Shown: piece after piece, positions 1-64,000 of the stretch
How positions within the stretch are numbered: the first letter of the stretch is position 1
Layout of the letters: the number at the start of each line of letters is the position of its first letter
Assembly: GCA_963815115.1 (NCBI GenBank)
Contig: CAWFFN010000007.1
Location: forward strand, 1,088,001 to 1,152,000
DNA from: an uncultured delta proteobacterium
Lineage (GTDB): Bacteria; Desulfobacterota; Binatia; DP-6
Length of the DNA: 64,000 bases
Direction of reading: 5' to 3'
The notes under the pieces: generated by a model
What the model saw: the letters and a program-made list of their open reading frames with translations, nothing else
What the model was told of the DNA's origin: nothing
Databases searched by the model: none
Made by a program: the position numbers and the translations under genes

Positions 1-577
1 GGCGACCGTCATGCTGCTCGCCTACCATCGGGACCTCCGCGACCGCCGCATCCGGGCCGTCCTGCCGATCGCGCCGCCCTTTTCGTGCGCGTTCACGCGG
101 GCGTTCTACAAGGGCGTGCGCCTGCCCTTGCTGGTCCTGCAGGGCGACGCCGACGGTCTCGTACCGATCGAGGAGAACGCGCTCCGCGTCGTGCGGCGTG
201 CGCGGGGGCCACGCGCGCTCGTCGAGCTGCACGGCGGTTCGCACCTGGGATTCACGGGATTCGCCAGTGTCCTCGGCACGCCCGGGGACATCGACCGTTT
301 CGGGTGCGACTCGTTGCTCGGGGCGACCGGATCCGACCCGTTTTTCCCGCCGCTTCCGGGCGGACGCCGTGCGGGGGTTGCGAGCGACCAGTGCTCGCCG
401 CCCTGCCAGTCGGCGCCGCCGCTGGCGACGCTCGATTTCGAGCGCCAGCACGAGCTGACGCGCATCGTCGCGGCAGCGTTCTTCGACGCCGAGCTCGGCG
501 GCGACCGGAGCGCGCGCTGCTGGCTCGCGCGGGGACTAGCCGGCGAGAACCCGGATGTCGCCACGCGGCGGCGCTGA
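1..577 (+). CDS. Alpha/beta hydrolase family protein, C-terminal part (5' end outside window)
   Basis: Motifs DRRIRAVLPIAP, LLVLQGDADGLV (acid) and GGSHLGF (His), as in secreted dienelactone-hydrolase-like enzymes. Confidence 0.7.
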   Translation, partial: ATVMLLAYHRDLRDRRIRAVLPIAPPFSCAFTRAFYKGVRLPLLVLQGDADGLVPIEENALRVVRRARGPRALVELHGGSHLGFTGFASVLGTPGDIDRFGCDSLLGATGSDPFFPPLPGGRRAGVASDQCSPPCQSAPPLATLDFERQHELTRIVAAAFFDAELGGDRSARCWLARGLAGENPDVATRRR

Positions 578-791
578 CTGCCGCCGCCCGCTCCAGCGCC
601 GCCACGGCCAGGAGCGGGCGCGAGCACCCGCCCGGCGGCGAAGCAGGTGACTAGGGAAGCTCTGCCGCAAGGCGCTCGACATGGTAAAAGAGGAGCGTGT
701 CGGGCGATGAAGCTGGGAGGTGGGGGATGGGTGAGCAGCGCACGTTCGCCGGCATCGCGTGGAGCCAGAAGGGCAAGGTGAGCCGGCTACT

Positions 792-1664
792 ATGACCAAC
801 GCGCTGCTCCTCCTCTTCGCGACGTCGGCCCTCGCCTCGCCCACTGCCACCCTCCCCGTGAGCACGAAGCGTGGGCTGTGCGCGACCACGTGCCAGGCTC
901 AGAGGGCCGTCCTCTGCGGCGGCCTTGCCGGCGCGGAGGCCGAGCAGTGTGGCGAGGCGCTCGAGTCGGCCTGCCGCCGAGGCAACCCGCAGGAGGTCTG
1001 CGCGATCACGAATGACGCGGCGGCGGCCGGGGCAGTGCTGTGTCAGAAGCCCAACGGCCTGGTGATCCTGCGGAATGCGTCTCCAGGATGCAAGCCGAAG
1101 GAGACGGAGATCGGTGTCCTGGGGGAGCCGGCGCCGGGCGGGGCGACCGGGCCCACGGGTCCTACCGGCCCTGCTGGTTCTCCTGGTCCGCAAGGCCCGC
1201 CGGGGCCGACGGGTTCGCAGGGCGTGCAAGGCGTTCCGGGGCCACCCGGCTCGATTGGCCCCCCCGGGCCCACGGGCGAGGTCGGTGATGCTGGACCCAC
1301 CGGCCCCACGGGGGCGATGGGAACGACTGGCCCGACGGGGGCGACAGGTGCCACGGGCGCGGGCTCGACGGTGCGTGTCACGGTCGAGACGGCGACGACC
1401 GTGAGTGAGGTGCGGCCCGACGTGGGGACGTTGCTCGCCGCCACCGCAAGCTGTCCACCAGGCCAGCAGGCGACGGGTGGGGGCGTGTCGGCCTCGCCGA
1501 GCAACAGCGCGGACGATTCCCGCCTACACACCCTCGAGTCGGGCCCCGTCCCTGGCGCCATCCCGCCCGTGCAGTGGTTCGGTCGCATCGGGGTGATTCA
1601 ACGCTTCTCGCCCGGCAGCGTGTTGACGTTGACGGTGTTTGTGCTGTGCGTGCCGGCTCCGTAG
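792..1664 (+). CDS. Secreted collagen-like (Gly-X-Y) protein
   Basis: Signal peptide [15 protein letters not shown], Cys-rich N-terminal domain, 25 consecutive GXY triplets ([12 protein letters not shown]...GATGAG), C-terminal SCPPG...GGG...VLCV domain. Confidence 0.8.
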
Positions 1665-1854
1665 CGGAGGGGTTCGTTCATGGCGGTAGACCAGTTGCCG
1701 CCGAAATTCCCAGCCCTCGACGACGCGCCCAGGCGAGACGCCGGGTGTCGTCGATTCCTCCTGGAGCCGGTCGTGCGATCCCGGCAGCCTCCCAGAGAGT
1801 GCCAGGCCCCGCGGCCTGGCCGAGTGAACGACGTTGACCCACGACCTTCCTGGT

Positions 1855-1872
1855 TGTACAGGAACCGGTACA
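1855..1872 (+). promoter_or_regulatory. YefM-type operator overlapping the yefM-yoeB promoter
   Basis: TGTACA (1855) and GGTACA (1867) 12 bp apart, matching the known YefM TGTACA double-repeat arrangement; TTGACC -35-like hexamer at 1834-1839. Confidence 0.65.
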
Positions 1873-1885
1873 ACTCCAAGATGCG

Positions 1886-2134
1886 ATGAACATTGTCGGC
1901 TACAGTGCGGCGCGACAGCGGTTGGCAAAGCTGATGGACTCCGTGGTCGATGATCGCCGGCCGGTCGTGGTCACGCGGCGAAAGGCCCCGGCGGTGGTCA
2001 TGCTGGCGCTCGACGAGTACGAGGCGATGGCCGAGACCCTCCACCTCTTGCGCAGTCCGAAGAACGCGCGCCGGCTGCACAAAGCGGTACGCGACGCCGA
2101 CGCTCGCCGGTTCGTCCGTAGTCCGCGAGGATGA
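1886..2134 (+). CDS. yefM: YefM/Phd family antitoxin
   Basis: YSAARQRLAKLMDSV...PVVVTR...VMLALDEYEAMAETLHLLRSPKNARRL. Confidence 0.92.
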   Translation: MNIVGYSAARQRLAKLMDSVVDDRRPVVVTRRKAPAVVMLALDEYEAMAETLHLLRSPKNARRLHKAVRDADARRFVRSPRG

Positions 2135-2397
2135 TCGAGCGCTGGACGGCGGGAGCCGCCCAGGACTACCGCTGGTTCCGCGCCCAGGATCCGAGGACCG
2201 CGGCCCGCATCGATCGCCTGATCGAGGAGACCAAGCGCAGGCCGTTCGCGGGTATCGGCAAACCAGAACCGCTCCGCGGGACGCTGACCGGGTGGTGGTC
2301 GCGCCGTATTGCGGGCGAGCATCGCCTCGTGTACCGCGTCGTGGGCAAGGGCGCAGCGCGTGAGTTGCAGATCGCGCAGTGTCGATACCACTACTGA
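2131..2397 (+). CDS. yoeB: YoeB/Txe family toxin
   Basis: GIGKPEPLRGTLTGWWSRRIAGEHRLVY...CRYHY; ATGA overlap with yefM. Confidence 0.95.
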   Translation: MIERWTAGAAQDYRWFRAQDPRTAARIDRLIEETKRRPFAGIGKPEPLRGTLTGWWSRRIAGEHRLVYRVVGKGAARELQIAQCRYHY

Positions 2398-2442
2398 AGC
2401 AGTGGACTGACCCGACCACGAAGCGCGTTCGGGTAGTGTTCG

Positions 2443-2485
2443 AGTGCGCCCAGGCTGATTCGAACAGCCGACCTTCTGATTCGTA
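2443..2485 (-). repeat. tRNA-Arg 3'-half copy 1 (att scar)
   Basis: 43 bp identical to 3590-3632; runs from the anticodon loop to the acceptor end. Confidence 0.92.
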
Positions 2486-2813
2486 ACCGTCGGCACGCGT
2501 GCTCGTCCGTCCTGATTCAGCGTCATCCGTAGCCATTCGCGGACGCGCGGCCTCGATGACTTCGGATGACGTCGAATCAGCTCAGATGGCGCGGTTACCG
2601 AGTAGTCATCGAGAACCAGCCGAGGCGGCGGGCGAGCGCCACGATCGCGCGCTGTTCCTGGAAGACGCGCCGGGCAGATGGCTGGTAGGCACGAAGAGCG
2701 AATACCCCTTCGTGCGTCTTCCACGACCGCGAACGAACCGAGTGGACCCCGGGGGCGGAACTGCCACCCTCAAGCGACGCACGAAGCGGCGGCAGCCAAG
2801 CAACTGATCTCTC

Positions 2814-2857
2814 AGTGCGCCCAGGTTGATTCGGACAGCCGACCTTCTGATTCGTAG
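2814..2857 (-). repeat. tRNA-Arg 3'-half copy 2 (degenerate att scar)
   Basis: 44 bp, 2 mismatches versus 3590-3633 (T-loop and T-stem damaged). Confidence 0.9.
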
Positions 2858-3088
2858 ACAGAAGATTTTTCGCGTGCTCCGCCCACGATTGGCGCGGGTT
2901 TTCAGCGTCTCCCGAGGCGCTCAGATCCCGATGTCGCCAGTCGTGTCGCCACCCAGGAGCGACGCAGCGATCCTGCCGTGCTTCGGGTCGTCCTGCAGCC
3001 GATCGGCCGCACCCAGGGCCTCTGAGCAAGACCACCCGTGGATCCGTCCTCGGTGTTACTCGTACTCCTGGCGTGGTAACGTCGAGCC

Positions 3089-3295
3089 ATGGAGGAGCTG
3101 ATCTTCGTGGTCGAGGAGGCACCGGAGGGGGGCTTCACGGTCCGCGCGCTCGGGCCGTCCATCTTCACCGAAGCGGACACCGTCCCCGAGCTGCACGCAC
3201 AGGTCCGAGATGCCGTGAGCTGCCACTTCGACGAGGGTCAGGCCCCCAAGGTGATCCGGCTTCATTTCGTCCGCGACGAAGTGATCTCGGCATGA
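3089..3295 (+). CDS. hicB: HicB-like antitoxin (short, RNase H-like fold only)
   Basis: LIFVVEEAPEGGFTVRALGPSIFTEADTVPELHAQVRDAVSCHF; ATGA overlap with a hicA-like gene. Confidence 0.75.
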   Translation: MEELIFVVEEAPEGGFTVRALGPSIFTEADTVPELHAQVRDAVSCHFDEGQAPKVIRLHFVRDEVISA

Positions 3296-3542
3296 AGCTG
3301 CCGCGGGACCTATCGGGTCCCGACCTGGCGAAGGTGTTGCGTAGCCTCGGCTACAAGGTCACCCGCGCCAAACCGGAAGCCACATGCGGTTGACCACCAC
3401 GCAGCGCGGCGAGCATCACGTCACCGTACCTGGCCACGGCCCGCTCAGCGTCGGGACACTCGCCGGCATCCTCGCTGACGTGGCCGCCCACTTCGAGATG
3501 AGCCGCGATGACCTGATGATGAAGCTCTTCGGCGGGAACTGA
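3292..3542 (+). pseudogene. hicA: HicA family toxin, frameshifted (extra GC at ~3367)
   Basis: Removing 2 nt gives MKLPRDLSGPDLAKVLRSLGYKVTRQTGSHMRL...HHVTVPGHGPLSVGTLAGIL..., with the HicA GSH motif; may be an assembly error. Confidence 0.85.
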
Positions 3543-3588
3543 CAGCGGACTTCGCACTGTCCGCGGGACTCGGGCGACTCGGGACCGA

Positions 3589-3633
3589 AAGTGCGCCCAG
3601 GCTGATTCGAACAGCCGACCTTCTGATTCGTAG
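3589..3633 (-). repeat. tRNA-Arg 3'-half copy 3, distal att site of the 15 kb element
   Basis: 43/45 identical to 18686-18730; the two differences are a compensatory T-stem base pair. Confidence 0.95.
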
Positions 3634-3685
3634 CAGGAAGGTCGGCCGCACACTTCCCGCTGGAAAGTCACGCGCTTCGCGCCGC

Positions 3686-4879
3686 TCAGGCGTCGCCGCT
3701 TGCAGCGCCGCTTGCAACCAGCGCCGCCAGCCGATCCGCTGCCGCCGGATCGCGGTCGCGAATCCAGCTCCCGTAGACGTCGATCGTCACCCGGATCGAG
3801 CTGTGTCCGAGCTGCTGCTGCACCCACTGCGGCTTCGCCCCGGCGAGCAGGTGCAGGGTGGCGAACGAGTGCCGCAGCGCGTGCGGCGAGAACGGGGCGG
3901 GCTCTCCCGTTGCCATGAACCCGGCCTTCACGAGCACCCGGGCGAAGTCGCGCTCGACGTTCCGCTGGCTGAACGGCGTGCCGTTGCCCGTGACGAACAG
4001 CCACGGCGGCACGGGACGCCAGCGCCGGCCCATCGCGAGCGCCGGGCGCTTCGCCTTCACGTCCGCGAGCACGGCGATCAGCTCCTCGCTGAGGTCGATG
4101 GTGCGCGCGCGACTCGTCTTCGTGGTCCCGGGCATCGGCCGCCGCGGACTCGAGTCCTGCCCGAGCGACCGGCGGACGTCCCCTTCCCGCTGGTCGAGGT
4201 GGAGATCCTCGAGCTGCCAGCCGAGCAGCTCGCCGAGGCGGAGCCCGGTATGGGCGCCGGCGAGGTAGAGGCCGTGCAGCCGCGAGCACCGCTCCGCCAT
4301 CGCGAGGAAGCGAGTGAGCTGGTCCTGGTCCATGGCCTTCACCCGGTCCTCGCCGTCCGGGTCGGCCTCGAACTGCTTGCGCAACGTCTTGCCGGGGACG
4401 GCGACGGGGTTGAGTGCGATCAGCTCGTCCTCGGCCGCCTCATTCAGCAGCGCGCGGAGGGCGGCGAACATCAGGCGGACGCTGTCCGGGGCGTAGCCCT
4501 CCCGTCGCTTCGCCACGACGAGCGCCTTCACAAGGGGCCGCTGGATGTCGGCGAGCCGCAGATCCCCGAGCCGCCGGCCCCGCACCACGAAGGGCAGGAC
4601 ATGCTGCTCGAGGAGCGCCTGATAACTCGCGCGCGTCCGCGGCTTCCAGGTCGCCGCATTCGCCTCGAGCCAGAGCGCCGCATAGGCGGCGAGCGTCTGT
4701 CCCGGATCGCCCACCGGATGCAGCGTCACCTTGGGCGTCGCGTTGACGACGGCCTGCCGTGCCTCGGCCTCCGTCTTCGTGGCGTAGAACTCCTGCCGGC
4801 GCTTGCCATGGGCGGTCGTGAACTCGACCTTCCAGCGGACCGCGCCGTGGTTGTGGACCTTGGTCGGCTTGCCGGTCAT
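3686..4879 (-). CDS. int: Tyrosine recombinase / phage integrase
   Basis: TGLRLGELLG (R), TTKT (K), HALRHSFAT (HxxR), LGHS and DVY (Y); N-terminal arm-binding region; abuts the att site. Confidence 0.97.
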   Translation of the reverse strand: MTGKPTKVHNHGAVRWKVEFTTAHGKRRQEFYATKTEAEARQAVVNATPKVTLHPVGDPGQTLAAYAALWLEANAATWKPRTRASYQALLEQHVLPFVVRGRRLGDLRLADIQRPLVKALVVAKRREGYAPDSVRLMFAALRALLNEAAEDELIALNPVAVPGKTLRKQFEADPDGEDRVKAMDQDQLTRFLAMAERCSRLHGLYLAGAHTGLRLGELLGWQLEDLHLDQREGDVRRSLGQDSSPRRPMPGTTKTSRARTIDLSEELIAVLADVKAKRPALAMGRRWRPVPPWLFVTGNGTPFSQRNVERDFARVLVKAGFMATGEPAPFSPHALRHSFATLHLLAGAKPQWVQQQLGHSSIRVTIDVYGSWIRDRDPAAADRLAALVASGAASGDA

Positions 4880-5070
4880 CGCTTACCGCCGCGCGGGATC
4901 GTCGCGTCGGTGATGACGTACTTTATCAAGCGGACGACCCCCGCGGGGACGGCTACGGTGCCCTGCTCCCAGCGCCCGACCGTCCGGGGTGTCACGCCGA
5001 GGCGACGGGCGAACTCGACTTGCGTCCACTGCTGGCGCCGCCGGAGCCGGCGGACCTCCTGACTGGTCAT
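4876..5070 (-). CDS. XRE/Cro-type HTH regulator
   Basis: VRRLRRRQQWTQVEFARRLGVTPRTVGRWEQG; ATGA overlap with int. Confidence 0.85.
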   Translation of the reverse strand: MTSQEVRRLRRRQQWTQVEFARRLGVTPRTVGRWEQGTVAVPAGVVRLIKYVITDATIPRGGKR

Positions 5071-5284
5071 GCTGTCCAGTAGACACCATGTCCTGCCCGG
5101 TGTCCAGACGGCCCGCGAGGAAGGCCTCGAGGGCGGCCGGATGCACCCGGAAGCACTTGCGGCTCGCGATCAGCGCCGGAAGCCGGCCGGCGCGGATCAG
5201 CCGGCGCACCTCGCGCTCGCGGATCTGGAGCACCGCCGCGACCTGGGCGGGCGTGAGCGCGTGCAGGTGCTCGGCGTCGGCCAT
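4883..5284 (-). CDS. Excisionase-like HTH protein (long C-terminal tail overlapping the XRE gene is doubtful)
   Basis: LTPAQVAAVLQIREREVRRLIRAGRLPA...FRVHPAALEAFL; AAGGAG RBS before ATG at 5284. Confidence 0.75.
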   Translation of the reverse strand: MADAEHLHALTPAQVAAVLQIREREVRRLIRAGRLPALIASRKCFRVHPAALEAFLAGRLDTGQDMVSTGQHDQSGGPPAPAAPAVDASRVRPSPRRDTPDGRALGAGHRSRPRGGRPLDKVRHHRRDDPARR

Positions 5285-5343
5285 CACTCCTTCGGGTTGA
5301 GGCGCGCGCGCCGGTGTCGAGCCGTCGCGCGCGCCGTCTCGTC

Positions 5344-5787
5344 TCAGTATTCGTCGGGGAGAAGCACTGTCGTCTGCGGACGACCACGACGATCCGTCAT
5401 CACCCACACCTCCTCGATGCCCGGCACGTCCGCATAGCTGCTGTGCACCGTGGTGTAGGCACCATCGCGGTGCGCGATGGCCGACAGCGTGCCGGCGTCG
5501 TCCGTCGCGAAGCAGCCACGCCGCAGCTGATCGTCGGTCACCTCGATCGTCCTCACGTGACCGAACTTGCCGAAGTCCCCTTGCGCGTGCCGCAAGAGCC
5601 AGGGGGTGAGGACGCTCGCGACGGGCTTGAATCCCTGCCCGTGCAGTCCGAGCGCCGTGACGACCCCTGGTGTCACCACCACCGGCCCGAGGTGCACGAA
5701 GTCGACGACGCTGCTGAAGATGAACTGCACGCCACCCTCGTCGATGAGGTCCTGCACGCTCCCGAACTCGAACTCGATCGCTTCCAT
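5344..5787 (-). CDS. Plasmid/ICE-related hypothetical protein
   Basis: LGPVVVTPG...LLRHAQGDFG...VWVMTD...TTVLLPDEY resembles a family common on mobile elements. Confidence 0.65.
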   Translation of the reverse strand: MEAIEFEFGSVQDLIDEGGVQFIFSSVVDFVHLGPVVVTPGVVTALGLHGQGFKPVASVLTPWLLRHAQGDFGKFGHVRTIEVTDDQLRRGCFATDDAGTLSAIAHRDGAYTTVHSSYADVPGIEEVWVMTDRRGRPQTTVLLPDEY

Positions 5788-6008
5788 GTCTGCCTCCCTA
5801 GTGAGCCCCGCGTCCTCAACGCGGGGGCTGGCCGCGGCCGGCGCCGCGGGCGTGGTGGTGGTGGTGCGGCAGGACCAGCAGCGCAGGTCCAGATCGCCAC
5901 CGGCCGGGGCGATCAAGACGCCGCAGCTCCGACAGGGCACCCGTCGGACGACGTCCCCAGTGGACGGCCAGACGCCGATGTCGCTCCGGGCGATGTCATC
6001 CGGGCGCA

Positions 6009-8384
6009 TCACGGCACGAACCCGCCCTTGGGCGGCCAGGGCGTAGGCGTACCAGCCGAGATGACGGTGACCGGACCGAAGATCTCGACGACGGTCTGGA
6101 GAGCAGCCTTGTCCGCCGCCAACGTCGCGGCCATGTCGTCGACGACATCGTCGGGCCCATCGACGAGGAGCTTGTCCCCGTCGATGTCGATGAGGATCTC
6201 GTCGGGATCCGGCTCCCGGTCGCAGCCGGCGCACTCGAGAGAGCCGCAGGTCACGCAGGCGAGGCGGACTCGATTCCCACTACCCCCTACCCCTGGGGAA
6301 GTAGAAAACGCCGGGAAGCGGGAAGCCGATTTTGACCCCTTCTCTCCCAAGGGTTTCCGCTCCGTTTCGCTTCCCGCCCTTGTGTCGCATGGCCGGGAAG
6401 CGGGGGTGCTCGCTGCGGCACGACTGGCGCGGCTTCCAGGATCCGCTTCCCGCTTCCCGGCTTCCCGCTCACTTCTCCCGACCACGACGGTGGGGTGCCC
6501 CGCCCGCATCAGATCCTTCACCAAGGACCAGGCGCGCCCGTCGTGCTCGTCGAGCAGCGCACGAGCCCGGTTCCGAGGGGCGCCCGCATCCTGGAGGACG
6601 GCGCCCGCCTCGCCCAGGGTGAGCGGCAACTCCGTGGCCTTCGCCCGACGGTCCACCTCGGCCACGAGGGTGGCGACAAGCTTGGCCTCAGCCTCGGCCC
6701 GTTCGGCGGCCGCCTGCGCCCGGGCGGTCTCGCCGGCCGCGTGGAGCTCCGGAGTCACCTCGCGCAGCGACCAGGGCTCGGCGCCGAGGGAGATCTCGAG
6801 GGCGAACGGCTCCGGCTCCTCCCCGACCCGGAACTTCGACGGGATGAAGGCGAGGACGTAGCGGTCCCGCTTCGTGCGGCGCGTGGCCCGCTCGGCCCAA
6901 TCGGCCCGGCCAGCCGCTGGCAACTCGGTCCACCACTCCTTCGTCCCGCTCGGCTGAAAGCCGGTGGCGTCCCGCACCTCGTAGGCGATGTCGGCTCGGT
7001 CCTCGATGACGCCGCTCCCCCGCCCGTGCGAGCCGCTCTTGATGGTGTTGCCGAGGACGAGGATCGCGGGGCCGCCAGCCCGATGGACGATGTCGAGCAG
7101 CGGCGCGATGGCCTTCGCCGGCTTGCTGGAATCCTGCTCGCCGATGCCCTCGGTGCTCGCGTCCAAGCTGTCGACGATCACGAACGCATAGGTGCCGAAC
7201 GGGAACGTCCGCCAGGCCGCGGCGTCAGTGAGCGGCGGGACCTCGTCGCGGGTCATCACTTTGAGCGTGGTGAGATCCGCAGCCCCCCAGGCACGCAGCC
7301 GTCGCCGGATCTCCCGCTTCGCGTTGTCGCGGTCGAGCAGCAGGACCTCCTGCCCCTTCCGCGCCAGCTCGATGGCGAAGGCGTACGAGACGTGAGTTTT
7401 TCCCAGACCTCTCGGTGAAAAGAAGTTGGTGAGCGAGCCCTGGCTGAGGACGCGGGGGATGAGCCAATCGAGTGCGGGATCATCACCGGCAAGAAATTCG
7501 GTGGCCGGCACAGCCCTGCTCCAGATGTTTCCCGACGAGCCGGCACCCGTGAACGAGGTGCCGGTGTCGAACGTGTCGGGCCCGAACCAGCTCGCGAGCT
7601 TCTCGAGGACGGGGGCACCCACCAGCTCGGCCACGCGAGGGCCGCCGGTCGCCTGGCCGCCCCGGGCGAGTCGCTGCGCCGTCGTGAGCACGTCCCGCAC
7701 GCGGTCGCGCGTCTCTTCGTCGCCGGCCACCCCCGCTGCCGCCCCGACGATTGTCTGCACGACCTCCACGGGCACGGCGCGCCGCAAGAGATACCCCGCA
7801 GCGGCAAGGGCAAGGTGGTGCCGCACCCCGACCTCACGCGGCCAGATCCGCGCGAGCAATGCGGTCACCGCGATGGACCGCACGGCGGCCACGAGTAGCG
7901 CGGTCGGCACCACGGCCGGGGTCCGCGGCTCGCCCTCGAACGCGATGACGTCGCCGTTCGGATGCACGGATGGCGGCCACACAGTCTGTGAGCGGGTCGA
8001 GAGCATCTCGACGAGCATGTCGGTGCGCTTCGTGACGGGATCCTGCGGGGCGGTGAACTTCGTCGTCGGCGGCGTCGGGATGCACCGATACAGCCAGTGC
8101 GACCGCGGCTTCCCGGGTCGTCCGAAGACGAGCGGCGTCGGCGACAGGAACAGCGCCGCGACGGCAACGGCTTCGGGCGCGTCGAGGTCGACGTCGACCA
8201 GGCCGCCCGACGGGTCGCCGTTCAGGACACCGACGTTGCTGTCCGGATGGAAGCGGCCGACAGACTCCTCGGTGTGGCGCTCGTCTGGCCAGTGGTCGCG
8301 GCCCGGATTCTTGGAGCCGCGGGGGATCTCGATCGGTGCGAAACCGGCGGCCAGGTACCGTCGGGCTGCTTCGATGGCGGTCAT
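6009..8384 (-). CDS. Bifunctional primase-polymerase fused to an AAA/RecA-like helicase
   Basis: N-terminal AARRYLAAGFAPIEIPRGSKNP, NVGV, LVDVDLD, HWLY, VWPPSVHPNG; Walker A SPRGLGKT; Walker B VIVDS. Confidence 0.9.
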   Translation of the reverse strand: MTAIEAARRYLAAGFAPIEIPRGSKNPGRDHWPDERHTEESVGRFHPDSNVGVLNGDPSGGLVDVDLDAPEAVAVAALFLSPTPLVFGRPGKPRSHWLYRCIPTPPTTKFTAPQDPVTKRTDMLVEMLSTRSQTVWPPSVHPNGDVIAFEGEPRTPAVVPTALLVAAVRSIAVTALLARIWPREVGVRHHLALAAAGYLLRRAVPVEVVQTIVGAAAGVAGDEETRDRVRDVLTTAQRLARGGQATGGPRVAELVGAPVLEKLASWFGPDTFDTGTSFTGAGSSGNIWSRAVPATEFLAGDDPALDWLIPRVLSQGSLTNFFSPRGLGKTHVSYAFAIELARKGQEVLLLDRDNAKREIRRRLRAWGAADLTTLKVMTRDEVPPLTDAAAWRTFPFGTYAFVIVDSLDASTEGIGEQDSSKPAKAIAPLLDIVHRAGGPAILVLGNTIKSGSHGRGSGVIEDRADIAYEVRDATGFQPSGTKEWWTELPAAGRADWAERATRRTKRDRYVLAFIPSKFRVGEEPEPFALEISLGAEPWSLREVTPELHAAGETARAQAAAERAEAEAKLVATLVAEVDRRAKATELPLTLGEAGAVLQDAGAPRNRARALLDEHDGRAWSLVKDLMRAGHPTVVVGRSEREAGKREADPGSRASRAAASTPASRPCDTRAGSETERKPLGEKGSKSASRFPAFSTSPGVGGSGNRVRLACVTCGSLECAGCDREPDPDEILIDIDGDKLLVDGPDDVVDDMAATLAADKAALQTVVEIFGPVTVISAGTPTPWPPKGGFVP
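6296..6466. repeat. GGGAAGC iteron cluster, candidate replication origin
   Basis: Forward copies at 6313, 6320, 6395; reverse copies at 6369, 6445, 6452, 6460; degenerate copies at 6296 and 6432. Confidence 0.6.
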
Positions 8385-8444
8385 GGAAAGGTACCTTCTC
8401 GGCCCGAGCCGGCGCACAAGACGCCAGCCCGGGCCGCGTTCGCG

Positions 8445-8915
8445 TCAGAAGGGGATGTCGGTCTCCGGCGGCGACGCCGGAGCCTGCGGTGATGCTGTCT
8501 GCGGTTGCGGTGACGGCAAGAGCTTGGTGATCCGTGCGAAGGATTGGCCAGGCTTCTTCGTCGACGGGACGTATTCGATCAGCGCCTGGCACTGGCGGCC
8601 GAGGAACATGCCGCTCGTGATGTTCTGCCCGTCGGCCGGGATGTGGACTCCGAGCGCCCGGCAGATCGCGCCGAGGTTCGACTTCTCGTGCGTCGAGAAG
8701 TTTGTCATGAGCTTGAAGGTCCCTTCGCCCGCGTGGCCGATGGGGACGATGTCGAAGACGAGCTTCTGTTCCGGCTCGTCTGACTGGTACTTCGTGCCTT
8801 GCTTGGTCGTGACGTCCACGACCTCGACCGGGTACACCCCAGCCGGCTTGGTCCAGTCGATGAAGCCGCCGCTCTCGGCGCGCTTTGCCTTTCCGAGGAT
8901 CTGGTCCTGTGCCAT
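8445..8915 (-). CDS. SSB-like phage replication protein
   Basis: PAGVYPVEVVDV N-terminus, acidic SSB-type tail ETDIPF, RBS AAAGGAG, upstream of the primase. Confidence 0.7.
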   Translation of the reverse strand: MAQDQILGKAKRAESGGFIDWTKPAGVYPVEVVDVTTKQGTKYQSDEPEQKLVFDIVPIGHAGEGTFKLMTNFSTHEKSNLGAICRALGVHIPADGQNITSGMFLGRQCQALIEYVPSTKKPGQSFARITKLLPSPQPQTASPQAPASPPETDIPF

Positions 8916-8936
8916 CGACAATCTCCTTTCAGGTGG

Positions 8937-9273
8937 TCAGGTCGCGGACGACGATGTTGTGTGGAGCCAGCAGCCACCGGACCCGCGGCAGTGGCGAACG
9001 TAGCCCGTCGCCAAGATGGCCCTGGCCGCCTCCTGCACCGCCTCCCGCTTCCAGCGGCGCTCGTGAGCGAGCCGCAGCACGGCCCGAACCGTCCTCCGGT
9101 CGTGGTGCAGCGAGTACGCAGCCCGGATCTTTCGCGCTGCGATGTCCGGCAAGCTCGGGTCGGTGCCGAACTCTTCGACCGAAGTGCCGGACGTTCGCGG
9201 CGGCCTTAGCGCGCCGTTCGAGTGTCCAATCGCGGGAGTGGACGGGGGGAAAGTTGAACGCTAGAGTCGTCAT
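8937..9273 (-). CDS. Hypothetical protein with an apparent +1 frameshift at ~9180
   Basis: RBS GAGGAG and ATG at 9273; dropping one G joins MTTLAFN...RHF to VEEFGTDPSLPDIAARKIR... Confidence 0.45.
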
Positions 9274-9412
9274 GTCGATCGGTTCTCCTCTGTTCGGGTG
9301 ATGGCCGGACCGGCGCTCGACACGCCGGTCCTGGCCCCTGGACGAAGTGACGGGCCTGCGATTCCCGCCGACGGGGGACCGCGGATCACGACACCGGACC
9401 GGTGCGCGGCGG

Positions 9413-9604
9413 TCACGATGCCTCCTTGAGAAAGCTGGCGAGCTCCGAGCGCAGCCACCGCGGCCGCCCCGCCACCCGGCGCGGGCGTGGCAAGTCACCG
9501 CGGGCGACCATTCGATCGATGGTTGATCTCGAGAGCCGCCAGAGCCGGCACAAGTCGGCCGCGCTCAGCATCGCCAGGCTGTCGTCGTCGGGGTGCGTCG
9601 TCAT
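9413..9604 (-). CDS. alpA: AlpA family HTH regulator
   Basis: LSAADLCRLWRLSRSTIDRMVARGDLPRPRRVAGRPRWLRSEL. Confidence 0.85.
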   Translation of the reverse strand: MTTHPDDDSLAMLSAADLCRLWRLSRSTIDRMVARGDLPRPRRVAGRPRWLRSELASFLKEAS

Positions 9605-9645
9605 GGTGACGCCCGCATACACCCGCGACTCGCACCCACCGAAAA

Positions 9646-9685
9646 TGCGTGCTACGCAAACCCCCGCAGAATCCTCGATTCTGCG
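9646..9685. promoter_or_regulatory. Palindromic operator candidates in the divergent switch region
   Basis: TGCGT-gct-ACGCA (9646-9658) and perfect CGCAGAATC-ctc-GATTCTGCG (9665-9685) between alpA and the divergent gene. Confidence 0.45.
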
Positions 9686-9699
9686 TTCGCACTCACAGC

Positions 9700-10572
9700 A
9701 TGCGACGAGACGAAGGCTACTGGAGCGCCGTGGCGCTGGTGGGGTTTGCCAACCTGCCCATCACCCGCGCCACGTGGCGCAGCCTCTGGGGCGCGTGGGG
9801 CTGGCCATCCTCGCCGCCGCTCCGGACGCCGGCGCGCCGGCGCTGGGACGCGCGGATGGTCGGGCTCGCGCGAACGGGACGCGTGGACGAACTGCAGCGG
9901 GCGTATCGAACCGAACTGAGGCGGTACGGCGATGAGGGCCGCCGCGCGTCCCTCGACCCGGCCGACTGGGTGCGGGGGCTGCCGGAAACCCCCGTCGATC
10001 TCGAGGGGCGGGTGGCGCTCATCGACCGCTCAGGCGACCTCTTCATCGACCCACCGACGACCCGGCGCGTCGGCGTCGTCCTGGCGGTGCACCAGGCGGC
10101 GGGGGACCGCCTCGCGACCATCATCGCCGGCAAGCCACAGGCACTCTACAGCCTCTGCACCGCGCTCATCCGCGTGCCGCTCGGCACGGGGCTGGCGGTG
10201 ATCCGCCATGTCGGCTCGGACGGCCTGCAGGCCGAACCACCAGCCGACGAGACAGAGTCGCTCGCCGCGTGGGTCGACGGCCTCTTCCTCCGTGCGGCCC
10301 GCGCAGGCTTCTGGCCACGGTTCTTCACCTGCGCGACCTGTGGGCGGTTCACCGTCGGGCGACTCCGGCGGGCACGCTTCTGCAGCAGCCGGTGCCGCGC
10401 CCGGGCGCACCGGAAACAGCATCCCAGGTCGCAGCCCGGGGCTGCGATCCGTGCCGCGGTCGAGACGCTCCGCCGGCAGGGGGTGCGCGCCGACACGGCG
10501 GTGGCACGGGTCGCGCGGCAGTTCGGTTTTCCCGAAGCCGCCGTCTGGCAACTGACAGCCCGGCACTCCTGA
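9700..10572 (+). CDS. CGNR-type zinc-finger protein, putative regulator
   Basis: CATCGRF...RARFCSSRCRARAHRK followed by an HTH-like tail. Confidence 0.65.
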   Translation: MRRDEGYWSAVALVGFANLPITRATWRSLWGAWGWPSSPPLRTPARRRWDARMVGLARTGRVDELQRAYRTELRRYGDEGRRASLDPADWVRGLPETPVDLEGRVALIDRSGDLFIDPPTTRRVGVVLAVHQAAGDRLATIIAGKPQALYSLCTALIRVPLGTGLAVIRHVGSDGLQAEPPADETESLAAWVDGLFLRAARAGFWPRFFTCATCGRFTVGRLRRARFCSSRCRARAHRKQHPRSQPGAAIRAAVETLRRQGVRADTAVARVARQFGFPEAAVWQLTARHS

Positions 10573-10624
10573 GTGGCCAGGAGTGCACATCTTAACTTAA
10601 CGTCGGGCGAGTGGCTCGCTTCCT

Positions 10625-11362
10625 CTACTCCCGGTCCATGTCGGAGAACTCTCGCAACTGGTCGGACAGAAACTCCTCCACCTCGTCGCCGGTGATGCAG
10701 GCGGAGTTGGCGGCACTGTTGAGGTGCCGCTGTGCCTCTCGCACGCCATCCCGCAGCTGCACGAAATCCACAACCCACCCTTGGCCGAGCGTTGGGTTGC
10801 CGTCCTTGAGACGCCCGTACCGGAACGCCTCGCCAGTCGGATCGACCTGGTGAAGCTTCGCGATGACGTCCCGCACGATGGGCGGCAGCGGTAACCCGTC
10901 GTACTTGAGCAGCTGCAGCCAGGGGACGACCCCGCGGTCGAGGAGCTTGAGCAAGTCATGGCTGCGCAGCAAGCCGGCGCTCTCCTTGCGAAGCTGCTCG
11001 GCTCGCTGGGTCAGCTTCTTGTCCAACTCGCGGGCTCGCTCCTTGAGACGGATCGCGTGCTGGACGTCACGGATCAGCTCCTTCAACTCCAGCTCGAGCC
11101 CATGTCGATACAAGAAACAAATCGGATACCACAGTGGCGGCGTCGGGAGGGGTCGCCTGCCGCTGGGGGTCTGGGTTGCCTGGATCACCTTGAGGACGTC
11201 CCCCGTCTGGAGGGCGGCTTCCGCCTGGACGACGTCTTCAACGAGTCGGTCCGCCGCGTCGAGGAAGCCCGTGCGATACGCGAGGTCGTCGTTCTGCGCG
11301 CTGAGTTCGACCGGGCACGTCGCTGTTGCACTGGTCGGGGTGGGCTTCTCGTCCTTGGGCAT
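10625..11362 (-). CDS. HEPN-like helical cargo protein
   Basis: YPICFLYRHGLELELKELI...HDLLKLL...DPTGEAFRYG pattern of HEPN-related island proteins. Confidence 0.6.
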   Translation of the reverse strand: MPKDEKPTPTSATATCPVELSAQNDDLAYRTGFLDAADRLVEDVVQAEAALQTGDVLKVIQATQTPSGRRPLPTPPLWYPICFLYRHGLELELKELIRDVQHAIRLKERARELDKKLTQRAEQLRKESAGLLRSHDLLKLLDRGVVPWLQLLKYDGLPLPPIVRDVIAKLHQVDPTGEAFRYGRLKDGNPTLGQGWVVDFVQLRDGVREAQRHLNSAANSACITGDEVEEFLSDQLREFSDMDRE

Positions 11363-11524
11363 CGAAGGGATCGCGCTACTGCACCGGCCCCGTCGCGCTC
11401 ACCAGATCGCCCGCCGCCTCCAGCTCGTCGAGGAGCTGCGCCGCCTCGGCCTCGGGCACGCCGAGCAGCTCGGCCACGAGGGCATCGGCACGATGTCCTC
11501 GGGAAGCCAAGCGAGGGCGGCTAG

Positions 11525-13176
11525 CCCGGATAATTCACGCCCGCCAGCGTGAAGAAGCCACCGGACCCCTCGAAGTGTGCTATTGACGCGGTTGTCGAGG
11601 CCAGCGTCGAGCACGCTGAGGAGGGGTGGCGGTGGCTGCAGAGTGTCATAGTCGATTCGGCTTCGCTTTCCAACGGAAGCTCACGGCTGCGTTCGACGGC
11701 GGCGAGATCACGACCGAGGCGGGGCTGCTCCTTGTTCGGGAGTTCGACGAGCGGTTGGGGCTGACGGCGGCCCTCCGCGACGCGGTGGCGGATGAGCGGG
11801 ACCGGCGCTACGTGACGCACGACGTCCTCACGCTCCTGCGCCAGCGCCTCTACCAAATCGTGGCCGGCTACGAGGACGCCAACGACGCCACGACCCTGCG
11901 GCACGATCCCGCGCTGCAGAGTGTCGTCCACCGGCTCGGGACGCCGCTCGCGTCGCAGCCGACGCTCTCGCGCCTCGAGAACGCGGTGGAGTGGGACACG
12001 ATCCGACGCCTGGGCACCGTCCTGCGCCAGTGGTTCACCCGGCACGGGGTCTCGCACCTCGAGCCGCCCGGGGAGGTGATCCTGGACCTCGACTCCACCG
12101 ACGACCCGACGCACGGGCAGCAGCAGCTCAGCTTCTTCAATGGCCACTACGACGAGCACATGTACCACCCGCTGCTCGTCTTCGCCGACGGCTATCTGCT
12201 CGGCGCGCGGTTGCGCCCCGGCGACGTCGGCGGTGCGACGCATGCCTGGCCGCTGCTCGAGCCGATCATCGCGCATCTGCGCGCGCAGCTGCCGACCACC
12301 GGGCTCGCCCTGCGGGCCGATGGCGGCTTCTGCAACCCCGACCTGCTCGATGCGGCGGAGCGGGCGGGGCTCACCTACGCGATCGGCATGGCCCCCAACC
12401 CCAGGCTGGACGCGGCCGTCGCGCTCCACCGCGTCCACGCCCACGTCACGTATGAACGCACCGGCCGCCCGGTGCGGTGGTTTACGAGCGTTCACTACCA
12501 GACGCGCAGCTGGGCACGGCCACGGCGCGTGCTCGCGATGATCGAGCACACCGCCCAGGGCCCGAACGTCCGCTACGTGGTCACCAACCGCCGCGGCCGG
12601 GCGGCCGAGATCTTTCACTGGTACCACCAGCGCGGGCAGGCCGAGAACTTCATCAAGGAACTCAAGCGCGATCTCGCCGCCGATCGACTGTCGTGCCACG
12701 CCTTCCGCGCCAACGCGTTTCGCCTCCTGCTGCACGCGCTCGCCTACGACCTGCTCCAGCTCTTCCGCCAGCGCGTGCTCGCCGGGACCGCGCTCGCGAG
12801 CGCGACGCTGGGCACGGTGCGCCTGCGGCTGCTCAAGCTCGGCGCGCGCGTCGTGCGCTCCGTCCGGCGCTGGTGGTTCCACTGCGCCTCCGGCTGGCCG
12901 GGGCAGCCCCTCTTCCTCGTCGTCCATCGCCGGCTCCGCATGCTGCGTGCGTCGCCCTGACGGCTTGGGCGCGCCGCACACCTCGGAGCTGCTCCTCGCC
13001 GCGGTATCCGACCCCGCTGCGCCGCGGTGTGGTTGCCGCCCGCCAGTGCACGCCGCTTGAGCCCGCCACGAGCCGCGTCGCCGCTCGCGAGGCCCGCGGT
13101 CACGGCACCCGAATCCGTCGCGGGCGATCAGCCCGTCATCCGCCCTGGGTGACTGGCACTTCATGAATGATCCGGG
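11525..13176 (+). mobile_element. IS1380 family insertion sequence
   Basis: TIRs CCCGGATAATTCAC / CCCGGATCATTCAT (12/14); CTAG on both flanks (11521-11524, 13177-13180); 1652 bp. Confidence 0.92.
11626..12960 (+). CDS. IS1380 family DDE transposase
   Basis: FDGGEITTEAG, LASQPTLSRLEN, LDLDSTDDPTHGQQ, LRADGGF, YHQRGQAENFIKELK, FRANAFRL. Confidence 0.96.
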   Translation: MAVAAECHSRFGFAFQRKLTAAFDGGEITTEAGLLLVREFDERLGLTAALRDAVADERDRRYVTHDVLTLLRQRLYQIVAGYEDANDATTLRHDPALQSVVHRLGTPLASQPTLSRLENAVEWDTIRRLGTVLRQWFTRHGVSHLEPPGEVILDLDSTDDPTHGQQQLSFFNGHYDEHMYHPLLVFADGYLLGARLRPGDVGGATHAWPLLEPIIAHLRAQLPTTGLALRADGGFCNPDLLDAAERAGLTYAIGMAPNPRLDAAVALHRVHAHVTYERTGRPVRWFTSVHYQTRSWARPRRVLAMIEHTAQGPNVRYVVTNRRGRAAEIFHWYHQRGQAENFIKELKRDLAADRLSCHAFRANAFRLLLHALAYDLLQLFRQRVLAGTALASATLGTVRLRLLKLGARVVRSVRRWWFHCASGWPGQPLFLVVHRRLRMLRASP

Positions 13177-13230
13177 CTAGGCCGGCGTCGTGCGCATGGG
13201 TGGGGTCGGCACGATGGACGTCCAACGCTG

Positions 13231-14070
13231 TCAGCTCTCCGTCGACCCGAAAGTCGAGAGTCCCGCCTCGGCTGCCAGCAGCTTCCACATATCTGGAGGG
13301 TTGAACATCATTGGGCGTGCGAAGTTCCCTTCAAGTGCGGTGAGAACCTTCATCCAAGTGGCCGTTGTAATCTCGCACATCTTCACCCTCCTTACGATTG
13401 CCTTCGATTCTGACGATGGGATGACGACCCCGAACCACGGTGGGTCGTCGAACGTAGCCGCGATAGCCGCCTGCCCACGCCAGCCATGAAAGCCGCAACG
13501 ACGCTCCGTTCCCGTCGCCCCATAAGACGCGCTGAAGAGCATCTGTCCGAAGAAGCAGAGACCACGCCTGGGATCAGACTGTGCTCTCAGACTCTCTACT
13601 TCACGCCGGAACAATTCGATGATGTCCTCCGCGCGCTCAACGTCCAGGATGCTATACCGGTGCTCAACGGCGTTCCTGTCGTCAATTGCCCTGGCCAAGA
13701 CGCGTTCCGCTAGCTCGTCGATAATCCGCCGTCTGACCAACACTTCGCTCTTCTGGTCTGATGTCGCCGGCGCGTCTCGGCAGAATGCGAAGCCATCTCG
13801 CCGAAGGTACCAGTCCACAAGAGAGCCCAGACCCCGCCGGGCATTCGTGACGGCGTTGACTGTGTGCCGGTGCTTCCTACCTGAATCGACCTCGCTGCGA
13901 GCTTGCTGAATCTCGGCGACGGCCCACTGCAAATACTGCCCGTCATCGATTTGTCCCGGGGAAGTCCAGGTAAGCCCCGTCGCCTCGTGCCCGCTGAGCG
14001 TGCCAACGGCACTCAATATGTCAGCGGGGTCGAGCGGTTCGAAGCTGCAAACGCCCTTGGTCACGTCCAT
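13231..14070 (-). CDS. HEPN-motif cargo protein, candidate defence RNase
   Basis: Helical N-half with NAVTNARRGL and an RxxxxH motif RNAVEH; visibly lower GC than the flanks. Confidence 0.6.
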   Translation of the reverse strand: MDVTKGVCSFEPLDPADILSAVGTLSGHEATGLTWTSPGQIDDGQYLQWAVAEIQQARSEVDSGRKHRHTVNAVTNARRGLGSLVDWYLRRDGFAFCRDAPATSDQKSEVLVRRRIIDELAERVLARAIDDRNAVEHRYSILDVERAEDIIELFRREVESLRAQSDPRRGLCFFGQMLFSASYGATGTERRCGFHGWRGQAAIAATFDDPPWFGVVIPSSESKAIVRRVKMCEITTATWMKVLTALEGNFARPMMFNPPDMWKLLAAEAGLSTFGSTES

Positions 14071-14189
14071 CCCGGGTCACTCCTCACCTAGTCCGTTTGC
14101 TCTTCCTCCGGGCGCTCGGCGCTGCCAGCACGGGGGCGTGAAAACCGGGGGAGGCCGTCCTCAGCCGACGAGGCTATAGAGTTCTTGAG

Positions 14190-14450
14190 TCATCGCGGAC
14201 CGACTTGAACGTTGAGGCTGCGACTGTTGCCGTAGACGGCGGCCCGGCACCCTGCCGGATCGCCGCCCTGACGGATGCAGCTATCAACGTCCGCAGCCTG
14301 GCGTTCGCGAGCGCGAGCTTCGGCCTCGCGACGTGCGCAGTAGGGGCTGTTGTGAATGCCTGCGATGCGAGAGCCCTCGTCGCCGCAAGGGACCATGCAG
14401 CCCGCCAAGCCGACTACTGCGGTGAGGCACGCGCGCGACAACAGGCGCAC
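14190..14450 (-). CDS. Small lipoprotein
   Basis: Lipobox LAGC after a hydrophobic stretch; Cys pairs. Confidence 0.5.
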   Translation of the reverse strand: MRLLSRACLTAVVGLAGCMVPCGDEGSRIAGIHNSPYCARREAEARARERQAADVDSCIRQGGDPAGCRAAVYGNSRSLNVQVGPR

Positions 14451-14624
14451 GCTTGATGGCTACCAATGTTCCCCTAGTTCTTCAAGGTGGGGCGCCGAGG
14501 CGACCCGCTCCCAACCCCGACGGCACCGCGTCCCTGTCACGCTCCCAGGACGTGCGGGCGCGGGGCCGCCGGGTTCACGTCACCGCCGCGGCCGCCCCCC
14601 GCCCGCCAGCCGCGCGCCCTCGTA

Positions 14625-14951
14625 TCAGTCGAAGGCTCCCGCGACCGTCAGGTCGGCCAGCTCGGTCAAGTGCACGCGGACGGCGTCCTCAAGGTCTCGA
14701 TGCACTTGCGCCCCATCGATCCCCCAGCCCGCGGCGAGGACCGCCGCAACCCGGGCTGGCCAATTTAACCAGGCATCGCGATAGCCCTGCGCGGCATTCC
14801 TCACGACGCGCGTGACGGTCGCGATCTCGGCCAACTCGCCGCGGCGACGGCGCACCTCGAGCTGCCGCAGATCAGCTAACGCCGTCTCCTTGCGGCGCCG
14901 GGCCGCCTCGAGGCTCTCGCCGGGAGCCTGTTTCCGCCCCGCCCCGCTCAC
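14625..14951 (-). CDS. Terminase small subunit-like protein, C-terminal (oligomerisation/TerL-binding) part
   Basis: SLEAARRRKE...RRGEL...RDAWLNWPARVAAVLAA...LEDAVRVHLTELAD resembles Nu1-type TerS C-termini; GTG start overlaps the upstream TGA. Confidence 0.7.
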   Translation of the reverse strand: MSGAGRKQAPGESLEAARRRKETALADLRQLEVRRRRGELAEIATVTRVVRNAAQGYRDAWLNWPARVAAVLAAGWGIDGAQVHRDLEDAVRVHLTELADLTVAGAFD

Positions 14952-15253
14952 TCGTCGTCGTCGGTGTTCCACTCCGCCCCCGCGGCATCGGCCCGGCGCA
15001 CGAACTCCCGCCAGATGTAGTCTGACACCTCGGTTTCTGGATCGAGCCACGGCCGAAACTCCCGCGCGCGGCCGGGCCGCTGGAGGGTGCCCAAGGTATT
15101 GCCGCGCCAGTCCTCCAGCACCCCCACCGCGTCCCACCGCCCATCCTCCTCCCGGGTGATCGTTCCGCGAGCCTCGGCCTTCGCAATCGCCTGGCGGGCC
15201 ACGCCCAGGATGGCGGCGAGCTGGCTGTCAGTGTCGACGAAGGCGCGGGACAT
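14948..15253 (-). CDS. Terminase small subunit-like protein, N-terminal winged-HTH part
   Basis: SQLAAILGVARQAIAKAEARGTI...GRWDAVGVLEDWRGNT, Nu1-like DNA-binding domain. Confidence 0.65.
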   Translation of the reverse strand: MSRAFVDTDSQLAAILGVARQAIAKAEARGTITREEDGRWDAVGVLEDWRGNTLGTLQRPGRAREFRPWLDPETEVSDYIWREFVRRADAAGAEWNTDDDE

Positions 15254-15386
15254 CGGGGTTACCGCTCATGCCGGTCGCTCCGGGTGCCGGACCCGGGGGG
15301 ACCCTGTGAGAAACCGCAGGCTTCGTTCGCCATGTCATCAGGAGGTGCAACCCCGATTTTGGGGGTGAAATCTAGGCCAACGCTGC

Positions 15387-15430
15387 CCCCCGACGCCCCG
15401 CTCCGCCTCCACTTCATTCCCAGGACCCGT
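15387..15430 (-). other. Lambda-like cos packaging site (cosQ plus cosN-like)
   Basis: Minus strand ACGGGTCCT-N21-CG-GGGCGTCGGGGG versus lambda ACGGGTCCT-N21-CG-GGGCGGCGACCT (lambda recalled from memory); ~135 bp upstream of terS. Confidence 0.65.
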
Positions 15431-15575
15431 GACCGCTAACTACGAATCCGCGGGGCATGGCGGGGCGTTGACCGCTGATCGGGTAGGTTACGGCCGCACG
15501 GTAGACTGCGAGTCAAACGCGCTTTCGACGAGGATTCGGTCAGGCAGGAGGGCAGGTGGGTGCCGCGTTGGTGCT

Positions 15576-16034
15576 CTACTGGAAGAACCCCTCGCAGTAG
15601 TAGGCGCCGAAGTAGATCCCGCGGTAGTCGACCACCGCGGCGTTCTCCCCGTGCACGGGCTCGTAGAGTGCCGTGTCGGGCTCCTTCTCGGAAGCCAGCA
15701 TCGCGAGTCCCACCGGGACGTTCACCAGGCCATCGGTGAACCGCATCACCCCAGCGGCGACGTTGAGTATCGTGCAGGAGGCGATGTACGCACCGAACAT
15801 GACGGGTGTCAAAAGGACCTTCTGCAGTGGCGGTTGCTTGCCATTGACGTAGAACTTCCGCACGAAGGTCGAGCTCGCGGTATACGGGGAGAGGGCAAGG
15901 TCGAGGGGCGTTCCGACGAGGTCCATCGCGCCTCGCGCGAGCGTGTCGGTTTCCGCCCACACCGGGCCGGTCCATGCCAGTGCCGTGGCCAGCAGCGCTG
16001 CGGTTGCGGTCCGTCGTGCCGGTCGCATCCCCAT
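15576..16034 (-). CDS. Secreted/membrane hypothetical protein
   Basis: Signal peptide ending PVWA; amphipathic helices (LARGAMDLVGTPLDL...GVMRFTDGLVNV). Confidence 0.6.
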   Translation of the reverse strand: MGMRPARRTATAALLATALAWTGPVWAETDTLARGAMDLVGTPLDLALSPYTASSTFVRKFYVNGKQPPLQKVLLTPVMFGAYIASCTILNVAAGVMRFTDGLVNVPVGLAMLASEKEPDTALYEPVHGENAAVVDYRGIYFGAYYCEGFFQ

Positions 16035-16157
16035 GGTGGCCCTTTTTTGGACGCCACTTCGAGTCGTGACGTCGGGTGCCCCTACGGCTTCGGCTGTTTA
16101 GTCGAGACGTGTGCGCCTCGTCAAGTAGGCGATTTACCGCTGCGCGCGCCTTCCGGC

Positions 16158-16379
16158 TCAGGGCGGCTCCGTGCGGTTCGATCGATGCGGACGCGATCGG
16201 TGCTCCGGTGCTCCCAGCGCCCATTGTGGTCGGTCAAGGCCAATAAGTGGCGGCCGGTGTCGCGACCTCGGCCTCCAGCGCCGCCAGGAGCATGCGGCGG
16301 GCACCCTCTCGCTCCTCCGCCCAGCGCGCCTCGATCGACGGAGCCAGTTCTGCCAGAAGGCCGGGCCGAACAGATCCAT
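16158..16379 (-). CDS. Hypothetical protein
   Basis: ATG 7 nt after the upstream stop, last gene of the operon; reading frame uncertain. Confidence 0.3.
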   Translation of the reverse strand: MDLFGPAFWQNWLRRSRRAGRRSERVPAACSWRRWRPRSRHRPPLIGLDRPQWALGAPEHRSRPHRSNRTEPP

Positions 16380-16385
16380 GCCGCG

Positions 16386-16922
16386 CTACCGCGCGACCTC
16401 CGGGGCGAACAATACGGCCGGGTCGCAATCCGCGCGCCGGTCTATCGCCTGGCCGCGGCGCTCCGCCTCGACGATCAGCGTCTCCTCCTGCAGCGCCAGG
16501 TCGCGCACCGTCTCCCGCAGGGCCTCGAGACGTGCAGGGCGGTCGGCCATAGGCACCGCCGCACGCGACAGCTCGGGATCGGCCGCGTAGATCGCGTGGA
16601 GGCGCGCCCGCAACGCCGTGAGGAGTGCGTCACGATGCACCCTGCACTCGTAGGCGGCGGCGCGCTGCGCATCGTACTGTGCATCCGGCAGAAGGAGTTG
16701 CACCGTCCCGAGATCCCCGCCGCCTGGGCGGGTAAAAGATGCGAGCACCCGATCGGGATCGTAGAGACTGGCCAGGCGATCGACGCCGGCGACCAGACCG
16801 GCCTCGGCTTCGTCCAGCGGCAAGGGCGCGCGGTCGAGTGCGGCAAGCTTCGCCTCTGTCGTGCGGATCAACTCGCGCAGTTGTTCGAGGCCCATCGTGC
16901 CGAAGCGGCTCTTCGATGCCAT
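16386..16922 (-). CDS. Helical hypothetical protein of the satellite operon
   Basis: RBS AAAGGAG; coiled-coil character. Confidence 0.7.
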   Translation of the reverse strand: MASKSRFGTMGLEQLRELIRTTEAKLAALDRAPLPLDEAEAGLVAGVDRLASLYDPDRVLASFTRPGGGDLGTVQLLLPDAQYDAQRAAAYECRVHRDALLTALRARLHAIYAADPELSRAAVPMADRPARLEALRETVRDLALQEETLIVEAERRGQAIDRRADCDPAVLFAPEVAR

Positions 16923-16933
16923 CGCGTCTCCTT

Positions 16934-17398
16934 TCAGACGCCCAGGTAGCGACGGGAGCGCTCGGCGATCTGGCCGAGACGGTTCGAGCGTTCCTGCGCC
17001 AGGTCACGCTCGCAGGTGAGTCGGGCGAGCTCGGCCGTCGTCTCCTCGAGGTCGCGCGCGAGGTCGTCGAGGTTGTCCCCAATCGCTGGCTGCCAAGTCT
17101 TGGCAGTCGGGCCTTTCGAGCGGTCGGGCACCCATTGCCCGGGGTGCAAGGTCGGATGCGTCGCGCGCAGCTCCTCGAGGCGCCGAGTGAGGCGCTGCTC
17201 CTCGTCACGCAGCGCCCGCGCCTGGTCGTTGAGGGTGCGGGCGCGCACGCGGGCGACCTCCGCGTCCGTCTCGAGGGCTTCCAGCTTCCGCCGCACCGCG
17301 GCCGGCAGGGCCTGGCGGGCGCGCCGAGCGCCGCCCGGGACCGTCACGGGCCCGAGCCGCGTCGCAGCGGCGGTCTCGCCGGCATTGGCGTCGGTCAT
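16934..17398 (-). CDS. Coiled-coil hypothetical protein
   Basis: RBS AAAGGAG; heptad-rich sequence. Confidence 0.7.
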   Translation of the reverse strand: MTDANAGETAAATRLGPVTVPGGARRARQALPAAVRRKLEALETDAEVARVRARTLNDQARALRDEEQRLTRRLEELRATHPTLHPGQWVPDRSKGPTAKTWQPAIGDNLDDLARDLEETTAELARLTCERDLAQERSNRLGQIAERSRRYLGV

Positions 17399-17399
17399 G

Positions 17400-17702
17400 T
17401 CACTCTCCTTTCGGCGTCATCGTGGGAGCGTCCGCACGTCGTGCCGGGTGAGAAACTCCGCGCGCAGGGCCCGCCGCGAGGTCGCCTCTAACCACCGGCG
17501 GGCGCACCCACATCGCGGCGTCGCGCCAAGCGGCGTCCGGGATCCCCGCGCGCTCGAGGAGCGCGTCGAGCTCGTCGGGCTCGCGGGCCCCGTGCACGAG
17601 CAGGCCGCGCACGAAGCTCAAGATTTCGCCGGGACGGCCGAGCGGCGCGCTCCGGGCAGCGTGGGCGAGGCCGACCAGGTCGCGGACGCGCTCGGGGGTC
17701 AT
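17400..17702 (-). CDS. Hypothetical protein
   Basis: ATGA overlap with the upstream HTH gene. Confidence 0.5.
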   Translation of the reverse strand: MTPERVRDLVGLAHAARSAPLGRPGEILSFVRGLLVHGAREPDELDALLERAGIPDAAWRDAAMWVRPPVVRGDLAAGPARGVSHPARRADAPTMTPKGE

Positions 17703-17905
17703 CCCGCCGCCCCTTTCGGGACCCGGCGGGTGTGCTCGAGCCAGGCTTCGACATCCGAGAGGCGCACGCGAGCCCAGCCGCCGGCATCGTAGATTTCGAG
17801 CTCACCGCGCTCCGCGGCCTGAAAGAGCAAGTGCCTGCCGACGCCGAAGAGCCGGGCGGCTTGCCGGACCGTGACCAGGCGCTCGACCGCCGGGGTGGCG
17901 TCCAT
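17699..17905 (-). CDS. Second excisionase/MerR-like HTH protein
   Basis: LVTVRQAARLFGVGRHLLFQAAERGEL...RVRLSDVEAWLE. Confidence 0.8.
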   Translation of the reverse strand: MDATPAVERLVTVRQAARLFGVGRHLLFQAAERGELEIYDAGGWARVRLSDVEAWLEHTRRVPKGAAG

Positions 17906-17913
17906 CCAGCATC

Positions 17914-17943
17914 AGCTTAGCTAATATGCACCTGGAGCGTCAA
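17914..17943 (-). promoter_or_regulatory. Sigma70-type promoter of the 17905-16158 operon (near-leaderless)
   Basis: TTGACG-N18-TAAGCT ending 8 nt before the ATG. Confidence 0.5.
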
Positions 17944-17980
17944 GAAGTGGCGCGAATGGATGGACGATACGCGGATGCCC

Positions 17981-18523
17981 TCAGGAGAGGGGAGCCTGCA
18001 GGACGGCGGGCGTCTCGCGGCGATCGATGCGCACCAACGCCGTGCGGGCGAGCGTTCGATGCCGGGCCCAGTCCGCAGCGGGGATATACTGGTCCCAGTC
18101 GATGCCGATCATCGCAGGTACGAATTGCACGTAGCGAATCCACCGCGCCAACCAGCGCAGGCTCGGTAAGGCGCTCTCGGCGTCCACTGCCGTCGCTTCT
18201 CCCATGCTCGGCGCGAGTGCCAGAAGCTGGTCGATGTCCTCGTCCGTCCAGACGAGCGCCGCACGAATCCTCGACTCGTCTCGGCTCTCGGGAAGGTTCC
18301 CGACGAGGACTTCGAGCCGCCCGACCACGCTGCAGAAGCGGAGCCGCTGGGCGCGGGTGGCCTGTCGTTGCCGCTCGGCCTCGGCGCTCGCGGCCGAGGC
18401 CAGCGTTTTCGTCAGGCGCACGTAGTTGACCGTCACGCCGACGAGCACCCCCGTGAGGAGGACGGATGCGATGGCCGCGAGCGCCTGCACCTCCAGGGCG
18501 TGGTCGTGAATCCAACCCAGCAT
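17981..18523 (-). CDS. Membrane-anchored hypothetical cargo protein
   Basis: N-terminal TM (ALAAIASVLLTGVLVGVTVNYV) followed by a helical domain; RBS GGAGG. Confidence 0.65.
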   Translation of the reverse strand: MLGWIHDHALEVQALAAIASVLLTGVLVGVTVNYVRLTKTLASAASAEAERQRQATRAQRLRFCSVVGRLEVLVGNLPESRDESRIRAALVWTDEDIDQLLALAPSMGEATAVDAESALPSLRWLARWIRYVQFVPAMIGIDWDQYIPAADWARHRTLARTALVRIDRRETPAVLQAPLS

Positions 18524-18688
18524 GCCGACCCTCCTGCGCGAACGACCGCAGCCTTAAACGGCACACTCCTCGCGCGCGAGATCCGCTTGCAACCCGCTTG
18601 CAAGCGAACGCGTCAGAACTGGTCTCTGGCGGTCGCTACCAGTGCGAATCGGTCAGGTGAAGTGCCCGGATTTCCAGGCACTTCCAAG

Positions 18689-18762
18689 TGCGCCCAGGGT
18701 GATTCGAACACCCGACCTTCTGATTCGTAGTCAGACGCTCTATCCAACTGAGCTATGGGCGC
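18689..18762 (-). tRNA. tRNA-Arg(ACG)
   Basis: GCGCCCATAGCTCAGTTGGATAGAGCGTCTGACTACGAATCAGAAGGTCGGGTGTTCGAATCACCCTGGGCGCA; full cloverleaf, CCA not encoded. Confidence 0.97.
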
Positions 18763-18782
18763 GGGAGAGCGAAGCCGCGTAC

Positions 18783-19379
18783 TTAGCAGCGGCCCCGAGG
18801 CCCTGCAAGGCGCGCGGCCGGACGCGCGCGCGCATCCGTTGCGCTTCGCGCGCCGCGCACCACGGCCCAGCGCTCGTGATCGCACCAGCGACCGCCGATC
18901 TTCAAGTAGCGCGGCGAGAATCCCTCGCGGCGAAAGCCGCAGCGCGCGGCGAGCGCCAGCGAGCGCCGGTTTTCCGGCTGTATGTTGGCCTCGATGCGAT
19001 GCAGCCCGAGCACCGCGAAGGCGTAGCGCCGCACGAGCCGGATCGCCTCCGTCATGTACCCGCGGCCGGTGGTGCCTGCGAAGGCGTAGTACCCGATGAA
19101 CGCGCTCTGCAGTCCGCCTCGCACGATCTCGTTCAGGTTGACGACGCCGACGATCGCCCCGTCCGCGCGCACACACACGAGCAGCCGCACGCAGCGCTGC
19201 GATCGTGCTCCGCGCACGAACGCAGCGAAACTGCGCGCATCTCCGGGTGGAAAGGCCCAGGGCCGGTGCAGCCGCCGGCTCCGGCGTACCAGGGCGAGGA
19301 AGTCGTCGCGATCCGCCGCCGCCGGCCGGCGCAGCATCACGCGGTGCCCGACCACGAGCGGCCGTACCCGTCCGATCAC
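18783..19379 (-). CDS. GNAT N-acetyltransferase (RimJ/RimL type)
   Basis: IGYYAF...GRGYMTEA...LHRIEANIQPENRRS...GFRREGFSPRYLKIGGRWCDHERWA. Confidence 0.9.
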   Translation of the reverse strand: MIGRVRPLVVGHRVMLRRPAAADRDDFLALVRRSRRLHRPWAFPPGDARSFAAFVRGARSQRCVRLLVCVRADGAIVGVVNLNEIVRGGLQSAFIGYYAFAGTTGRGYMTEAIRLVRRYAFAVLGLHRIEANIQPENRRSLALAARCGFRREGFSPRYLKIGGRWCDHERWAVVRGARSATDARARPAARLAGPRGRC

Positions 19380-20128
19380 GGCTCGAGCCCGAGCAACGCC
19401 CGCGTCTCGGCGCTTCGCGGCTGCCCGAGCACCTCCTCGGCGGAGCCGCTCTCCGTCACGCGGCCGTCGACCAGCACGATGGCGCGCCCGGCGACGCGCC
19501 GGGCGAAGGCGATCTCGTGCGTCACCACCACCATGGTCTGTCCGGCGGCGGCGAGGTCGGCGATCACCGCGAGCACCTCACCGGTGAGGCGCGGATCGAG
19601 CGCCGAGGTGGGCTCGTCGAGCAGCAGCGCCGCCGGCTCCATGGCGAGCGCGCGCGCGATCGCCACCCGCTGCTGCTGCCCGCCCGAGAGCTGGTGCGGG
19701 AACGATCCCGCCTGGGCCGCCAACCCGACGCGGGCGAGGAGCGCCTCCGCCCGCTCGTGCGCGGCAGCGCGTGACAGCCCCTGGACGCGTCGCGGTGCCT
19801 CGGCCACGTTGTCGAGCGCGTCGAGGTGCGGGAACAGGTGGAAGCTCTGGAACACCATGCCGATCCGCCGCCGCACGGCGCGCAGCACCGCCGCATCCCG
19901 GCGCTCGCACATGCCCGGCAGGAGCCGCTGCCCCGCGACCACGACCTCGCCGGCCGCGAAGGGCGTCAGATAGTTGAGCGCGCGGAGCAGCGTCGTCTTG
20001 CCGCTGCCGGAGGGACCGACCACCGCCAGCACCTCGCCACGCGACACCTCGAGATCGACGCCGCGCAGGATCTCCGCCCCGCCGAGGCGCGTGCGCAGCC
20101 CGCGGACCTGCAGCACGGCGTCGTTCAC
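19376..20128 (-). CDS. Polar amino acid ABC transporter ATP-binding protein
   Basis: GPSGSGKT, LSGGQQQRVAIARAL, LLLDEPTSALDP. Confidence 0.95.
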   Translation of the reverse strand: MNDAVLQVRGLRTRLGGAEILRGVDLEVSRGEVLAVVGPSGSGKTTLLRALNYLTPFAAGEVVVAGQRLLPGMCERRDAAVLRAVRRRIGMVFQSFHLFPHLDALDNVAEAPRRVQGLSRAAAHERAEALLARVGLAAQAGSFPHQLSGGQQQRVAIARALAMEPAALLLDEPTSALDPRLTGEVLAVIADLAAAGQTMVVVTHEIAFARRVAGRAIVLVDGRVTESGSAEEVLGQPRSAETRALLGLEP

Positions 20129-21591
20129 GCCGGGACCGGCACCAGACGGCGCTCCAGGCGCCGCGCCAGGCGCGCCAGCGGGTAGCTGAGCGCGAGGTAG
20201 AGCGCGGCGCACAACAAGCCGGGGACGAGCCAGCTCTGCACGTACACCGCGGTGATCGTCATCTGCTTCGTGAGCTCGACGACGGTGATCACCGACACGA
20301 GCGAGGTGTCTTTCAGCAAGGCGATGAAGTCGTTGGCGATCCCGGGCAGCGCCACGCGCAGCGCCTGCGGGAGCACGATACGTCCCAGCGCCTGACCACG
20401 CGACATCCCCAGCGCGAGCGCGGCTTCCGTCTGGCCCGCCGGCACGGCCTCGAGCCCGGCGCGATACAGCTCGGCCTCGTACGCCGCGTAGTTGAGGCCG
20501 AGCCCGACCACCGCGGCGGTGAAGGCATCGAGCGCGATCAGCGGGGCGAGCCCGTAGTAGAGGACGTAGAGCTGGAGGAGCACCGGAGTGCCGCGGAAGA
20601 GCTCGACGTATGCGCCTGCCGCCATCCGGAGCGCTCCGCCGCCGTAGCGCCGCATGAGGCTCAGCGCGAGGCCGCCCGCCACCGCCAGCCCCATCGAGAG
20701 CACCGAGATCACCACCGTGACGCCGGCCGCACGCAGGAACAGCTCCAGCTCGGCCGGCGTGAGCGAGCCGCCGGCTGCCGGCGTCGCAGGTGACGCCGTG
20801 CTCGCGAGCCCCGCCTGGCGAGCGTCCCAGAGGTGCCAGCGCTCGAGGATGCCGCGGAGCTCGCCGTCGCGCTCCATGGCGCCGAGCGCGTCGTCGACGG
20901 CGTGCAGCAGAGCCGGCTCCGCGGGGCTGACGCCGATGGCGTAGACACCCTCCCCCACCACGCCGGCGTCGCGCAGCGCCGGTCGCACCAGGCCGTAGCG
21001 GTCGGCGATGATGTTGTCGAGCACCACGCCGTCCAGGCGGCCCTCCTCGAGGTCGAGGTAGGGCTCCTGGGTGCCCTCGTAGAGCACGACGTCGAGGCCG
21101 GGCACGGCGGCGACGAAGTCGTGCGACAGCGACCCGCCGAGCGTACCCACCCGGTGCCCCCGGAGGTCGGAGAGCGCGTGGACCGCTCGCTCGTCACGTC
21201 GCACGACCAGCGTCGCAGCGAAGGCATAGTACGGCCGGGTGAACGCCACGCGCCGTCGTCTCGGCGCCGTCACCTCGAGGCCGTTCAGCACCAGGTCGAT
21301 GTCGCCCCGCTCCAGCGCCGGGATCAGGAGCTGCCAGTCGTTCTGCACGAACACCGCGCGCACGCCGAGCCGGCGAGCCAGCGCATCCGCGATCTCGACC
21401 TCGAACCCGACGATGCGGCCGGAGGCGCTGGGGTCCTGGAACACGTACGGTTCGCCGCCCTGCAGGTCGCCGCCCCAGCGCAACGTCCCGCTCGTCCGCA
21501 CGCGACCGAGGCCGTCGTCGCCGGCCCGAGCCGGCGCCTCGCGAGCGGCCGGCGTCCCGACCAGCAGGACGACCAGCGTCATGGCGGGCAT
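20125..21591 (-). CDS. Fused amino acid ABC substrate-binding protein and permease
   Basis: SBP family 3 motifs (GFEVEIA, FTRPY) followed by HisMQ-type permease motifs (FRGTPVLLQL, GQTEAALALG). Confidence 0.93.
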   Translation of the reverse strand: MPAMTLVVLLVGTPAAREAPARAGDDGLGRVRTSGTLRWGGDLQGGEPYVFQDPSASGRIVGFEVEIADALARRLGVRAVFVQNDWQLLIPALERGDIDLVLNGLEVTAPRRRRVAFTRPYYAFAATLVVRRDERAVHALSDLRGHRVGTLGGSLSHDFVAAVPGLDVVLYEGTQEPYLDLEEGRLDGVVLDNIIADRYGLVRPALRDAGVVGEGVYAIGVSPAEPALLHAVDDALGAMERDGELRGILERWHLWDARQAGLASTASPATPAAGGSLTPAELELFLRAAGVTVVISVLSMGLAVAGGLALSLMRRYGGGALRMAAGAYVELFRGTPVLLQLYVLYYGLAPLIALDAFTAAVVGLGLNYAAYEAELYRAGLEAVPAGQTEAALALGMSRGQALGRIVLPQALRVALPGIANDFIALLKDTSLVSVITVVELTKQMTITAVYVQSWLVPGLLCAALYLALSYPLARLARRLERRLVPVPA

Positions 21592-21706
21592 CGCGCGCAG
21601 AGGCCGCCGGTCTAGCGAAGCATCCGGGCGACGGCAAGGAAACCGCCCGCGCGGCCGCGCTCCACCATGAGACTGCCGCCCCGCGGTGTGCTATGGGCGG
21701 CGGGCC

Positions 21707-22615
21707 ATGCGCGCCGCCGCCGCCGCCGCCATCGCCCTCACCCTCGCTCTGGGCGCCCTCTCGCCGCCCGCGCGAGCAGGCAACGCCAGCGGCGCCGCGG
21801 CACCGTACGAGGACCTCGTCGAGGTGCTCGCCACGCTCACCTGGCACCTGCACGACGACCTGTACCGCTTCCCGGCTCCGAAGGACCCGACCGGCCACGA
21901 CCTCTATCGCCTCTCCCTCACCCGACTCGAGAGCTGGGAGAAGCGCTTCCCGGGCCGCATGCGCGACGTCACCGCCTACGGGCGAGGCGAGGCTCTCGAG
22001 CGTCTCGGCGAGTACAAGCGCGCCCAGGAGGCGTACGGACAGGTCGCAGCGATGCCGGAGTCGCCGCTCGCCCCGAAGGCCAAGGCAGCCGCAGCCAAGA
22101 TGGAGCCCCTCGCGGATGCGGCCGCCCTGCCCGAGACCGGAGACGGCGTCGAGCAGCAGCTCGCCGCGCTCCGCAAGAAGCTGGACGCCTGGGGCGCACT
22201 CGTCACGCGCTGCGAGGGCAATCCCTGCGAATCCCTGGCGCGGATGGAAGAGGAGCGCCTCGAGCGTGCGACCGCCGGGCTGGTGGTCGATCACCGCCGT
22301 GATCTCGAGCACGGGGACGCAACGGCGGAGCAGGCGCTGCGCTTCCTCATCCAGAAGCACTCCGACTCGAAGAACCTGGCCCTCCACGTGCTCAGGCTCG
22401 GCGATCTCTACGCCGACCTCGCCCGCGAGTACCTTGCCGCCCACGACCGACCCCTCGTCTTCGACGAGGACGAGTTCGTGCAGCGCGCCGACCGCGCGCT
22501 CGAGACCTACCACAAGGTGGCCAGCTGGGACGGTGCCAAGGAAAAGCCCGAGGGCCAGGCGCGCTTCGCCGCCATCGAATCGTGGAAGAGCGCCACGCTG
22601 GCGCGCTACCGCTGA
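21707..22615 (+). CDS. Secreted helical/TPR-like protein
   Basis: Signal peptide; YGRGEALERLGEYKRAQEAY TPR-like motif. Confidence 0.75.
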   Translation: MRAAAAAAIALTLALGALSPPARAGNASGAAAPYEDLVEVLATLTWHLHDDLYRFPAPKDPTGHDLYRLSLTRLESWEKRFPGRMRDVTAYGRGEALERLGEYKRAQEAYGQVAAMPESPLAPKAKAAAAKMEPLADAAALPETGDGVEQQLAALRKKLDAWGALVTRCEGNPCESLARMEEERLERATAGLVVDHRRDLEHGDATAEQALRFLIQKHSDSKNLALHVLRLGDLYADLAREYLAAHDRPLVFDEDEFVQRADRALETYHKVASWDGAKEKPEGQARFAAIESWKSATLARYR

Positions 22616-24723
22616 TGCGGGCTGCGCTTCTCGTCGTGGCGCTGCTCGGGCTCGGGCCCGCAGCCGGCCAGGGAGCCGACCTCCTCGGCGAGGCGGCGCG
22701 CGCCGACGCGGCCCTGGAGGAGCGGGTCCATGCCGCCCTCACCCGCGCGCTCGACGGCGACCAGCGTGGCGCCGTGCGCGACATGGAAGCGCTCGACCGG
22801 GACCGTGACGCGCTCGGGCAGCCGCCGGCCGGCCTCACCGACGATTTCCGCCTGCTCGCGGCCGGGCTCGAGCCCACGCGAGACGCTCGTCGCCTGGCGC
22901 TCGAGGACACGCTCGACGCGCACCCAGATGCGGTGGTCGAGCGGCTCGCCCGACATGCGCTCGATTCCGAGGACGATGGGGGCGCCGCCGATCAGCTTCT
23001 CGCCGACGACCGGCACAACCGGCGTGCGAACGTCGTCAACGAGGCCATCCGCCCGCTGGGCGTGTTCTCCGGTGCCGTGTTCCTGGCCGCCTTGAATCCC
23101 TTCCTGATCGCCGGCAGCGCGGTCGACAGCGTCGCCACCACCGCCGTGAATCTCTGGAACTACAACCGGCTGTCGCCGCGCGAGCGCGAGGCGCTGGTGC
23201 GCTACCGCACGCTGATCGAGCGCGACGGTCGCACCGACGAAGCCCCCGAGATCGTCCACGAGGTGCAGGCGCTCGGCGCGAAGCGCGCCGCGGCGCTGTG
23301 CGACGACACGATCGCCAGCGTGAAGGCGGCACTCGACTCGGACGACCTCGACGCCGCCCGCTTCTATCTCGGCAGCGCCCAGCGCCTGCCGAAATGTGGC
23401 GAGCGAACCAGCAAGCTGCAGCAGAAGCTCGCCGAGGCGCTGGCCAAGCGCGCCGCGGCGGACGAGGCGGCGCTCTGGCCCGCGGACCAGCCGATCCTTC
23501 CTGCGGGCAGCCTCGAAGCCCTCGACTACGAGACGCTCGCCCGAGCCACCGTCCTGGGAGAGCCCGACGGCATGATGGCGGCGGCGCAGCGCTTCGCGCG
23601 CAGCCATTCCGACAGCGCCCTGTCGCCCGGCGCCCGGCTGGTGGTCTCGGCGGCCAGGGACCTGGCCGGACATCGTGCCGAGGCGCGCAGCGCCCTGGAG
23701 GACCTGTCCGGCGACGATTCCAACGCCGGTCAGGTCGCGCGCGGCATCCTCGAAGGACCCGAGTTCGGTCAGCTCGACGCGCTCCACGCCGCCGAACGCC
23801 ACCATACGCGACAGGTCGCGCGCTACGTCCTCCTCGGCGGCTTCGATGGCCGCAACGCGCTGTACACCGCCGCCCAGTTCGGCGCGCAGGGCGCTCAGGC
23901 AGCGCAGTCGTTCGGCATCTTCAACGTCATCGGCGTCGCCACGCGTGCCTGGCGCGCGTGGCGGCACGATCCGGTATCGAACCAGGAGATCATCGACCGG
24001 GGTGAGGAGATCCTCGCGCGCGAGCCCGACGGACCCGACGCAGTCGAGGCGCATGCCAAGCTCGCCGACGCCTACGAGCGCGCCGGCAACTACGAGCGCG
24101 CCCTGATGCACTACCGTGCCACGCCCGACCCGAGCCCGAAGCGGCTCGCCAAGCTCCAGGGCAAGCTCGCGGACCACCTGCTCGACGACGCGCAGCACTC
24201 GCCGGCCCAATCCCTCATGCTCGCCGCCATCGCGCGTGACTTCCCGGGCACCGATGCGGCGGAGAAGGCCCGGAAGCGGCTGAAGGACGACCCGCCGGCC
24301 GAGGGAATCCGTCTCGACCGCGATCTCCTGCGCGCCAACCCGGGCCTGCTCGGTCCCGCGGCGCTCGACCTGAACCCCGTGCTCCTCGACAACGACCCTC
24401 GCAACGGCGAGCTCGCCGACGCGGGGGTGACGCTGGCCAACGGCGAGCTGCGCATGACCCTGCGCTCCGACGGGACCCCGGCAGAGCGCGTCGAGAAGAA
24501 GGCGCTCACCCCCGATCAGTACGTTCGCGCGCGGGCTGCCGCCGAGGAGGTGCTGTACACGACACTCCTCACCAAGCAGGATCGCCCGCCAGATACTGGT
24601 CGGTTCGAGCGCTACATCCCCGTCTACATCGCTGGTTCGATCAGTGACAGCGGAGCCGTGTCAGTTGCGCCGGGGATCAAGACACGTCCCTATCGGTCGG
24701 AAGACAGGGCGCTCTACGAGTGA
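22615..24723 (+). CDS. Large secreted TPR-like protein
   Basis: TGATG coupling with the upstream gene; signal peptide; LADAYERAGNYERALMHY. Confidence 0.75.
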   Translation: MRAALLVVALLGLGPAAGQGADLLGEAARADAALEERVHAALTRALDGDQRGAVRDMEALDRDRDALGQPPAGLTDDFRLLAAGLEPTRDARRLALEDTLDAHPDAVVERLARHALDSEDDGGAADQLLADDRHNRRANVVNEAIRPLGVFSGAVFLAALNPFLIAGSAVDSVATTAVNLWNYNRLSPREREALVRYRTLIERDGRTDEAPEIVHEVQALGAKRAAALCDDTIASVKAALDSDDLDAARFYLGSAQRLPKCGERTSKLQQKLAEALAKRAAADEAALWPADQPILPAGSLEALDYETLARATVLGEPDGMMAAAQRFARSHSDSALSPGARLVVSAARDLAGHRAEARSALEDLSGDDSNAGQVARGILEGPEFGQLDALHAAERHHTRQVARYVLLGGFDGRNALYTAAQFGAQGAQAAQSFGIFNVIGVATRAWRAWRHDPVSNQEIIDRGEEILAREPDGPDAVEAHAKLADAYERAGNYERALMHYRATPDPSPKRLAKLQGKLADHLLDDAQHSPAQSLMLAAIARDFPGTDAAEKARKRLKDDPPAEGIRLDRDLLRANPGLLGPAALDLNPVLLDNDPRNGELADAGVTLANGELRMTLRSDGTPAERVEKKALTPDQYVRARAAAEEVLYTTLLTKQDRPPDTGRFERYIPVYIAGSISDSGAVSVAPGIKTRPYRSEDRALYE

Positions 24724-25242
24724 CGTCGCCGCGCCACCGTTCAGGCGACCGTCCATCCTCGAACGTTTCGATCTGCAAATGACTCGCACCTCGTGCGCGT
24801 CCAGCCGCGGTCCTATTGAGCGTGTGATGGGACTGCGTCAGGGCACTCCCTCCATCCGAAGCGCCGTTGCCGTCCCGCCATGCCGGGCATGATTGCAGGA
24901 TTCCCCTACCCTCGCCGCAACGAACACGTGGGGTCCGCGACGGCACGTTCCCTGCATAGTGCAGGCTTCCATGGCACGCTCGAGAGCGCTGGGGAAGACG
25001 ATGCAGGAAACTGGCGGAGTTTGGGGGGACCCTCAGTCTGCCAAGGTGCAAATCGGCGACGAATTCCTTGAGCTCGTGCCCGAGAAGGCGCACGAGATCA
25101 CGGTGCTTCGCGGATGGCTGAGACAAGTGAACGGGCCGAACTACCCGCAGCCATTCCTCGACGAGGGGCCGCCAGGTTGCTTCCGACTCTACGTCGGTGA
25201 CGCAGCCGAGCGGATCCGCACGGCTCGCGGCATTCAGTGAAG

Positions 25243-25331
<89 letters not shown>

Positions 25332-25397
25332 CCGAGCCGAGAGGCGGCATCTAGCACGTCAGCGGCGGACCGCCAACGGTTCCCGCCCCGAGCCGCG

Positions 25398-25940
25398 CTA
25401 GCGATATGGCTCCTGGTAGGTCTGGGTTGTGGTGTTTCCGTACGGCGCAGTGGCGTAGTTTCCGTAGGTGCCCGCCGCGGTCGTGGGTTGTTGCGCGGGT
25501 TGTTGTTGATAGACACCGATCGCGACATTGTCGAAGATGACCGACTCGTCCCGACCTGGTCGCTCCGGAAGGGGCTGATCGGCGTAGTCGCTGCCGAAGA
25601 ACTCGATCGGCTTCGAGCCATCCATGTGGGCGTTGGTCAGGAAGAACGTGCCCCCCAGCGCCGGAACCCAGATCGAATAGGCCGTACGGGCGTCGCCGCC
25701 GCTGAGCGCTCCCGCGATGCCTCCGGCCGGCATGGCGACCGCAGCGATCGCCACCTTGAGCGGGACGTAGAAGATGTTGGTCGCGGTGGCCAGGACGGAG
25801 AAGAGGACCTCGTCCGCCTGCGTCGACGGGTGATTCGGCTCCCCGAGAGGCTCCGCCAGCACCTGGGCCGGGGCCGCGAGGGCCAAGCCGAACGCGATGC
25901 CCGCGAGCGGCAACCGGGACCATGGTCGTACGATGCCCAT
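25398..25940 (-). CDS. Secreted/membrane hypothetical protein
   Basis: Signal peptide; NIFYVPLKVAIA...GALSGGD...GGTFFLT...IEFFG. Confidence 0.7.
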   Translation of the reverse strand: MGIVRPWSRLPLAGIAFGLALAAPAQVLAEPLGEPNHPSTQADEVLFSVLATATNIFYVPLKVAIAAVAMPAGGIAGALSGGDARTAYSIWVPALGGTFFLTNAHMDGSKPIEFFGSDYADQPLPERPGRDESVIFDNVAIGVYQQQPAQQPTTAAGTYGNYATAPYGNTTTQTYQEPYR

Positions 25941-26023
25941 CGCCTTGTCCTCCCGGGAACGTCCGCTACGGCGCGGCGTCCTTCAGAGGAGTGCCACGAC
26001 CGCTCGAGTCTGGCAAACGACCC

Positions 26024-26557
26024 TCAGAGCCGTTCCAGCGCCTGGGAGTACGTCTCCAGGTCGGGGGTGCTGAAGAGGACGAAACGCACCGTGTCGAGAC
26101 GGCCGGGAACCTCCTCCAGGAAGACGGCGACCGTTCCGAGCGCGATCCGTGCCGCCCCGGCGATCGGAAAGCGGTACGCACCGGTCGAGATCGACGGAAA
26201 GGCGATCGAACGGAGACCGTTCTGGGCGGCGATCTCGAGGCTGCGCCGATAGGCCTTTCGTAGCAGATCGGGCTCGCCGTGCCGCCCGTCCCGATAGACC
26301 GGCCCGACGGCATGGATGACGTGCCGTGCCGGCAGGCGGCCCCCACCCGTCAGCCGGGCGTCGCCCGTCGGGCAGCCGCCGAGACGACGGCACTCCTCGA
26401 GGATCGCCGGACCGCCTGCCCTGTGGATCGCGCCGTCCACCCCTCCTCCGCCGAGCAGGGTGGTGTTGGCGGCGTTCACGATGGCGTCGGTCGCCTGGCG
26501 GATGATGTCGCCCTGCACGAGCTCGATCGATGCCCCGGCGACCGTCCTGCTGGTCAC
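26024..26557 (-). CDS. ymdB: Macro domain O-acetyl-ADP-ribose deacetylase
   Basis: GDI...DAIVNAANTTLLGGGGVDGAIHRAGG...VIHAVGPVY...AFPSISTGAYRFP. Confidence 0.93.
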   Translation of the reverse strand: MTSRTVAGASIELVQGDIIRQATDAIVNAANTTLLGGGGVDGAIHRAGGPAILEECRRLGGCPTGDARLTGGGRLPARHVIHAVGPVYRDGRHGEPDLLRKAYRRSLEIAAQNGLRSIAFPSISTGAYRFPIAGAARIALGTVAVFLEEVPGRLDTVRFVLFSTPDLETYSQALERL

Positions 26558-26639
26558 CCGCCCGTGGTAGCAGCCTCCGACCGGCAGCGAAATCGGCGGG
26601 TCGTTTGCACGGTCCGGAGGCGGGGACTAGGTAGCTGGC

Positions 26640-27014
26640 GTGGCCCCGGTCGAGCTTCGCGCGGTCGTATTCGTCACCGATCGAGCCGGGCCCGCCCTCC
26701 GCCGGCGCGAACGCTGCCTCGGCCTGGCCGGCATCGCCTGCACGCTCGAGTCGGAGCGTCGGCCGTCGGGCATCTACTACAAGCTCTGCGTGGCGGATGC
26801 GGACGCAGTCGCAGCCCATCTGGCGCTCGCCATGGGCGGCTGCGAGCGACCCACTCGCCTGCGCGAACCCGTCACTCCGCCTCTCACCGACGCTCTCGGC
26901 GACGTGGCGGGGATGCTGCGGGACGAGGCCGTCATCGCGGCCGGTCGTCTGATCGACGCCGTCCGGGCGGCTGCGCCGCGACTGCTGGCCAGCCTGCGCG
27001 ACGCACGCGACTGA
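26640..27014 (+). CDS. Hypothetical protein
   Basis: Fills the gap before clpB; plausible composition. Confidence 0.5.
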
Positions 27015-27057
27015 CCCGATTGACGTCGGGCCCGAACGGACGCAGGTTTGGGCCCCG

Positions 27058-29669
<2,612 letters not shown>

Positions 29670-29673
<4 letters not shown>

Positions 29674-30425
29674 CGTCGAGACGCATCGCCCTGCCCGAGC
29701 ATCGTGAGCGATCGCGCCGCCGCGCGGGCAAGCGCCGGATCGGTGCCGTCGCGCGCGCCCCGGAGCGCTTCCACGATGTCAGGCTGCGCCGGCCCGAGAC
29801 GTCCGAGCGCTGCGGCAGCAGCCCGACGCACGCCCGCGTCGCGGTCGTCCAGCCGCGCGGCCACGGCACGTGCCGCCGCCATGCGATCCTCGGCCAGCGC
29901 CACCACCGCCGCCATCGCCGCCAGCCGGACGGCCGGGTCGTCGTCGCCCAGCGTGGCCATCACCTCCGCTTCGAGGCCTTCCGCTCGTCCCGCCAGGTCG
30001 CGCAGGCAGTAGAGCGCCATCTTGCGCTGCAACGGGCCCGGCGCGCCGGTCAGTGCCCGGAGCTCCGCGACGATCGTGGGATGCGCAGGCAGGGAGCGGA
30101 TGATGGTCGCCGCCGCCCAGCGGACGTCGCCGTCGTCGGAGCCGAGCGCCTCCAGCAGCACCGGGACGCACGCCGACGGCGTCGCGCCGACGAGCGAGCA
30201 GGCGTACGCCGCTCCCCAGCGCCTCCGTGCCGAGCCGTCGGCGAGGCCCTGCTCGAGGAGCGGCTGGACGTCCTGCCCGGCACCCGCCACCGCCGCGAGC
30301 ACCTCGGCGGCGCGGCGCTGCTCCGCCTTGGTCGGCGCACCCAGGGCTTCCAGGAGAAGCGCCAGCTCGGGCGCGTCGGCGCGGCGGCGACCGGCGATCG
30401 CGCCGAGGTGCTCGAGGCGCGTCAC
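29670..30425 (-). CDS. HEAT-repeat protein
   Basis: Repeats [34 protein letters not shown]; GTGA coupling. Confidence 0.8.
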
Positions 30426-31441
30426 CCGACGCCTCGCACGATGGTCTCGGCGATGGTGTCGAGCGGACCGACGCCGAGGATGAAGTCGTCCGGTGGCCGC
30501 ACGACGTCTGCGATGACCGCCGCGAGTCGGTCTCGGACCACCGGGCAGCCCCGCAGCGCGGACTCGAGCCGCGCGATCGTTCCCGAGGGCGCGAGCAGGT
30601 CGCCCGCCAGCATCACCTCGTCGAGCGTCCCGTCGGCGGCGAGCCTGGCATGCGACTCGATGACGCCGAGCATGGTCGGGATGATTCCGTGCCGATCGAG
30701 GTCGGGTCGCCGCACGCGGCGGTGCACGAAGCCGTCGTCGGCCGCCGGCGCGGCCGGCGGTGCCTCCTCGTCGACGAACCGCACGCCGAGCCGCGACTCG
30801 TAGCCGCGGCGGATGCAGGTCGCCAGCTCGCAGATGGACGGCCGCCCCCGGAGCTCGCGAACGAGGGACGTGGCATCGTCCGGCCGGATCATCTGCGCTC
30901 CGATCACCCCATCGCTGTCGGCGCGCTCGAGCAGATGCGGCAACATGCTCTGATCCTGCTCGACGCCGACGCACGCCTCGATCAGCGTCGCGCCGCGCGC
31001 GTCGATTTCGAATCCCATGACCGCGATCGTGCGCCGCGCCACCGTGACGGCATCCCGTCCCGGGTACACGGCCGACACGCCGGCAGCAGCCAGACCGCCG
31101 AGCAGACCCCGGACCGCACGATTGAGTATCTGCTCCGGAGCGAGCGCCAGCGGATCGTCGGAGACGAGGGCGGATCGATGCGGCAGCGTCAGCGAGACCT
31201 GCGCGAAGCCCTCGCCCGAGGCCACCGCGCGCCCGCCCGAGAGCCGGCGATGCAGCGTCACGTCCGATGCCTGCGCCGGCGCGAGGTGATAGCGAGCGAG
31301 CGCGAGGACGGTCCCTGCGAGCACCGACACGCGCAGCGTCCCGTACCCGCGCGCGAGGGCACGTGCGAGCAGCGCCGCATCGGTGAATCGGCTGGCGGAC
31401 GGCGTCGTCGAAGGCTCGAGGATGAATCCGAGGGTCGGCAT
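30422..31441 (-). CDS. Lipoate-protein ligase A-like protein
   Basis: RRLSGGRAV motif and LplA-like C-terminal domain (LAGDLLA...LESALRGC). Confidence 0.75.
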   Translation of the reverse strand: MPTLGFILEPSTTPSASRFTDAALLARALARGYGTLRVSVLAGTVLALARYHLAPAQASDVTLHRRLSGGRAVASGEGFAQVSLTLPHRSALVSDDPLALAPEQILNRAVRGLLGGLAAAGVSAVYPGRDAVTVARRTIAVMGFEIDARGATLIEACVGVEQDQSMLPHLLERADSDGVIGAQMIRPDDATSLVRELRGRPSICELATCIRRGYESRLGVRFVDEEAPPAAPAADDGFVHRRVRRPDLDRHGIIPTMLGVIESHARLAADGTLDEVMLAGDLLAPSGTIARLESALRGCPVVRDRLAAVIADVVRPPDDFILGVGPLDTIAETIVRGVG

Positions 31442-31513
31442 CGGAACGCGGCCGAACTCTAGGTCGCGGTGCGAAGGGTGACAACCGGCACGCCCCATGC
31501 TCTCCTTTCGAGC

Positions 31514-31840
31514 ATGATCAGGGCCTTTCTCGGGGTGGTTGCGATCGCGCTGCTCGCCGCTCCCGTGCCGGGGGCGGACCAGCCCATCCCGTCGCCCCCG
31601 CCCGACGTCCACCTGGCGGCCGCGCGAGAAGCGCTGGTGGCCGCCCAGGAGCGTCTTCGCCTCGCCGACACCGGGAAGAAGGACGAGTACGGCGGCCACC
31701 GCAGGCTGGCCCTCGAGATGGTCAACACCGCGCTCGTCGAGGTCGACGCGGGCCTCCGCGTGGCGGCCGACGAGGCCGCGCGGAAGGCCCGCGAGGCGAA
31801 GGACGCGGAGAGTCGGAAGAGGGGGCGAAGGCGGCGGTAG
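31514..31840 (+). CDS. Small secreted helical protein
   Basis: Signal peptide; HLAAAREAL...YGGHRRLALEMVNTALVEV. Confidence 0.75.
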   Translation: MIRAFLGVVAIALLAAPVPGADQPIPSPPPDVHLAAAREALVAAQERLRLADTGKKDEYGGHRRLALEMVNTALVEVDAGLRVAADEAARKAREAKDAESRKRGRRRR

Positions 31841-31861
31841 CGCTCGCAGGCTCCGGCGGGC

Positions 31862-33440
31862 TCAAGCCGGCTTCTGGAGCGACTGGATCTTCCAGACACC
31901 ATCCTCCCGCACCAGCACGGCCACCAGGCGAATCGCGAGGCTCGTGCGCTCGCCGCTCTGCTTGTCCTTGAACTGGTCCTGGCGCAGGAACGCGGCGCGC
32001 GCCGTGTTGCCCTGCACGGTGATCTCGGGCGGCCCGAACGCCACCTTCAGCTCGGCCACGTTGTCGAAGTAGCGCTGGAGAGCGCTGCGCTGGTCCGCAG
32101 GCATCGAGGCAAAGACCGGTGCCACCTTGGCGGCGTTCTGCGTCTCGAGGGCCGACCGAAGCTGCTCCAACACCCCGCGAATCTCGCCATCGGCGCCGCT
32201 CGGGGTCCGCTCGTCAGCCAGCGCGCTGTCCACGAGTGACGGGAGATAGCTCGTGCCCCCGGGACTGTGAGGCGGCGACGCGGACCCCAGGGTGTCCTCG
32301 AGAAGCTTGCTGTTCTCCCGCTGACGCCCGAGCGCAGCGGTGATCCGGTCCTTCGAGAAGGTCAGAAACACCGCAACCTGTTCCGCGCTCCAGTCGGCCA
32401 GGGTGGTGAGGTTCGCGTCCTTGAGCGACTCGCTGTGCGGCATCATCTCGGCCCCGGCGCCCTTGCCGATTCGCAATGCCAGGTCCCGCTTGCCGTCGTC
32501 CGATCCGCGGAAGGTGGGTTCGACCTTGGCGCGGATCTGGGCGTAGTCGATGACCTTCCGCTCTGCGCATTCCGGAATCTTGAACTTCCTGGTGATGTCG
32601 GGGCATCCGAGATTCACCAGCTGCCGCTCGATGTCCTCGTCGTTCAAGAATCTGCATCTTCACGTCGCTGGCGGCCGCGACCTTGAGGAGGTTCTCCTCC
32701 ATGGCACGACGGAGGATGTCGAACTCCTTGCCCGGAGCACCGTCGAGCCTGGGATCCACGATCCACACGTTGGTCACGGCATCCTGAGGAGGAGGGGGAG
32801 GTGGCGGGATCCGCGGATTCCCCAGGAGCAGGTAAGCGAGCAGGGCCGCGATGGCGGAAAGGCCCACTGCAACGGCCCATCTCCGTCGAAGGTTCTCGAC
32901 GAGCCGCCGCAGAGCGGCAACGACCCTCCCGTGCGGCGGAGGGCCGGCCGCAGGCAGCGCGTCGATGGTCTCGCGGATCGCGGTGATCCGGGACTCGCTG
33001 ACCTCCCTGGGCTGCACCTCGCGTGCCCGCAGGCCTTCCGCGATGCGACGAATCGCCGGCCCGAGCAGCCGCGGCTGGACCCGGACGCGAACGGCCTCGC
33101 CGAATGCCTGCCGCCACGTGAGCGGCACCTGATGATCGAACTCGGCGTCGGAGAGGCCGAGCACCAGGGGAATGAACTGCTTCTTGCCCGCCTGCCCGAA
33201 GTGGATCTCCCGAGTGACCTCTTCGTCCCGCTCGAGGCTGCGCCTCGAGACGAGAACCATCAGCACGGTGGCCGTCTCGAGGCCGCGCCGGATGTTGTCG
33301 ATGTAGCTTCCGAGCGGCAAGCTGTCGAGCTCGTAGCACCAGGCGCGATACCCGACCCGCTCGAACTCCAGCGCGAGCTCGAGCGCCACCCTCGCGTCAT
33401 CGGCGACGTGGATGATGAAGAGGTCGAAGAGGTCGCTCAT
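31862..33440 (-). CDS. TIR domain-transmembrane-NTF2/SnoaL-like protein, +1 frameshift at ~32648
   Basis: FDLFIIH...WCYELD...VLVSRRS...VTREI...FIPL (TIR); TM AVAVGLSAIAALLAYLLLG; second frame ends LVREDGVWKIQS. Confidence 0.75.
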
Positions 33441-33817
33441 CGAGTTCCGTACTCTTGGAACAGTTGCCCCTGTGCCGGCGCTTCCGCTCGCCTACTACTC
33501 TAGGGCACGCGGGCGTTCCACCTCGACCCGGTGAGGCGACCGTTTGTCACCGTGGGCGAGCCCCCGACTCCGGAGCCCGCGCCGGTGCAGGCTCCCGGGT
33601 AGCCCGGAGCGCATGGCACAATACCGGCCCCGCGGCGCCGCGACCCGTGGCGCACCAGGTTTTTCTTGACCGTGGCACGAGGCGTTGGTAGTCCATCTCG
33701 GCGAGGCGACGCCGTCGGTGGCGCCGGCGGCGAGCGAGTGTCGAGCCATGATCGCTTGCTCGCCCGGGGGTCTCTCACTCTTGCCTTCATCAGATCACCA
33801 CACTAGGCTGGAGACTT

Positions 33818-35827
33818 GTGAAGTCGCAAGAACGACTCGGGACGATCAGGATCGGACGCAGGCGGCCCACTGCACCGCACACCGGTCTCGGGCGACGGGC
33901 ACTCGCCGTGCTCCTCGCCAGCGTCCTGTCGAGCGGCTCGATCGTCGTCGCGGGGCAGCTCGGCTACGTGGCCAACGGTGACGGGTCGGTCTCGGTATTC
34001 GATACCGACACGGATCGCGTGGTCAAGACGATCCCCATCCAGATCAACACCACGTTCCCCTTGGTGTCACTCCTCCTCTCCCCCCGCGCACGACTCCTGT
34101 TCGTCCTCGCGAACGCCGTCACCTCGGACGCGACCCTGGTCGCGATCGACACCACCGTGCATCGCGTGATCTCGCCGGCGGGCCTCGTCGCGCCGGTGTC
34201 GCCCGGCAGCCTCAGCTTGTTGGATATCGCCCTCAGCCGTGACGGCACGCGCTTGTACGTGAAGCCCGTCGCCGGTCTGAGCACCTCCGAAACTGCCACG
34301 GCCGTGTTCTCCACCTTCGATGCTGGCGAGCTCCGCCAGCTCTCGGCGGTCTCCGTTCCGGTCCCGGCCTCGGCGCCGCTACCGACGCTGGCCCCGGGTC
34401 GCGGTCGGATCTATGCCGTCAACGAGGGCGGCGGCCTGGCAGTCGTCGACGCCGCAACGGGTGGGCAGGTGACCGAGATTGCGCTCCCTCCGCTTTCGCC
34501 GGCGTCGTCCTCGCCGATCCCCATCAAGAGTCCCGGATTGCTGTCTCCCGACGAGAGCAGCCTCGTGGTCGGCGACGCGGTGGTGGACCTCCAATCCAAC
34601 CAGGTGGTCGGCCGTCTTCCCGCGTCGTTTTCGCCGGTTCGGTTCTCCGCGGACGGCCGCACCCTTTTTGGTCTCATCGGCACGTCCGGACCCTCGGCTC
34701 CGGGACCTCGGGCAGCGAGGTGCCGGCATGGGATCTTGCCGGTCGACGAAACGATCGTCGCCCTCGACCTCGCCTCGCTCCAGATCATCGCGCGCGTGCC
34801 CCTTGGACCAACGGACGGGTCCTCCACCATCCCATTCGGTGTTGCCTCGCCGGATGGCCGTCGCGTGGGCGTCATCATCACGCCGCTGCTCGACGGCTGC
34901 ACGGCGGCCCGGTCACCCGAGCTGGCCGTGGCGGACGTGGGGGAAGGAACCGTCGTGGGCACGGTTCCACTGAAGGCTCCCTTTCCCACCTTCATCGCTC
35001 AGAGCCCCGCCGGCGGCCGGGTGATCCTGGCCGAGACCCGTTTCGTCGCGCGTGGTCGCCGGTCCGTGTCGGACCTCCTGGACGTCGACCTCGGCGCCGG
35101 CGTCGGGCGGCACATCGATGTCGGGAGCTTCGTCACGTCGTCGTCTTTCCTTCAAACGCTCACCCCCGGCAGGCCGGTGGAGCCCTCGGGAGCATTCACG
35201 CCGGACGGCGGCAAGCTGTATCTCATCGGGAACGATGGCGTTTTCAGCGGCACCGAGGTCAGGGTGCTCACGGGGTCGGAAGAGCGCCTCGTCCCGCTCG
35301 CGGGCGGGAGGTTCGGAGCGCAGCAGGTCAAGCTGGGCGACCCCTGTACCAGCCCGGATGGGTGCTTCTGTCGGAGCGACGTCGACTGTGATGACGCCAA
35401 TCCCTGTACGGTCGACACGTGCGAGGGGGCACAAGGGTGCAAGAACGAACCGCTCGGATGCTTTGCCGGCGTGCAGTGTCTCTTCGTGGATCAGCGCACC
35501 ACCGAATGTCTCGGTAGCGCCCAGCAGCGCCGGCTGGTCCGAACGCGGCGAGACGTGGACGCGGCCGCCAGCGCGCTTCGGCGTGGCGACGAGGAAGGGG
35601 CACGTGGGCTGCTCGATGGAGCCGAACGAGAGGTGAAGCGCCTCCTCGCCGCCGCGATCAAGGGCACCAACGCTCCCATAGCTCTCCCCGGTGTCGGGGG
35701 ACCGACGCCGGGGGCCCTGGCCACACGAACTTGCTACACGCTCGTGTTCCCGCAGCAGTTGAAGTTGCTGCGAAGCATCCGTGGGGTCAGGAGCCGCCTT
35801 GGCACCTGCAAGTCGGAGACACAGTGA
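33818..35827 (+). CDS. Secreted YVTN/YncE-like beta-propeller protein with a Cys-rich repeat
   Basis: YVANGDGSVSVFDT, SRDGTRLYV, FTPDGGKLY; CDDANPCTVDTC. Confidence 0.8.
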   Translation: MKSQERLGTIRIGRRRPTAPHTGLGRRALAVLLASVLSSGSIVVAGQLGYVANGDGSVSVFDTDTDRVVKTIPIQINTTFPLVSLLLSPRARLLFVLANAVTSDATLVAIDTTVHRVISPAGLVAPVSPGSLSLLDIALSRDGTRLYVKPVAGLSTSETATAVFSTFDAGELRQLSAVSVPVPASAPLPTLAPGRGRIYAVNEGGGLAVVDAATGGQVTEIALPPLSPASSSPIPIKSPGLLSPDESSLVVGDAVVDLQSNQVVGRLPASFSPVRFSADGRTLFGLIGTSGPSAPGPRAARCRHGILPVDETIVALDLASLQIIARVPLGPTDGSSTIPFGVASPDGRRVGVIITPLLDGCTAARSPELAVADVGEGTVVGTVPLKAPFPTFIAQSPAGGRVILAETRFVARGRRSVSDLLDVDLGAGVGRHIDVGSFVTSSSFLQTLTPGRPVEPSGAFTPDGGKLYLIGNDGVFSGTEVRVLTGSEERLVPLAGGRFGAQQVKLGDPCTSPDGCFCRSDVDCDDANPCTVDTCEGAQGCKNEPLGCFAGVQCLFVDQRTTECLGSAQQRRLVRTRRDVDAAASALRRGDEEGARGLLDGAEREVKRLLAAAIKGTNAPIALPGVGGPTPGALATRTCYTLVFPQQLKLLRSIRGVRSRLGTCKSETQ

Positions 35828-37002
35828 GATGGATCGCGGCCGTCGTGCTGGCCACGGTGGCATCCACCATGATGACCGATCGAGCAGCAGCAGCCTCGCT
35901 CGCCGCTCAGCTCGACGATCTCATCAGGAAGAAGGGATTCCAGGCGACCGACACCGTGGTCCCCGTCCTGGTCCAGACGGTCGCGCGCGGTGCCGACTTC
36001 CCGACGACCGCGAGCGGTCCCGACTTCGCCTACGAATTCAATCCGGAGATGGGAACCCTCGAGCGTTCCACCCGGCCGCTCAGTCCGGTCCTGGTCGAGG
36101 CCGCGCAGACCATCGGACGTCACGTCCTCCAGATCGGAGGGTCGTTCCTCTGGAGCGACTTCAATCGGCTGGACGGCGCACTCCTCCGGAACACCAGGGC
36201 CACCTTCACGTTCTCCGGACAGACCCCGGAGGGCGGTACCGTGCCGATTCCTGGCGCGCTCACGTTCGACCGCTTCCATATCGAGGACTTCGTCTTCTCC
36301 GGCATCGTGACCTACGGCCTGACGGAACGCTGGGATGTGGGGCTCGTGGTGCCGGGCGTCGTGACCACGCTCCACGCGAGCGGTCGGAGCCAGGTGCGCC
36401 TGCTCGCCGAACACGAGACCATCCCCCTCGATCGCTTCGACATCGACGACTCCAAGCTCGGGCTGGGTGACATCATCCTGCGCACGAAGTACGTGTTCGA
36501 ACCCGGTCGAGGGATGTCCATCGCGCCGACCTTCGCCCTGCGGATACCGAGCGGGAACGAGGACAACTTCCAGGGAACCGGCGACCTGACGCTCACACCG
36601 GGAGTGACGTTCACGCGCTCCAGCGGCCGGCTCGGGCTCTTCGCCAGCCTGGGAGCAGAGGTCGACCCCACCGACCTCGAACGGGTCGGGTTCCGGTACG
36701 GGATGGCTGCATCGGTCCGTCTTCTCGAGTCGGTCTCCCTGATTACGGAGCTCACAGGCCGATCGGGGATCACGGACGACACCATCTTGGTCCCGTTCGG
36801 GTCATCCGGAGGCAATCCACTTGCGAGCACCCTCGAGGTTCCCGCGATTGTGCCGCGCAGCGACGTCGTCGATGGCTCCGTCGGCATCAAGGCCCATCTG
36901 CTGCCGCACTTCGTGGGTTACGTCAGCGTGCTCTTCCCCCTCGTCAAGGATGGCGTCACGGCGCCGGTCACACCCATCGGGGGAATCGAGTACAGGTTCT
37001 AG
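35824..37002 (+). CDS. Outer-membrane beta-barrel (SphA/MetA-pathway-like) protein
   Basis: YGLTERWDVGLVVP, GLGDIILRTKY, LRIPSG, terminal GGIEYRF. Confidence 0.8.
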   Translation: MRWIAAVVLATVASTMMTDRAAAASLAAQLDDLIRKKGFQATDTVVPVLVQTVARGADFPTTASGPDFAYEFNPEMGTLERSTRPLSPVLVEAAQTIGRHVLQIGGSFLWSDFNRLDGALLRNTRATFTFSGQTPEGGTVPIPGALTFDRFHIEDFVFSGIVTYGLTERWDVGLVVPGVVTTLHASGRSQVRLLAEHETIPLDRFDIDDSKLGLGDIILRTKYVFEPGRGMSIAPTFALRIPSGNEDNFQGTGDLTLTPGVTFTRSSGRLGLFASLGAEVDPTDLERVGFRYGMAASVRLLESVSLITELTGRSGITDDTILVPFGSSGGNPLASTLEVPAIVPRSDVVDGSVGIKAHLLPHFVGYVSVLFPLVKDGVTAPVTPIGGIEYRF

Positions 37003-37071
37003 GTCGCAGGTCGAGCACACGCTACGAGGTCTCGTTGTTTCGCCTCGTCGCCTCGACTACGACGACCCCCG

Positions 37072-37840
37072 ATGGTCGTCCTCATCGGACCGCTGCTCGT
37101 GCTCTCCGGCTTCGGCCTCTACATGGCGAGCAACACGTTGCTCGGGCGCTTCCGGCGTACGCCGTGGGGGTGGCTGGCCGTCTCCGCGCTCGGCGTGGTC
37201 ACGGCCGCCGGACTCGCCCTGCGGGAAGGCGGCACCGCGAACGCCGTCGCCGCGGTCTCGAGCGCCGGCTTGTTTGCCTTCCTCGTCTGGTTCTTCTTCG
37301 GCTACTCGATGTACGGCGCCCGCGAGGATCGGCCCCGGGTGGGTGACCGCTTCCCGGATTTCCGTCTACCGACGTCCGAGGGCGCCGTGTTCGACCTGGC
37401 CGCCGAGCGTGGCAAGCGACACCTGCTCATCTTCTATCGCGGCAGCTGGTGACCCTTCTGCACGACGGAGCTCGGCGAGCTCCGCAAGCGGTACCGTCGA
37501 GATCCTCGACCGCGGCGTCGAGGTGGTTGCGGTGAGCGTCGACCCTCCGGCGATCTCGGAGGCGCTCCGGCAGAGGCTCCGGCTGCCGATCCGCATTCTC
37601 TCGGACGTCGGCGGATCGCTCATGGATCCGCTCGGCATCCGCCACGACGGAGGCATGCCGCCGGCGCTGATCGCCGGCGAGGTGGCCAAGCTCAATCCGA
37701 GCAAGGACATCTTCCTCGCGACCACCTTCCTGCTCGACGCGCGAGGCGTGATCAGCTGGATCTACCGCCCCGATACCTACCGGATGCGCGCTTCGGTCGA
37801 AGAGATCATCGCCGCCATCGACGCGCATCCGACCGTCTGA
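37072..37840 (+). CDS. Membrane-anchored AhpC/TSA-type redoxin selenoprotein (UxxC), +1 frameshift at ~37495
   Basis: 3 TM segments, then VGDRFPDFRLP...FYRGSW-TGA-PFC; continues EILDRGVEVVAVSVD...LSD...ATTFLLDARGVISW in the next frame. Confidence 0.85.
37466..37484 (+). promoter_or_regulatory. Bacterial SECIS-like hairpin
   Basis: CGGAGCTC-GGC-GAGCTCCG, perfect 8 bp stem; G-starting loop 22 nt after the UGA at 37450-37452. Confidence 0.7.
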
Positions 37841-37864
37841 CGCGTCACCTCGAGCCGCGAGCGT

Positions 37865-38236
37865 TCACGTAGCGGGGGTCGCCGCGCACACCGGATCCAG
37901 GCGCACGGACACCACCCCCTGGCCGGTCGCCCCGATGGCCCGGGCTGCGCCGACGGAGAGGTCGAGCCCGCGGCCCCGCACGTACGGACCGCGGTCCGTG
38001 ATCGTCACGACGACGTCGCGTCCGTTGCGCAGATTGGTCACGCGCACCTTGGTGCCGAAGCGCCAGGAGCGGTGGGCGGCGGTGAGATCGCCCTGGTCGA
38101 AGATGCGTCCGCTCGCCGTCCGCCGGCCATGAAATCCCGGCCCGTAGTAGGAAGCGCGCGTGGTGGTGGGCGACGGGCAGGCGCAGGCGGTCGACGCCGC
38201 GAGGGCGAGCCCGAACGCAAGAGTGGACCTCGGCAT
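37865..38236 (-). CDS. rlpA: RlpA family septal ring lytic transglycosylase
   Basis: ASYYGPGFHGRRTASG...LTAAHR...GTKVRVTN...ITDRGPY...DLS. Confidence 0.93.
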   Translation of the reverse strand: MPRSTLAFGLALAASTACACPSPTTTRASYYGPGFHGRRTASGRIFDQGDLTAAHRSWRFGTKVRVTNLRNGRDVVVTITDRGPYVRGRGLDLSVGAARAIGATGQGVVSVRLDPVCAATPAT

Positions 38237-38568
38237 AACGATTTGAAAACCTCCGTGAAAAGGTGGGCGGCGACCGTCGGGCCACTCGCCTCGTCACCAC
38301 GACGACCTGAGCCGCGCGGGTCCGGGGTTTAGACCCGCTCCGCCCGGCGGCGTCAAGCGAGGGGACCCGGTCACGGGACCGCCAGGCCTGCGCGGGCAGG
38401 CCGATCCGGCGCCAAGTGAGCTATTCAGAAGCCGAAACGAGCCGCGAGGCGCCGGACCCTCGCATCCCGCAAGGTGGCCTGAAGCGCGCCGGCCTCAGTC
38501 GCGGATCCATGCACGCACCGAGCGCAGGGATGCTGCCCCGCGCGCACTGCTGACGGCCCGCGCTCGAC

Positions 38569-40386
38569 TCAGAGCGTCCTGCGGAGTCGGCTGACTCGCT
38601 GCCGGAGAAAGTCGGCGAACCACACGTTCCCGCTCTGGTCCACCGTCATTCCCAGCCCGGAGTAGCCGGTCCTGGCGGGGAAGATGCCCATCGGGGGAAG
38701 GCGCACCACCTTCGCCCAGTCGGGAGTCACGTAGCCGAGCGACGGAAGCCGATTTGGTTGATCCGGGCCCGTCTGCGTGAACCACAGGTTTCGGTCGCCG
38801 TCGAACCCGATTCCGTAGACTCCTTCGCCCTGTCCCGGGTCGACGCTGGAACCGTTCACGGCCACGTGCTTGGTCCCGTCCACGTCCTTGTACGAGAAAT
38901 CGGGCACGAAGATCTCGCTCATGCAGGAATTCTTGTGGTTCGCTTGCAGCTGCATGCAAGTCGCGGGCGATCCGACGACCGATGTCTTGCTCAGAAGCGA
39001 AAACGTGTTGTCGAGATTTTCGCTGATCGCAATGTCGCCGCTTGTCGCCTCGGCGATGGTCGTCGGCCGACCTCCTGCGAGAGGCTTGGCGAGAGGGAAC
39101 AGGTCGATCATGGGCGACCCCGACACGGTGCTCGTCGGCGTGACGCGCCCAACCACGTTGTTTCCTGGCGATGCGAACACGAACGATAGACCGGTACCGA
39201 GGAACGGCTGGCGCGCCAGCGGACCGCCGTAGTCACCGTACCAGACCTTCCCGTCGGCCGCTGCGACGAGCAGGCTCAGCGGGCGCGTCGCGATCCAACC
39301 CCCGTGGGTACAGTCCGCGAAGCCGTCGGTGCCCAGCGTGCAGGAATCGGGGATCGGATACTCGTGATAGCAGCTCGTCTCGTTGCTCCCGACGGCGCAG
39401 ACCCGGCTCAAGGAGACGCGCGAGTAGTCGATCGTGGTGCCATCGCCGAACGGGATCCGACCGGGATCGAAGCTCACGATCTTGGCCGGCACGTGTGCTC
39501 GTACGACCACGGGCTGCCCGCCCACGACGTAGTTCTCCACGTCGTGGGCCCCGGTGGCGAACCAGACCCGTCCGGAAACGACCGCGATCGCCGACACCTG
39601 GCTGTTGTCCGCCGGGACGTCGTAGACCCGGAACTTCTTCTTCCCGGGGTCGAAGCGCACGATGCGGCTCCGGTTGGGATAGATGCCGCCGTAGGCGCCC
39701 TGCCCTCCTTCGGTGAACCAGACGTTGCCGCCGGAATCGACGACGATCCCGTCGCCGGTGATCGACATGGGCGTCCGGAAGTCGACCGGCGACGTGCCGA
39801 AGAAGTTGAGGTTCGAGGCGAACGGGCCGCCATCGGGAGGGACCGGAATCGGGTAGTTCTGGACCGCACCGGTCGCGTCGACGACGGCGAGATTCCGGTG
39901 GAACGCCTCGTTCACGAACACCCTCCCGTGGGAGTCGGCCGCTACCGTCGAGGGGTAGGCACCCAGGTCGAAGACGTCGAGAGAGAACACCTTGTCGATG
40001 GCCGTCGCGGTGCCCGTCAGCAACTGCTGGCCGTCGAAGGACGTCACCTGCACGGTGCCGCTCGCGATGGACGCGGACAGGCGCACGACGATGCGGTCGG
40101 GATGCCAGAACACCACGCCCGGATCGGCGGCGCGGATGTCATACGTTCCACCCGGGCTGACGACGTGTATGCGGTTGCTCGTCGAGAGCGTCGGCCAGCC
40201 GAAGTTCTGGCCGGTGATGCTGACGGCCGAGACCGAGGGCGATCCCGCCTGGTTCACGACGACGACCGGAGAGCTCACGACCGGCGCGCTCGTCTGCGCT
40301 CCCGCGTCGAATCGCAAGATGGCCGACAGCGCGAGCGTGAGGATCAGCAGCCGGCAATGCATTGTCCCGCTCCGATTGCGTGCCAT
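38569..40386 (-). CDS. Secreted Vgb-like beta-propeller protein with N-terminal IPT/TIG domain (paralog 2)
   Basis: ITGQNFG; repeats DSGGNVWFTE, ADGKVWY, DRNLWFTQ, DQSGNVWFAD. Confidence 0.8.
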   Translation of the reverse strand: MARNRSGTMHCRLLILTLALSAILRFDAGAQTSAPVVSSPVVVVNQAGSPSVSAVSITGQNFGWPTLSTSNRIHVVSPGGTYDIRAADPGVVFWHPDRIVVRLSASIASGTVQVTSFDGQQLLTGTATAIDKVFSLDVFDLGAYPSTVAADSHGRVFVNEAFHRNLAVVDATGAVQNYPIPVPPDGGPFASNLNFFGTSPVDFRTPMSITGDGIVVDSGGNVWFTEGGQGAYGGIYPNRSRIVRFDPGKKKFRVYDVPADNSQVSAIAVVSGRVWFATGAHDVENYVVGGQPVVVRAHVPAKIVSFDPGRIPFGDGTTIDYSRVSLSRVCAVGSNETSCYHEYPIPDSCTLGTDGFADCTHGGWIATRPLSLLVAAADGKVWYGDYGGPLARQPFLGTGLSFVFASPGNNVVGRVTPTSTVSGSPMIDLFPLAKPLAGGRPTTIAEATSGDIAISENLDNTFSLLSKTSVVGSPATCMQLQANHKNSCMSEIFVPDFSYKDVDGTKHVAVNGSSVDPGQGEGVYGIGFDGDRNLWFTQTGPDQPNRLPSLGYVTPDWAKVVRLPPMGIFPARTGYSGLGMTVDQSGNVWFADFLRQRVSRLRRTL

Positions 40387-40390
40387 CGCA

Positions 40391-42169
40391 TCATCCCCTG
40401 CGCAGGCGGTAGACCCGCTTGCGCGGAAAGGCGGTACCCCAGATATCGCCCGTCACGCGGTTGACCGCGATGCCGTCGAGTCCATCCTCGTGCTGGATTC
40501 CCGGCATGAGCGTGGTCGGCGGCAGCTCGACCACCTGACTGCGGTCGGCCTTCAGGTAGGCGAAGCCGGCGAATCGGCCGGGCTGGGCCGCCTTGATCTG
40601 TCCGAACCAGACGTTGCCGGCCGCATCGTAGTCGAGGTTCTGCACCTTGTCCCCGGAAAGCTCCGCATACGGCGCCACCCACATGCGGATGCAGGGATTC
40701 TGGTTCGTCTGTGGATCGAGCGCGGTGCACGACTGCTGCTGAAGCACCGATTTGTCGAAGCGTCCGATGCCGGGAAAGATGTACACCGTGAAGATCGGGT
40801 TCCCGTCCGGCGGTATCATGACGTCCCAGGGCAGCTCTCCCGTGAAGAGACCCGGGTTCGCGCCGGCCGCAGAGGGCAACGGATAGTACGTCACGGAGCC
40901 CGTCCCCGGGTTCAAGCGCCCGATGCTGTTGCCGTTCTCATACGGCATGAACCAGATCGACCCGTCGGGATCCGCCTGGAGGTGTCCCATGAGGCGGGGA
41001 GTTCCGCCGTCGGGCATCTGGGGCAGCGGATACTCGTGGACGCACTGGGAGTCGTCCACGACGCCCGGCGGACAGATGAGTGCGTTCGCGTCGCTGGTGT
41101 AGTCGTTGAAGGTGCCGTCGCTGCAGATCAGGTTGCCGTTGGGGAGGTTGCAGATGGCGGTGGGATCGAAGCTCACGATCTTCGACGGCTCGTTGACGTC
41201 GGAGGTCACGAAGGTCTGGGTCGTCCGATCGAAATAGGTCTCGTTGTCGTGACGGGTGGTCATGGTCCAGACCCGGCGGATCGTGCTGGTGTTCGGAACG
41301 TACTGGAACGCCACCCCGTTCAGGCCGTGGTTGTCGTGCGGCAGGGTGTACGCGCGCCATGTGCTCGTGGCCGGGTCGTACCTGGTGAGGCGGGAACGAT
41401 TCGGGACGCCCGTCGCCTGGCGCGATTGGGGCGGCCCCGATTCGGGAATCCAGACTCCGCCCTGCTTGTCGATGCCGATCGCCTCGCCGCCGGAGCTGAC
41501 GTTGGTGCGGCGCTGCGCGATGGGGAACGGGCAGTTCTGGGTGCAGAGCGCTTCATCGACGGCGAACGGCGGCCCGCAACGCGCCGGATCGGACGTCGGC
41601 GTGCACGCAGGTGGTCTCGGCGAGAGCAGGGCCTGGACCGGATTCGGCAGCGAGGGATCGACCCACTTGAGGGCGAGATGGTACTCGGAGTTGATCCACA
41701 GTCGGCCCTGGGGATCCGCCGCGATGTGGAGGGGACCGGCTGCCGGGTCGGTTGGATTGCTCGACAGGTCGAACCAGTCGAGCTTGTAGACCTGGTCGAT
41801 CGGCTTCGTGACCGAGCCTTCCGCCGTCGTCACCGTCACGCTCCCCGACGTGATCGTCCGCGCGGCCTGGACCAGGATGCGCGTGCTCTGCCAGGCTTTG
41901 ATCTCGGGCGCGGCCGAAGGGTACGTGACGCCGGCGACCTGCACCGAGGGCGGCCCCGACACGGTCGGCGAGCCGAGGTTCTGGCCCGTGAGCTCGACCA
42001 GCGTGATCGGCGTCGTGCCCGCCGGGACGCTGGCCAGATACATGGCGAACACCGGCCCGGTGATCGAGGGCGGCGCCGCCAGCGCACCGCGCGAAGGGGC
42101 GATGACGGCGGACGCCGCGAGGACCGAGCACAGCGCGAGTCGGAGTCGGGTACCCACACTAGCCATCAT
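40391..42169 (-). CDS. Secreted Vgb-like beta-propeller protein with N-terminal IPT/TIG domain (paralog 1)
   Basis: Signal peptide; LTGQNLG; repeats DPQGRLWI, DKQGGVWIPE, DPDGSIWF, DAAGNVWF. Confidence 0.8.
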   Translation of the reverse strand: MMASVGTRLRLALCSVLAASAVIAPSRGALAAPPSITGPVFAMYLASVPAGTTPITLVELTGQNLGSPTVSGPPSVQVAGVTYPSAAPEIKAWQSTRILVQAARTITSGSVTVTTAEGSVTKPIDQVYKLDWFDLSSNPTDPAAGPLHIAADPQGRLWINSEYHLALKWVDPSLPNPVQALLSPRPPACTPTSDPARCGPPFAVDEALCTQNCPFPIAQRRTNVSSGGEAIGIDKQGGVWIPESGPPQSRQATGVPNRSRLTRYDPATSTWRAYTLPHDNHGLNGVAFQYVPNTSTIRRVWTMTTRHDNETYFDRTTQTFVTSDVNEPSKIVSFDPTAICNLPNGNLICSDGTFNDYTSDANALICPPGVVDDSQCVHEYPLPQMPDGGTPRLMGHLQADPDGSIWFMPYENGNSIGRLNPGTGSVTYYPLPSAAGANPGLFTGELPWDVMIPPDGNPIFTVYIFPGIGRFDKSVLQQQSCTALDPQTNQNPCIRMWVAPYAELSGDKVQNLDYDAAGNVWFGQIKAAQPGRFAGFAYLKADRSQVVELPPTTLMPGIQHEDGLDGIAVNRVTGDIWGTAFPRKRVYRLRRG

Positions 42170-42329
42170 CGTTCTCCGGTTGAAGACGCGTCGAGACTAC
42201 TTAGTCAGCTCAGTCCTCCCGTTAGGGCGTTGCGTGTTCGACGTCAAGAAAAATCTGAGGCTGTGGCGGGAGTAGATGCCGCGCAGCGAGTTCGCGCGGC
42301 GAGGCGCATCGCACGCGCTGCGACCCGGC

Positions 42330-42962
42330 TCAACGCACGAGCTTGTCTTGCGCCAGCGCGGAGGACATTGCACGCGCCCGCCACGCCGTCGCCCCCCGGA
42401 TGAGGAGAAGCGTGGCGAGCACCACGGCGTACGTCACCGGCTCCCGTATGTCCTTCTTCGCGCGCCACGTGAAGTGAATCACCCCCAGGAGCGGCGCCAC
42501 GTAGGCCAGACGATGGAGCCGCTTCCAGCGCGCGTAGCCGAGCCGCTTGAGCGCCCCGCTGGTCGACGTGGCCGCGAGGGGGATCAGCAGGACAAAGGCC
42601 GTGAACCCCACGAAGATGAACCTGCGCTTCGTGACGTCCTCCCAGATGGCGTGCCAGTCGAGCACCTGGTCGAGTCCCGCATACGTGCTCACGTGCAGCA
42701 CGGCGTAGAAGAAGCCGAAGAGTCCGAGCATCCGCCTCAGGCGAATCGGCCAGGTCCAGCCGAAGAGCGTCTTGAGCGGCGTGCAGGCGAGCGCGGCGAC
42801 GAGAAAGACGAGCGCGACGAGGCCGAGCTGGTTGAGCGCCTGGGCGATCGGGTTCGCACCCAGCTCTCCGTGCGCGGCGCGCCACACGATCGCGGCAAGC
42901 GGCACCAGCGCACCGACGAAGACGCCCGGCTTGAGCCACGGCAGCGGCCGCGCGCGCGGCAT
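42330..42962 (-). CDS. msrQ: Methionine sulfoxide reductase heme-binding subunit MsrQ
   Basis: LACTPL...RRMLGLFGFFYAVLH...PLAATS...WKRLHRLAY...IHFTW. Confidence 0.93.
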   Translation of the reverse strand: MPRARPLPWLKPGVFVGALVPLAAIVWRAAHGELGANPIAQALNQLGLVALVFLVAALACTPLKTLFGWTWPIRLRRMLGLFGFFYAVLHVSTYAGLDQVLDWHAIWEDVTKRRFIFVGFTAFVLLIPLAATSTSGALKRLGYARWKRLHRLAYVAPLLGVIHFTWRAKKDIREPVTYAVVLATLLLIRGATAWRARAMSSALAQDKLVR

Positions 42963-42964
42963 GG

Positions 42965-43963
42965 CTAGAAGTCCACCCGCAGGTCCATGCCGGCATAGAG
43001 GTCGGCCACCTGCTCGGCGTAGCCGTTGAAGGGAAGCGTCGGCCGCCTCCGGAGCTCGCCGATCCGGCGCTCGGTCGCCTGGCTCCAGCGCGGATGGTCG
43101 ACCGCGGGATTCACGTTGGCGTAGAAGCCGTACTCCCGGGGTGCCGCGAGGTTCCACGTCGTCGGCGGTTGCGTCTCCACGAGGCGGATCTTCACGATCG
43201 ACTTGATCCCCTTGAATCCGTACTTCCACGGCACGACGAGGCGCAGGGGCGCGCCGTTCTGGTTGGGGAGCGTCTTGCCGTACAGCCCCGCCACCAGGAT
43301 GGTGAGCGGGTGCATCGCCTCGTCGAGGCGCAGCCCCTCGACGTACGGCCAGTCGAGCACCCGGCGGCGCTGCTCGGGCATCTGCTCGGGGTCGAACAGG
43401 GTGGTGAACGCCACGTATCTGGCGCGCGACGTGGGCTCGACCCGCCGCAGCAGGTCGCCGAGCGGAAACCCGAGCCAGGGGATCACCATCGACCACGCCT
43501 CGACGCATCGCATCCGATAGACGCGCTCCTCGAGCGGGAACCACCCGAGCAGCGTATCGATGTCGATCACCTGCGGCCGATTCACCTCGCCCTCGACGGC
43601 GATCGTCCAGGGCCGCGTTCGCAGCGTGCCGGCTCTCTCCGCGGGATCGCTCTTGTCGTCTCCGAACTCGTAGAAGTTGTTGTAGGTGGTGACGTCGCGG
43701 AACGGCGTCTGCGGCTCGTCGGTGCCGTAGGGCCCGCGGCGTGCGACCTCCAGCGCCGGATGACCGGAATCCGGCCCGCCGTCGGCGACGGGCGGCTTCG
43801 GCTCCGCCCTGCCCCCCTGCATCAGCCAGAGCAATCCGCTGCCGACGCCCGCGCTGGTTGCCGTGAACAGCGCGGCGTTGCGGATGAATTCGCGGCGCCG
43901 GAGGTACAGCGCCTCGGGCGTGATCCCGGAGGTCCCAGGATGACCTCGCCCGAGGCGGCTCAT
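42965..43963 (-). CDS. msrP: Methionine sulfoxide reductase catalytic subunit MsrP
   Basis: Tat motif RRREFI; YNNFYEFG; [15 protein letters not shown]; [14 protein letters not shown]. Confidence 0.97.
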
Positions 43964-44033
43964 GGCGCAATCTTCGTGCTCGGACGCCGCCGGTCAAGCG
44001 AGGGCCGTTTCGCTGCGGCCTGGAGCAGGTCGG

Positions 44034-44717
44034 CTAGCTCGAGCCCGGACGCACGTCGGCGAAGCAGAAGCCGTCGCGTCTCGACCGCTCGCCCACCTCG
44101 ACCGCGATGGGCGAGACGAACATCGGACCGGCGAAGCAGAAGGTGTGGAACTCGCCTCGCTCTCCGCACGGATCGACGCCCGGCGGCAGCGTCGCGAGCA
44201 GACCGTCGTCGAACATCTCTCCCGCGAAGGCCTCCGGCAGCTGCCTGGGATCGACGCAGGTGAGGACCGCTCGCAGGCCGCCCGCGATCATGGTGCGCGC
44301 GAGCGCCGGGGTGTCACGTCCCGCGTCCCAGAGGGGGAAGAGGGGCTCGAGGCCCGTCCCCCGCAGCCGCTCCTCCCGATAGGCCCGGATGTCCGCGAGG
44401 AAGAGGTCGCCGAACGCGACGTGCGTCACGCCCTCCGATCTCGCGCGCGCCAGCGTCACTCTCATGCGCGCCTCGTACTCGGCGTTCGCGCACGGCCAGG
44501 GCAGGAGCACGGGCCACAGGGGCAGGCCCGTCGCCCGGGCCTGCGCGTCCACGAGCTGCCGGCGGACGGCGTGCATCGCGACCCGGTCGGCCGCTTCGTC
44601 GAACGTGGTCAGGAGCCCGACCACCTCGACGTCGTCCTGCCGACGGAGCTGATGGAGCGCCCAGGCGCCGTCCTTGCCGGAGCTCCACGACAGGAGAACG
44701 CGGCGGGTCACGTGCAC
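44034..44717 (-). CDS. Diphthine-ammonia ligase-like PP-loop ATPase (ATP_bind_4/DUF71)
   Basis: SWSSGKDG, FGDLFLADIRAYRE, DPCGERGEFHTF. Confidence 0.88.
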   Translation of the reverse strand: MHVTRRVLLSWSSGKDGAWALHQLRRQDDVEVVGLLTTFDEAADRVAMHAVRRQLVDAQARATGLPLWPVLLPWPCANAEYEARMRVTLARARSEGVTHVAFGDLFLADIRAYREERLRGTGLEPLFPLWDAGRDTPALARTMIAGGLRAVLTCVDPRQLPEAFAGEMFDDGLLATLPPGVDPCGERGEFHTFCFAGPMFVSPIAVEVGERSRRDGFCFADVRPGSS

Positions 44718-44783
44718 GAGGTGTGGCGGGACTCTAGCGCCAGGGTACGAGCGCGCACGAGGATCGCGTGCGGGCTTCTGCCG

Positions 44784-46079
44784 TCACTTGCACGTGACTT
44801 TCCCCTTCCCGGCCTGCGCCACGCACTCACTCGTCGTGAACGCGGTCTCGCCGCATCGGCCGGCTGCGCCGTCGACCACCAGACGGCCACGCAACGGGAG
44901 CGCCGGTGTCGTGGGGAACGCCGCGCCCTTCGCCGTCACGGTGATCTTGAGCGTGCCAGGCGTCTTGCCGACGAGCTTCACCTTGGTGAGGCCGGCGATC
45001 GTGCCCTGCCACGTCCACGTCGTCCCCTTCACCTTCCAGCCCGTCTTCGTGGGCTTGTCGTACGCGCCGCTCGGCACCGTGGCATCGAGCAACGTCGTGG
45101 ACGCGTCGGCAACCAGCACGCGGACGCCGGTGGCGAGGGGATCGGGCATCGCACCGGCGAGGGGAGCCAGCGTGCCATTCCAGGTGAGCCCGTCGTCGCC
45201 CGGCGGGGTCCGGAGCCTCATCAGGGCGAGCTTTCCGTCCTGCACCGTGGCCGCGCATCCGCCGCTCGCATTCTCGCACACGTCGCCCACCCCGTTGCCG
45301 TCCGCGTCCCGCTGCTGGGGATCGAAGACCGCCGGGCAATCGTCGGCCGCGTCCGGGTAGCCGTCCCCGTCCGCATCGGGTGCCCCCGTCCGCTCGACGG
45401 AGTGCACCGCCGCCAGGGCATCGAGGTCGAAGCCGGACAGACCCGCCAGCCCCGGGATGCTGGTCGGCGACGCCGTGAGACGCACGTATCGTGCCGCCAG
45501 GAGCCCGGCGCCGGCGAGATCGAAGGCGTCGCCTCCCGCGCCCGCCGGGGCCACGAAGTCGCCCACCGGCACGCCGACCAGGTCGGCGATCGGCGTCGTC
45601 GAGGGAACGAGCGGCGACGGTGCCCCCGGGTCATCGGCATCGGCGAGCACCGGGTACACGCCGGCACATCCCACGTAGTACGGGCCCTCCGTCAGCGCGC
45701 ACGGCAGGGTGTGCCAGTCGACGCCGTCGCCGCTCACCTCCACGACGGCCGGCTCGGCGAACGGCGCGAGCGTCGTCAGGCCGGTCGGCAGGAAGGCGTT
45801 CTCGAACACCAGCAGGTCCGGACCCGGCCGGTCGACGATCACGTTGTCGTCGAACGCCAGGGTGATCGTCCCGCCGAGCCCGAGCGAGAACGTGTCGGTG
45901 CCCCCCTGGAACGCGCCCCCGCCGCGCGGTGGTCCGAGCACGATCGCGGGAAGGCCGCTCTCACCGGCGCCGCCGCCGGTACCGACGACATGCGCCACGA
46001 CGCGGTCCGCGAACGGCTCCGCACCGACCTGCATCACCGTTCCGATGACGGCGATGGCGCACAGCATGAGACGACGCAT
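44784..46079 (-). CDS. Secreted cell-surface protein under cobalamin riboswitch control
   Basis: Signal peptide; FADRVV...VLGPPRGGG...SLGLGG...DLLVFENAF...FDL; TSP3-like DADGDGYPDAADDCP repeat. Confidence 0.8.
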   Translation of the reverse strand: MRRLMLCAIAVIGTVMQVGAEPFADRVVAHVVGTGGGAGESGLPAIVLGPPRGGGAFQGGTDTFSLGLGGTITLAFDDNVIVDRPGPDLLVFENAFLPTGLTTLAPFAEPAVVEVSGDGVDWHTLPCALTEGPYYVGCAGVYPVLADADDPGAPSPLVPSTTPIADLVGVPVGDFVAPAGAGGDAFDLAGAGLLAARYVRLTASPTSIPGLAGLSGFDLDALAAVHSVERTGAPDADGDGYPDAADDCPAVFDPQQRDADGNGVGDVCENASGGCAATVQDGKLALMRLRTPPGDDGLTWNGTLAPLAGAMPDPLATGVRVLVADASTTLLDATVPSGAYDKPTKTGWKVKGTTWTWQGTIAGLTKVKLVGKTPGTLKITVTAKGAAFPTTPALPLRGRLVVDGAAGRCGETAFTTSECVAQAGKGKVTCK

Positions 46080-46243
46080 GGCTCCTCCTCCTCGCGACAG
46101 GGCCCGTGGATGTGGCGTCGGCGTCGTGATGGTCTCCCCGTCTTCCGGGGAGACGGACACGCGCACGCGGCGGCCACGCTCGCGACCGGCCTGCCCGTGA
46201 CCCAGCCCCTTCCCCGCGGAAGGCGTTCCTGCTGGCTCCAGGT

Positions 46244-46380
46244 GGGCAGGTCTTCTGGCTCGGGGATCGTCCTCCCCCGGTCCCTTCCCGCCTCTGCGCG
46301 GCAGTGGTCGCGACCGGGTTCGTCTCCCCTCACAGCTGCGGGGCAGCGAGGGCTTCGCACCCTCTTCCCCAACCCGCCTG
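46244..46380 (-). ncRNA. Cobalamin riboswitch
   Basis: Minus strand GGGAAGAGGGTGCGAAGCCCTCGCTGCCCCGCAGCTGTGA...ACCACTG...GGGAAG...GAGCCAGAAGACCTGCC (B12 box). Confidence 0.92.
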
Positions 46381-46390
46381 GGTCGGCGGA

Positions 46391-46419
46391 CACATACGTT
46401 CGCCGCCATGGGCTGTCAA
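46391..46419 (-). promoter_or_regulatory. Sigma70 promoter of the riboswitch operon
   Basis: TTGACA-N17-TATGTG immediately upstream of the riboswitch. Confidence 0.6.
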
Positions 46420-46494
46420 TTCCCGCGTCACCGGATCGGCGAAGTACGAGGACCAGTCTTGACAGAGCGCCGGATCGCGTGTGAAACGGCACGC

Positions 46495-46584
46495 GTGAGT
46501 TCGCGACCCACAGCGCTCGGCTGTCGCTGTATCCAGGCCCGGGACGGCTCCCGCGCTCGCGGTCGCGCCCTGCTCGCCAGCTGA
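46495..46584 (+). CDS. Candidate 29 aa leader peptide with Cys-Arg-Cys
   Basis: GTG start close to the predicted TSS of TTGACA (46459); two TGT codons; precedes a terminator and cysteine dioxygenase. Confidence 0.35.
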   Translation: MSSRPTALGCRCIQARDGSRARGRALLAS

Positions 46585-46616
46585 GCCATCAGCGGCGGCT
46601 CCACGCGTCGATCATG

Positions 46617-46650
46617 AAGGCCCGGGAGGCAACCTCCCGGGCCTTTTTTT
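46617..46650 (+). terminator. Intrinsic terminator in the leader of the cysteine dioxygenase operon
   Basis: AAGGCCCGGGAGG-CAA-CCTCCCGGGCC followed by a T7 run. Confidence 0.85.
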
Positions 46651-46740
46651 GTTGCCCATTGCTCGACGCTTCCGGAGGACCTTCTCGATGGCTCATGCGA
46701 TTCTTCGTTCTGGCGCGACCGCGCCGTTGCAGCCAGGCCG

Positions 46741-47259
46741 ATGAGCGCGCTGATCGCACCGGTCGCGCGTGCCGCCGACGACTGCACGCGCGCTCCGCGC
46801 CTCGTCGCCCCCGACGATCTGGCCGGCGTGGTGGCGCGCTACGCGTCTGCCGGAGAGCGCTGGCGGCCCTATGTCCGTCACGATCCCCTCAGGCGCTGGT
46901 ACGTGCGGCTCGCCTGGACACCCGAGCACGAGGTCTGGCTCTTGTGCTGGGAGCTGGGACAGGCGATCGACCTGCACGATCACGACAAGTCGGCCGGCGC
47001 GTTCGTGGTCACCGGAGGCGTGCTGCGCGAGGAGTACGTCGCCGGCAGGGCGCTGCGTCAGATCCGGCTGCGTCCGGGTGTCGTGCGGCGGTTCGCCGCC
47101 GGCCACGTGCACACGGTGTGGAACCCCGGGCCCGGTGCCGCGACGAGCATCCACGCCTACTCGCCGCCGCTCCACTCGATGACCTTCTACAGCCGCGACC
47201 TTGGGGCGGGCCTGCGGCCGACGCACGTCGAGCTGGTGCCGAAGACGGCGGTGCCGTGA
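46741..47259 (+). CDS. Cysteine dioxygenase family (cupin) protein
   Basis: EVWLLCW...LHDHDKSAGA...GHVHTV...SIHAYSPPL. Confidence 0.9.
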   Translation: MSALIAPVARAADDCTRAPRLVAPDDLAGVVARYASAGERWRPYVRHDPLRRWYVRLAWTPEHEVWLLCWELGQAIDLHDHDKSAGAFVVTGGVLREEYVAGRALRQIRLRPGVVRRFAAGHVHTVWNPGPGAATSIHAYSPPLHSMTFYSRDLGAGLRPTHVELVPKTAVP

Positions 47260-47690
47260 TGGCACGCGTCGGACGCTCGATCGACGAGGTGCTTGCCGAC
47301 GCCCGATCCCGCCTGCGCCGGCTGGGCCCGCGGGCGGCCGCCACGGCGCAGGCCGCCGGCGCCCTGCTCATCGACATCCGGCCGGTCGAAGTCCGATGTC
47401 GCGACGGCGAGGTGCCCGGCGCACTGATCATGGATCGCAACGTGCTCGAGTGGCGCCTCGATCCCACCAGCGCGCACCGACTGCCGGCGATCTCGGGTCA
47501 CGAGCAGACGATCGTTCTCCTCTGCACCGAGGGCTACGCCTCGAGCCTCGCGGCGGCGGCGCTCCAGGACCTGGGCCTCACCAACGCGACCGATCTCGAG
47601 GGTGGGTTCGCCGCCTGGGCCGCGGCCGGCCTGCCGGTGCAGCACGCGTGCGATGAATCTCCAAGATCCCTCGCCAGGACACCCGGTTGA
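47259..47690 (+). CDS. Rhodanese-like sulfurtransferase
   Basis: LIDIRP...RNVLEWRLDP...CTEGYASSLAA...DLEGGFAAW; TGATG coupling. Confidence 0.92.
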   Translation: MARVGRSIDEVLADARSRLRRLGPRAAATAQAAGALLIDIRPVEVRCRDGEVPGALIMDRNVLEWRLDPTSAHRLPAISGHEQTIVLLCTEGYASSLAAAALQDLGLTNATDLEGGFAAWAAAGLPVQHACDESPRSLARTPG

Positions 47691-48889
47691 AAGATCCCTT
47701 CAATCCAACGATTGCTAGGCCCGTGAAGCATACCTGGCACCGACGAGGCTACCTTCAGCTCTTCGTGGGGGGCGCCGTCCTGACGGGGATGGTCGCGATG
47801 GCACTCTGCCCGCGCCGTGCGGTCGCAGACGACGAGGCCACCGTCCAGGTGACGGGCCCGCCGAGCGATCCGGGGGGAACCTCGGCCTTCCCGGTGCCGC
47901 GCCCCGACGCGACGAACGGAGCGTCTCTGCTCACGCCCGGCACGGGCGAGCTTTCCATGCACGGCCTGCTCGGCTTCGGTGTCGATCCCGCGCTCATCGG
48001 CAGCAACGGGTCGAGCGCGCTCGCGCACGCCGTCTCGCGCAACGATGAGCCGATCGCCCGCCTCGTTCTCGAGGGAGGTGCGAATCCGGACGAGCCCGAC
48101 CGGGTTCTTCTCGAGCAGGCCGTTCGCGGGGGAACCAAGGAGATGGTGGCGCTCCTCCTGCAGCACGGCGCCGACCCCGGCACGCTGTCGGGCGAGGGTC
48201 AGCCGCTGCTGGCGCTCGCGGTGGCGCTGGGACGTACCGACATCACGACGGCGCTCCTCGACGGCGGTGCCGACGTGGACACGCCGGTGACGTCGCCGGT
48301 CTCCGAGGAGTTCCTCCAGCTCGTGCCCGGAAAGTACGCTCGCTTCTATCTCACCAAGGACCGCGGCCTCACTCCGTTGATGATCGCCGTGCTTCGCAGT
48401 GACCTCGAGCTGGCCCGGATGCTGGTCGCACGCGGCGCCTCGCTCGGGCCGACTCGCGGCCAAGTGAAGTACCCGCTCGGCATGGCAGCCGATCGACGCG
48501 ACGTCCCGATGATGCAGATGCTCCTGGGTCGGGATCCAAAGGAAGCCGCCCGGACCCGGCGGATCGTCATCTCGCTGCGCGACCAGCAGGCCACGCTCTA
48601 CGAGCACGACGAGCCCACGTTCAAAACCCGGGTCTCGACGGGACGGAAGGGCTTTCCCACGCCCCGCGGGGAATACGTGATCACCGACAAGCGTCGGATT
48701 TGGGAATCCACGCTCTATGACGCGGAGATGCCCTTCTTCATGCGACTCTCCGGATCGGACATCGGCCTCCACCAGGGCGTCGTACCCCGTGGGCCTGCCT
48801 CGCATGGCTGCATACGCCTTCCCGCCGCCGCCGCGCGGACGCTCTACGCGCGCATGCGTCCCGGCGACCCGGTCACCATCGCGCCCTGA
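47687..48889 (+). CDS. Ankyrin-repeat L,D-transpeptidase (YkuD); true start may be ~47789
   Basis: Ankyrin repeats (LLQHGADP, LLDGGADVD, GLTPLMIA); VSTG...TPRG...IGLH...SHGCIRL. Confidence 0.88.
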   Translation: MKDPFNPTIARPVKHTWHRRGYLQLFVGGAVLTGMVAMALCPRRAVADDEATVQVTGPPSDPGGTSAFPVPRPDATNGASLLTPGTGELSMHGLLGFGVDPALIGSNGSSALAHAVSRNDEPIARLVLEGGANPDEPDRVLLEQAVRGGTKEMVALLLQHGADPGTLSGEGQPLLALAVALGRTDITTALLDGGADVDTPVTSPVSEEFLQLVPGKYARFYLTKDRGLTPLMIAVLRSDLELARMLVARGASLGPTRGQVKYPLGMAADRRDVPMMQMLLGRDPKEAARTRRIVISLRDQQATLYEHDEPTFKTRVSTGRKGFPTPRGEYVITDKRRIWESTLYDAEMPFFMRLSGSDIGLHQGVVPRGPASHGCIRLPAAAARTLYARMRPGDPVTIAP

Positions 48890-48943
48890 CCCTCCACCGA
48901 AATCGCGTTGCCCGCGTAGTCGGATGAGGATATCTCCCGACCG

Positions 48944-50533
48944 TTGGACCTCGAGGCGCTCCAGGCGGTAGCGCTCGCCATGGCGGGCGAACGCTCGGTC
49001 GACGCCGTGCTCGCACGCATCGTCAAGGGTCTCGCCGGACATCCCGACGTCGCGCTCGCCCGGGTCTGGCTCCTGCGTCCGGGAGACATCTGCGGGACCT
49101 GCTCCATGCGCCCGATCTGTCCCGACCAGTTCCGCTGCCTCCACCTGGTCGCGAGCGCGGGCACGCCGGGCGCATCTCCGGGCGAAGACTGGTCCCGCGT
49201 CGACGGGAACTTCCGCCGGTTCCCGCTCGGGGTCTTCAAGGTCGGCCGGGTCGGCGCGTCCGGCTCTGCCCTCCTCTTGAACGACCCGTCCGCCGACGCC
49301 TGGGCGCGTCCGGAGTGGATCAGGCGGGAGGGTATCAGGAGCTTCGCCGGACAGCCGCTGGTCTTCCGTGGCGAGATGCTGGGTGTTCTCGCCGTCTTCC
49401 GGCGGACGTCGATGCGCGAGGACGAGTTCCGGTGGCTCCGGACCTTCGCCGACCACGCGGCGGTCGCCATTGCCAACGGACGCGCTTTCGTCGAGATCGA
49501 GCACCTTCGCCACCAGCTCGAGGCCGAGAACGCCTATTTGAGGGAAGAGGTCGATACGGCACTCGCGTTCGGCAGCATCGTCGGGCAGAGCAGCGCGCTC
49601 CGCCAGGTCACATCGCGGCTCGAGCTCGTGGCGCGGACCGACGCGACGGTCCTGATTCTCGGCGAATCGGGTACCGGGAAGGAGCTCGTGGCGCGGGAGA
49701 TCCACGAGCGGAGTCGGCGGGCCAGTCGCCCGCTCATCAAGGTCAACTGCAGCGCGCTGCCCCCGGGCATGTTCGAGAGCGAGTTCTTCGGTCATGTGCG
49801 CGGCGCCTTCACCGGCGCGTTGCGCGACCGGCCCGGGCGCTTCCACCTGGCAGACCGGGGCACCATCCTGCTCGACGAGGTCGGCGACCTCCCGCTGGAG
49901 CTGCAACCGAAGCTGCTGCGCGTGCTCCAGGAAGGGCAGTACGAGCGCGTGGGCGAGGATACCTCGCGCCAGGTCGACGTGCGCGTCCTCGCGGCCACGA
50001 ATCGGGATCTGGAGGCCGAGGTCCGTGCGGGGCGGTTCCGCGAGGACCTCTACTATCGCCTGAGCGTCTTTCCGGTGGAGCTGCCACCACTCCGGGAGCG
50101 GAAGGACGACATCCCGATGCTCGCAGCCCACTTCGTCGCCATCGCGGCGCGGCGGCTCGGGGTCGAGGAACCGGCCGTCACCATCGCGGAGTGCGAGGAG
50201 CTCACGCGCTACGACTGGCCCGGAAACATCCGGGAGCTGCAGAACGTCATCGAACGTGCCGTGATCCTGTCCGACGGCAGACGCTTGCGCCTCGATCTGA
50301 TATCGCTCGATCATGGACCGAGCGAGACGCTGGCCACCCCGACAGCGTCCGACGAGGTCGTGCCCGAGCGGGAGTGGCGGCGGCGGGAGCGGGCCAACGT
50401 TCTCGCCGCCCTCAAGCGAGCCGGCGGCCGGGTTCACGGCGAGGGCGGCGCTGCGGAGCTCCTCGGCATCAGACCGTCCACCCTCCAGTCCCGCCTGAAA
50501 GCCCTCGGGATCAGCCCGCGCGATGGTGCGTAA
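48944..50533 (+). CDS. GAF-domain sigma54-dependent transcriptional activator
   Basis: [34 protein letters not shown]-terminal HTH. Confidence 0.95.
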
Positions 50534-50672
50534 CCCGGTACCGAGCGCCCCCACCCATCCCGCCGTCCGCCCCACCGTCCGCAAAGATTCTGGCTTGACT
50601 CGATGCGGCGGGCGGGACGAGATTGCGCCGATCATCACAGGCACAGGCCCGTCTCAGGGGGGGATGACTTCA

Positions 50673-51848
50673 ATGAAGACACGCTCGATCGTGACCGCGC
50701 TGGCGATTGCGCTGATGTTCACGTGTAGTGGCCCTGCTTCGGCCCAGCAGGCGAAATGTCGGGCGGGCAAGACGAAGTGCATCGCCAAGAAGGCGGCCGG
50801 GTTGCTCAAGTGCAACCAGGTGAGCGAGACGCCGGGCAAGCCGACGGATCCCAACGACGGCGGTTGCGTCGACAAGGTCGTCGGCAAGTTCGACGGCGGT
50901 GAGGATACGACCAAGGGCTGCTTCGGGAAGCTCGAGGGCAAGACCCCGAACGACTGCCCCACGCTCGGCGACACCGGGTCGGCCGAGACCAGCATCGACA
51001 GCTGCGTCGCGACGTTGGTCGGGGCCATCGACCCGGCTTCGCACACCCAGTCGAAGTGCGGAGTCGGCAAGAACAAGTGCGTGGCGAAGTACCTGGCCAG
51101 TCTCCTCAAGTGCACGGGGAAGGCGCAGACGCCGGGCCAGCCGACCGACCCGAACACCAAGGACTGCGTTACCAAGGCCCAGGCGAAGTACACCGGCGGC
51201 GCCGATTCGACCAAGGGTTGCTTCGCCAAGCTCGAGGCGAAGACCCCGAACGACTGCGAGACACCCGGGAACTCGGGCTCGGTACAGACGCTGGTCGAGG
51301 CCTGCGGGATGAATCTCGTCAACCTGACGGCTAGCACGACGACCACCGTCGGCCCGACCACCACGTCTACCGCGGGCGCGACGACCACGACCACCACGGG
51401 AGGGACGACCACGACCACTCTCGGGGGCGGCGGCACCGTCGCGGGCGCCCTGCCCTCCACCGCGGGTCGCTTCACCTACAACGCGACGCCGGGACTTCCG
51501 GGAGCGCTCGCCGCGTGCCATATGAGCTTCGGCAATGGCACGCACGTGTGTACCCTCGCAGAGCTGCAGAATGCGGCGTCGAACGGTGGTCTCGTCGGCT
51601 TGAAGGACACGACGAACATGACAGTCACGTCGTTCTGGGCGATCGACTCGGCGGCGCCCGCTCTCCAGCAGTGCAACGACGACACTCCTGGCACCGGCTC
51701 GGGACTCAACTGGGAATACGGGACGGCGCACACGTTGTCCCGGGGTTCGAAGGTGGATCTCACCAACGCCACCGGCATCCTAGGTTCGCTCGTGACCGGC
51801 CTCCAGTGCAACTTCTCCGGGAACGCCTGGGTCGCCTGCTGTCAGTGA
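50673..51848 (+). CDS. Secreted Cys-rich protein with a duplicated ~100 aa domain and Thr-rich linker
   Basis: Signal peptide; repeat KC..GK.KC.AK....LLKC....TPG.PTDPN...C...KGCF.KLE.KTPNDC. Confidence 0.85.
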   Translation: MKTRSIVTALAIALMFTCSGPASAQQAKCRAGKTKCIAKKAAGLLKCNQVSETPGKPTDPNDGGCVDKVVGKFDGGEDTTKGCFGKLEGKTPNDCPTLGDTGSAETSIDSCVATLVGAIDPASHTQSKCGVGKNKCVAKYLASLLKCTGKAQTPGQPTDPNTKDCVTKAQAKYTGGADSTKGCFAKLEAKTPNDCETPGNSGSVQTLVEACGMNLVNLTASTTTTVGPTTTSTAGATTTTTTGGTTTTTLGGGGTVAGALPSTAGRFTYNATPGLPGALAACHMSFGNGTHVCTLAELQNAASNGGLVGLKDTTNMTVTSFWAIDSAAPALQQCNDDTPGTGSGLNWEYGTAHTLSRGSKVDLTNATGILGSLVTGLQCNFSGNAWVACCQ

Positions 51849-53266
51849 AGCACCTGGCGTCGCCGGCACGCACGTGCCGGCGACGCCGCCTCTCGACTCC
51901 GACCGCTGCCACCCTCCTCTGCTGCCTGGCGGTCCCGGGCTTTGCATCCGAGAAGGCCGCAGCGTCCTGCTCTGCTCCCGGAACCGGCTGGTGCGTGGCG
52001 CGGCGCTTTCCCGGGAGCATCCGGGGCGGTGAGCTCGGTTTCCGCTTCGGCGAGCCGCTCGACGTCGACGGCGACGGCCACGCGGACGTCGCCGCCGGCG
52101 CCCGCTTCAAGCTGCAGCACGGGACGCAGCAGAACGGCGACGCCACCATCTGGTCGGGGGCGAGCGGTGCCGTGATCCGCTCGTGGGACGGCGAGTGGGG
52201 GGATGGGCTCTTCGGGCACTGGGTGATGCTGGTGCCGGACCTCTCGGGCGATGGGCTCGCCGACGTCGTGATCGCGGCGCCCCACGCACCGGTCGGCGGA
52301 CTCGCGCGCGGCATCGTGGTGGCGCGCTCCCCCAAGACCGGCGAGGAGCTCTGGAAGCGCGCCGAGACCGAGAGCGAGAACCTTGGGTGGGACCTGATGC
52401 TGGCCGGGGACTACGACGGCGACGGGCGTACCGATCTCTTCGTCGGCGCCCCCGCGGAGAAGACGGGTCGGGTCTATCTCCTGAGCGGCAAGGATGGCAG
52501 CGTCCTGCGGACGTACGCGCCCGGAGAGGAAGGCGGATCCTTCGGGTGGTACGTCGCCCGGCTCGACGATCTCGACGGCGACGGGCACGCCGACCTGGCG
52601 GTCGGAGGACCGTCGGCGGCAAACACCGACGGGGCGCGCGTCGGCGGCGCCTGGGTCATCTCGTCGGCGACCGGCAAGGAGCTCTATCACTGGAAGGGAA
52701 CGGATCCCCGCGGAGGCTTCGGCGGCGTCGTCGCGTCGGTCGGTGATCTCGACGGCGACGGCAAGGGCGAGATCGCGGTGTCGGCGCCGGCGACCGAGGA
52801 CCAGGCGCGGACGCTCACGGGAGAGCTTCGCATCTATTCCGGGGCCACCGGGAAGGAGCTCCGGCACTGGTCGGGGAGTCAGCCGGGCGAGCTCTTCGGA
52901 CGGATGATCGTCGCCACGGGAGACCTGGACGGCGACGGCGTCGAGGACATCGCCATCGGCGCGCCCGCGCACCGCCGCGGAGATGCCGACCGGGTGGGTC
53001 GCGTCGAGATCCGCTCGGGGCGCAGCGGCGCGGTCCTGGGCGAGCTCTTCGGCGACGAGGCGGACTGCTGGTTCGGATGGCACATCCGCCGCGCGCCCGA
53101 TCCCGACGGGCATGGCCGCCCGGCATTGCTGATCGACTCGCTCCGCCATCCGGTCGACGGCAAGGCGGGCGTCGGCGTGCTGGACCTCTACGTGCTGCGC
53201 GGCGCGAAGGGCTCAGGCGGTCACGGGACGACCACCCGTGGCACGCGGCGCAGCGACATCAGGTAG
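51845..53266 (+). CDS. FG-GAP (integrin alpha-like) repeat protein
   Basis: Six DxDGDGxxDxxxGAP-type repeats; GTGA overlap with the upstream gene. Confidence 0.88.
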   Translation: MKHLASPARTCRRRRLSTPTAATLLCCLAVPGFASEKAAASCSAPGTGWCVARRFPGSIRGGELGFRFGEPLDVDGDGHADVAAGARFKLQHGTQQNGDATIWSGASGAVIRSWDGEWGDGLFGHWVMLVPDLSGDGLADVVIAAPHAPVGGLARGIVVARSPKTGEELWKRAETESENLGWDLMLAGDYDGDGRTDLFVGAPAEKTGRVYLLSGKDGSVLRTYAPGEEGGSFGWYVARLDDLDGDGHADLAVGGPSAANTDGARVGGAWVISSATGKELYHWKGTDPRGGFGGVVASVGDLDGDGKGEIAVSAPATEDQARTLTGELRIYSGATGKELRHWSGSQPGELFGRMIVATGDLDGDGVEDIAIGAPAHRRGDADRVGRVEIRSGRSGAVLGELFGDEADCWFGWHIRRAPDPDGHGRPALLIDSLRHPVDGKAGVGVLDLYVLRGAKGSGGHGTTTRGTRRSDIR

Positions 53267-54768
53267 ACGCGGATCCGCCCCCGGTCTTCCAGGGAGAGCG
53301 CCTCGAACGCCGCGCGCGCGGCGGCGCCCTCGCCGTCGTGACCGGCGATCGCATAGTCGAAGCTCGGGGCACGGCCGTCGTGCAGGTAGGGCGCCGAGTC
53401 GGCCACTCCCCACAGCCGCGGCGTCAAGTACTCCTGGAGGCCGACCCCCCGCTGGACGTGCCGGGCGGCATTGGCCTTCCCCATGTCGTGGCGCTTGAGG
53501 TCGCTGAACAGCCACACCGGATAGCCGCCGAGGCTGGCATCGTAGCGCAAGCCCGGCTGTCGCATCTGCTGCGACAGGTCGATCGGCGGCAGCCCGTCGA
53601 CGACGAGCATCGGGCTCTCCAGGACCATCATCGGCGTGTGACAGCCCGCGCAGCCGAGCTCGTGAAACTGACGGCGGCCGCGCTGGAAGTCGTACGCGAA
53701 GCTCGTCGTCGTCGGGGGAGCCAGCGCCTGGGCGGGTGCGGCGAGCTGGCGATCCTGGATCAAGGGCTCGACGGCGGGCAGCTCGAGCAGCGCCAGATGG
53801 GCCGTCATGGCCGCGAACGGTCCGCGTCCGAGCTCTTCCCGGATGCCGTCGCCGTCCGGATCCGTGGCATCGCTCCCGTTGCCGACGACCTCGTGCGAGG
53901 CGCTCGCGAGCAGGACGTCGCTCTGGATGCCGATGTGGATCTGGAGCGCTTCGGCGGCGAAGTCCGTGAAGCTGGCGAGCGTTCCCTTCCAGCCGAACGG
54001 CTTCACCACGAGGTCCGCGTCGACTCCGCGAATGCCCGACGCATCGATCTCGCCCTTGGAGGTGGCGCGGAGCACGCCGAAGTCGGCGCCCTTGCTGGTC
54101 AATCGGGTCTCGCGATCGGCCCCGGCGTGCGCGGCGTCATGGAGGAGGTCGGCGCGTTCCTTCTGGAGGTCGGCGGTCATCTCGCGCGCCAGCGCCTGGA
54201 CGACGCCGAGCCCCACCAGGGCCGGCGGGTTGCGCTCGTCGCCGCTCGACGTGAGCTGGCCGTCGCCGTCGAGGAACGCGTTGTCGGTTTCCGCGCCGGC
54301 GCCGTTGGGGCCGCCGAGCCAGTGGCACGAGGGACAGGAGATGGTCTCCGGGCCGCCGAAGAGTCCGCCATGCACGCGACGAAACGGCCCGGCCGGTGCC
54401 CTGGCCGACTCGCCGCCGCCGAGACCGTCGGCAAAGTCGAACTCGTGCTCGAAGAGGAGCTGCCCGAGATCCGCGAGCTCCGCCAGACAGACCTGCCCGG
54501 TCGCCACCCGCTGCGGATCGAGCTCGGCGTGCATCGCGCGCATGAAGGAACCCGGGTCGGCCGCCTCCCGGATGCGCAGCTCGTGCCGGCGTGCGGCCAG
54601 ACGCTGCGCCTCGCGCGCCGCTTCCAGGCTGAGCGGCTCGGGGCGCGCCGTCGAAGGGCAATCGGCTCGCCACGTCGCGACGTCCTTGCCCGTCGAGCTC
54701 CTGCATGCGGCGATCGAGAGGGTCAGGCCCAGCAAAGCCGCCGCGTGCATCACGGCTCGGGACGTCAT
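53221..54768 (-). CDS. Di-heme oxidoreductase (DHOR-like) lipoprotein
   Basis: Lipobox IAAC; CPSCH and CAGCH; FGWKG; FSDLKRHDMG; TPRLWG; YLHDGRA. Confidence 0.87.
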   Translation of the reverse strand: MTSRAVMHAAALLGLTLSIAACRSSTGKDVATWRADCPSTARPEPLSLEAAREAQRLAARRHELRIREAADPGSFMRAMHAELDPQRVATGQVCLAELADLGQLLFEHEFDFADGLGGGESARAPAGPFRRVHGGLFGGPETISCPSCHWLGGPNGAGAETDNAFLDGDGQLTSSGDERNPPALVGLGVVQALAREMTADLQKERADLLHDAAHAGADRETRLTSKGADFGVLRATSKGEIDASGIRGVDADLVVKPFGWKGTLASFTDFAAEALQIHIGIQSDVLLASASHEVVGNGSDATDPDGDGIREELGRGPFAAMTAHLALLELPAVEPLIQDRQLAAPAQALAPPTTTSFAYDFQRGRRQFHELGCAGCHTPMMVLESPMLVVDGLPPIDLSQQMRQPGLRYDASLGGYPVWLFSDLKRHDMGKANAARHVQRGVGLQEYLTPRLWGVADSAPYLHDGRAPSFDYAIAGHDGEGAAARAAFEALSLEDRGRIRVYLMSLRRVPRVVVP

Positions 54769-56363
54769 GGCACGAAGAGCTTCGGCTCGCGCGAGAGCGA
54801 CGCGAGGAACACGCGGACGCTGGCCCGCCCCTTCGCGTCGAGCGCGAGGTAGGCGTCTCGTGCTGCGGTCGCCTCGCCGCCGTGCAGCACGATGGCGTCG
54901 TGCACCGTCGGGGCGCGACCGTCGTGCAGGTACGGCGCCGTGTCGGCGAGCCCCCAGAGTGGCCGGGTGAGAAAGACCCGCGCGGGAATCGTCCCCTGCG
55001 GCGAAGGCGTCGCCAGGCCGTCCCCCATGTCGTGGCGCTTCAGGTCGCTGAACAGGTGCACCAGGTAGGGCGTCTTGGCGCCCGCGTACCTGGGCTCGAT
55101 CTTGGGACCATCGCCGTCCTTGGCGACGTCGATGATGAATGCGGGGCGATTCGGGTCCGGGTCCTGCCGCGCGTCGAGCTTCGGGTCCTGGAGCTCCAGG
55201 GTGGGAACGTGACACCCCGCGCATCCGATCTCCTCGAAGCGCGCTCGCCCCGCGGCCCACGCATCGACCAGCCCGGGATCGCTCGGCGGGCGCATGGTGG
55301 GCGCCTCGAGCTGCGCCAGATACCCCACGACGGTCGTCAGCATGCCGTCGTGGATCTCGAGCGAGACGCCGTCGTCGTCCACGTCGTACCACGGCCCCTT
55401 CCCGTACGGACCCGCCGCGAGCGTGCCGTCGCGGACCGCGAACTGGATGCGGGTGGAGAGCAAGCCCTGATGGATGTGGAGCGACTCCTCGGCGATGTCA
55501 CGAAGGGTGGCCAGATGACCCTTCCAGCCGAATGGACGAACCGTCAGGTCGGGGTCGACACCTTCGACGGCACCGGAGTCCAGCGTACCGTCGGGCTCGG
55601 CCGCGATGCGGCCGAACGAGACGCTCTTGGAGGTCAGGGCCTGCTCGACCCGGTGCCCTTCCGCCGTCGCCCGCTCGCGCGCGGCATCCGCCTGGGCATG
55701 CAGCTCGGCACTCATCTCGCGCGCCAGACAGGCGATCGGACCGAGACCGAGCACCTGAGGCGGATTGCGCTGATCCGCCCCCCCGGTCCGCTCGCCGTCG
55801 CCGCGCATGAACGCGTTCTGCGTCTGGGTGCCGGCCCCGTCGGGTCCGCCCTTCGAGTGACAGCTGAAGCATCCGAACGCGTCCGGCCCCCCGGCGGCTC
55901 CCAGGTGGATGCGACGCAAGCGGGGCGTGTAGTCGCTGGCCTTGCGGTCCATCGCGCCCCCGCTGCCCCAGCCGTTCTCCGGACGAAACGGATATCCGAA
56001 CAGCTCGTCGCCCACGATGAAGAGGCTGTCGATGCCCAGCACGCGGCGGTCGAGGGCCACCTCCGAGAGCGTGGCGTGCTCGACCAGCTCCCCCGGGTCG
56101 CGCGCATCGAGCATCCGGTCGAAGTCCTCGCGGCGGCGGAGATCGACGGCGTGCTCGAGCTGCTCGAGCAGGACCGTGTCGTCGGGGATGCTCTCGTCGG
56201 AAGCCGTCAGCGCCATGGGACTCGCCTTCGGCTCGGCGCCACCGACCTCCGGGGCGCGGAGCGCGAGCCAGCCACCGCCCAGGGCGATCGCAGCAACGGC
56301 CGACGCGGCGACGCGGAGCCAGGTCCGTCGCGGGCCGGACCGAGGGTCAGCGGCCTTCGGCAC
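54765..56363 (-). CDS. Di-heme oxidoreductase (DHOR-like) protein
   Basis: CFSCH and CAGCH; FGWKG; FSDLKRHDMG; TRPLWG; YLHDGRA; ATGA-coupled to its paralog. Confidence 0.87.
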   Translation of the reverse strand: MPKAADPRSGPRRTWLRVAASAVAAIALGGGWLALRAPEVGGAEPKASPMALTASDESIPDDTVLLEQLEHAVDLRRREDFDRMLDARDPGELVEHATLSEVALDRRVLGIDSLFIVGDELFGYPFRPENGWGSGGAMDRKASDYTPRLRRIHLGAAGGPDAFGCFSCHSKGGPDGAGTQTQNAFMRGDGERTGGADQRNPPQVLGLGPIACLAREMSAELHAQADAARERATAEGHRVEQALTSKSVSFGRIAAEPDGTLDSGAVEGVDPDLTVRPFGWKGHLATLRDIAEESLHIHQGLLSTRIQFAVRDGTLAAGPYGKGPWYDVDDDGVSLEIHDGMLTTVVGYLAQLEAPTMRPPSDPGLVDAWAAGRARFEEIGCAGCHVPTLELQDPKLDARQDPDPNRPAFIIDVAKDGDGPKIEPRYAGAKTPYLVHLFSDLKRHDMGDGLATPSPQGTIPARVFLTRPLWGLADTAPYLHDGRAPTVHDAIVLHGGEATAARDAYLALDAKGRASVRVFLASLSREPKLFVP

Positions 56364-56815
56364 AGGGCAACCCTTGGCCGTCCTACTCGGAAGTCGGGGC
56401 GAAGGAGTGGAAATTGCGCATCGTCGTTTCCTCCTCTGGGCCGGCGTGGGTTGAGGAAGAAACTATTCCACACCTCGTTTCGAAGCGACCACCAGGGTCG
56501 GGCCTGGCCCGGGGACCCGGTACCGGTGGACGCATTTGCCTCGAGAGCCCACCCCGGCCGGACCGCCTCGGGACCCTCCGCCGTCGAGGTAGCGGCTCGC
56601 TACCCCGAAAGTAGCAGCATGGAAGCGAGGTCGCGCGTGCGAAGACGCGGGAACAGGCCGGCAACCCCACCATCCGGGGGAGCCCGGGCTCGTGGCTCCG
56701 CCACGAGCCCGGGTTCGTGTCCGAGACGAGGACGATGAGAGAGGCGCTCATGGCGGCGGGCGTCCCTGCGAACCCGCCTGGTGCAGTCGTCGGCGAGCCT
56801 ACGGGCCGGGCCTTC

Positions 56816-58735
56816 ATGGAGGCCGGAACCAGGTACGCCAAGAGCGGCGACGTTCACATCGCGTACCGCGTCTTCGGCAACGGCCCGCGTGACGTCATAC
56901 TCGTGCCGGGCACCGTGTCGCACGTGGAGCTCTACTGGGAGCTGCCCGCCAACGAGTATCTGCTGAGACGACTCGCCTCGTTCGCGCGGGTGATCGTCTT
57001 CGACAAGCGCGGCCAGGGGCTCTCGGATCGCACCGCCGATCAGACGCTCGAGGAACGCGTCGGCGACGTGCTGGCGGTGATGGATGCCGCCGGATTGAAT
57101 CGGGCGACGGTCTACGGATGGTCGGAAGGCGGCCAGCTGTCCCTGATGCTCGCCGCCACCCATCCGGAGCGGGTCTCCCGCCTCGTCCTGTATGGCACCT
57201 ACGCCTCGATCCAGGCGGCACCCTGGGCCGTGAGTCGCGAGCAGTTCGAGCGATTCCTTGCGACGCTCGCAGCCCGCTGGGGTGAAGGCGTTCTCGTCCG
57301 TCTCAATGCGCCGCGCCGTGTCGAGGACAAGGCGTTCGTGCGATGGTTCGGGCGACTCGAGCGTGCCGTGGCGAGTCCGGGTGCGATCCTCGACCTGATG
57401 AGGACGAACTACGAGATCGACGTCGGCCATCTGCTGCCTTCGATCCGGGTGCCGACGCTGGTCCTGCATCGCGAGGGCGATGCGCTCGTTCCGGTCGAGG
57501 CCGGACGGCACCTGGCGCGTCGCATCCCTCGAGCCAGGTACGTCGAGCTGCCTGGTGACGACCACATGCTCCAGGCCCTGGATCAGGACGTGCTGGACCT
57601 CCTCCTCGACCGGATCGACGAATTCGTTACCGGCCGGCGAGGTCGCCCGGATCCGGACCGGACTCTCGCCACCAGAGCATTCACCGCCATGGTCGGCTCG
57701 GCGAATCACGTCCCGTCGGCGACGGCCGACTCTCGATGCGGAGGCCCGGGCGACGCGATCGCGGAGCTCGAGCGTTGCCGTGAGATCCTCGCGTCCGGCG
57801 ACGACGGACGCGCGCTTGCCGGGCTGGTCGCGCGAGCCGAAGCGGTCGTCGCCGCGGCACGAGGGTCCTGGAGAGAGTCCGAAGCGCAGTTCATCAAGGC
57901 CGCCGATATCTTCCGCCGCCATGGCATGGTGTGGCAGGAGGCGCAGACGTTTCAGAGCTGGGGCCACGCGTTGCAGGCCGGCCTCGATCGACGCGCGGCG
58001 ATCGAGAAGCTCGACACGGCAATCGAGGTCTATCGCCGGCGGGGCGCGGACCAGAGCTGGATCGAGGGCGCCGACGGTGACTTCGGCCGCAGCAACGGCA
58101 GCGCCGATGGTGCATCCGGACCACGGACCCGGGATCGGCAGGCTCCCGCATCGCCCCGAGCCGTGTTCCGGCGAGAAGGCGACTACTGGACGGTGTCATG
58201 GCGAGGCCAGGTGGTCCGCCTCAAGGACGCCAAGGGCCTGCACTACATCACTTACCTCCTGGCCAATCCTGGCCGCCAGGTCCTCGCCTGGGAGCTCGCC
58301 GCCGCTGTCACGACACCCCGCCGCCACCCTGCATCGATCGATCCGGACGCCACAGCCTCGAACCTCGGCGACGCCGGCGCGCTGCTCGATGCCCGGGCCC
58401 GAGAGCAATACCGCCGCCGGATCGACGAGCTGCGCGAGGAGCTCGCAGAAGCCGTGCAGCGCAACGACACCTGGCGGGCAGCGCGCCTGCGCTTCGAGCT
58501 GGAGTCCCTTTGCGATCAGGTCGTCGCCGCGGTCGGACTGGGCGGGCGAAACCGGAAGGCCGCTTCGCACACCGAACGGGCGCGCCTGATGGTGACGAAG
58601 GCGATCAAGGCCGCGATTGCGAGACTTCGTGCCAGCGACGCTTCGCTGGGCCGCCATCTCGCGACGTCCATCAAGACCGGCAACTGCTGCGCCTACGATC
58701 CCGGCCCGCAACCTGCCATCTGCTGGCAGCTGTAG
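56816..58735 (+). CDS. Alpha/beta hydrolase fused to TPR-like and C-terminal regulator-like domains
   Basis: TRYAKSGDVHIAY, FDKRGQGLSDR, GWSEGG; C-terminal FRREGDYW...KGLHYI...ERARLMVTKAIK...SIKTG. Confidence 0.85.
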   Translation: MEAGTRYAKSGDVHIAYRVFGNGPRDVILVPGTVSHVELYWELPANEYLLRRLASFARVIVFDKRGQGLSDRTADQTLEERVGDVLAVMDAAGLNRATVYGWSEGGQLSLMLAATHPERVSRLVLYGTYASIQAAPWAVSREQFERFLATLAARWGEGVLVRLNAPRRVEDKAFVRWFGRLERAVASPGAILDLMRTNYEIDVGHLLPSIRVPTLVLHREGDALVPVEAGRHLARRIPRARYVELPGDDHMLQALDQDVLDLLLDRIDEFVTGRRGRPDPDRTLATRAFTAMVGSANHVPSATADSRCGGPGDAIAELERCREILASGDDGRALAGLVARAEAVVAAARGSWRESEAQFIKAADIFRRHGMVWQEAQTFQSWGHALQAGLDRRAAIEKLDTAIEVYRRRGADQSWIEGADGDFGRSNGSADGASGPRTRDRQAPASPRAVFRREGDYWTVSWRGQVVRLKDAKGLHYITYLLANPGRQVLAWELAAAVTTPRRHPASIDPDATASNLGDAGALLDARAREQYRRRIDELREELAEAVQRNDTWRAARLRFELESLCDQVVAAVGLGGRNRKAASHTERARLMVTKAIKAAIARLRASDASLGRHLATSIKTGNCCAYDPGPQPAICWQL

Positions 58736-58934
58736 GTCCCGGCGCGGAAGTCGATTCGCGCGGCCGCCGCGATTCGTGCCGGACGCCGGCACGTCGTGCC
58801 CCGAGTCGTCACGCCTCACTGTCGGGAACGATTCACTTCAACGGGGACGAGGACCCGACGGGCCTTCGTCCGAGACTCTCGCCGGAACGGGCTTCCGTTC
58901 GCCTGTGTGAGAGCGCGTACAGGAGGAAGCCGTA

Positions 58935-59507
58935 ATGCAGAAGGTAGCAGCACTGACTCTGTTGGCCGGGTGCATGATTCTAGCCGGCGCGACGCACGTA
59001 CGTGCGCACGGATGCTCGCCGAGCGTCGCTCAAGTCGTGGCATTGGACGAGTGCGATCCGGACTCGTTCAACGCGGAGGTCAAGGACGGAGGGCTGGGAC
59101 CAGGAGGGACTGGCTTCTGTCACAACGTCGCGCTGCCTTCGTTCGGCTATGCGACCACGCTGTCCGATCTGGTCATGAAGGCCATGAATGGGACGCCCGA
59201 TCCGGGCTGGGACTTCGAGCCCGACCAGCTGACGATCCAGAAGGGGACAACGGTGTCCGTGGCCGACCAGGGCGGCGAGCCCCACACCTTCACGGAGGTG
59301 GCGCAGTTCGGCGGGGGATTCCTCGATGTCCTCAACCACGGCGAGGCCACGGTTCCGGAGTGCGCCGGCGGCTTCCACAACCTCGCGGTGGCCAGGACGC
59401 GCATCGTCCAGGGTGGCCGGCTCGATGTCCCCGACCTTCCGAAGGGCAAGCATCTCTTCCAGTGCTGCATCCACCCCTGGATGCGCATGGAAATAGACGT
59501 GAAGTGA
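58935..59507 (+). CDS. Secreted cupredoxin (type 1 copper) protein
   Basis: Signal peptide; EPHTFTE and CCIHPWM ligand set; RBS AGGAGG. Confidence 0.85.
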   Translation: MQKVAALTLLAGCMILAGATHVRAHGCSPSVAQVVALDECDPDSFNAEVKDGGLGPGGTGFCHNVALPSFGYATTLSDLVMKAMNGTPDPGWDFEPDQLTIQKGTTVSVADQGGEPHTFTEVAQFGGGFLDVLNHGEATVPECAGGFHNLAVARTRIVQGGRLDVPDLPKGKHLFQCCIHPWMRMEIDVK

Positions 59508-59689
59508 TCCGAGCGACGCACACGAGCTCGAGACCCGCCCACCCACGACCCCCCTTGGCCGCAACCCTGAACCCGATCCTTCGCGGCCGAAGACGCGCCC
59601 TCCTCTGCGCGAGCTTCGCCGTGAAGGATCGGTCACCACGCGCTCGCGGCCGTGGCGCCGGCGGCCGGCCCTCGACTGCTGCGGGGCAA

Positions 59690-60010
59690 CTAGCGCTTGA
59701 GGAATTTCAGGATCGCGTTCTGCTCTGCAGACGACAAGGCAAAGAACGCTTCGCGCACTTCGAGCGCCTGGCCTTCATGCGCACCGATGGCCTCCACCAC
59801 CGTGCGTGCCCGTCCGTCGTGGAGATACGGGTGGCTGCCTCGTACGAGCCACAGCGGCGGGGTGCGGAACTCGTTGCCCTGGGCGTCGCCTTGCACGATG
59901 CCATCGCCCGTCCCGATGTCGTGCAGCAAGAGGTCGGAGTAGAGATCGACGCTCTTCCCGTCGATGGCGGGGTTCGAGCTCGCGGAGGTGTATCCCGTGT
60001 AAGCTCGACA
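59690..60010 (-). pseudogene. C-terminal fragment of a third DHOR-type gene
   Basis: YSDLLLHDIG...FRTPPLW...YLHDGRA; no intact CxxCH or N-terminus. Confidence 0.75.
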
Positions 60011-60114
60011 GGCCGACGCGCTCGGCGAACATCCACGGGCTCGAGGGGCCGAGCACGAAGTGTATTGCGGCCTCATGGCGCTGCTGACACCATCGCCGGC
60101 TGAAGGAGGTCACC

Positions 60115-60288
60115 ATGCCCGAGGCGCGGAGCTTCATCTGGTACGATGTGGATTCCGCGCACAGACGCGTGAAAGATGCCGGCGGCGAGGTGCTCGTGGG
60201 ACCGAGCGAGGTTCCGGGCGGTCGATGGATCATCCAGGCGACCGATCCCCACGGTGCCATGTTCGCGCTCGTGGGCCCGCGCGCATGA
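60115..60288 (+). pseudogene. Internally deleted VOC/glyoxalase gene (57 aa)
   Basis: RBS AAGGAGG; MPEARSFIWY joined to DVDSAHRRVKDAGGEVLVGPSEVPGGRWIIQATDPHGAMFALVG. Confidence 0.7.
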
Positions 60289-60301
60289 ACGGAGAGAGAC
60301 G

Positions 60302-60778
60302 ATGCCCGACAAGATAGCCCCCTGCCTGTGGTTCGACGGCCAGGCCGAGCAGGCTGCCAATTTCTACGCCTCATTGCTGCCGGACTCGCATGTCGATGCC
60401 GTCCATCGCGCGCCCGCCGACTATCCGAGCGGCAGGAAGGGCGACGTGCTGACGATCGAGTTCACACTCGCAGGGCGGAAGTTCATCGGCCTGAACGGCG
60501 GCCCGCACTTCACCTTCAACGAGGCGGTCTCGTTTCAGATCCATTGCGAGGATCAGGGAGAGGTCGACCGGCTGACCGCGGCGCTCTCCGCGGTTCCGGA
60601 GGCCGAGCAGTGCGGCTGGGTGAAGGACAAGTTCGGCCTGTCCTGGCAGATCGTGCCCAAGCGCCTGCTCGCGCTGATGACCGATCCCGACGCCTCCAAG
60701 GCGCAGCGCGCCATGCAGGCGATGCTGACCATGAAGCGGATCGACATCGCCGCGGTCGAGCGCGCGGCGGAGGGCTGA
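60302..60778 (+). CDS. VOC/PhnB-like (3-demethylubiquinone-9 methyltransferase family) protein
   Basis: KIAPCLWFDGQAEQAANFY...LNGGP...CGWVKDKFGLSWQIVP. Confidence 0.92.
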   Translation: MPDKIAPCLWFDGQAEQAANFYASLLPDSHVDAVHRAPADYPSGRKGDVLTIEFTLAGRKFIGLNGGPHFTFNEAVSFQIHCEDQGEVDRLTAALSAVPEAEQCGWVKDKFGLSWQIVPKRLLALMTDPDASKAQRAMQAMLTMKRIDIAAVERAAEG

Positions 60779-60875
60779 TCCGGTCGGGCGCCGATCGACC
60801 CGCGCCAGGCGATCCGGTTCTCCGCGAGACGCATTTCCCTGGACCAGACGCACGCCTCCGAGTAGACGTCCCGCC

Positions 60876-62240
60876 GTGATGCTCCTCCGCCGCCCGGGGA
60901 TGAAGGCCCTCCTGGGGGCTCTCCTGGTCGCGCTGGCGTCCGCGGACGTCAGCGCGACATCGACAGAGCTCCGCGACGGGCGGGGCATCCACGTCGAGAC
61001 GACACGGCAGCTCGACCCGCGCCAGCTGGACGTGCGCGTCAGCACGAACGCACTCCAGCGTTCCGTCGACGTCCGGGTACTCTTGCCGAGCCACTACGAC
61101 GCCGCGCTCGATCATCGATACCCGGTCCTCTACCTCTTCCACGGCACCAGCGGCCGGGCATCCGACTGGGTGAACTTTGGCCGGGCCGCCGAAACCACCG
61201 CCGACCTGCCGCTCATCGTCGTGATGCCCGACGCCGGATTCGACGGCGACGGCGGCGGCTGGTTCGCGAACTGGTTCAACGGCGGCGCCGGCGGCCCGCC
61301 GATGTGGGAGACGTTTCACATCGAGCAGCTGGTGCCGTGGATCGACGACAACCTGCGCACCGTCGCGACGCGCTCGGGCCGCGCGGTGGCGGGGCTCTCG
61401 CAGGGCGGATTCGGCTCACTCAGCTACGCCGCGCGCCACCCCGACATGTTCACGTCGGTCGCGGCCTTCTCCGGCGGCTGCGTGATCGACGGCGATCCCG
61501 AGGCGATCGCGATCGCGACGGCCATCATCCAGTTCACCACGACCGGGCTGAGCGGCGTCGCCGACCCGGACGCGATCTTCGGCCCGCGAGACACCCAGGA
61601 GCTCAACTGGCAGTCGCACGACCCGGGAACGCTCGTGACGAATCTCCGCGGGATGCAGATCGAGCTCTGGACCGGGGACGGCAACCCGGGCCCTCTCGAC
61701 CCCGGGCCCGTCGACCCCGCCGCGCGCTCGATCGAGGCGATCACGTTCGGCGCGACGCAGCGCTTCGACCGCTATCTGACCGGAGCCGGCATCCCGCACG
61801 GCTACCACTACTACGGCCCCGGCACGCACACGTTCGGCTACTGGGCGCGCGACCTCGAGGAATATGTCGGCCCGCTCATGCGTCGCTTCCGCAGGCACGG
61901 TGCGCGGCCGCGGTCGATCAGCTTCCTCTCGACCGACGACCGCTGGCAGCGGTGGGGCTGGAAAGTCACGTTGCGACGCCCGGAGCCCGGCTTCGCGCAG
62001 CTGCGTCACGCAGGGAGGAGCGGATTCGTCCTCACCGGCGCCGGGCGCGCGACGGTGCAGACGGCCGCCCTCTACCGGCCTGGCGCGAGGGTCCGCATCA
62101 CGGAGCGCAGCGGCGCAACCGTATCGAACCGACGGGCGACCGTCGGATCCAGCGCACGCCTGCGAGTCCCCGTGCTGCTCAGCTCGGGCACGACGCCCGG
62201 GACGACGCGCGTCGCGATCCGCCAGATCGCCGGGCCGTGA
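60876..62240 (+). CDS. Secreted esterase (antigen 85/FrmB-like alpha/beta hydrolase)
   Basis: YPVLYLFHG, GLSQGG nucleophile elbow, GTHTFGYW. Confidence 0.88.
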   Translation: MMLLRRPGMKALLGALLVALASADVSATSTELRDGRGIHVETTRQLDPRQLDVRVSTNALQRSVDVRVLLPSHYDAALDHRYPVLYLFHGTSGRASDWVNFGRAAETTADLPLIVVMPDAGFDGDGGGWFANWFNGGAGGPPMWETFHIEQLVPWIDDNLRTVATRSGRAVAGLSQGGFGSLSYAARHPDMFTSVAAFSGGCVIDGDPEAIAIATAIIQFTTTGLSGVADPDAIFGPRDTQELNWQSHDPGTLVTNLRGMQIELWTGDGNPGPLDPGPVDPAARSIEAITFGATQRFDRYLTGAGIPHGYHYYGPGTHTFGYWARDLEEYVGPLMRRFRRHGARPRSISFLSTDDRWQRWGWKVTLRRPEPGFAQLRHAGRSGFVLTGAGRATVQTAALYRPGARVRITERSGATVSNRRATVGSSARLRVPVLLSSGTTPGTTRVAIRQIAGP

Positions 62241-62293
62241 CCGGCCTTCCCCATGCAGCCACCTGCCGGCGCACGTACTCCGTCGTGGCCAGT

Positions 62294-63658
62294 CTACGGA
62301 GACGCGCGCTGGATGCCGTATTTCTTGACGAGGCGGCCAAATGCTCGCCGGTCCTTCTGTGCTTCCACTGCCGCGTGCGTGACGTTCCCGTTGTGGCGTC
62401 GCAGGACATCCTCGACATACTCCCGCTCGAACGCGGCGACGACGCTGGCGCGGGCGCGGCGAAAGCCGGCTGTCGGGTTCGGCGAAACCGCCGGTTCGGG
62501 CACCATGACGTGTGCCGGCAGGATATGGGTGCCCTCGCACAGCACGGCTGCCCGGTGCACGATGTTGAGGAGCTCGCGGATGTTGCCGGGCCAGGCATGC
62601 AGCCTGAGCTTGCGGAGCGCTGCTCCCGACAGGCGCTTGTGTGGGCCGGCGGTCGACCGCTCGAGCGTCGTGAGAAAGTGACGCGCCAACAGGTCGATGT
62701 CACTACCGCGATCCCGCAACGGAGGCAGGTGGAGACCGAGGACGTTCAGCCGGAAGTAGAGATCCGCCCGGAACTCGCCGCGCCGCACGGCCTCCTCGAG
62801 GTCACGGTTGGTCGCCGCGATCACGTGCACGTCGGCGCGACAGAATCGCTCGGCTCCGAGCGGCTTGAAGGTGTGCTCCTGGAGAAAGCGCAGGAGCTTG
62901 GCCTGGGCGGGAAGCGACAGAGCGTCGATCTCATCCAGGAACAGGCTGCCACCGTCGGCCATGGCGACCAGACCCTTCTGATCCCGGTGCGCGTCGGTAA
63001 ACGCGCCTCGGGCATGACCGAAGAATTCGTTCTCGAACAGATGATCAGGAACTGCAGCGCAATCGAGGGCGATGAACGGGAACCTGCTCCGCCGGCCCAG
63101 GTGATGGATCGCGCGCGCCACCAGTTCCTTCCCCGTCCCGGTTTCCCCGGTGATCAGCACCGAGCAACCGCTGCGGGCAATCAACGGAAGCTGATCGAGC
63201 ACGCGTGTGAACGAAGGATGGTTCCCGATCAGCTGCAAGAGACCCAGCTCCCGCGTGAGCCGTCGATGTGCGACTTCCACCTCGTCCCTGCCGGCGGCCA
63301 CGAGCCGGCGGAGGCGATGGCGGAACTCGTCGCGCCGGTCCGGAAAGAACGCGAAGTCGTCCGACGCGTCGACCGCGGAGCGAAGAACCGCATCCTCGGC
63401 CATCTCCGACACGACCGCGAGGATGGGCACGGCGATCGCCTGCCGTCCGAGCCAGTCGAAGAGCTCCACTGCTCTCGGTGCCCGCGGCGCGGCCACCGCG
63501 ATCATGAGATGTGCCGCGCATGGCAAGGTGGGGCGGGACTGCAGCGCCTCCCAACTGGTCCGCTGGAGACGGAAGCTCGGGTCGGACGACAGAGAGGAGA
63601 TCGGGAACTCGTCGGACCCGGACGGGTGAGGCTCGATCAGGAGCACGTCGTGGGTCAT
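62294..63658 (-). CDS. Sigma54-dependent activator with degenerate receiver domain
   Basis: [31 protein letters not shown], Fis-type HTH. Confidence 0.93.
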   Translation of the reverse strand: MTHDVLLIEPHPSGSDEFPISSLSSDPSFRLQRTSWEALQSRPTLPCAAHLMIAVAAPRAPRAVELFDWLGRQAIAVPILAVVSEMAEDAVLRSAVDASDDFAFFPDRRDEFRHRLRRLVAAGRDEVEVAHRRLTRELGLLQLIGNHPSFTRVLDQLPLIARSGCSVLITGETGTGKELVARAIHHLGRRSRFPFIALDCAAVPDHLFENEFFGHARGAFTDAHRDQKGLVAMADGGSLFLDEIDALSLPAQAKLLRFLQEHTFKPLGAERFCRADVHVIAATNRDLEEAVRRGEFRADLYFRLNVLGLHLPPLRDRGSDIDLLARHFLTTLERSTAGPHKRLSGAALRKLRLHAWPGNIRELLNIVHRAAVLCEGTHILPAHVMVPEPAVSPNPTAGFRRARASVVAAFEREYVEDVLRRHNGNVTHAAVEAQKDRRAFGRLVKKYGIQRASP

Positions 63659-64000
63659 CTCGCCGAACTCAGAGCGCCGCGTGGCCCCGCGAGCGGATGT
63701 CCTCGACCTCCGGCAACGACCGCGCTGGGCTGGGCGAGCGCGAGCACTGTTGGATCACCCCCGTAGTCGGCGCATCCGGCGCGCTCGTGGCCAGCCCTCC
63801 CTACAATCGGAGGCTAGCTACATAGCCTCCGTCTCCGCAAATCGTCAAGCGCTCTTTGCTGTAAAGAACGTTCCCGCCCTTCATCTGCGTGCGAATGGAC
63901 CCGCAATGTGGCCTGACGGTGGGACGTCGCCGACCCGGTGCCGGGCAAGTCGCGTCCCGCGACCGCCAAAAGCGCAACTGCTTGTTTCTGCGGCCAGTTC

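Follow-up and report, generated by a model that had tools for sequence, protein, structure and literature searches.

The window analysed here, a stretch of 64,000 nucleotides, is part of a 1.24-Mb contig of an uncultured soil bacterium, whose 6.9-Mb genome (70% G+C) comprises 12 contigs and 60 tRNA genes. A repeat search of the window yields one direct-repeat family with three same-strand copies, located at 2443–2493, 2814–2864 and 3590–3640, with start-to-start distances of 371 and 776 nt. These copies correspond to the 3' half of a tRNA-Arg(ACG) gene and delimit two short units, hereafter A and B. The features of the array, together with the gene from which the repeats derive, are as follows.

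1886–2134, plus strand: intact yefM antitoxin gene, beyond the outermost scar (PF02604 79.8 bits, cut-off 29.8; TIGR01552)
2131–2397, plus strand: intact yoeB toxin gene (PF06769 105.2 bits, cut-off 27; TIGR02116 90.4 bits, cut-off 51.8)
2443–2485, minus strand: scar copy 1 of the tRNA-Arg(ACG) 3' half, T stem GGCTG/CAGCC
2486–2813: unit A, 328 bp, with no detectable gene
2814–2857, minus strand: scar copy 2, decayed (T loop TTCG to TCCG; 3' strand of the T stem CAGCC to CAACC)
2858–3589: unit B, 732 bp, with a putative hicBA pair alone
3089–3295, plus strand: open frame of a candidate HicB-like antitoxin, 68 aa
3292–3542, plus strand: hicA toxin gene, frameshifted (single frameshift near 3364–3368)
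3590–3633, minus strand: scar copy 3, same as copy 1, the presumed distal att site of a 15-kb element
18688–18762, minus strand: intact tRNA-Arg(ACG) gene, the integration target, T stem GGGTG/CACCC (ARAGORN; Rfam RF00005 tRNA, 72.2 bits)

A 40-nt core of the repeat matches the window at four positions with up to 3 mismatches (2446, 2817, 3593 and 18690), where 100 shuffles give an expectation of 0, and the fourth match falls inside the intact tRNA-Arg(ACG) gene. The three direct copies reported in the first-pass annotation, each beginning in the anticodon loop, are therefore confirmed far beyond chance, with starts at 2443, 2814 and 3590. The unique DNA between them, previously measured as 328 and 731 bp, spans 328 bp (2486–2813) and 732 bp (2858–3589). 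The intact gene itself, as well as the 15-kb element with its integrase, were absent from that first description of the locus.

According to the alignment, the shared block extends, in tRNA sense, from U33 of the anticodon loop to 2–3 nt beyond the discriminator; in copy 2 the identity with the tRNA reaches back to position 28. Copies 1 and 3 do not differ from each other over 43 nt but depart from the intact gene in the T stem (GGCTG/CAGCC vs GGGTG/CACCC), where both strands are altered and the pairing is kept. This concerted change of the two strands fits the swap of a whole 3' half. Copy 2 carries two changes of its own, one of which disrupts the T stem. Copies 1 and 2 also have, on their anticodon side, short inverted repeats of 6 nt that can be read off the sequence. 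In the whole genome, only four copies of the 3' half are present at up to 8 substitutions, the intact gene included, and tRNA-Arg(ACG) is encoded by a single gene. No further degenerate copy is found in the 20 kb left of the array or in the 24 kb right of it, the next best match being 12 nt long, and in an Rfam scan of positions 1–20000 the intact tRNA alone passed.

Just outside the outermost copy, as already noticed in the initial reading, lies the yefM-yoeB pair, intact by the Pfam cut-offs, with the yoeB stop codon 45 nt away from scar copy 1. Both Pfam domains score above cut-off and the two genes overlap, as is proper to a type II toxin–antitoxin (TA) system. The core of the pair (1789–2400) shares 88% identity with a copy that lies in a different context in genome G001; no direct repeats flank yefM-yoeB in G000, G001 or G013.

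Unit A contains no detectable gene, and none of its open reading frames has a Pfam or NCBIfam match. It includes a hairpin-forming inverted repeat with 25-nt arms (2512–2536 and 2556–2580) and a single copy of a roughly 85-nt dispersed repeat (approximately 2630–2720), of which the genome contains at least 13 other copies and which has no Rfam match.

The assignment of hicBA to the larger unit holds in part: the pair is present, but hicA is frameshifted and its partner has no Pfam match. The HicA domain is found in unit B without a single open frame. The fragment 3375–3542 covers positions 20–55 of PF07927 with an E value of 1.1e-4, below the cut-off, while intact homologues are 80–83 aa long and carry PF07927. 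When 82-aa homologues are aligned, residues 1–25 fall on 3292–3366 and residues 24–82 on the next frame. One short metagenome contig spans 3284–3434 with no difference, although it comes from the same study as the organism and hence is not independent. The 68-aa partner belongs to a very large family for which Pfam has no model. Among 80 loci from public genomes, the gene is followed by a full-length hicA in 53, by a partial one in 17 and by none in 10. Its predicted structure (pLDDT 91) shows the order strand-strand-strand-helix-strand; Foldseek relates the model to 1wv8, 2yzt and the HicB3 antitoxin 6u0i_B with probabilities of 0.92–0.97, which is a weak match given E values above 0.05, and a PDB profile search places 2yzt first (E 0.017). 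Taken together, the gene neighbourhood and this weak fold match make the protein a candidate HicB-like antitoxin.

The description of the small units as devoid of an integrase is likewise supported. Genes for integration or transfer are absent from units A and B in searches with Pfam, NCBIfam and tblastn (integrase as query), and no integrase remnant is detected in unit A, unit B or the segment 590–2442 (best tblastn E value 2.7).

A very different content is observed between scar copy 3 and the intact tRNA gene, where the following features are found.

3634–18687: island C, an integrative element of about 15 kb
3686–4879, minus strand: tyrosine integrase, 397 aa (PF00589 77 bits, cut-off 27.1)
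4876–5070, minus strand: small helix-turn-helix (HTH) protein adjoining the integrase (HTH_31 and HTH_3)
6009–8417, minus strand: primase-polymerase/AAA_25 replication protein (PF09250 and PF13481)
9413–9622, minus strand: HTH_17 protein of an excisionase-type fold family (PF12728 34 bits)
11626–12960, plus strand: IS transposase, inserted into island C (PF13701 479.8 bits)
17699–17905, minus strand: second HTH_17 protein (PF12728 26.9 bits, marginally below the cut-off of 27)

The integrase gene ends 53 nt from scar copy 3, and its product scores far under all Xer and integron cut-offs. No conjugation genes are recognised in island C by Pfam. A 12-nt inverted repeat with one extra base, read off the sequence, spans the copy 3 junction (3614–3646) around the anticodon-loop letters. 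The core site of a tyrosine integrase looks like an inverted repeat of this kind; the combination of the integrase with such a repeat at the junction thus points to copy 3 and the intact gene as the two att sites of island C, which still looks whole.

The same tRNA gene is occupied in other genomes. The half-tRNA pattern matches 17 of 25 genomes of the family and 112 of 401 in a sample of the class (one genome of this sample, with a single match, is flagged as unpublished). Two matches occur in 16 class genomes, and in 10 of these they lie on one contig and strand, spaced 1.4–52 kb apart; more than two are present, among the 401, only in the genome studied here. At all eight two-copy loci that were fetched, the extra copy begins at the 5' edge of the anticodon loop. 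This common boundary, together with an integrase gene 53 nt away, supports the proposal that site-specific integration occurred repeatedly and left the repeats behind as att-type scars.

Small or mid-sized islets at tRNA-Arg(ACG) elsewhere contain integrase fragments in four of the five cases tested: G077 (1.95 kb; E 6e-36), G020 (1.36 kb; E 5e-5), G119 (E 4e-42) and G019, where the N-terminal part only is left. No integrase fragment is found in the fifth, the 1.67-kb islet of G285. The larger islets of G148, G154 and G018 carry whole integrases of differing lineages, with 26–32% mutual identity. The first-pass annotation held that decaying island ends in relatives would speak against its view of the units as a cassette array, and by analogy this is what is seen: the islets with integrase fragments are decaying islands, and a hicBA mini-islet at tRNA-Pro is common to two genomes with about 80% identity there. 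Units A and B themselves are found in none of the relatives at the tRNA-Arg(ACG) locus; no empty site is seen there and no longer form from which the units could descend, and synteny has been lost on the side of the scars. The tRNA-Arg(ACG) gene of several relatives is located at a contig end, and G001, G003 and G007 conserve the gene of the left flank on contigs other than that of the tRNA.

The probable origin of this arrangement is a tandem accretion of integrative elements at the sole tRNA-Arg(ACG) gene, with the older ones decayed to relics resembling cis-mobilizable elements (CIMEs). The locus combines an intact tRNA gene with same-strand 3' repeats, whose boundary is shared with other islands, and an integrase in island C only; units A and B have attL-/attR-type bounds and lack integration and transfer genes, as is the case for CIMEs. 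Direct observation covers the repeats with their common boundary, the integrase that is still intact, the absence of any integrase remnant from units A and B, and the marks of decay (the T stem of copy 2, the frameshifted hicA and the geneless unit A).

Elements carrying a copy of the tRNA 3' half would recombine with the gene in or beside the anticodon loop; upon each integration, the gene would gain a new 3' half and the former one would be pushed outward as a scar. We infer an order of arrival and an assignment of halves in which island C, still provided with a tyrosine integrase, small HTH proteins and a primase-helicase, would be the youngest element, and the current 3' half of the gene, with its GGGTG/CACCC T stem, would have arrived with it. 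Because the gene is completed by the half that a new element supplies, each unit was probably the source of the scar on its right. Copy 1 may derive from an element that included yefM-yoeB and whose outer scar would have been lost. The 732-bp and 328-bp units would represent the remains of earlier elements after the loss of integrases and cargo, with unit B retaining the HicB-like gene and the frameshifted hicA alone and unit A the dispersed repeat alone. TA pairs may tend to survive last, their loss being costly. Since no integrase fragment is left in either unit, their former larger size is something that we infer rather than observe. Two observations do not fit easily into this picture. Copies 1 and 3 are identical while the intervening copy 2 has two changes, which is at odds with a simple order of age; furthermore, compact repeat-bounded hicBA units are common elsewhere with no recombinase nearby, which goes against the decay reading and leaves room for another mode of insertion.

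An array of integration scars is an ordinary, known kind of structure, and the present locus is one more well-resolved example of it, in which a tRNA gene is seen to collect mobile DNA while its own 3' half is replaced each time. The published model of integration, decay to a CIME and accretion of a new element, as presented for ICESt1-type elements of Streptococcus thermophilus in PMC5704250, offers the closest parallel in several respects: att-bounded units without integration genes, a newer integrase-bearing element at the same target and one extra copy of the 3' end of the gene per event. In comparison with the ICESt1-type CIMEs described there, the units found here, of 328 and 732 bp, are much shorter, and no relationship links their arms with those of the neighbouring element, which in turn has no conjugation genes in Pfam. 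The tandem ssrA islands of Dehalococcoides, some of which lack an integration module and are discussed as possible CIMEs or fixed relics in PMC3146451, similarly lie several in a row downstream of one small RNA gene and are bounded by repeats of its 3' end. According to the same paper, their recombinase is of the serine type and their repeat, 20 bp long, lies in the T loop of tmRNA, whereas a tyrosine integrase and a 43–44-nt repeat starting from the anticodon loop are involved here.

For unit B, an origin other than the decay of a larger island also has to be considered, namely that it never was part of one: a compact hicBA pair would have inserted at the 3' end of the tRNA, duplicating its target, and would later have been pushed outward. 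This scenario draws its strength from the HicB-like family, sampled through its 80 best loci in public genomes and its 80 best in metagenomes, 154 of them usable in all. Direct repeats surround the pair within 1.5 kb in 33 of the 154 loci, distributed over many phyla, compared with none of 152 mismatched flank pairs, and 16 of the 33 units measure at most 900 nt. The repeats are 16–430 nt long and, in 9 of 24 cases, their end lies no more than 12 nt from that of a flanking gene (Pfam confirms three of these genes). One case uses a tRNA-Pro 3' half and encloses a unit of 592 nt; it is common to a second genome, at about 80% identity and with a more decayed scar, and its occurrence in two diverged genomes points to a fixed insertion. 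In addition, 13 of 31 pairs of hicBA cores with 90–98% identity have unrelated flanks, their homology ending approximately 45–120 nt before hicB and at the hicA stop even though more flank was available. The significance of the repeats is tempered by the controls at shifted positions, where they are rarer but not absent: the wide test on the same loci gave 17/90 real against 9/146 shifted positions, and the tight test 15/127 real modules against 11/548 shifted positions (odds ratio 6.5); 2–9% of shifted positions show repeats as well.

No linked recombinase emerges from the repeat-flanked loci. Integrase-like genes are found near none of the 33 by tblastn with four queries, and integrase, recombinase and transposase families in none of 138 scanned open reading frames (at least 130 aa long, out of 250 passing the filter) by Pfam, bearing in mind that short fragments would escape both searches. 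A precedent exists in restriction-modification units, for which insertion with long, variable target duplications is proposed in PMC3874152; the hicBA family resembles the units described there in being a compact selfish pair with direct repeats of the target and no linked recombinase (33 of 154 loci). Unit B departs from that description, since the boundary of its repeat is fixed, as is typical of integrases that use this tRNA. A literature search for type II TA pairs with flanking repeats or long target duplications found this idea for restriction-modification units only.

The repeat around unit B starts at the same nucleotide as the scars of integrase islands in all eight other genomes, and a fixed start argues against insertion with variable duplications; moreover, the same repeat bounds island C, which carries an integrase. 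As judged from the sequence, this fixed boundary argues for an integrase origin of unit B, and self-insertion of the pair at this locus is accordingly considered unlikely.

The family-wide pattern deserves a separate appraisal. At least three TA-only units occur in the present genome, i.e., hicBA at tRNA-Arg(ACG), hicBA at tRNA-Ala(GGC) and tacAT at tRNA-Met/tRNA-Glu, and the smallest units between tRNA fragments here hold TA pairs and little else. It is conceivable, and we propose it tentatively, that TA-only mini-islets of roughly 0.5–0.9 kb, bounded by a duplicated 3' end of the target, are a regular form, which either inserts and spreads without a recombinase of its own or constitutes a stable end point of the shrinkage of integrative elements, the pair being resistant to loss. 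If upheld, the hicBA pattern would bear on how chromosomal TA pairs move and why they persist, and would provide a simple sequence signature for finding such events.

A further reading to be considered is the integron-style one put forward in the first-pass annotation, in which the small units are mobile cassettes moved in trans by the neighbouring integrase or another one, with tRNA halves serving as recombination sites. The geometry of the array is compatible with it, as each unit is enclosed by two nearly full, directly oriented scars, an intact integrase adjoins the array, copies 1 and 3 are identical over their 43 nt, and the 6-nt inverted repeats accompany copies 1 and 2 on the anticodon side. 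Integron arrays share with the locus the arrangement of small units in a row beside a tyrosine recombinase gene, and TA cassettes are common in chromosomal integrons. However, the integrase is not of the IntI type, scoring 42.5 bits with TIGR02249 against a cut-off of 265 and 31 with NF011946 against 435; the bounds are tRNA halves and not attC hairpins, and the units share no site beyond the tRNA half. Local alignments of the 200-nt arms of units A, B and C find them unlike (z between −1.2 and 0.8), with no common 10-mer and one common 9-mer. The fact that the arms are unrelated to those of island C argues against the units moving jointly with it. The units also bear damage, with a broken T stem in copy 2, a broken hicA and an empty unit A. 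The variation in cassette number anticipated among relatives does not materialise either, as no varying array is seen and none of the 400 other class genomes has more than two matches; the similar hicBA mini-islet at tRNA-Pro occurs as a fixed insertion in two genomes that have diverged. Nothing found in the array points to present mobility, whether in the arms, the type of integrase or the units, and mobile cassettes are therefore regarded as improbable.

Placed on positions 1–19500, the short contigs of four soil-metagenome runs from one study (word shares 0.32, 0.08, 0.08 and 0.07) yield no joint at any scar; the five joints listed fall elsewhere and have at most 39 letters on their shorter side. 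Such contigs are assembled from 31-letter words, which are too short to span a repeat of 43 nt, so that they do not bear on circles, unit loss or the assembly. That the repeats are an assembly artefact is hardly credible, even though the scar junctions are unbridged in these runs: unique DNA with recognisable genes separates the copies, copy 2 is not identical to the other two, the contig has a length of 1.24 Mb and similar arrays are present at other tRNAs of the genome.

Tandem accretion with decay at tRNA-Arg(ACG) thus remains the preferred reading of the locus. With regard to the rest of the genome, blastn detects 41 extragenic tRNA-like fragments, mostly 3' halves starting from positions 27–35, and other arrays of such fragments are found for tRNA-Ala(GGC), tRNA-Gly(CCC), tRNA-Thr(CGT) and tRNA-Lys(CTT). 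Two tRNA-Ala(GGC) halves, 670 nt apart, enclose an intact hicBA pair that belongs to a different subfamily (PF15919 33.9 bits, PF07927 56.9 bits), while a tRNA-Met half and a tRNA-Glu fragment enclose a tacA/GNAT-toxin pair (tacAT). A TA-family match is present in 6 of 23 scar regions compared with 1 of 20 random ones, a difference that is suggestive only (one-sided hypergeometric probability of about 0.07).

Extragenic tRNA-like fragments are distributed over the source genome (G000), where a search of the whole genome recovered 41 of them, the majority being 3' halves that start at tRNA positions 27-35. The region C8:708-810 kb is rich in Gly(CCC), Thr(CGT) and Thr(TGT) fragments, distant from their parent genes.

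A second mini-islet carrying only toxin-antitoxin genes is observed in the same genome at C5:1239061-1239769 (L208:13562-14270). It is bounded by two tRNA-Ala(GGC) 3' halves with a spacing of 670 nt and contains hicB (PF15919) and hicA (PF07927), both intact and of a subfamily different from that of the pair in unit B, the scar-bounded unit with the HicB-like gene and a frameshifted hicA. An integrase and a third tRNA-Ala half are located 12.4 kb from this mini-islet. Furthermore, a pair made up of a tacA antitoxin gene and the gene for a GNAT toxin is found at C7:689433-690659 (L215:904-2130), flanked by a tRNA-Met 3' half on one side and a tRNA-Glu fragment (positions 4-45) on the other.

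Among genomic relatives of unit B's HicB-like gene, the nearest three are those at L046 (G013:C105), L005 (G008:C386) and L047 (G037:C2), and in all three hicA is truncated or absent. The G013 pair is positioned immediately upstream of a tRNA-Leu gene. The 3' ends of protein genes are also occupied by hicBA units, at three loci in which the gene end is duplicated:

L106:3654-4659: hicBA unit at the 3' end of a cold-shock-domain gene; duplication over 200 nt
L071: hicBA unit at the 3' end of a DEAD/Helicase_C_2 helicase gene; duplication over 64 nt
L110: hicBA unit at the 3' end of a radical-SAM gene; duplication over ~430 nt

Two features lie to the left of the outermost scar of the main locus:

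Window 759-1664: collagen triple-helix repeat gene (PF01391), with the conserved gene of the left flank on one side and yefM on the other
Window 1789-2400: core of the yefM-yoeB pair, which begins 97 nt upstream of yefM and ends 3 nt beyond the yoeB stop

The collagen-repeat gene is not kept at the same place in the relatives. The yefM-yoeB core shares 88% identity with a copy in G001, which lies in another context, and 76% with one in G013; homology breaks off sharply at the ends of the core, and no repeats flanking it were found in G000, G001 or G013.

A dispersed repeat of ~85 nt is present at window 2630-2720 and at no fewer than 13 further sites in G000, and occurs also in G001, G002, G004 and G010. 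The repeat has a conserved hairpin, a fold z-score of -2.07 and no match in Rfam. Another copy adjoins C7:470311-470442, a segment to which window 652-787 is 85% identical; the open frame begun by this window segment may correspond to the N-terminus of an IS5-type transposase.

Follow-up and report, generated by a model that had tools for sequence, protein, structure and literature searches.

SaPI-type PICIs encode a small terminase (TerS) without a large one (TerL), and this protein directs the TerL of the helper phage to the DNA of the island. The TerS of SaPIs is a single protein of a family other than the one described below, and packaging is of the headful (pac) type. AICEs and integrative mobilisable elements, which are inserted at tRNA genes, contain an int-xis module and a replication gene, in some cases of the Prim-Pol type. 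PICIs, which form Type B of SatelliteFinder, are described in PMC10085698 as att-flanked elements of ~13-15 kb, occurring as several copies or remnants per genome, that encode an integrase, an alpA/merR-type regulator, a primase-replicase, and a small terminase and lack TerL, portal, tail, and holin genes; the same paper states in general terms that a satellite can encode a small terminase without a large one. The Rpp proteins of Gram-negative PICIs, e.g., EcCICFT073, are presented in PMC6739421 as small stand-alone proteins with a TerS-like winged-HTH domain that pair with lambda-type TerS, thereby redirecting packaging to the island's own cos site. PICMIs of the Vibrionaceae (PMC10803314) are described as satellites of small size whose gene set is reduced and lacks capsid-remodelling genes.

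Here, we analyzed a 15,053-bp island located 3' of a tRNA-Arg(ACG) gene in an uncultured soil bacterium, the EF-Tu of which is most similar to proteins labelled Candidatus Binatia, at positions 3634-18686 of the window, i.e., the whole 64-kb stretch of DNA under study. The island resembles PICIs in its size, its att flanks, and its occurrence in more than one copy in the genome. Of the five core components of PICIs given in PMC10085698, it carries four (integrase, alpA/merR-type regulator, primase-replicase, and small terminase), and it has none of the virion parts that are excluded from PICIs there. The first-pass annotation had proposed a satellite of a lambda-type cos phage. We retain, at about even confidence, the reading of the island as a PICI-like phage satellite with a lambda-type helper phage: the core components and the relatives of its TerS fit this proposal, but no helper was found and a cos site was not demonstrated. 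As the annotation had stated, the gene order departs from that of described PICIs, since int closes the replication operon, co-directional with it rather than divergent, and TerS is encoded by two coupled genes. The island also differs from PICIs in its replicase, a Prim-Pol/AAA_25 fusion, in the lack of a recognised capsid-morphogenesis gene, and in its host, an uncultured soil lineage. The proposal of a new family stands as a suggestion, based on two copies in one genome and 16 unplaced metagenome proteins. Like SaPI-type PICIs, the island has its own small terminase and no large one, but the phages in which its TerS relatives occur have a lambda-like module. Compared by description, PICMIs share the small size, the reduced gene set, and the absence of capsid-remodelling genes, but their size is below that of the island and their hosts belong to a different group. 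An int-xis module, a replication gene, and a tRNA site are common to the island and to AICEs or integrative mobilisable elements, although the island has a terminase small subunit where AICEs would have an FtsK/TraB-like translocase, relaxase, or spread genes, none of which was found in it.

Integration site and replication operon

The island is flanked by direct repeats of 44 nt that are identical at 42 positions; the att repeats of the first-pass annotation are real but had been given as 45 bp. The distal copy of the att core (3590..3633) adjoins int. The proximal copy (18687..18730, minus strand) is the 3' 44 nt of tRNA-Arg(ACG) (about 18687..18762, minus strand; ARAGORN and Rfam, 72.2 bits), and the two mismatches are complementary in the T stem of the tRNA. 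Putative arm-type integrase sites consist of two copies of CCGCTTGCA at 3696..3716 and two at 18583..18602 (plus strand in both cases). These four copies, located at both island ends, are the only ones in the window, for a chance expectation of 0.58, and none of 100 shuffles reached four copies. Two leftover copies of the tRNA-Arg 3' end, both of direct-repeat family D1, lie outside the island at 2443..2486 (the oldest, indicating tandem accretion; 74% over 58 nt) and 2814..2857. The corresponding tRNA is present in two congeners that both lack the island genes; the integration site is empty in these related genomes. A search for attP circles was negative, with no excision or circle junction, nor any sign of packaging, seen in three soil metagenome runs (short contigs, depth 2-5).

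The int, xre, xis, Prim-Pol/helicase, and alpA genes of the first-pass annotation were all recovered by profile searches. They belong to a long, co-directional operon on the minus strand, headed by an AlpA-type HTH_17 regulator (9413..9622; HTH_17, E 3.5e-8; phrog_66, E 2.8e-9) and continuing with orf71 (8937..9152; a GC3 frame with no family match), orf158 (8445..8921), an 802-aa fusion of a Prim-Pol primase and an AAA_25 (RepA/DnaB-like) helicase (6009..8417; PF09250, E 3e-10; PF13481, E 4e-14), orf221 (5344..6009), the excisionase-type gene xis (5087..5284; HTH_17, E 4.5e-11), the gene for the 64-aa XRE-type HTH regulator Xre (4876..5070; HTH_31, E 1.2e-9; HTH_3, E 2.6e-9), and the gene for a 397-aa tyrosine integrase (3686..4879; PF00589, E 1.9e-21; phrog_1, E 2.7e-61). 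A second AlpA-type gene of the HTH_17 excisionase family heads the tRNA-proximal operon (17699..17905, minus strand; TIGR01764, E 8.8e-8; HTH_17, E 5.7e-6). The start of orf221, which encodes a zinc ribbon and a C-terminal domain, overlaps the primase stop; this protein had no match in Pfam, PHROG, or PADLOC, and its language-model lead, to DUF3768, scored 0.81 only. DUF3768 is common on plasmids and ICEs. The Prim-Pol/AAA_25 protein has 551 relatives at E<=1e-5, and terminase or capsid genes were present near the related helicase in five of the eight loci scanned with Pfam. The product of orf158, previously called SSB-like, had no HMM match but resembled DUF669 phage clusters by language-model features (0.95-0.96, with 209-213 of 256 features shared), making it a DUF669-like replication-module protein that is possibly SSB-like. 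Judged by the helicase loci and by the resemblance of orf158 to a phage replication-module family, the module appears to have phage affinity.

The split small terminase

The pair of TerS-like genes reported in the first-pass annotation was confirmed, both members matching phrog_57, a terminase-small-subunit profile. Predicted to be the DNA-binding (winged-HTH) half, orf101 (14948..15253, minus strand) aligns to profile positions 15-76 (E 2.6e-4); residues 8-103 of orf108, the predicted core half (14625..14951, minus strand), align to positions 82-174 (E 3.4e-18). Jointly, they span positions 15-174 of 199, leaving positions 175-199 uncovered. The GTG start of orf108 overlaps the orf101 stop as GTGA, and the coding G+C3 values of the pair are 0.82 and 0.87. 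Together, these features indicate that orf101 and orf108 constitute a two-gene, translationally coupled TerS, the family being one that phages with lambda-like head modules use. The phage relative of orf108 is annotated as a terminase small subunit in 12 of 15 matching phage records, and in RcKemmy, the sole locus inspected, TerS is followed by a 668-aa TerL, then by a lambda gpW-like protein and portal, which fits the proposed lambda-type helper.

The AF2 model of orf101 (pLDDT 85.6) gave as best fold matches 7lxs_A, a viral packaging-motor chain (Z 5.5), RppC (6hn7_A, Z 5.1), and the N terminus of lambda TerS (6hn7_B, Z 4.8), the 6HN7 chains being identified according to PMC6739421. Excisionases and MerR regulators scored within ~1 Z of these, and the match of the model is nonspecific. 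The likeness of orf101, a protein of ~100 aa, to the small Rpp proteins (26% identity to RppC over 54 residues) comes from a predicted structure and amounts to a shared common fold. In the island, unlike in Rpp-encoding PICIs, a TerS-core gene comes after the gene of the DNA-binding protein, and the TerS of the helper is therefore perhaps dispensable. The profile itself is promiscuous at E<=0.01: 11 of the 14 control genomes contain matches, presumably due to its HTH.

Sixteen other orf101 relatives were found, all stand-alone proteins of 58-119 aa that are unplaced metagenome proteins; viral contigs yielded no relative of orf101, and the order or phylum sample yielded neither orf101 nor orf154 (see below) in any further genome. 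The split of TerS looks conserved among these sequences and, since the stand-alone form of ~100 aa is common to the 16 proteins, is unlikely to stem from a recent break.

The cos-like site of the first-pass annotation, which came without coordinates, was not substantiated: no cos was demonstrated, and a conserved non-coding block of ~90 bp upstream of the TerS pair (15341..15429, minus strand) is a candidate at most. This block lies where lambda carries cos and is conserved upstream of all three orf101-type genes; the 6.89-Mb genome contains exactly three occurrences of its small hairpin core (15350-15371), all of them upstream of these genes. It may be a packaging site or an operator.

Cargo and a sister element

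Cargo genes are present, as previously reported, together with an insertion sequence. On the plus strand, orf307 (9649..10572) encodes a C-terminal zinc ribbon, with PHROG matches confined to residues 202-268 and no Pfam HNH match. On the minus strand, orf245 (10625..11362) is a clear GC3 frame without family match, and orf279 (13231..14070) encodes a protein that contains an R-x4-H motif and matches HepT/HEPN weakly, under the cut-off (PF01934, E 0.006). Between them lies an IS1380-family element (11511..13181, plus strand; transposase 11626-12960; NF033539, E 1.4e-119), a 99.9% identical copy of which is present on contig C12. On the tRNA-proximal side, all on the minus strand, are the genes for a secreted protein with a signal peptide (orf152, 15576..16034; translation read directly, no family match), an all-alpha protein of an unnamed family (orf178, 16386..16922; 170 representatives at E<=1e-3), a coiled-coil-like protein (orf154, 16934..17398), orf100 (17400..17702), and a membrane protein (orf180, 17981..18523; hydrophobic N-terminal helix read directly, no family match). 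The proposed coiled-coil operon held in part: orf154 has coiled-coil matches, all weak, but orf178 is not a plain coiled coil.

On contig C9, another element (13.6 kb), diverged from the island by 20-30% in DNA, has the same capsid-less layout. Its copies of orf154 and orf100 are 72-75% and 38% identical, respectively; it lacks orf279 and the orf108 half, and its int and primase genes contain apparent frameshifts.

These comparisons bear on an unlikely alternative, namely, that the locus is a dead or dying remnant, an ex-satellite or prophage stump that retained its genes for lysogeny, replication, and TerS but has become a mere cargo-bearing chromosomal island. The apparent decay of the C9 element points in this direction, and further phrog_57 matches elsewhere in the genome are orphan genes, adjoined by an IS110-like gene or a monooxygenase gene; with the IS in the island, these observations suggest that the island family may be decaying in this genome. 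The IS insertion and the foreign patch of lower G+C (0.63) beside it, in which orf279 sits, the two extra att copies adjoining the island, the absence of a helper from the genome, the xis frame, which formally extends to 4883, across xre, and the encoding of TerS in two frames would also fit a remnant, although the stand-alone form of orf101 argues against a recent break. Against a remnant, the IS is inserted between genes of the cargo region and hit no core gene. Moreover, every core ORF of the island is open and has coding G+C3, starts and stops overlap in a coupled manner, neither att core nor any of the four arm repeats is damaged, and the capsid-less layout is common to two copies as divergent as these.

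Transfer, virion, and helper genes

It is rather improbable that the island is an integrative self-replicating element moving without phage capsids, e.g., by conjugative mobilisation, vesicles, or transformation, in which the TerS-like pair would regulate by binding DNA or serve as a decoy against phages. The fold of orf101, a general MerR/excisionase winged HTH, the DUF3768 lead of orf221, the occurrence of similar primase-helicase modules in many island types, and a weak NikA-like match in the C9 element (E 7e-6, under its cut-off) are compatible with such an element. However, Pfam, PHROGs, and NCBIfam revealed no relaxase, coupling protein, VirB4, or FtsK-like gene in the island, and neither VirB4 nor TraG-D_C (coupling protein) was detected anywhere in the genome. 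Furthermore, orf108 matches the non-HTH core of TerS, its relatives in phages are annotated as TerS, one of them adjoins TerL in the RcKemmy locus, and related helicase modules lie beside terminase or capsid genes in most of the loci scanned.

As the first-pass annotation had stated, no capsid, portal, TerL, or tail family was recognised among the 26 candidate ORFs of the island in Pfam, PHROGs, and NCBIfam, nor was a capsid-remodelling or interference gene; the hidden capsid or conjugation genes that it had named as grounds for reclassification did not emerge. The search for a helper in the 100% complete genome was also negative, since five TerL families, HK97 capsid, and portal were all without match (PF03354, PF03237, PF05876, PF05065, PF04860, PF20441, and PF17289); PF20441 and PF17289 had no match in four congeners either. 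A small temperate phage or capsid-forming satellite with virion genes diverged past recognition is highly improbable because, despite ~12 ORFs without family match and the unsampled phages of the Binatia lineage, for which we found no literature on prophages or satellites, removal of the IS leaves 13.4 kb, the largest ORF of unknown function has 307 aa, no frame fits a TerL or portal of 400-650 aa, and the AF2 model of orf178 (pLDDT 95.7) is a confident small all-alpha fold with no virion match, nor any match in Pfam, PHROG, or fold searches.

For a PICI-like satellite, the following cycle can be proposed. The HTH_17 regulators would be switched on by helper infection or an SOS-type signal, leading to excision of the island by Int and Xis and to amplification of the circle by the primase-helicase, with help from the DUF669-like protein. 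The DNA-binding half (orf101) and the core half (orf108) would then assemble and bring a gpA-type TerL of the helper to a site belonging to the island itself, the candidate being the 15341-15429 block. The island DNA would be packed in helper capsids, with TerL, capsid, and tail borrowed from the helper. The secreted protein, the HEPN-like protein, and the lipoprotein may serve exclusion or defence. The latter, encoded by orf86 (14190..14450, minus strand), is small and Cys-rich with an LAGC lipobox; the gene is 94% identical in nucleotides to its C9 copy, and the mature parts of the two proteins are 100% identical, with six synonymous changes.

The small terminase and its upstream block

The island (3634-18686, beside a tRNA-Arg gene) contains two genes, orf101 (14948-15253) and orf108 (14625-14951), that are best read from their sequences as one small terminase (TerS) encoded by two coupled genes. 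Comparison with phrog_57, a terminase-small-subunit profile of 199 positions, revealed that orf101 matched positions 15-76 (E 2.6e-4) and that orf108 matched positions 82-174 (E 3.4e-18), directly after the part matched by orf101, the two jointly covering positions 15-174. orf108 is located directly downstream of orf101, with its GTG start and the stop of orf101 overlapping in the sequence GTGA. Among 50,697 phage records, 15 matched orf108, including 12 annotated as terminase small subunit and 3 unannotated Ralstonia records. In Rhodobacter phage RcKemmy, the TerS gene is followed by genes for a 668-aa TerL, a lambda gpW-like protein, a portal, and a capsid-protease fusion, and this locus is a lambda-like head module. 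Coverage of the profile by both genes, the annotation of the phage relatives, and the RcKemmy head module thus indicate that the TerS-like pair proposed in the first-pass annotation is real. orf108 had no match in Pfam, and the Nu1 model did not match it at E<=1.

TerS of the lambda type (Nu1) consists of an N-terminal winged helix-turn-helix (HTH) followed by an oligomerization and TerL-binding part, and the winged-HTH fold of orf101 scored Z 4.8 against the lambda TerS N terminus, about level with excisionases. Lambda-type TerS is encoded beside cos and TerL, whereas the island pair has no adjoining TerL. A structural search with orf101 returned a viral packaging-motor chain (7lxs_A; Z 5.5, rmsd 1.6, 49 aligned residues) and then RppC of an E. 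coli PICI (6hn7_A; Z 5.1). In a second comparison, the N terminus of lambda TerS (6hn7_B) ranked first at Z 4.8, with excisionases and MerR regulators at Z 4.4-4.0 (6HN7 chain identities are from PMC6739421). Since these scores lie within about 1 Z of each other, the likeness of the orf101 model to TerS and RppC is a hint, not proof. Foldseek gave no match to orf101 in PDB or BFVD at E<=0.001, and a sequence-profile search of PDB gave nothing below E 0.097. An initial reading of orf101 as only a MerR- or excisionase-like winged HTH was superseded. The orf101 family comprises 16 other members, all of 58-119 aa with the same end point, among 5.8 billion proteins searched at lengths of 55-177 aa, a window by which fused forms could be missed. 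A natural division of TerS into DNA-binding and core parts would be useful for studying how packaging specificity is set.

A block of ~90 bp (15341-15429), about 90-175 bp upstream of orf101, has conserved counterparts upstream of the two other orf101-type genes in the genome. There are exactly three copies in 6.89 Mb of its core, which includes a small hairpin, and all three are upstream of such genes. In phage lambda, cos is located just upstream of the small-terminase gene. Because of this similar location, the block is naturally a candidate packaging site, and an operator of orf101 would look no different. For the cos-like site of the first-pass annotation, the candidate is this conserved block, which may be a packaging site or an operator. 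The third orf101-type gene (10036-10377 in locus L006; G000:C9:406045-406338, G000 being the island's own genome) is 71% identical and retains the upstream block; its neighbors are genes for respiration and transport, and none of the other island genes is close to it.

Borders and gene content of the island

The G+C content of the window is 70%, and genes were called by third-position G+C and frame plots. The tRNA-Arg(ACG) gene (18688-18762, minus strand) contributes its 3' 44 nt to one att core (18687-18730), the other being located at 3590-3633. The att repeats described as 45 bp in the first-pass annotation are therefore present but 44 nt long and identical at 42 of 44 positions, and the two mismatches, in the T stem, are mutually complementary. 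The cores delimit 15,053 bp, or 13,382 bp without the insertion sequence (IS). Just inside each core are two copies of the motif CCGCTTGCA, at 3696-3716 and at 18583-18602, and these four are the only ones in the 64-kb window (0.58 copies expected by chance; at least four copies in 0 of 100 shuffles). These repeats look like arm-type integrase sites and, because cores and putative arm-type repeats are found at both ends, the recombination module seems to be intact. In two congeners, the tRNA gene is present with a single core copy and no island genes within 19 kb. Parts of the island were present as short contigs in three soil metagenome runs of one study, none with an att-site joint; the sides of the joints listed were of 20-39 letters, which is uninformative on excision. 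No RNA run was listed as containing the island. Beside the island, the tRNA end is partially repeated at 2443 and 2814, which shows older insertions at the same site; the region 2443-3589 resembles a stump left by earlier islands that inserted in tandem. Between the 2814 copy and the island is a pair of small genes, one without a family (3080-3295) and one of the HicA toxin family (3345-3542; E 1.1e-6).

Nearly all island genes are on the minus strand, in the direction from the tRNA to int. The tRNA-proximal operon encodes orf180 (a membrane protein), an excisionase-family HTH_17 protein (17699-17905; E 5.7e-6), orf100, orf154, orf178, and orf152 (secreted). The distal operon, in which several genes have overlapping starts and stops, encodes an AlpA-type HTH_17 protein (9413-9622; E 3.5e-8), orf71, orf158, a Prim-Pol/AAA_25 primase-helicase (6009-8417), orf221, an excisionase-type HTH_17 protein (5087-5284; E 4.5e-11), an XRE regulator (4876-5070), and the integrase (3686-4879; PF00589, E 1.9e-21; phrog_1, E 2.7e-61), all on the minus strand. 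The cargo between both operons comprises orf307, orf245, an IS1380 copy (11511-13181) 99.9% identical to one on contig C12, orf279, which has a weak HEPN-type match and is located in a patch where G+C is lower, and orf86, which encodes a lipoprotein. PADLOC detected no known defense system in the island, with only weak HTH matches (mad1) and one DrmD match (E 0.006). An assignment of orf307 as HNH was rejected, as its PHROG matches covered a zinc-ribbon stretch only and a Pfam HNH match was absent.

The SSB-like protein of the first-pass annotation, orf158, resembled DUF669 phage proteins in language-model features only (0.95-0.96) but had no HMM match; the DUF669 model itself gave 0 matches in the own genome at E<=10. 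The last four residues of orf158 presumably resemble the bacterial SSB tip. None of orf158, orf221, and orf178 matched any of the 50,697 phage records. orf178 (16386-16922) belongs to an unnamed family of 170 cluster representatives, some members of which are fused to an N-terminal part of ~150 aa, and its model is all-alpha (pLDDT 95.7) with no Pfam, PHROG, or fold match. The 67 members analyzed shared no consistent Pfam or PHROG family, each listed family being found in 1 of 67. No match to orf178 was found among 72,556 plasmids or among viral folds at E<=0.001, and its best PDB score (Z 7.4), obtained on helical hairpins, is below the level meaningful for helical models.

Comparison with known mobile elements and search for a helper

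In PMC10085698, the core list of PICIs includes an integrase, an alpA/merR/stl regulation module, a primase-replicase module, a small terminase, and a capsid-morphogenesis gene, to the exclusion of tail, holin, portal, and head-tail connector genes. The island has the integrase, three HTH_17 (MerR-like) genes, the Prim-Pol and AAA_25 helicase (from Pfam-type matches), and the split orf101-orf108 small terminase. No capsid-morphogenesis gene was matched in Pfam, PHROGs, or NCBIfam; PMC10085698 describes this gene as missing in Type B PICIs, and an unrelated analogue may be present among the island open reading frames (ORFs) without a family match. With four of five components and none of the excluded ones, the island would correspond, by the component list of that source alone, to Type B. 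There is about an even chance that the island is a phage satellite. This proposal of the first-pass annotation gains from the component list and loses from the helper, which was not found in the own genome.

The latter genome (100% complete, 12 contigs) had no match to TerL_ATPase, Terminase_6N, GpA_ATPase, HK97 capsid, or portal families, and TerL_nuclease and Terminase_6C were unmatched in it and in four congeners. Thus, a resident helper with a GpA-type TerL, as envisaged in the first-pass annotation, was not detected. phrog_57 matched at 11 places in the own genome, some of them by the HTH only, and the same search gave matches in 11 of 14 control genomes. Outside the island, matches extended beyond the HTH in a full-length 213-aa ORF adjoining an IS110/IS621-like gene (G000:C8:223012-223485) and in a pair in two frames adjoining an FAD monooxygenase gene (G000:C9:1787608-1788061). 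These loci (L144 and L145) are outside any recognizable phage and were rejected as prophages; two large ORFs beside them had no PDB relative. Satellites and their remnants have this appearance, with small terminases but no large one.

A decaying remnant is an unlikely reading, under which the element would be an ordinary genomic island with some cargo; the helper is missing and an IS has entered the cargo, and the ends retain apparently intact recombination sites. Movement by another transfer route is quite improbable: the relaxase, coupling protein, type IV secretion system (T4SS), and FtsK-like translocase of ICEs, AICEs, and IMEs have no counterpart in the island, and VirB4 (PF03135) and TraG-D_C (PF12696) are absent from the own genome. 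A cryptic phage is very improbable. The island had no match to TerL, capsid, portal, tail, holin, relaxase, or T4SS families among its 26 ORFs in Pfam, PHROGs, and NCBIfam, a result that bears out the first-pass annotation for capsid, portal, TerL, and tail genes. Head-tail connectors were likewise unmatched in the three libraries, and the largest free ORF encodes 307 aa. Unlike cfPICIs, the island has no capsid, portal, head-tail adaptor or connector, or TerL of its own, and no ORF long enough for them. Unlike P4-like elements, it has no PHROG or Pfam match to the psu-delta-sid operon, epsilon, or the alpha primase among the 26 ORFs, only int and an AlpA-type HTH being in common.

It is possible, but in our judgment rather doubtful, that the island and its relatives form a new satellite family of an uncultured soil phylum with a two-piece lambda-type TerS, that the 90-bp block is its private packaging site, and that the TerL-less genome records repeated parasitism. 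If so, a stand-alone DNA-binding protein and a separate core protein would act as a two-piece TerS, intermediate between satellites with a whole TerS and those with only an Rpp-like mimic of its DNA-binding domain, and the several TerS-only loci would reflect repeated parasitism of lambda-like phages not yet seen. The main interest resides in the split terminase, the TerL-less genome with several TerS loci, and the lineage. Nearly all known phage satellites are from Proteobacteria and Firmicutes (>99.9% of the PICIs in PMC10085698), and our literature search found no paper tying satellites or prophages to Binatia, only unrelated papers. The placement of the host in its lineage is tentative: among 120 EF-Tu matches listed, those at 95-96% identity included proteins named Candidatus Binatia (two), Candidatus Eisenbacteria (one), and "bacterium" (one). 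A convincing candidate in a metagenome-only lineage would widen the host range of the satellite life style and provide a handle on the unknown phages of the lineage, because their TerL must fit the phrog_57-type TerS family.

Relatives of the island

A diverged sister element of 13.6 kb (4842-18430 in locus L005; G000:C9:1233842-1247430), not located at a tRNA, has the primase, orf86, orf101, orf178, orf154, orf100, and an HTH_17 gene in common with the island, in the same order. The primases are 80% identical over the N-terminal half. The core repeat of the sister element (25 nt) and its paired GTTCATGGACA arm repeats are its own, and its integrase is unrelated to that of the island; int and the primase gene show apparent frameshifts, and the orf108 half is missing. 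It also carries a weak NikA-like gene and an RRM-domain gene in place of orf152. For the alpA gene of the first-pass annotation, HTH_17 genes are indeed present in the island, but the Phage_AlpA model matched only the sister element (E 8.8e-6). The two copies of orf86 encode the same mature protein, although six synonymous changes separate them. The segment 14160-14621, comprising orf86 and ~170 bp upstream, is 94% identical between the elements, with flanks at 70-80%, which could reflect recent exchange or strong constraint. At tRNA-Arg(TCG) is a third island (L007; G000:C7:912001-932000), with an integrase, an IS3-type insertion, a Prim-Pol/D5_N primase that is broken, HTH_17, and a stretch similar to the TerS N terminus with a stop. 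It adjoins three genes with FGE-sulfatase domains and a bAvd-like gene, such as commonly accompany diversity-generating retroelements.

At E<=1e-5, 551 relatives of the primase-helicase were found; those most similar to it (65-78% identity) are on short metagenome contigs. Its helicase core occurs in metagenome-assembled genomes named Acidobacteriota, Methylomirabilota/Rokubacteria, Binatia, and others. The single primase protein used as a query against genome, viral, and metagenome contigs returned nothing; alignment-based scans did return matches. In 103 primase/helicase loci, tblastn with island proteins (a query set without orf108) detected int in 20 loci, xre in 3, hth17b in 1, and IS1380 in 1, and no other island gene. 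Of 110 related loci, 8 were scanned with Pfam, namely 5 from genomes, picked by taxon and similarity, and 3 from viral contigs. Terminase or capsid genes were found near the helicase in 5 of the 8, which suggests that the replication module keeps phage company. The scanned loci included L107 (Terminase_2 only), L115 (int, HTH_17, HK97 capsid, and helicase), L116 (HNH and TerL), and L093 from Binatia (only int, the primase-helicase, and one further gene). In L091, L093, L094, L107, and L116, the gene directly after the primase-helicase encodes a TubC_N-like docking domain (E 1e-5 to 2.5e-13); orf221, its counterpart in the island, lacks this domain. Loci L115 and L053, from viral and metagenome contigs, contain, in this order, int, HTH_17, an HK97-type capsid gene, a small ORF, and a DnaA_N/AAA_25 helicase, and resemble a satellite that forms capsids, or else a very small phage, of a different lineage.
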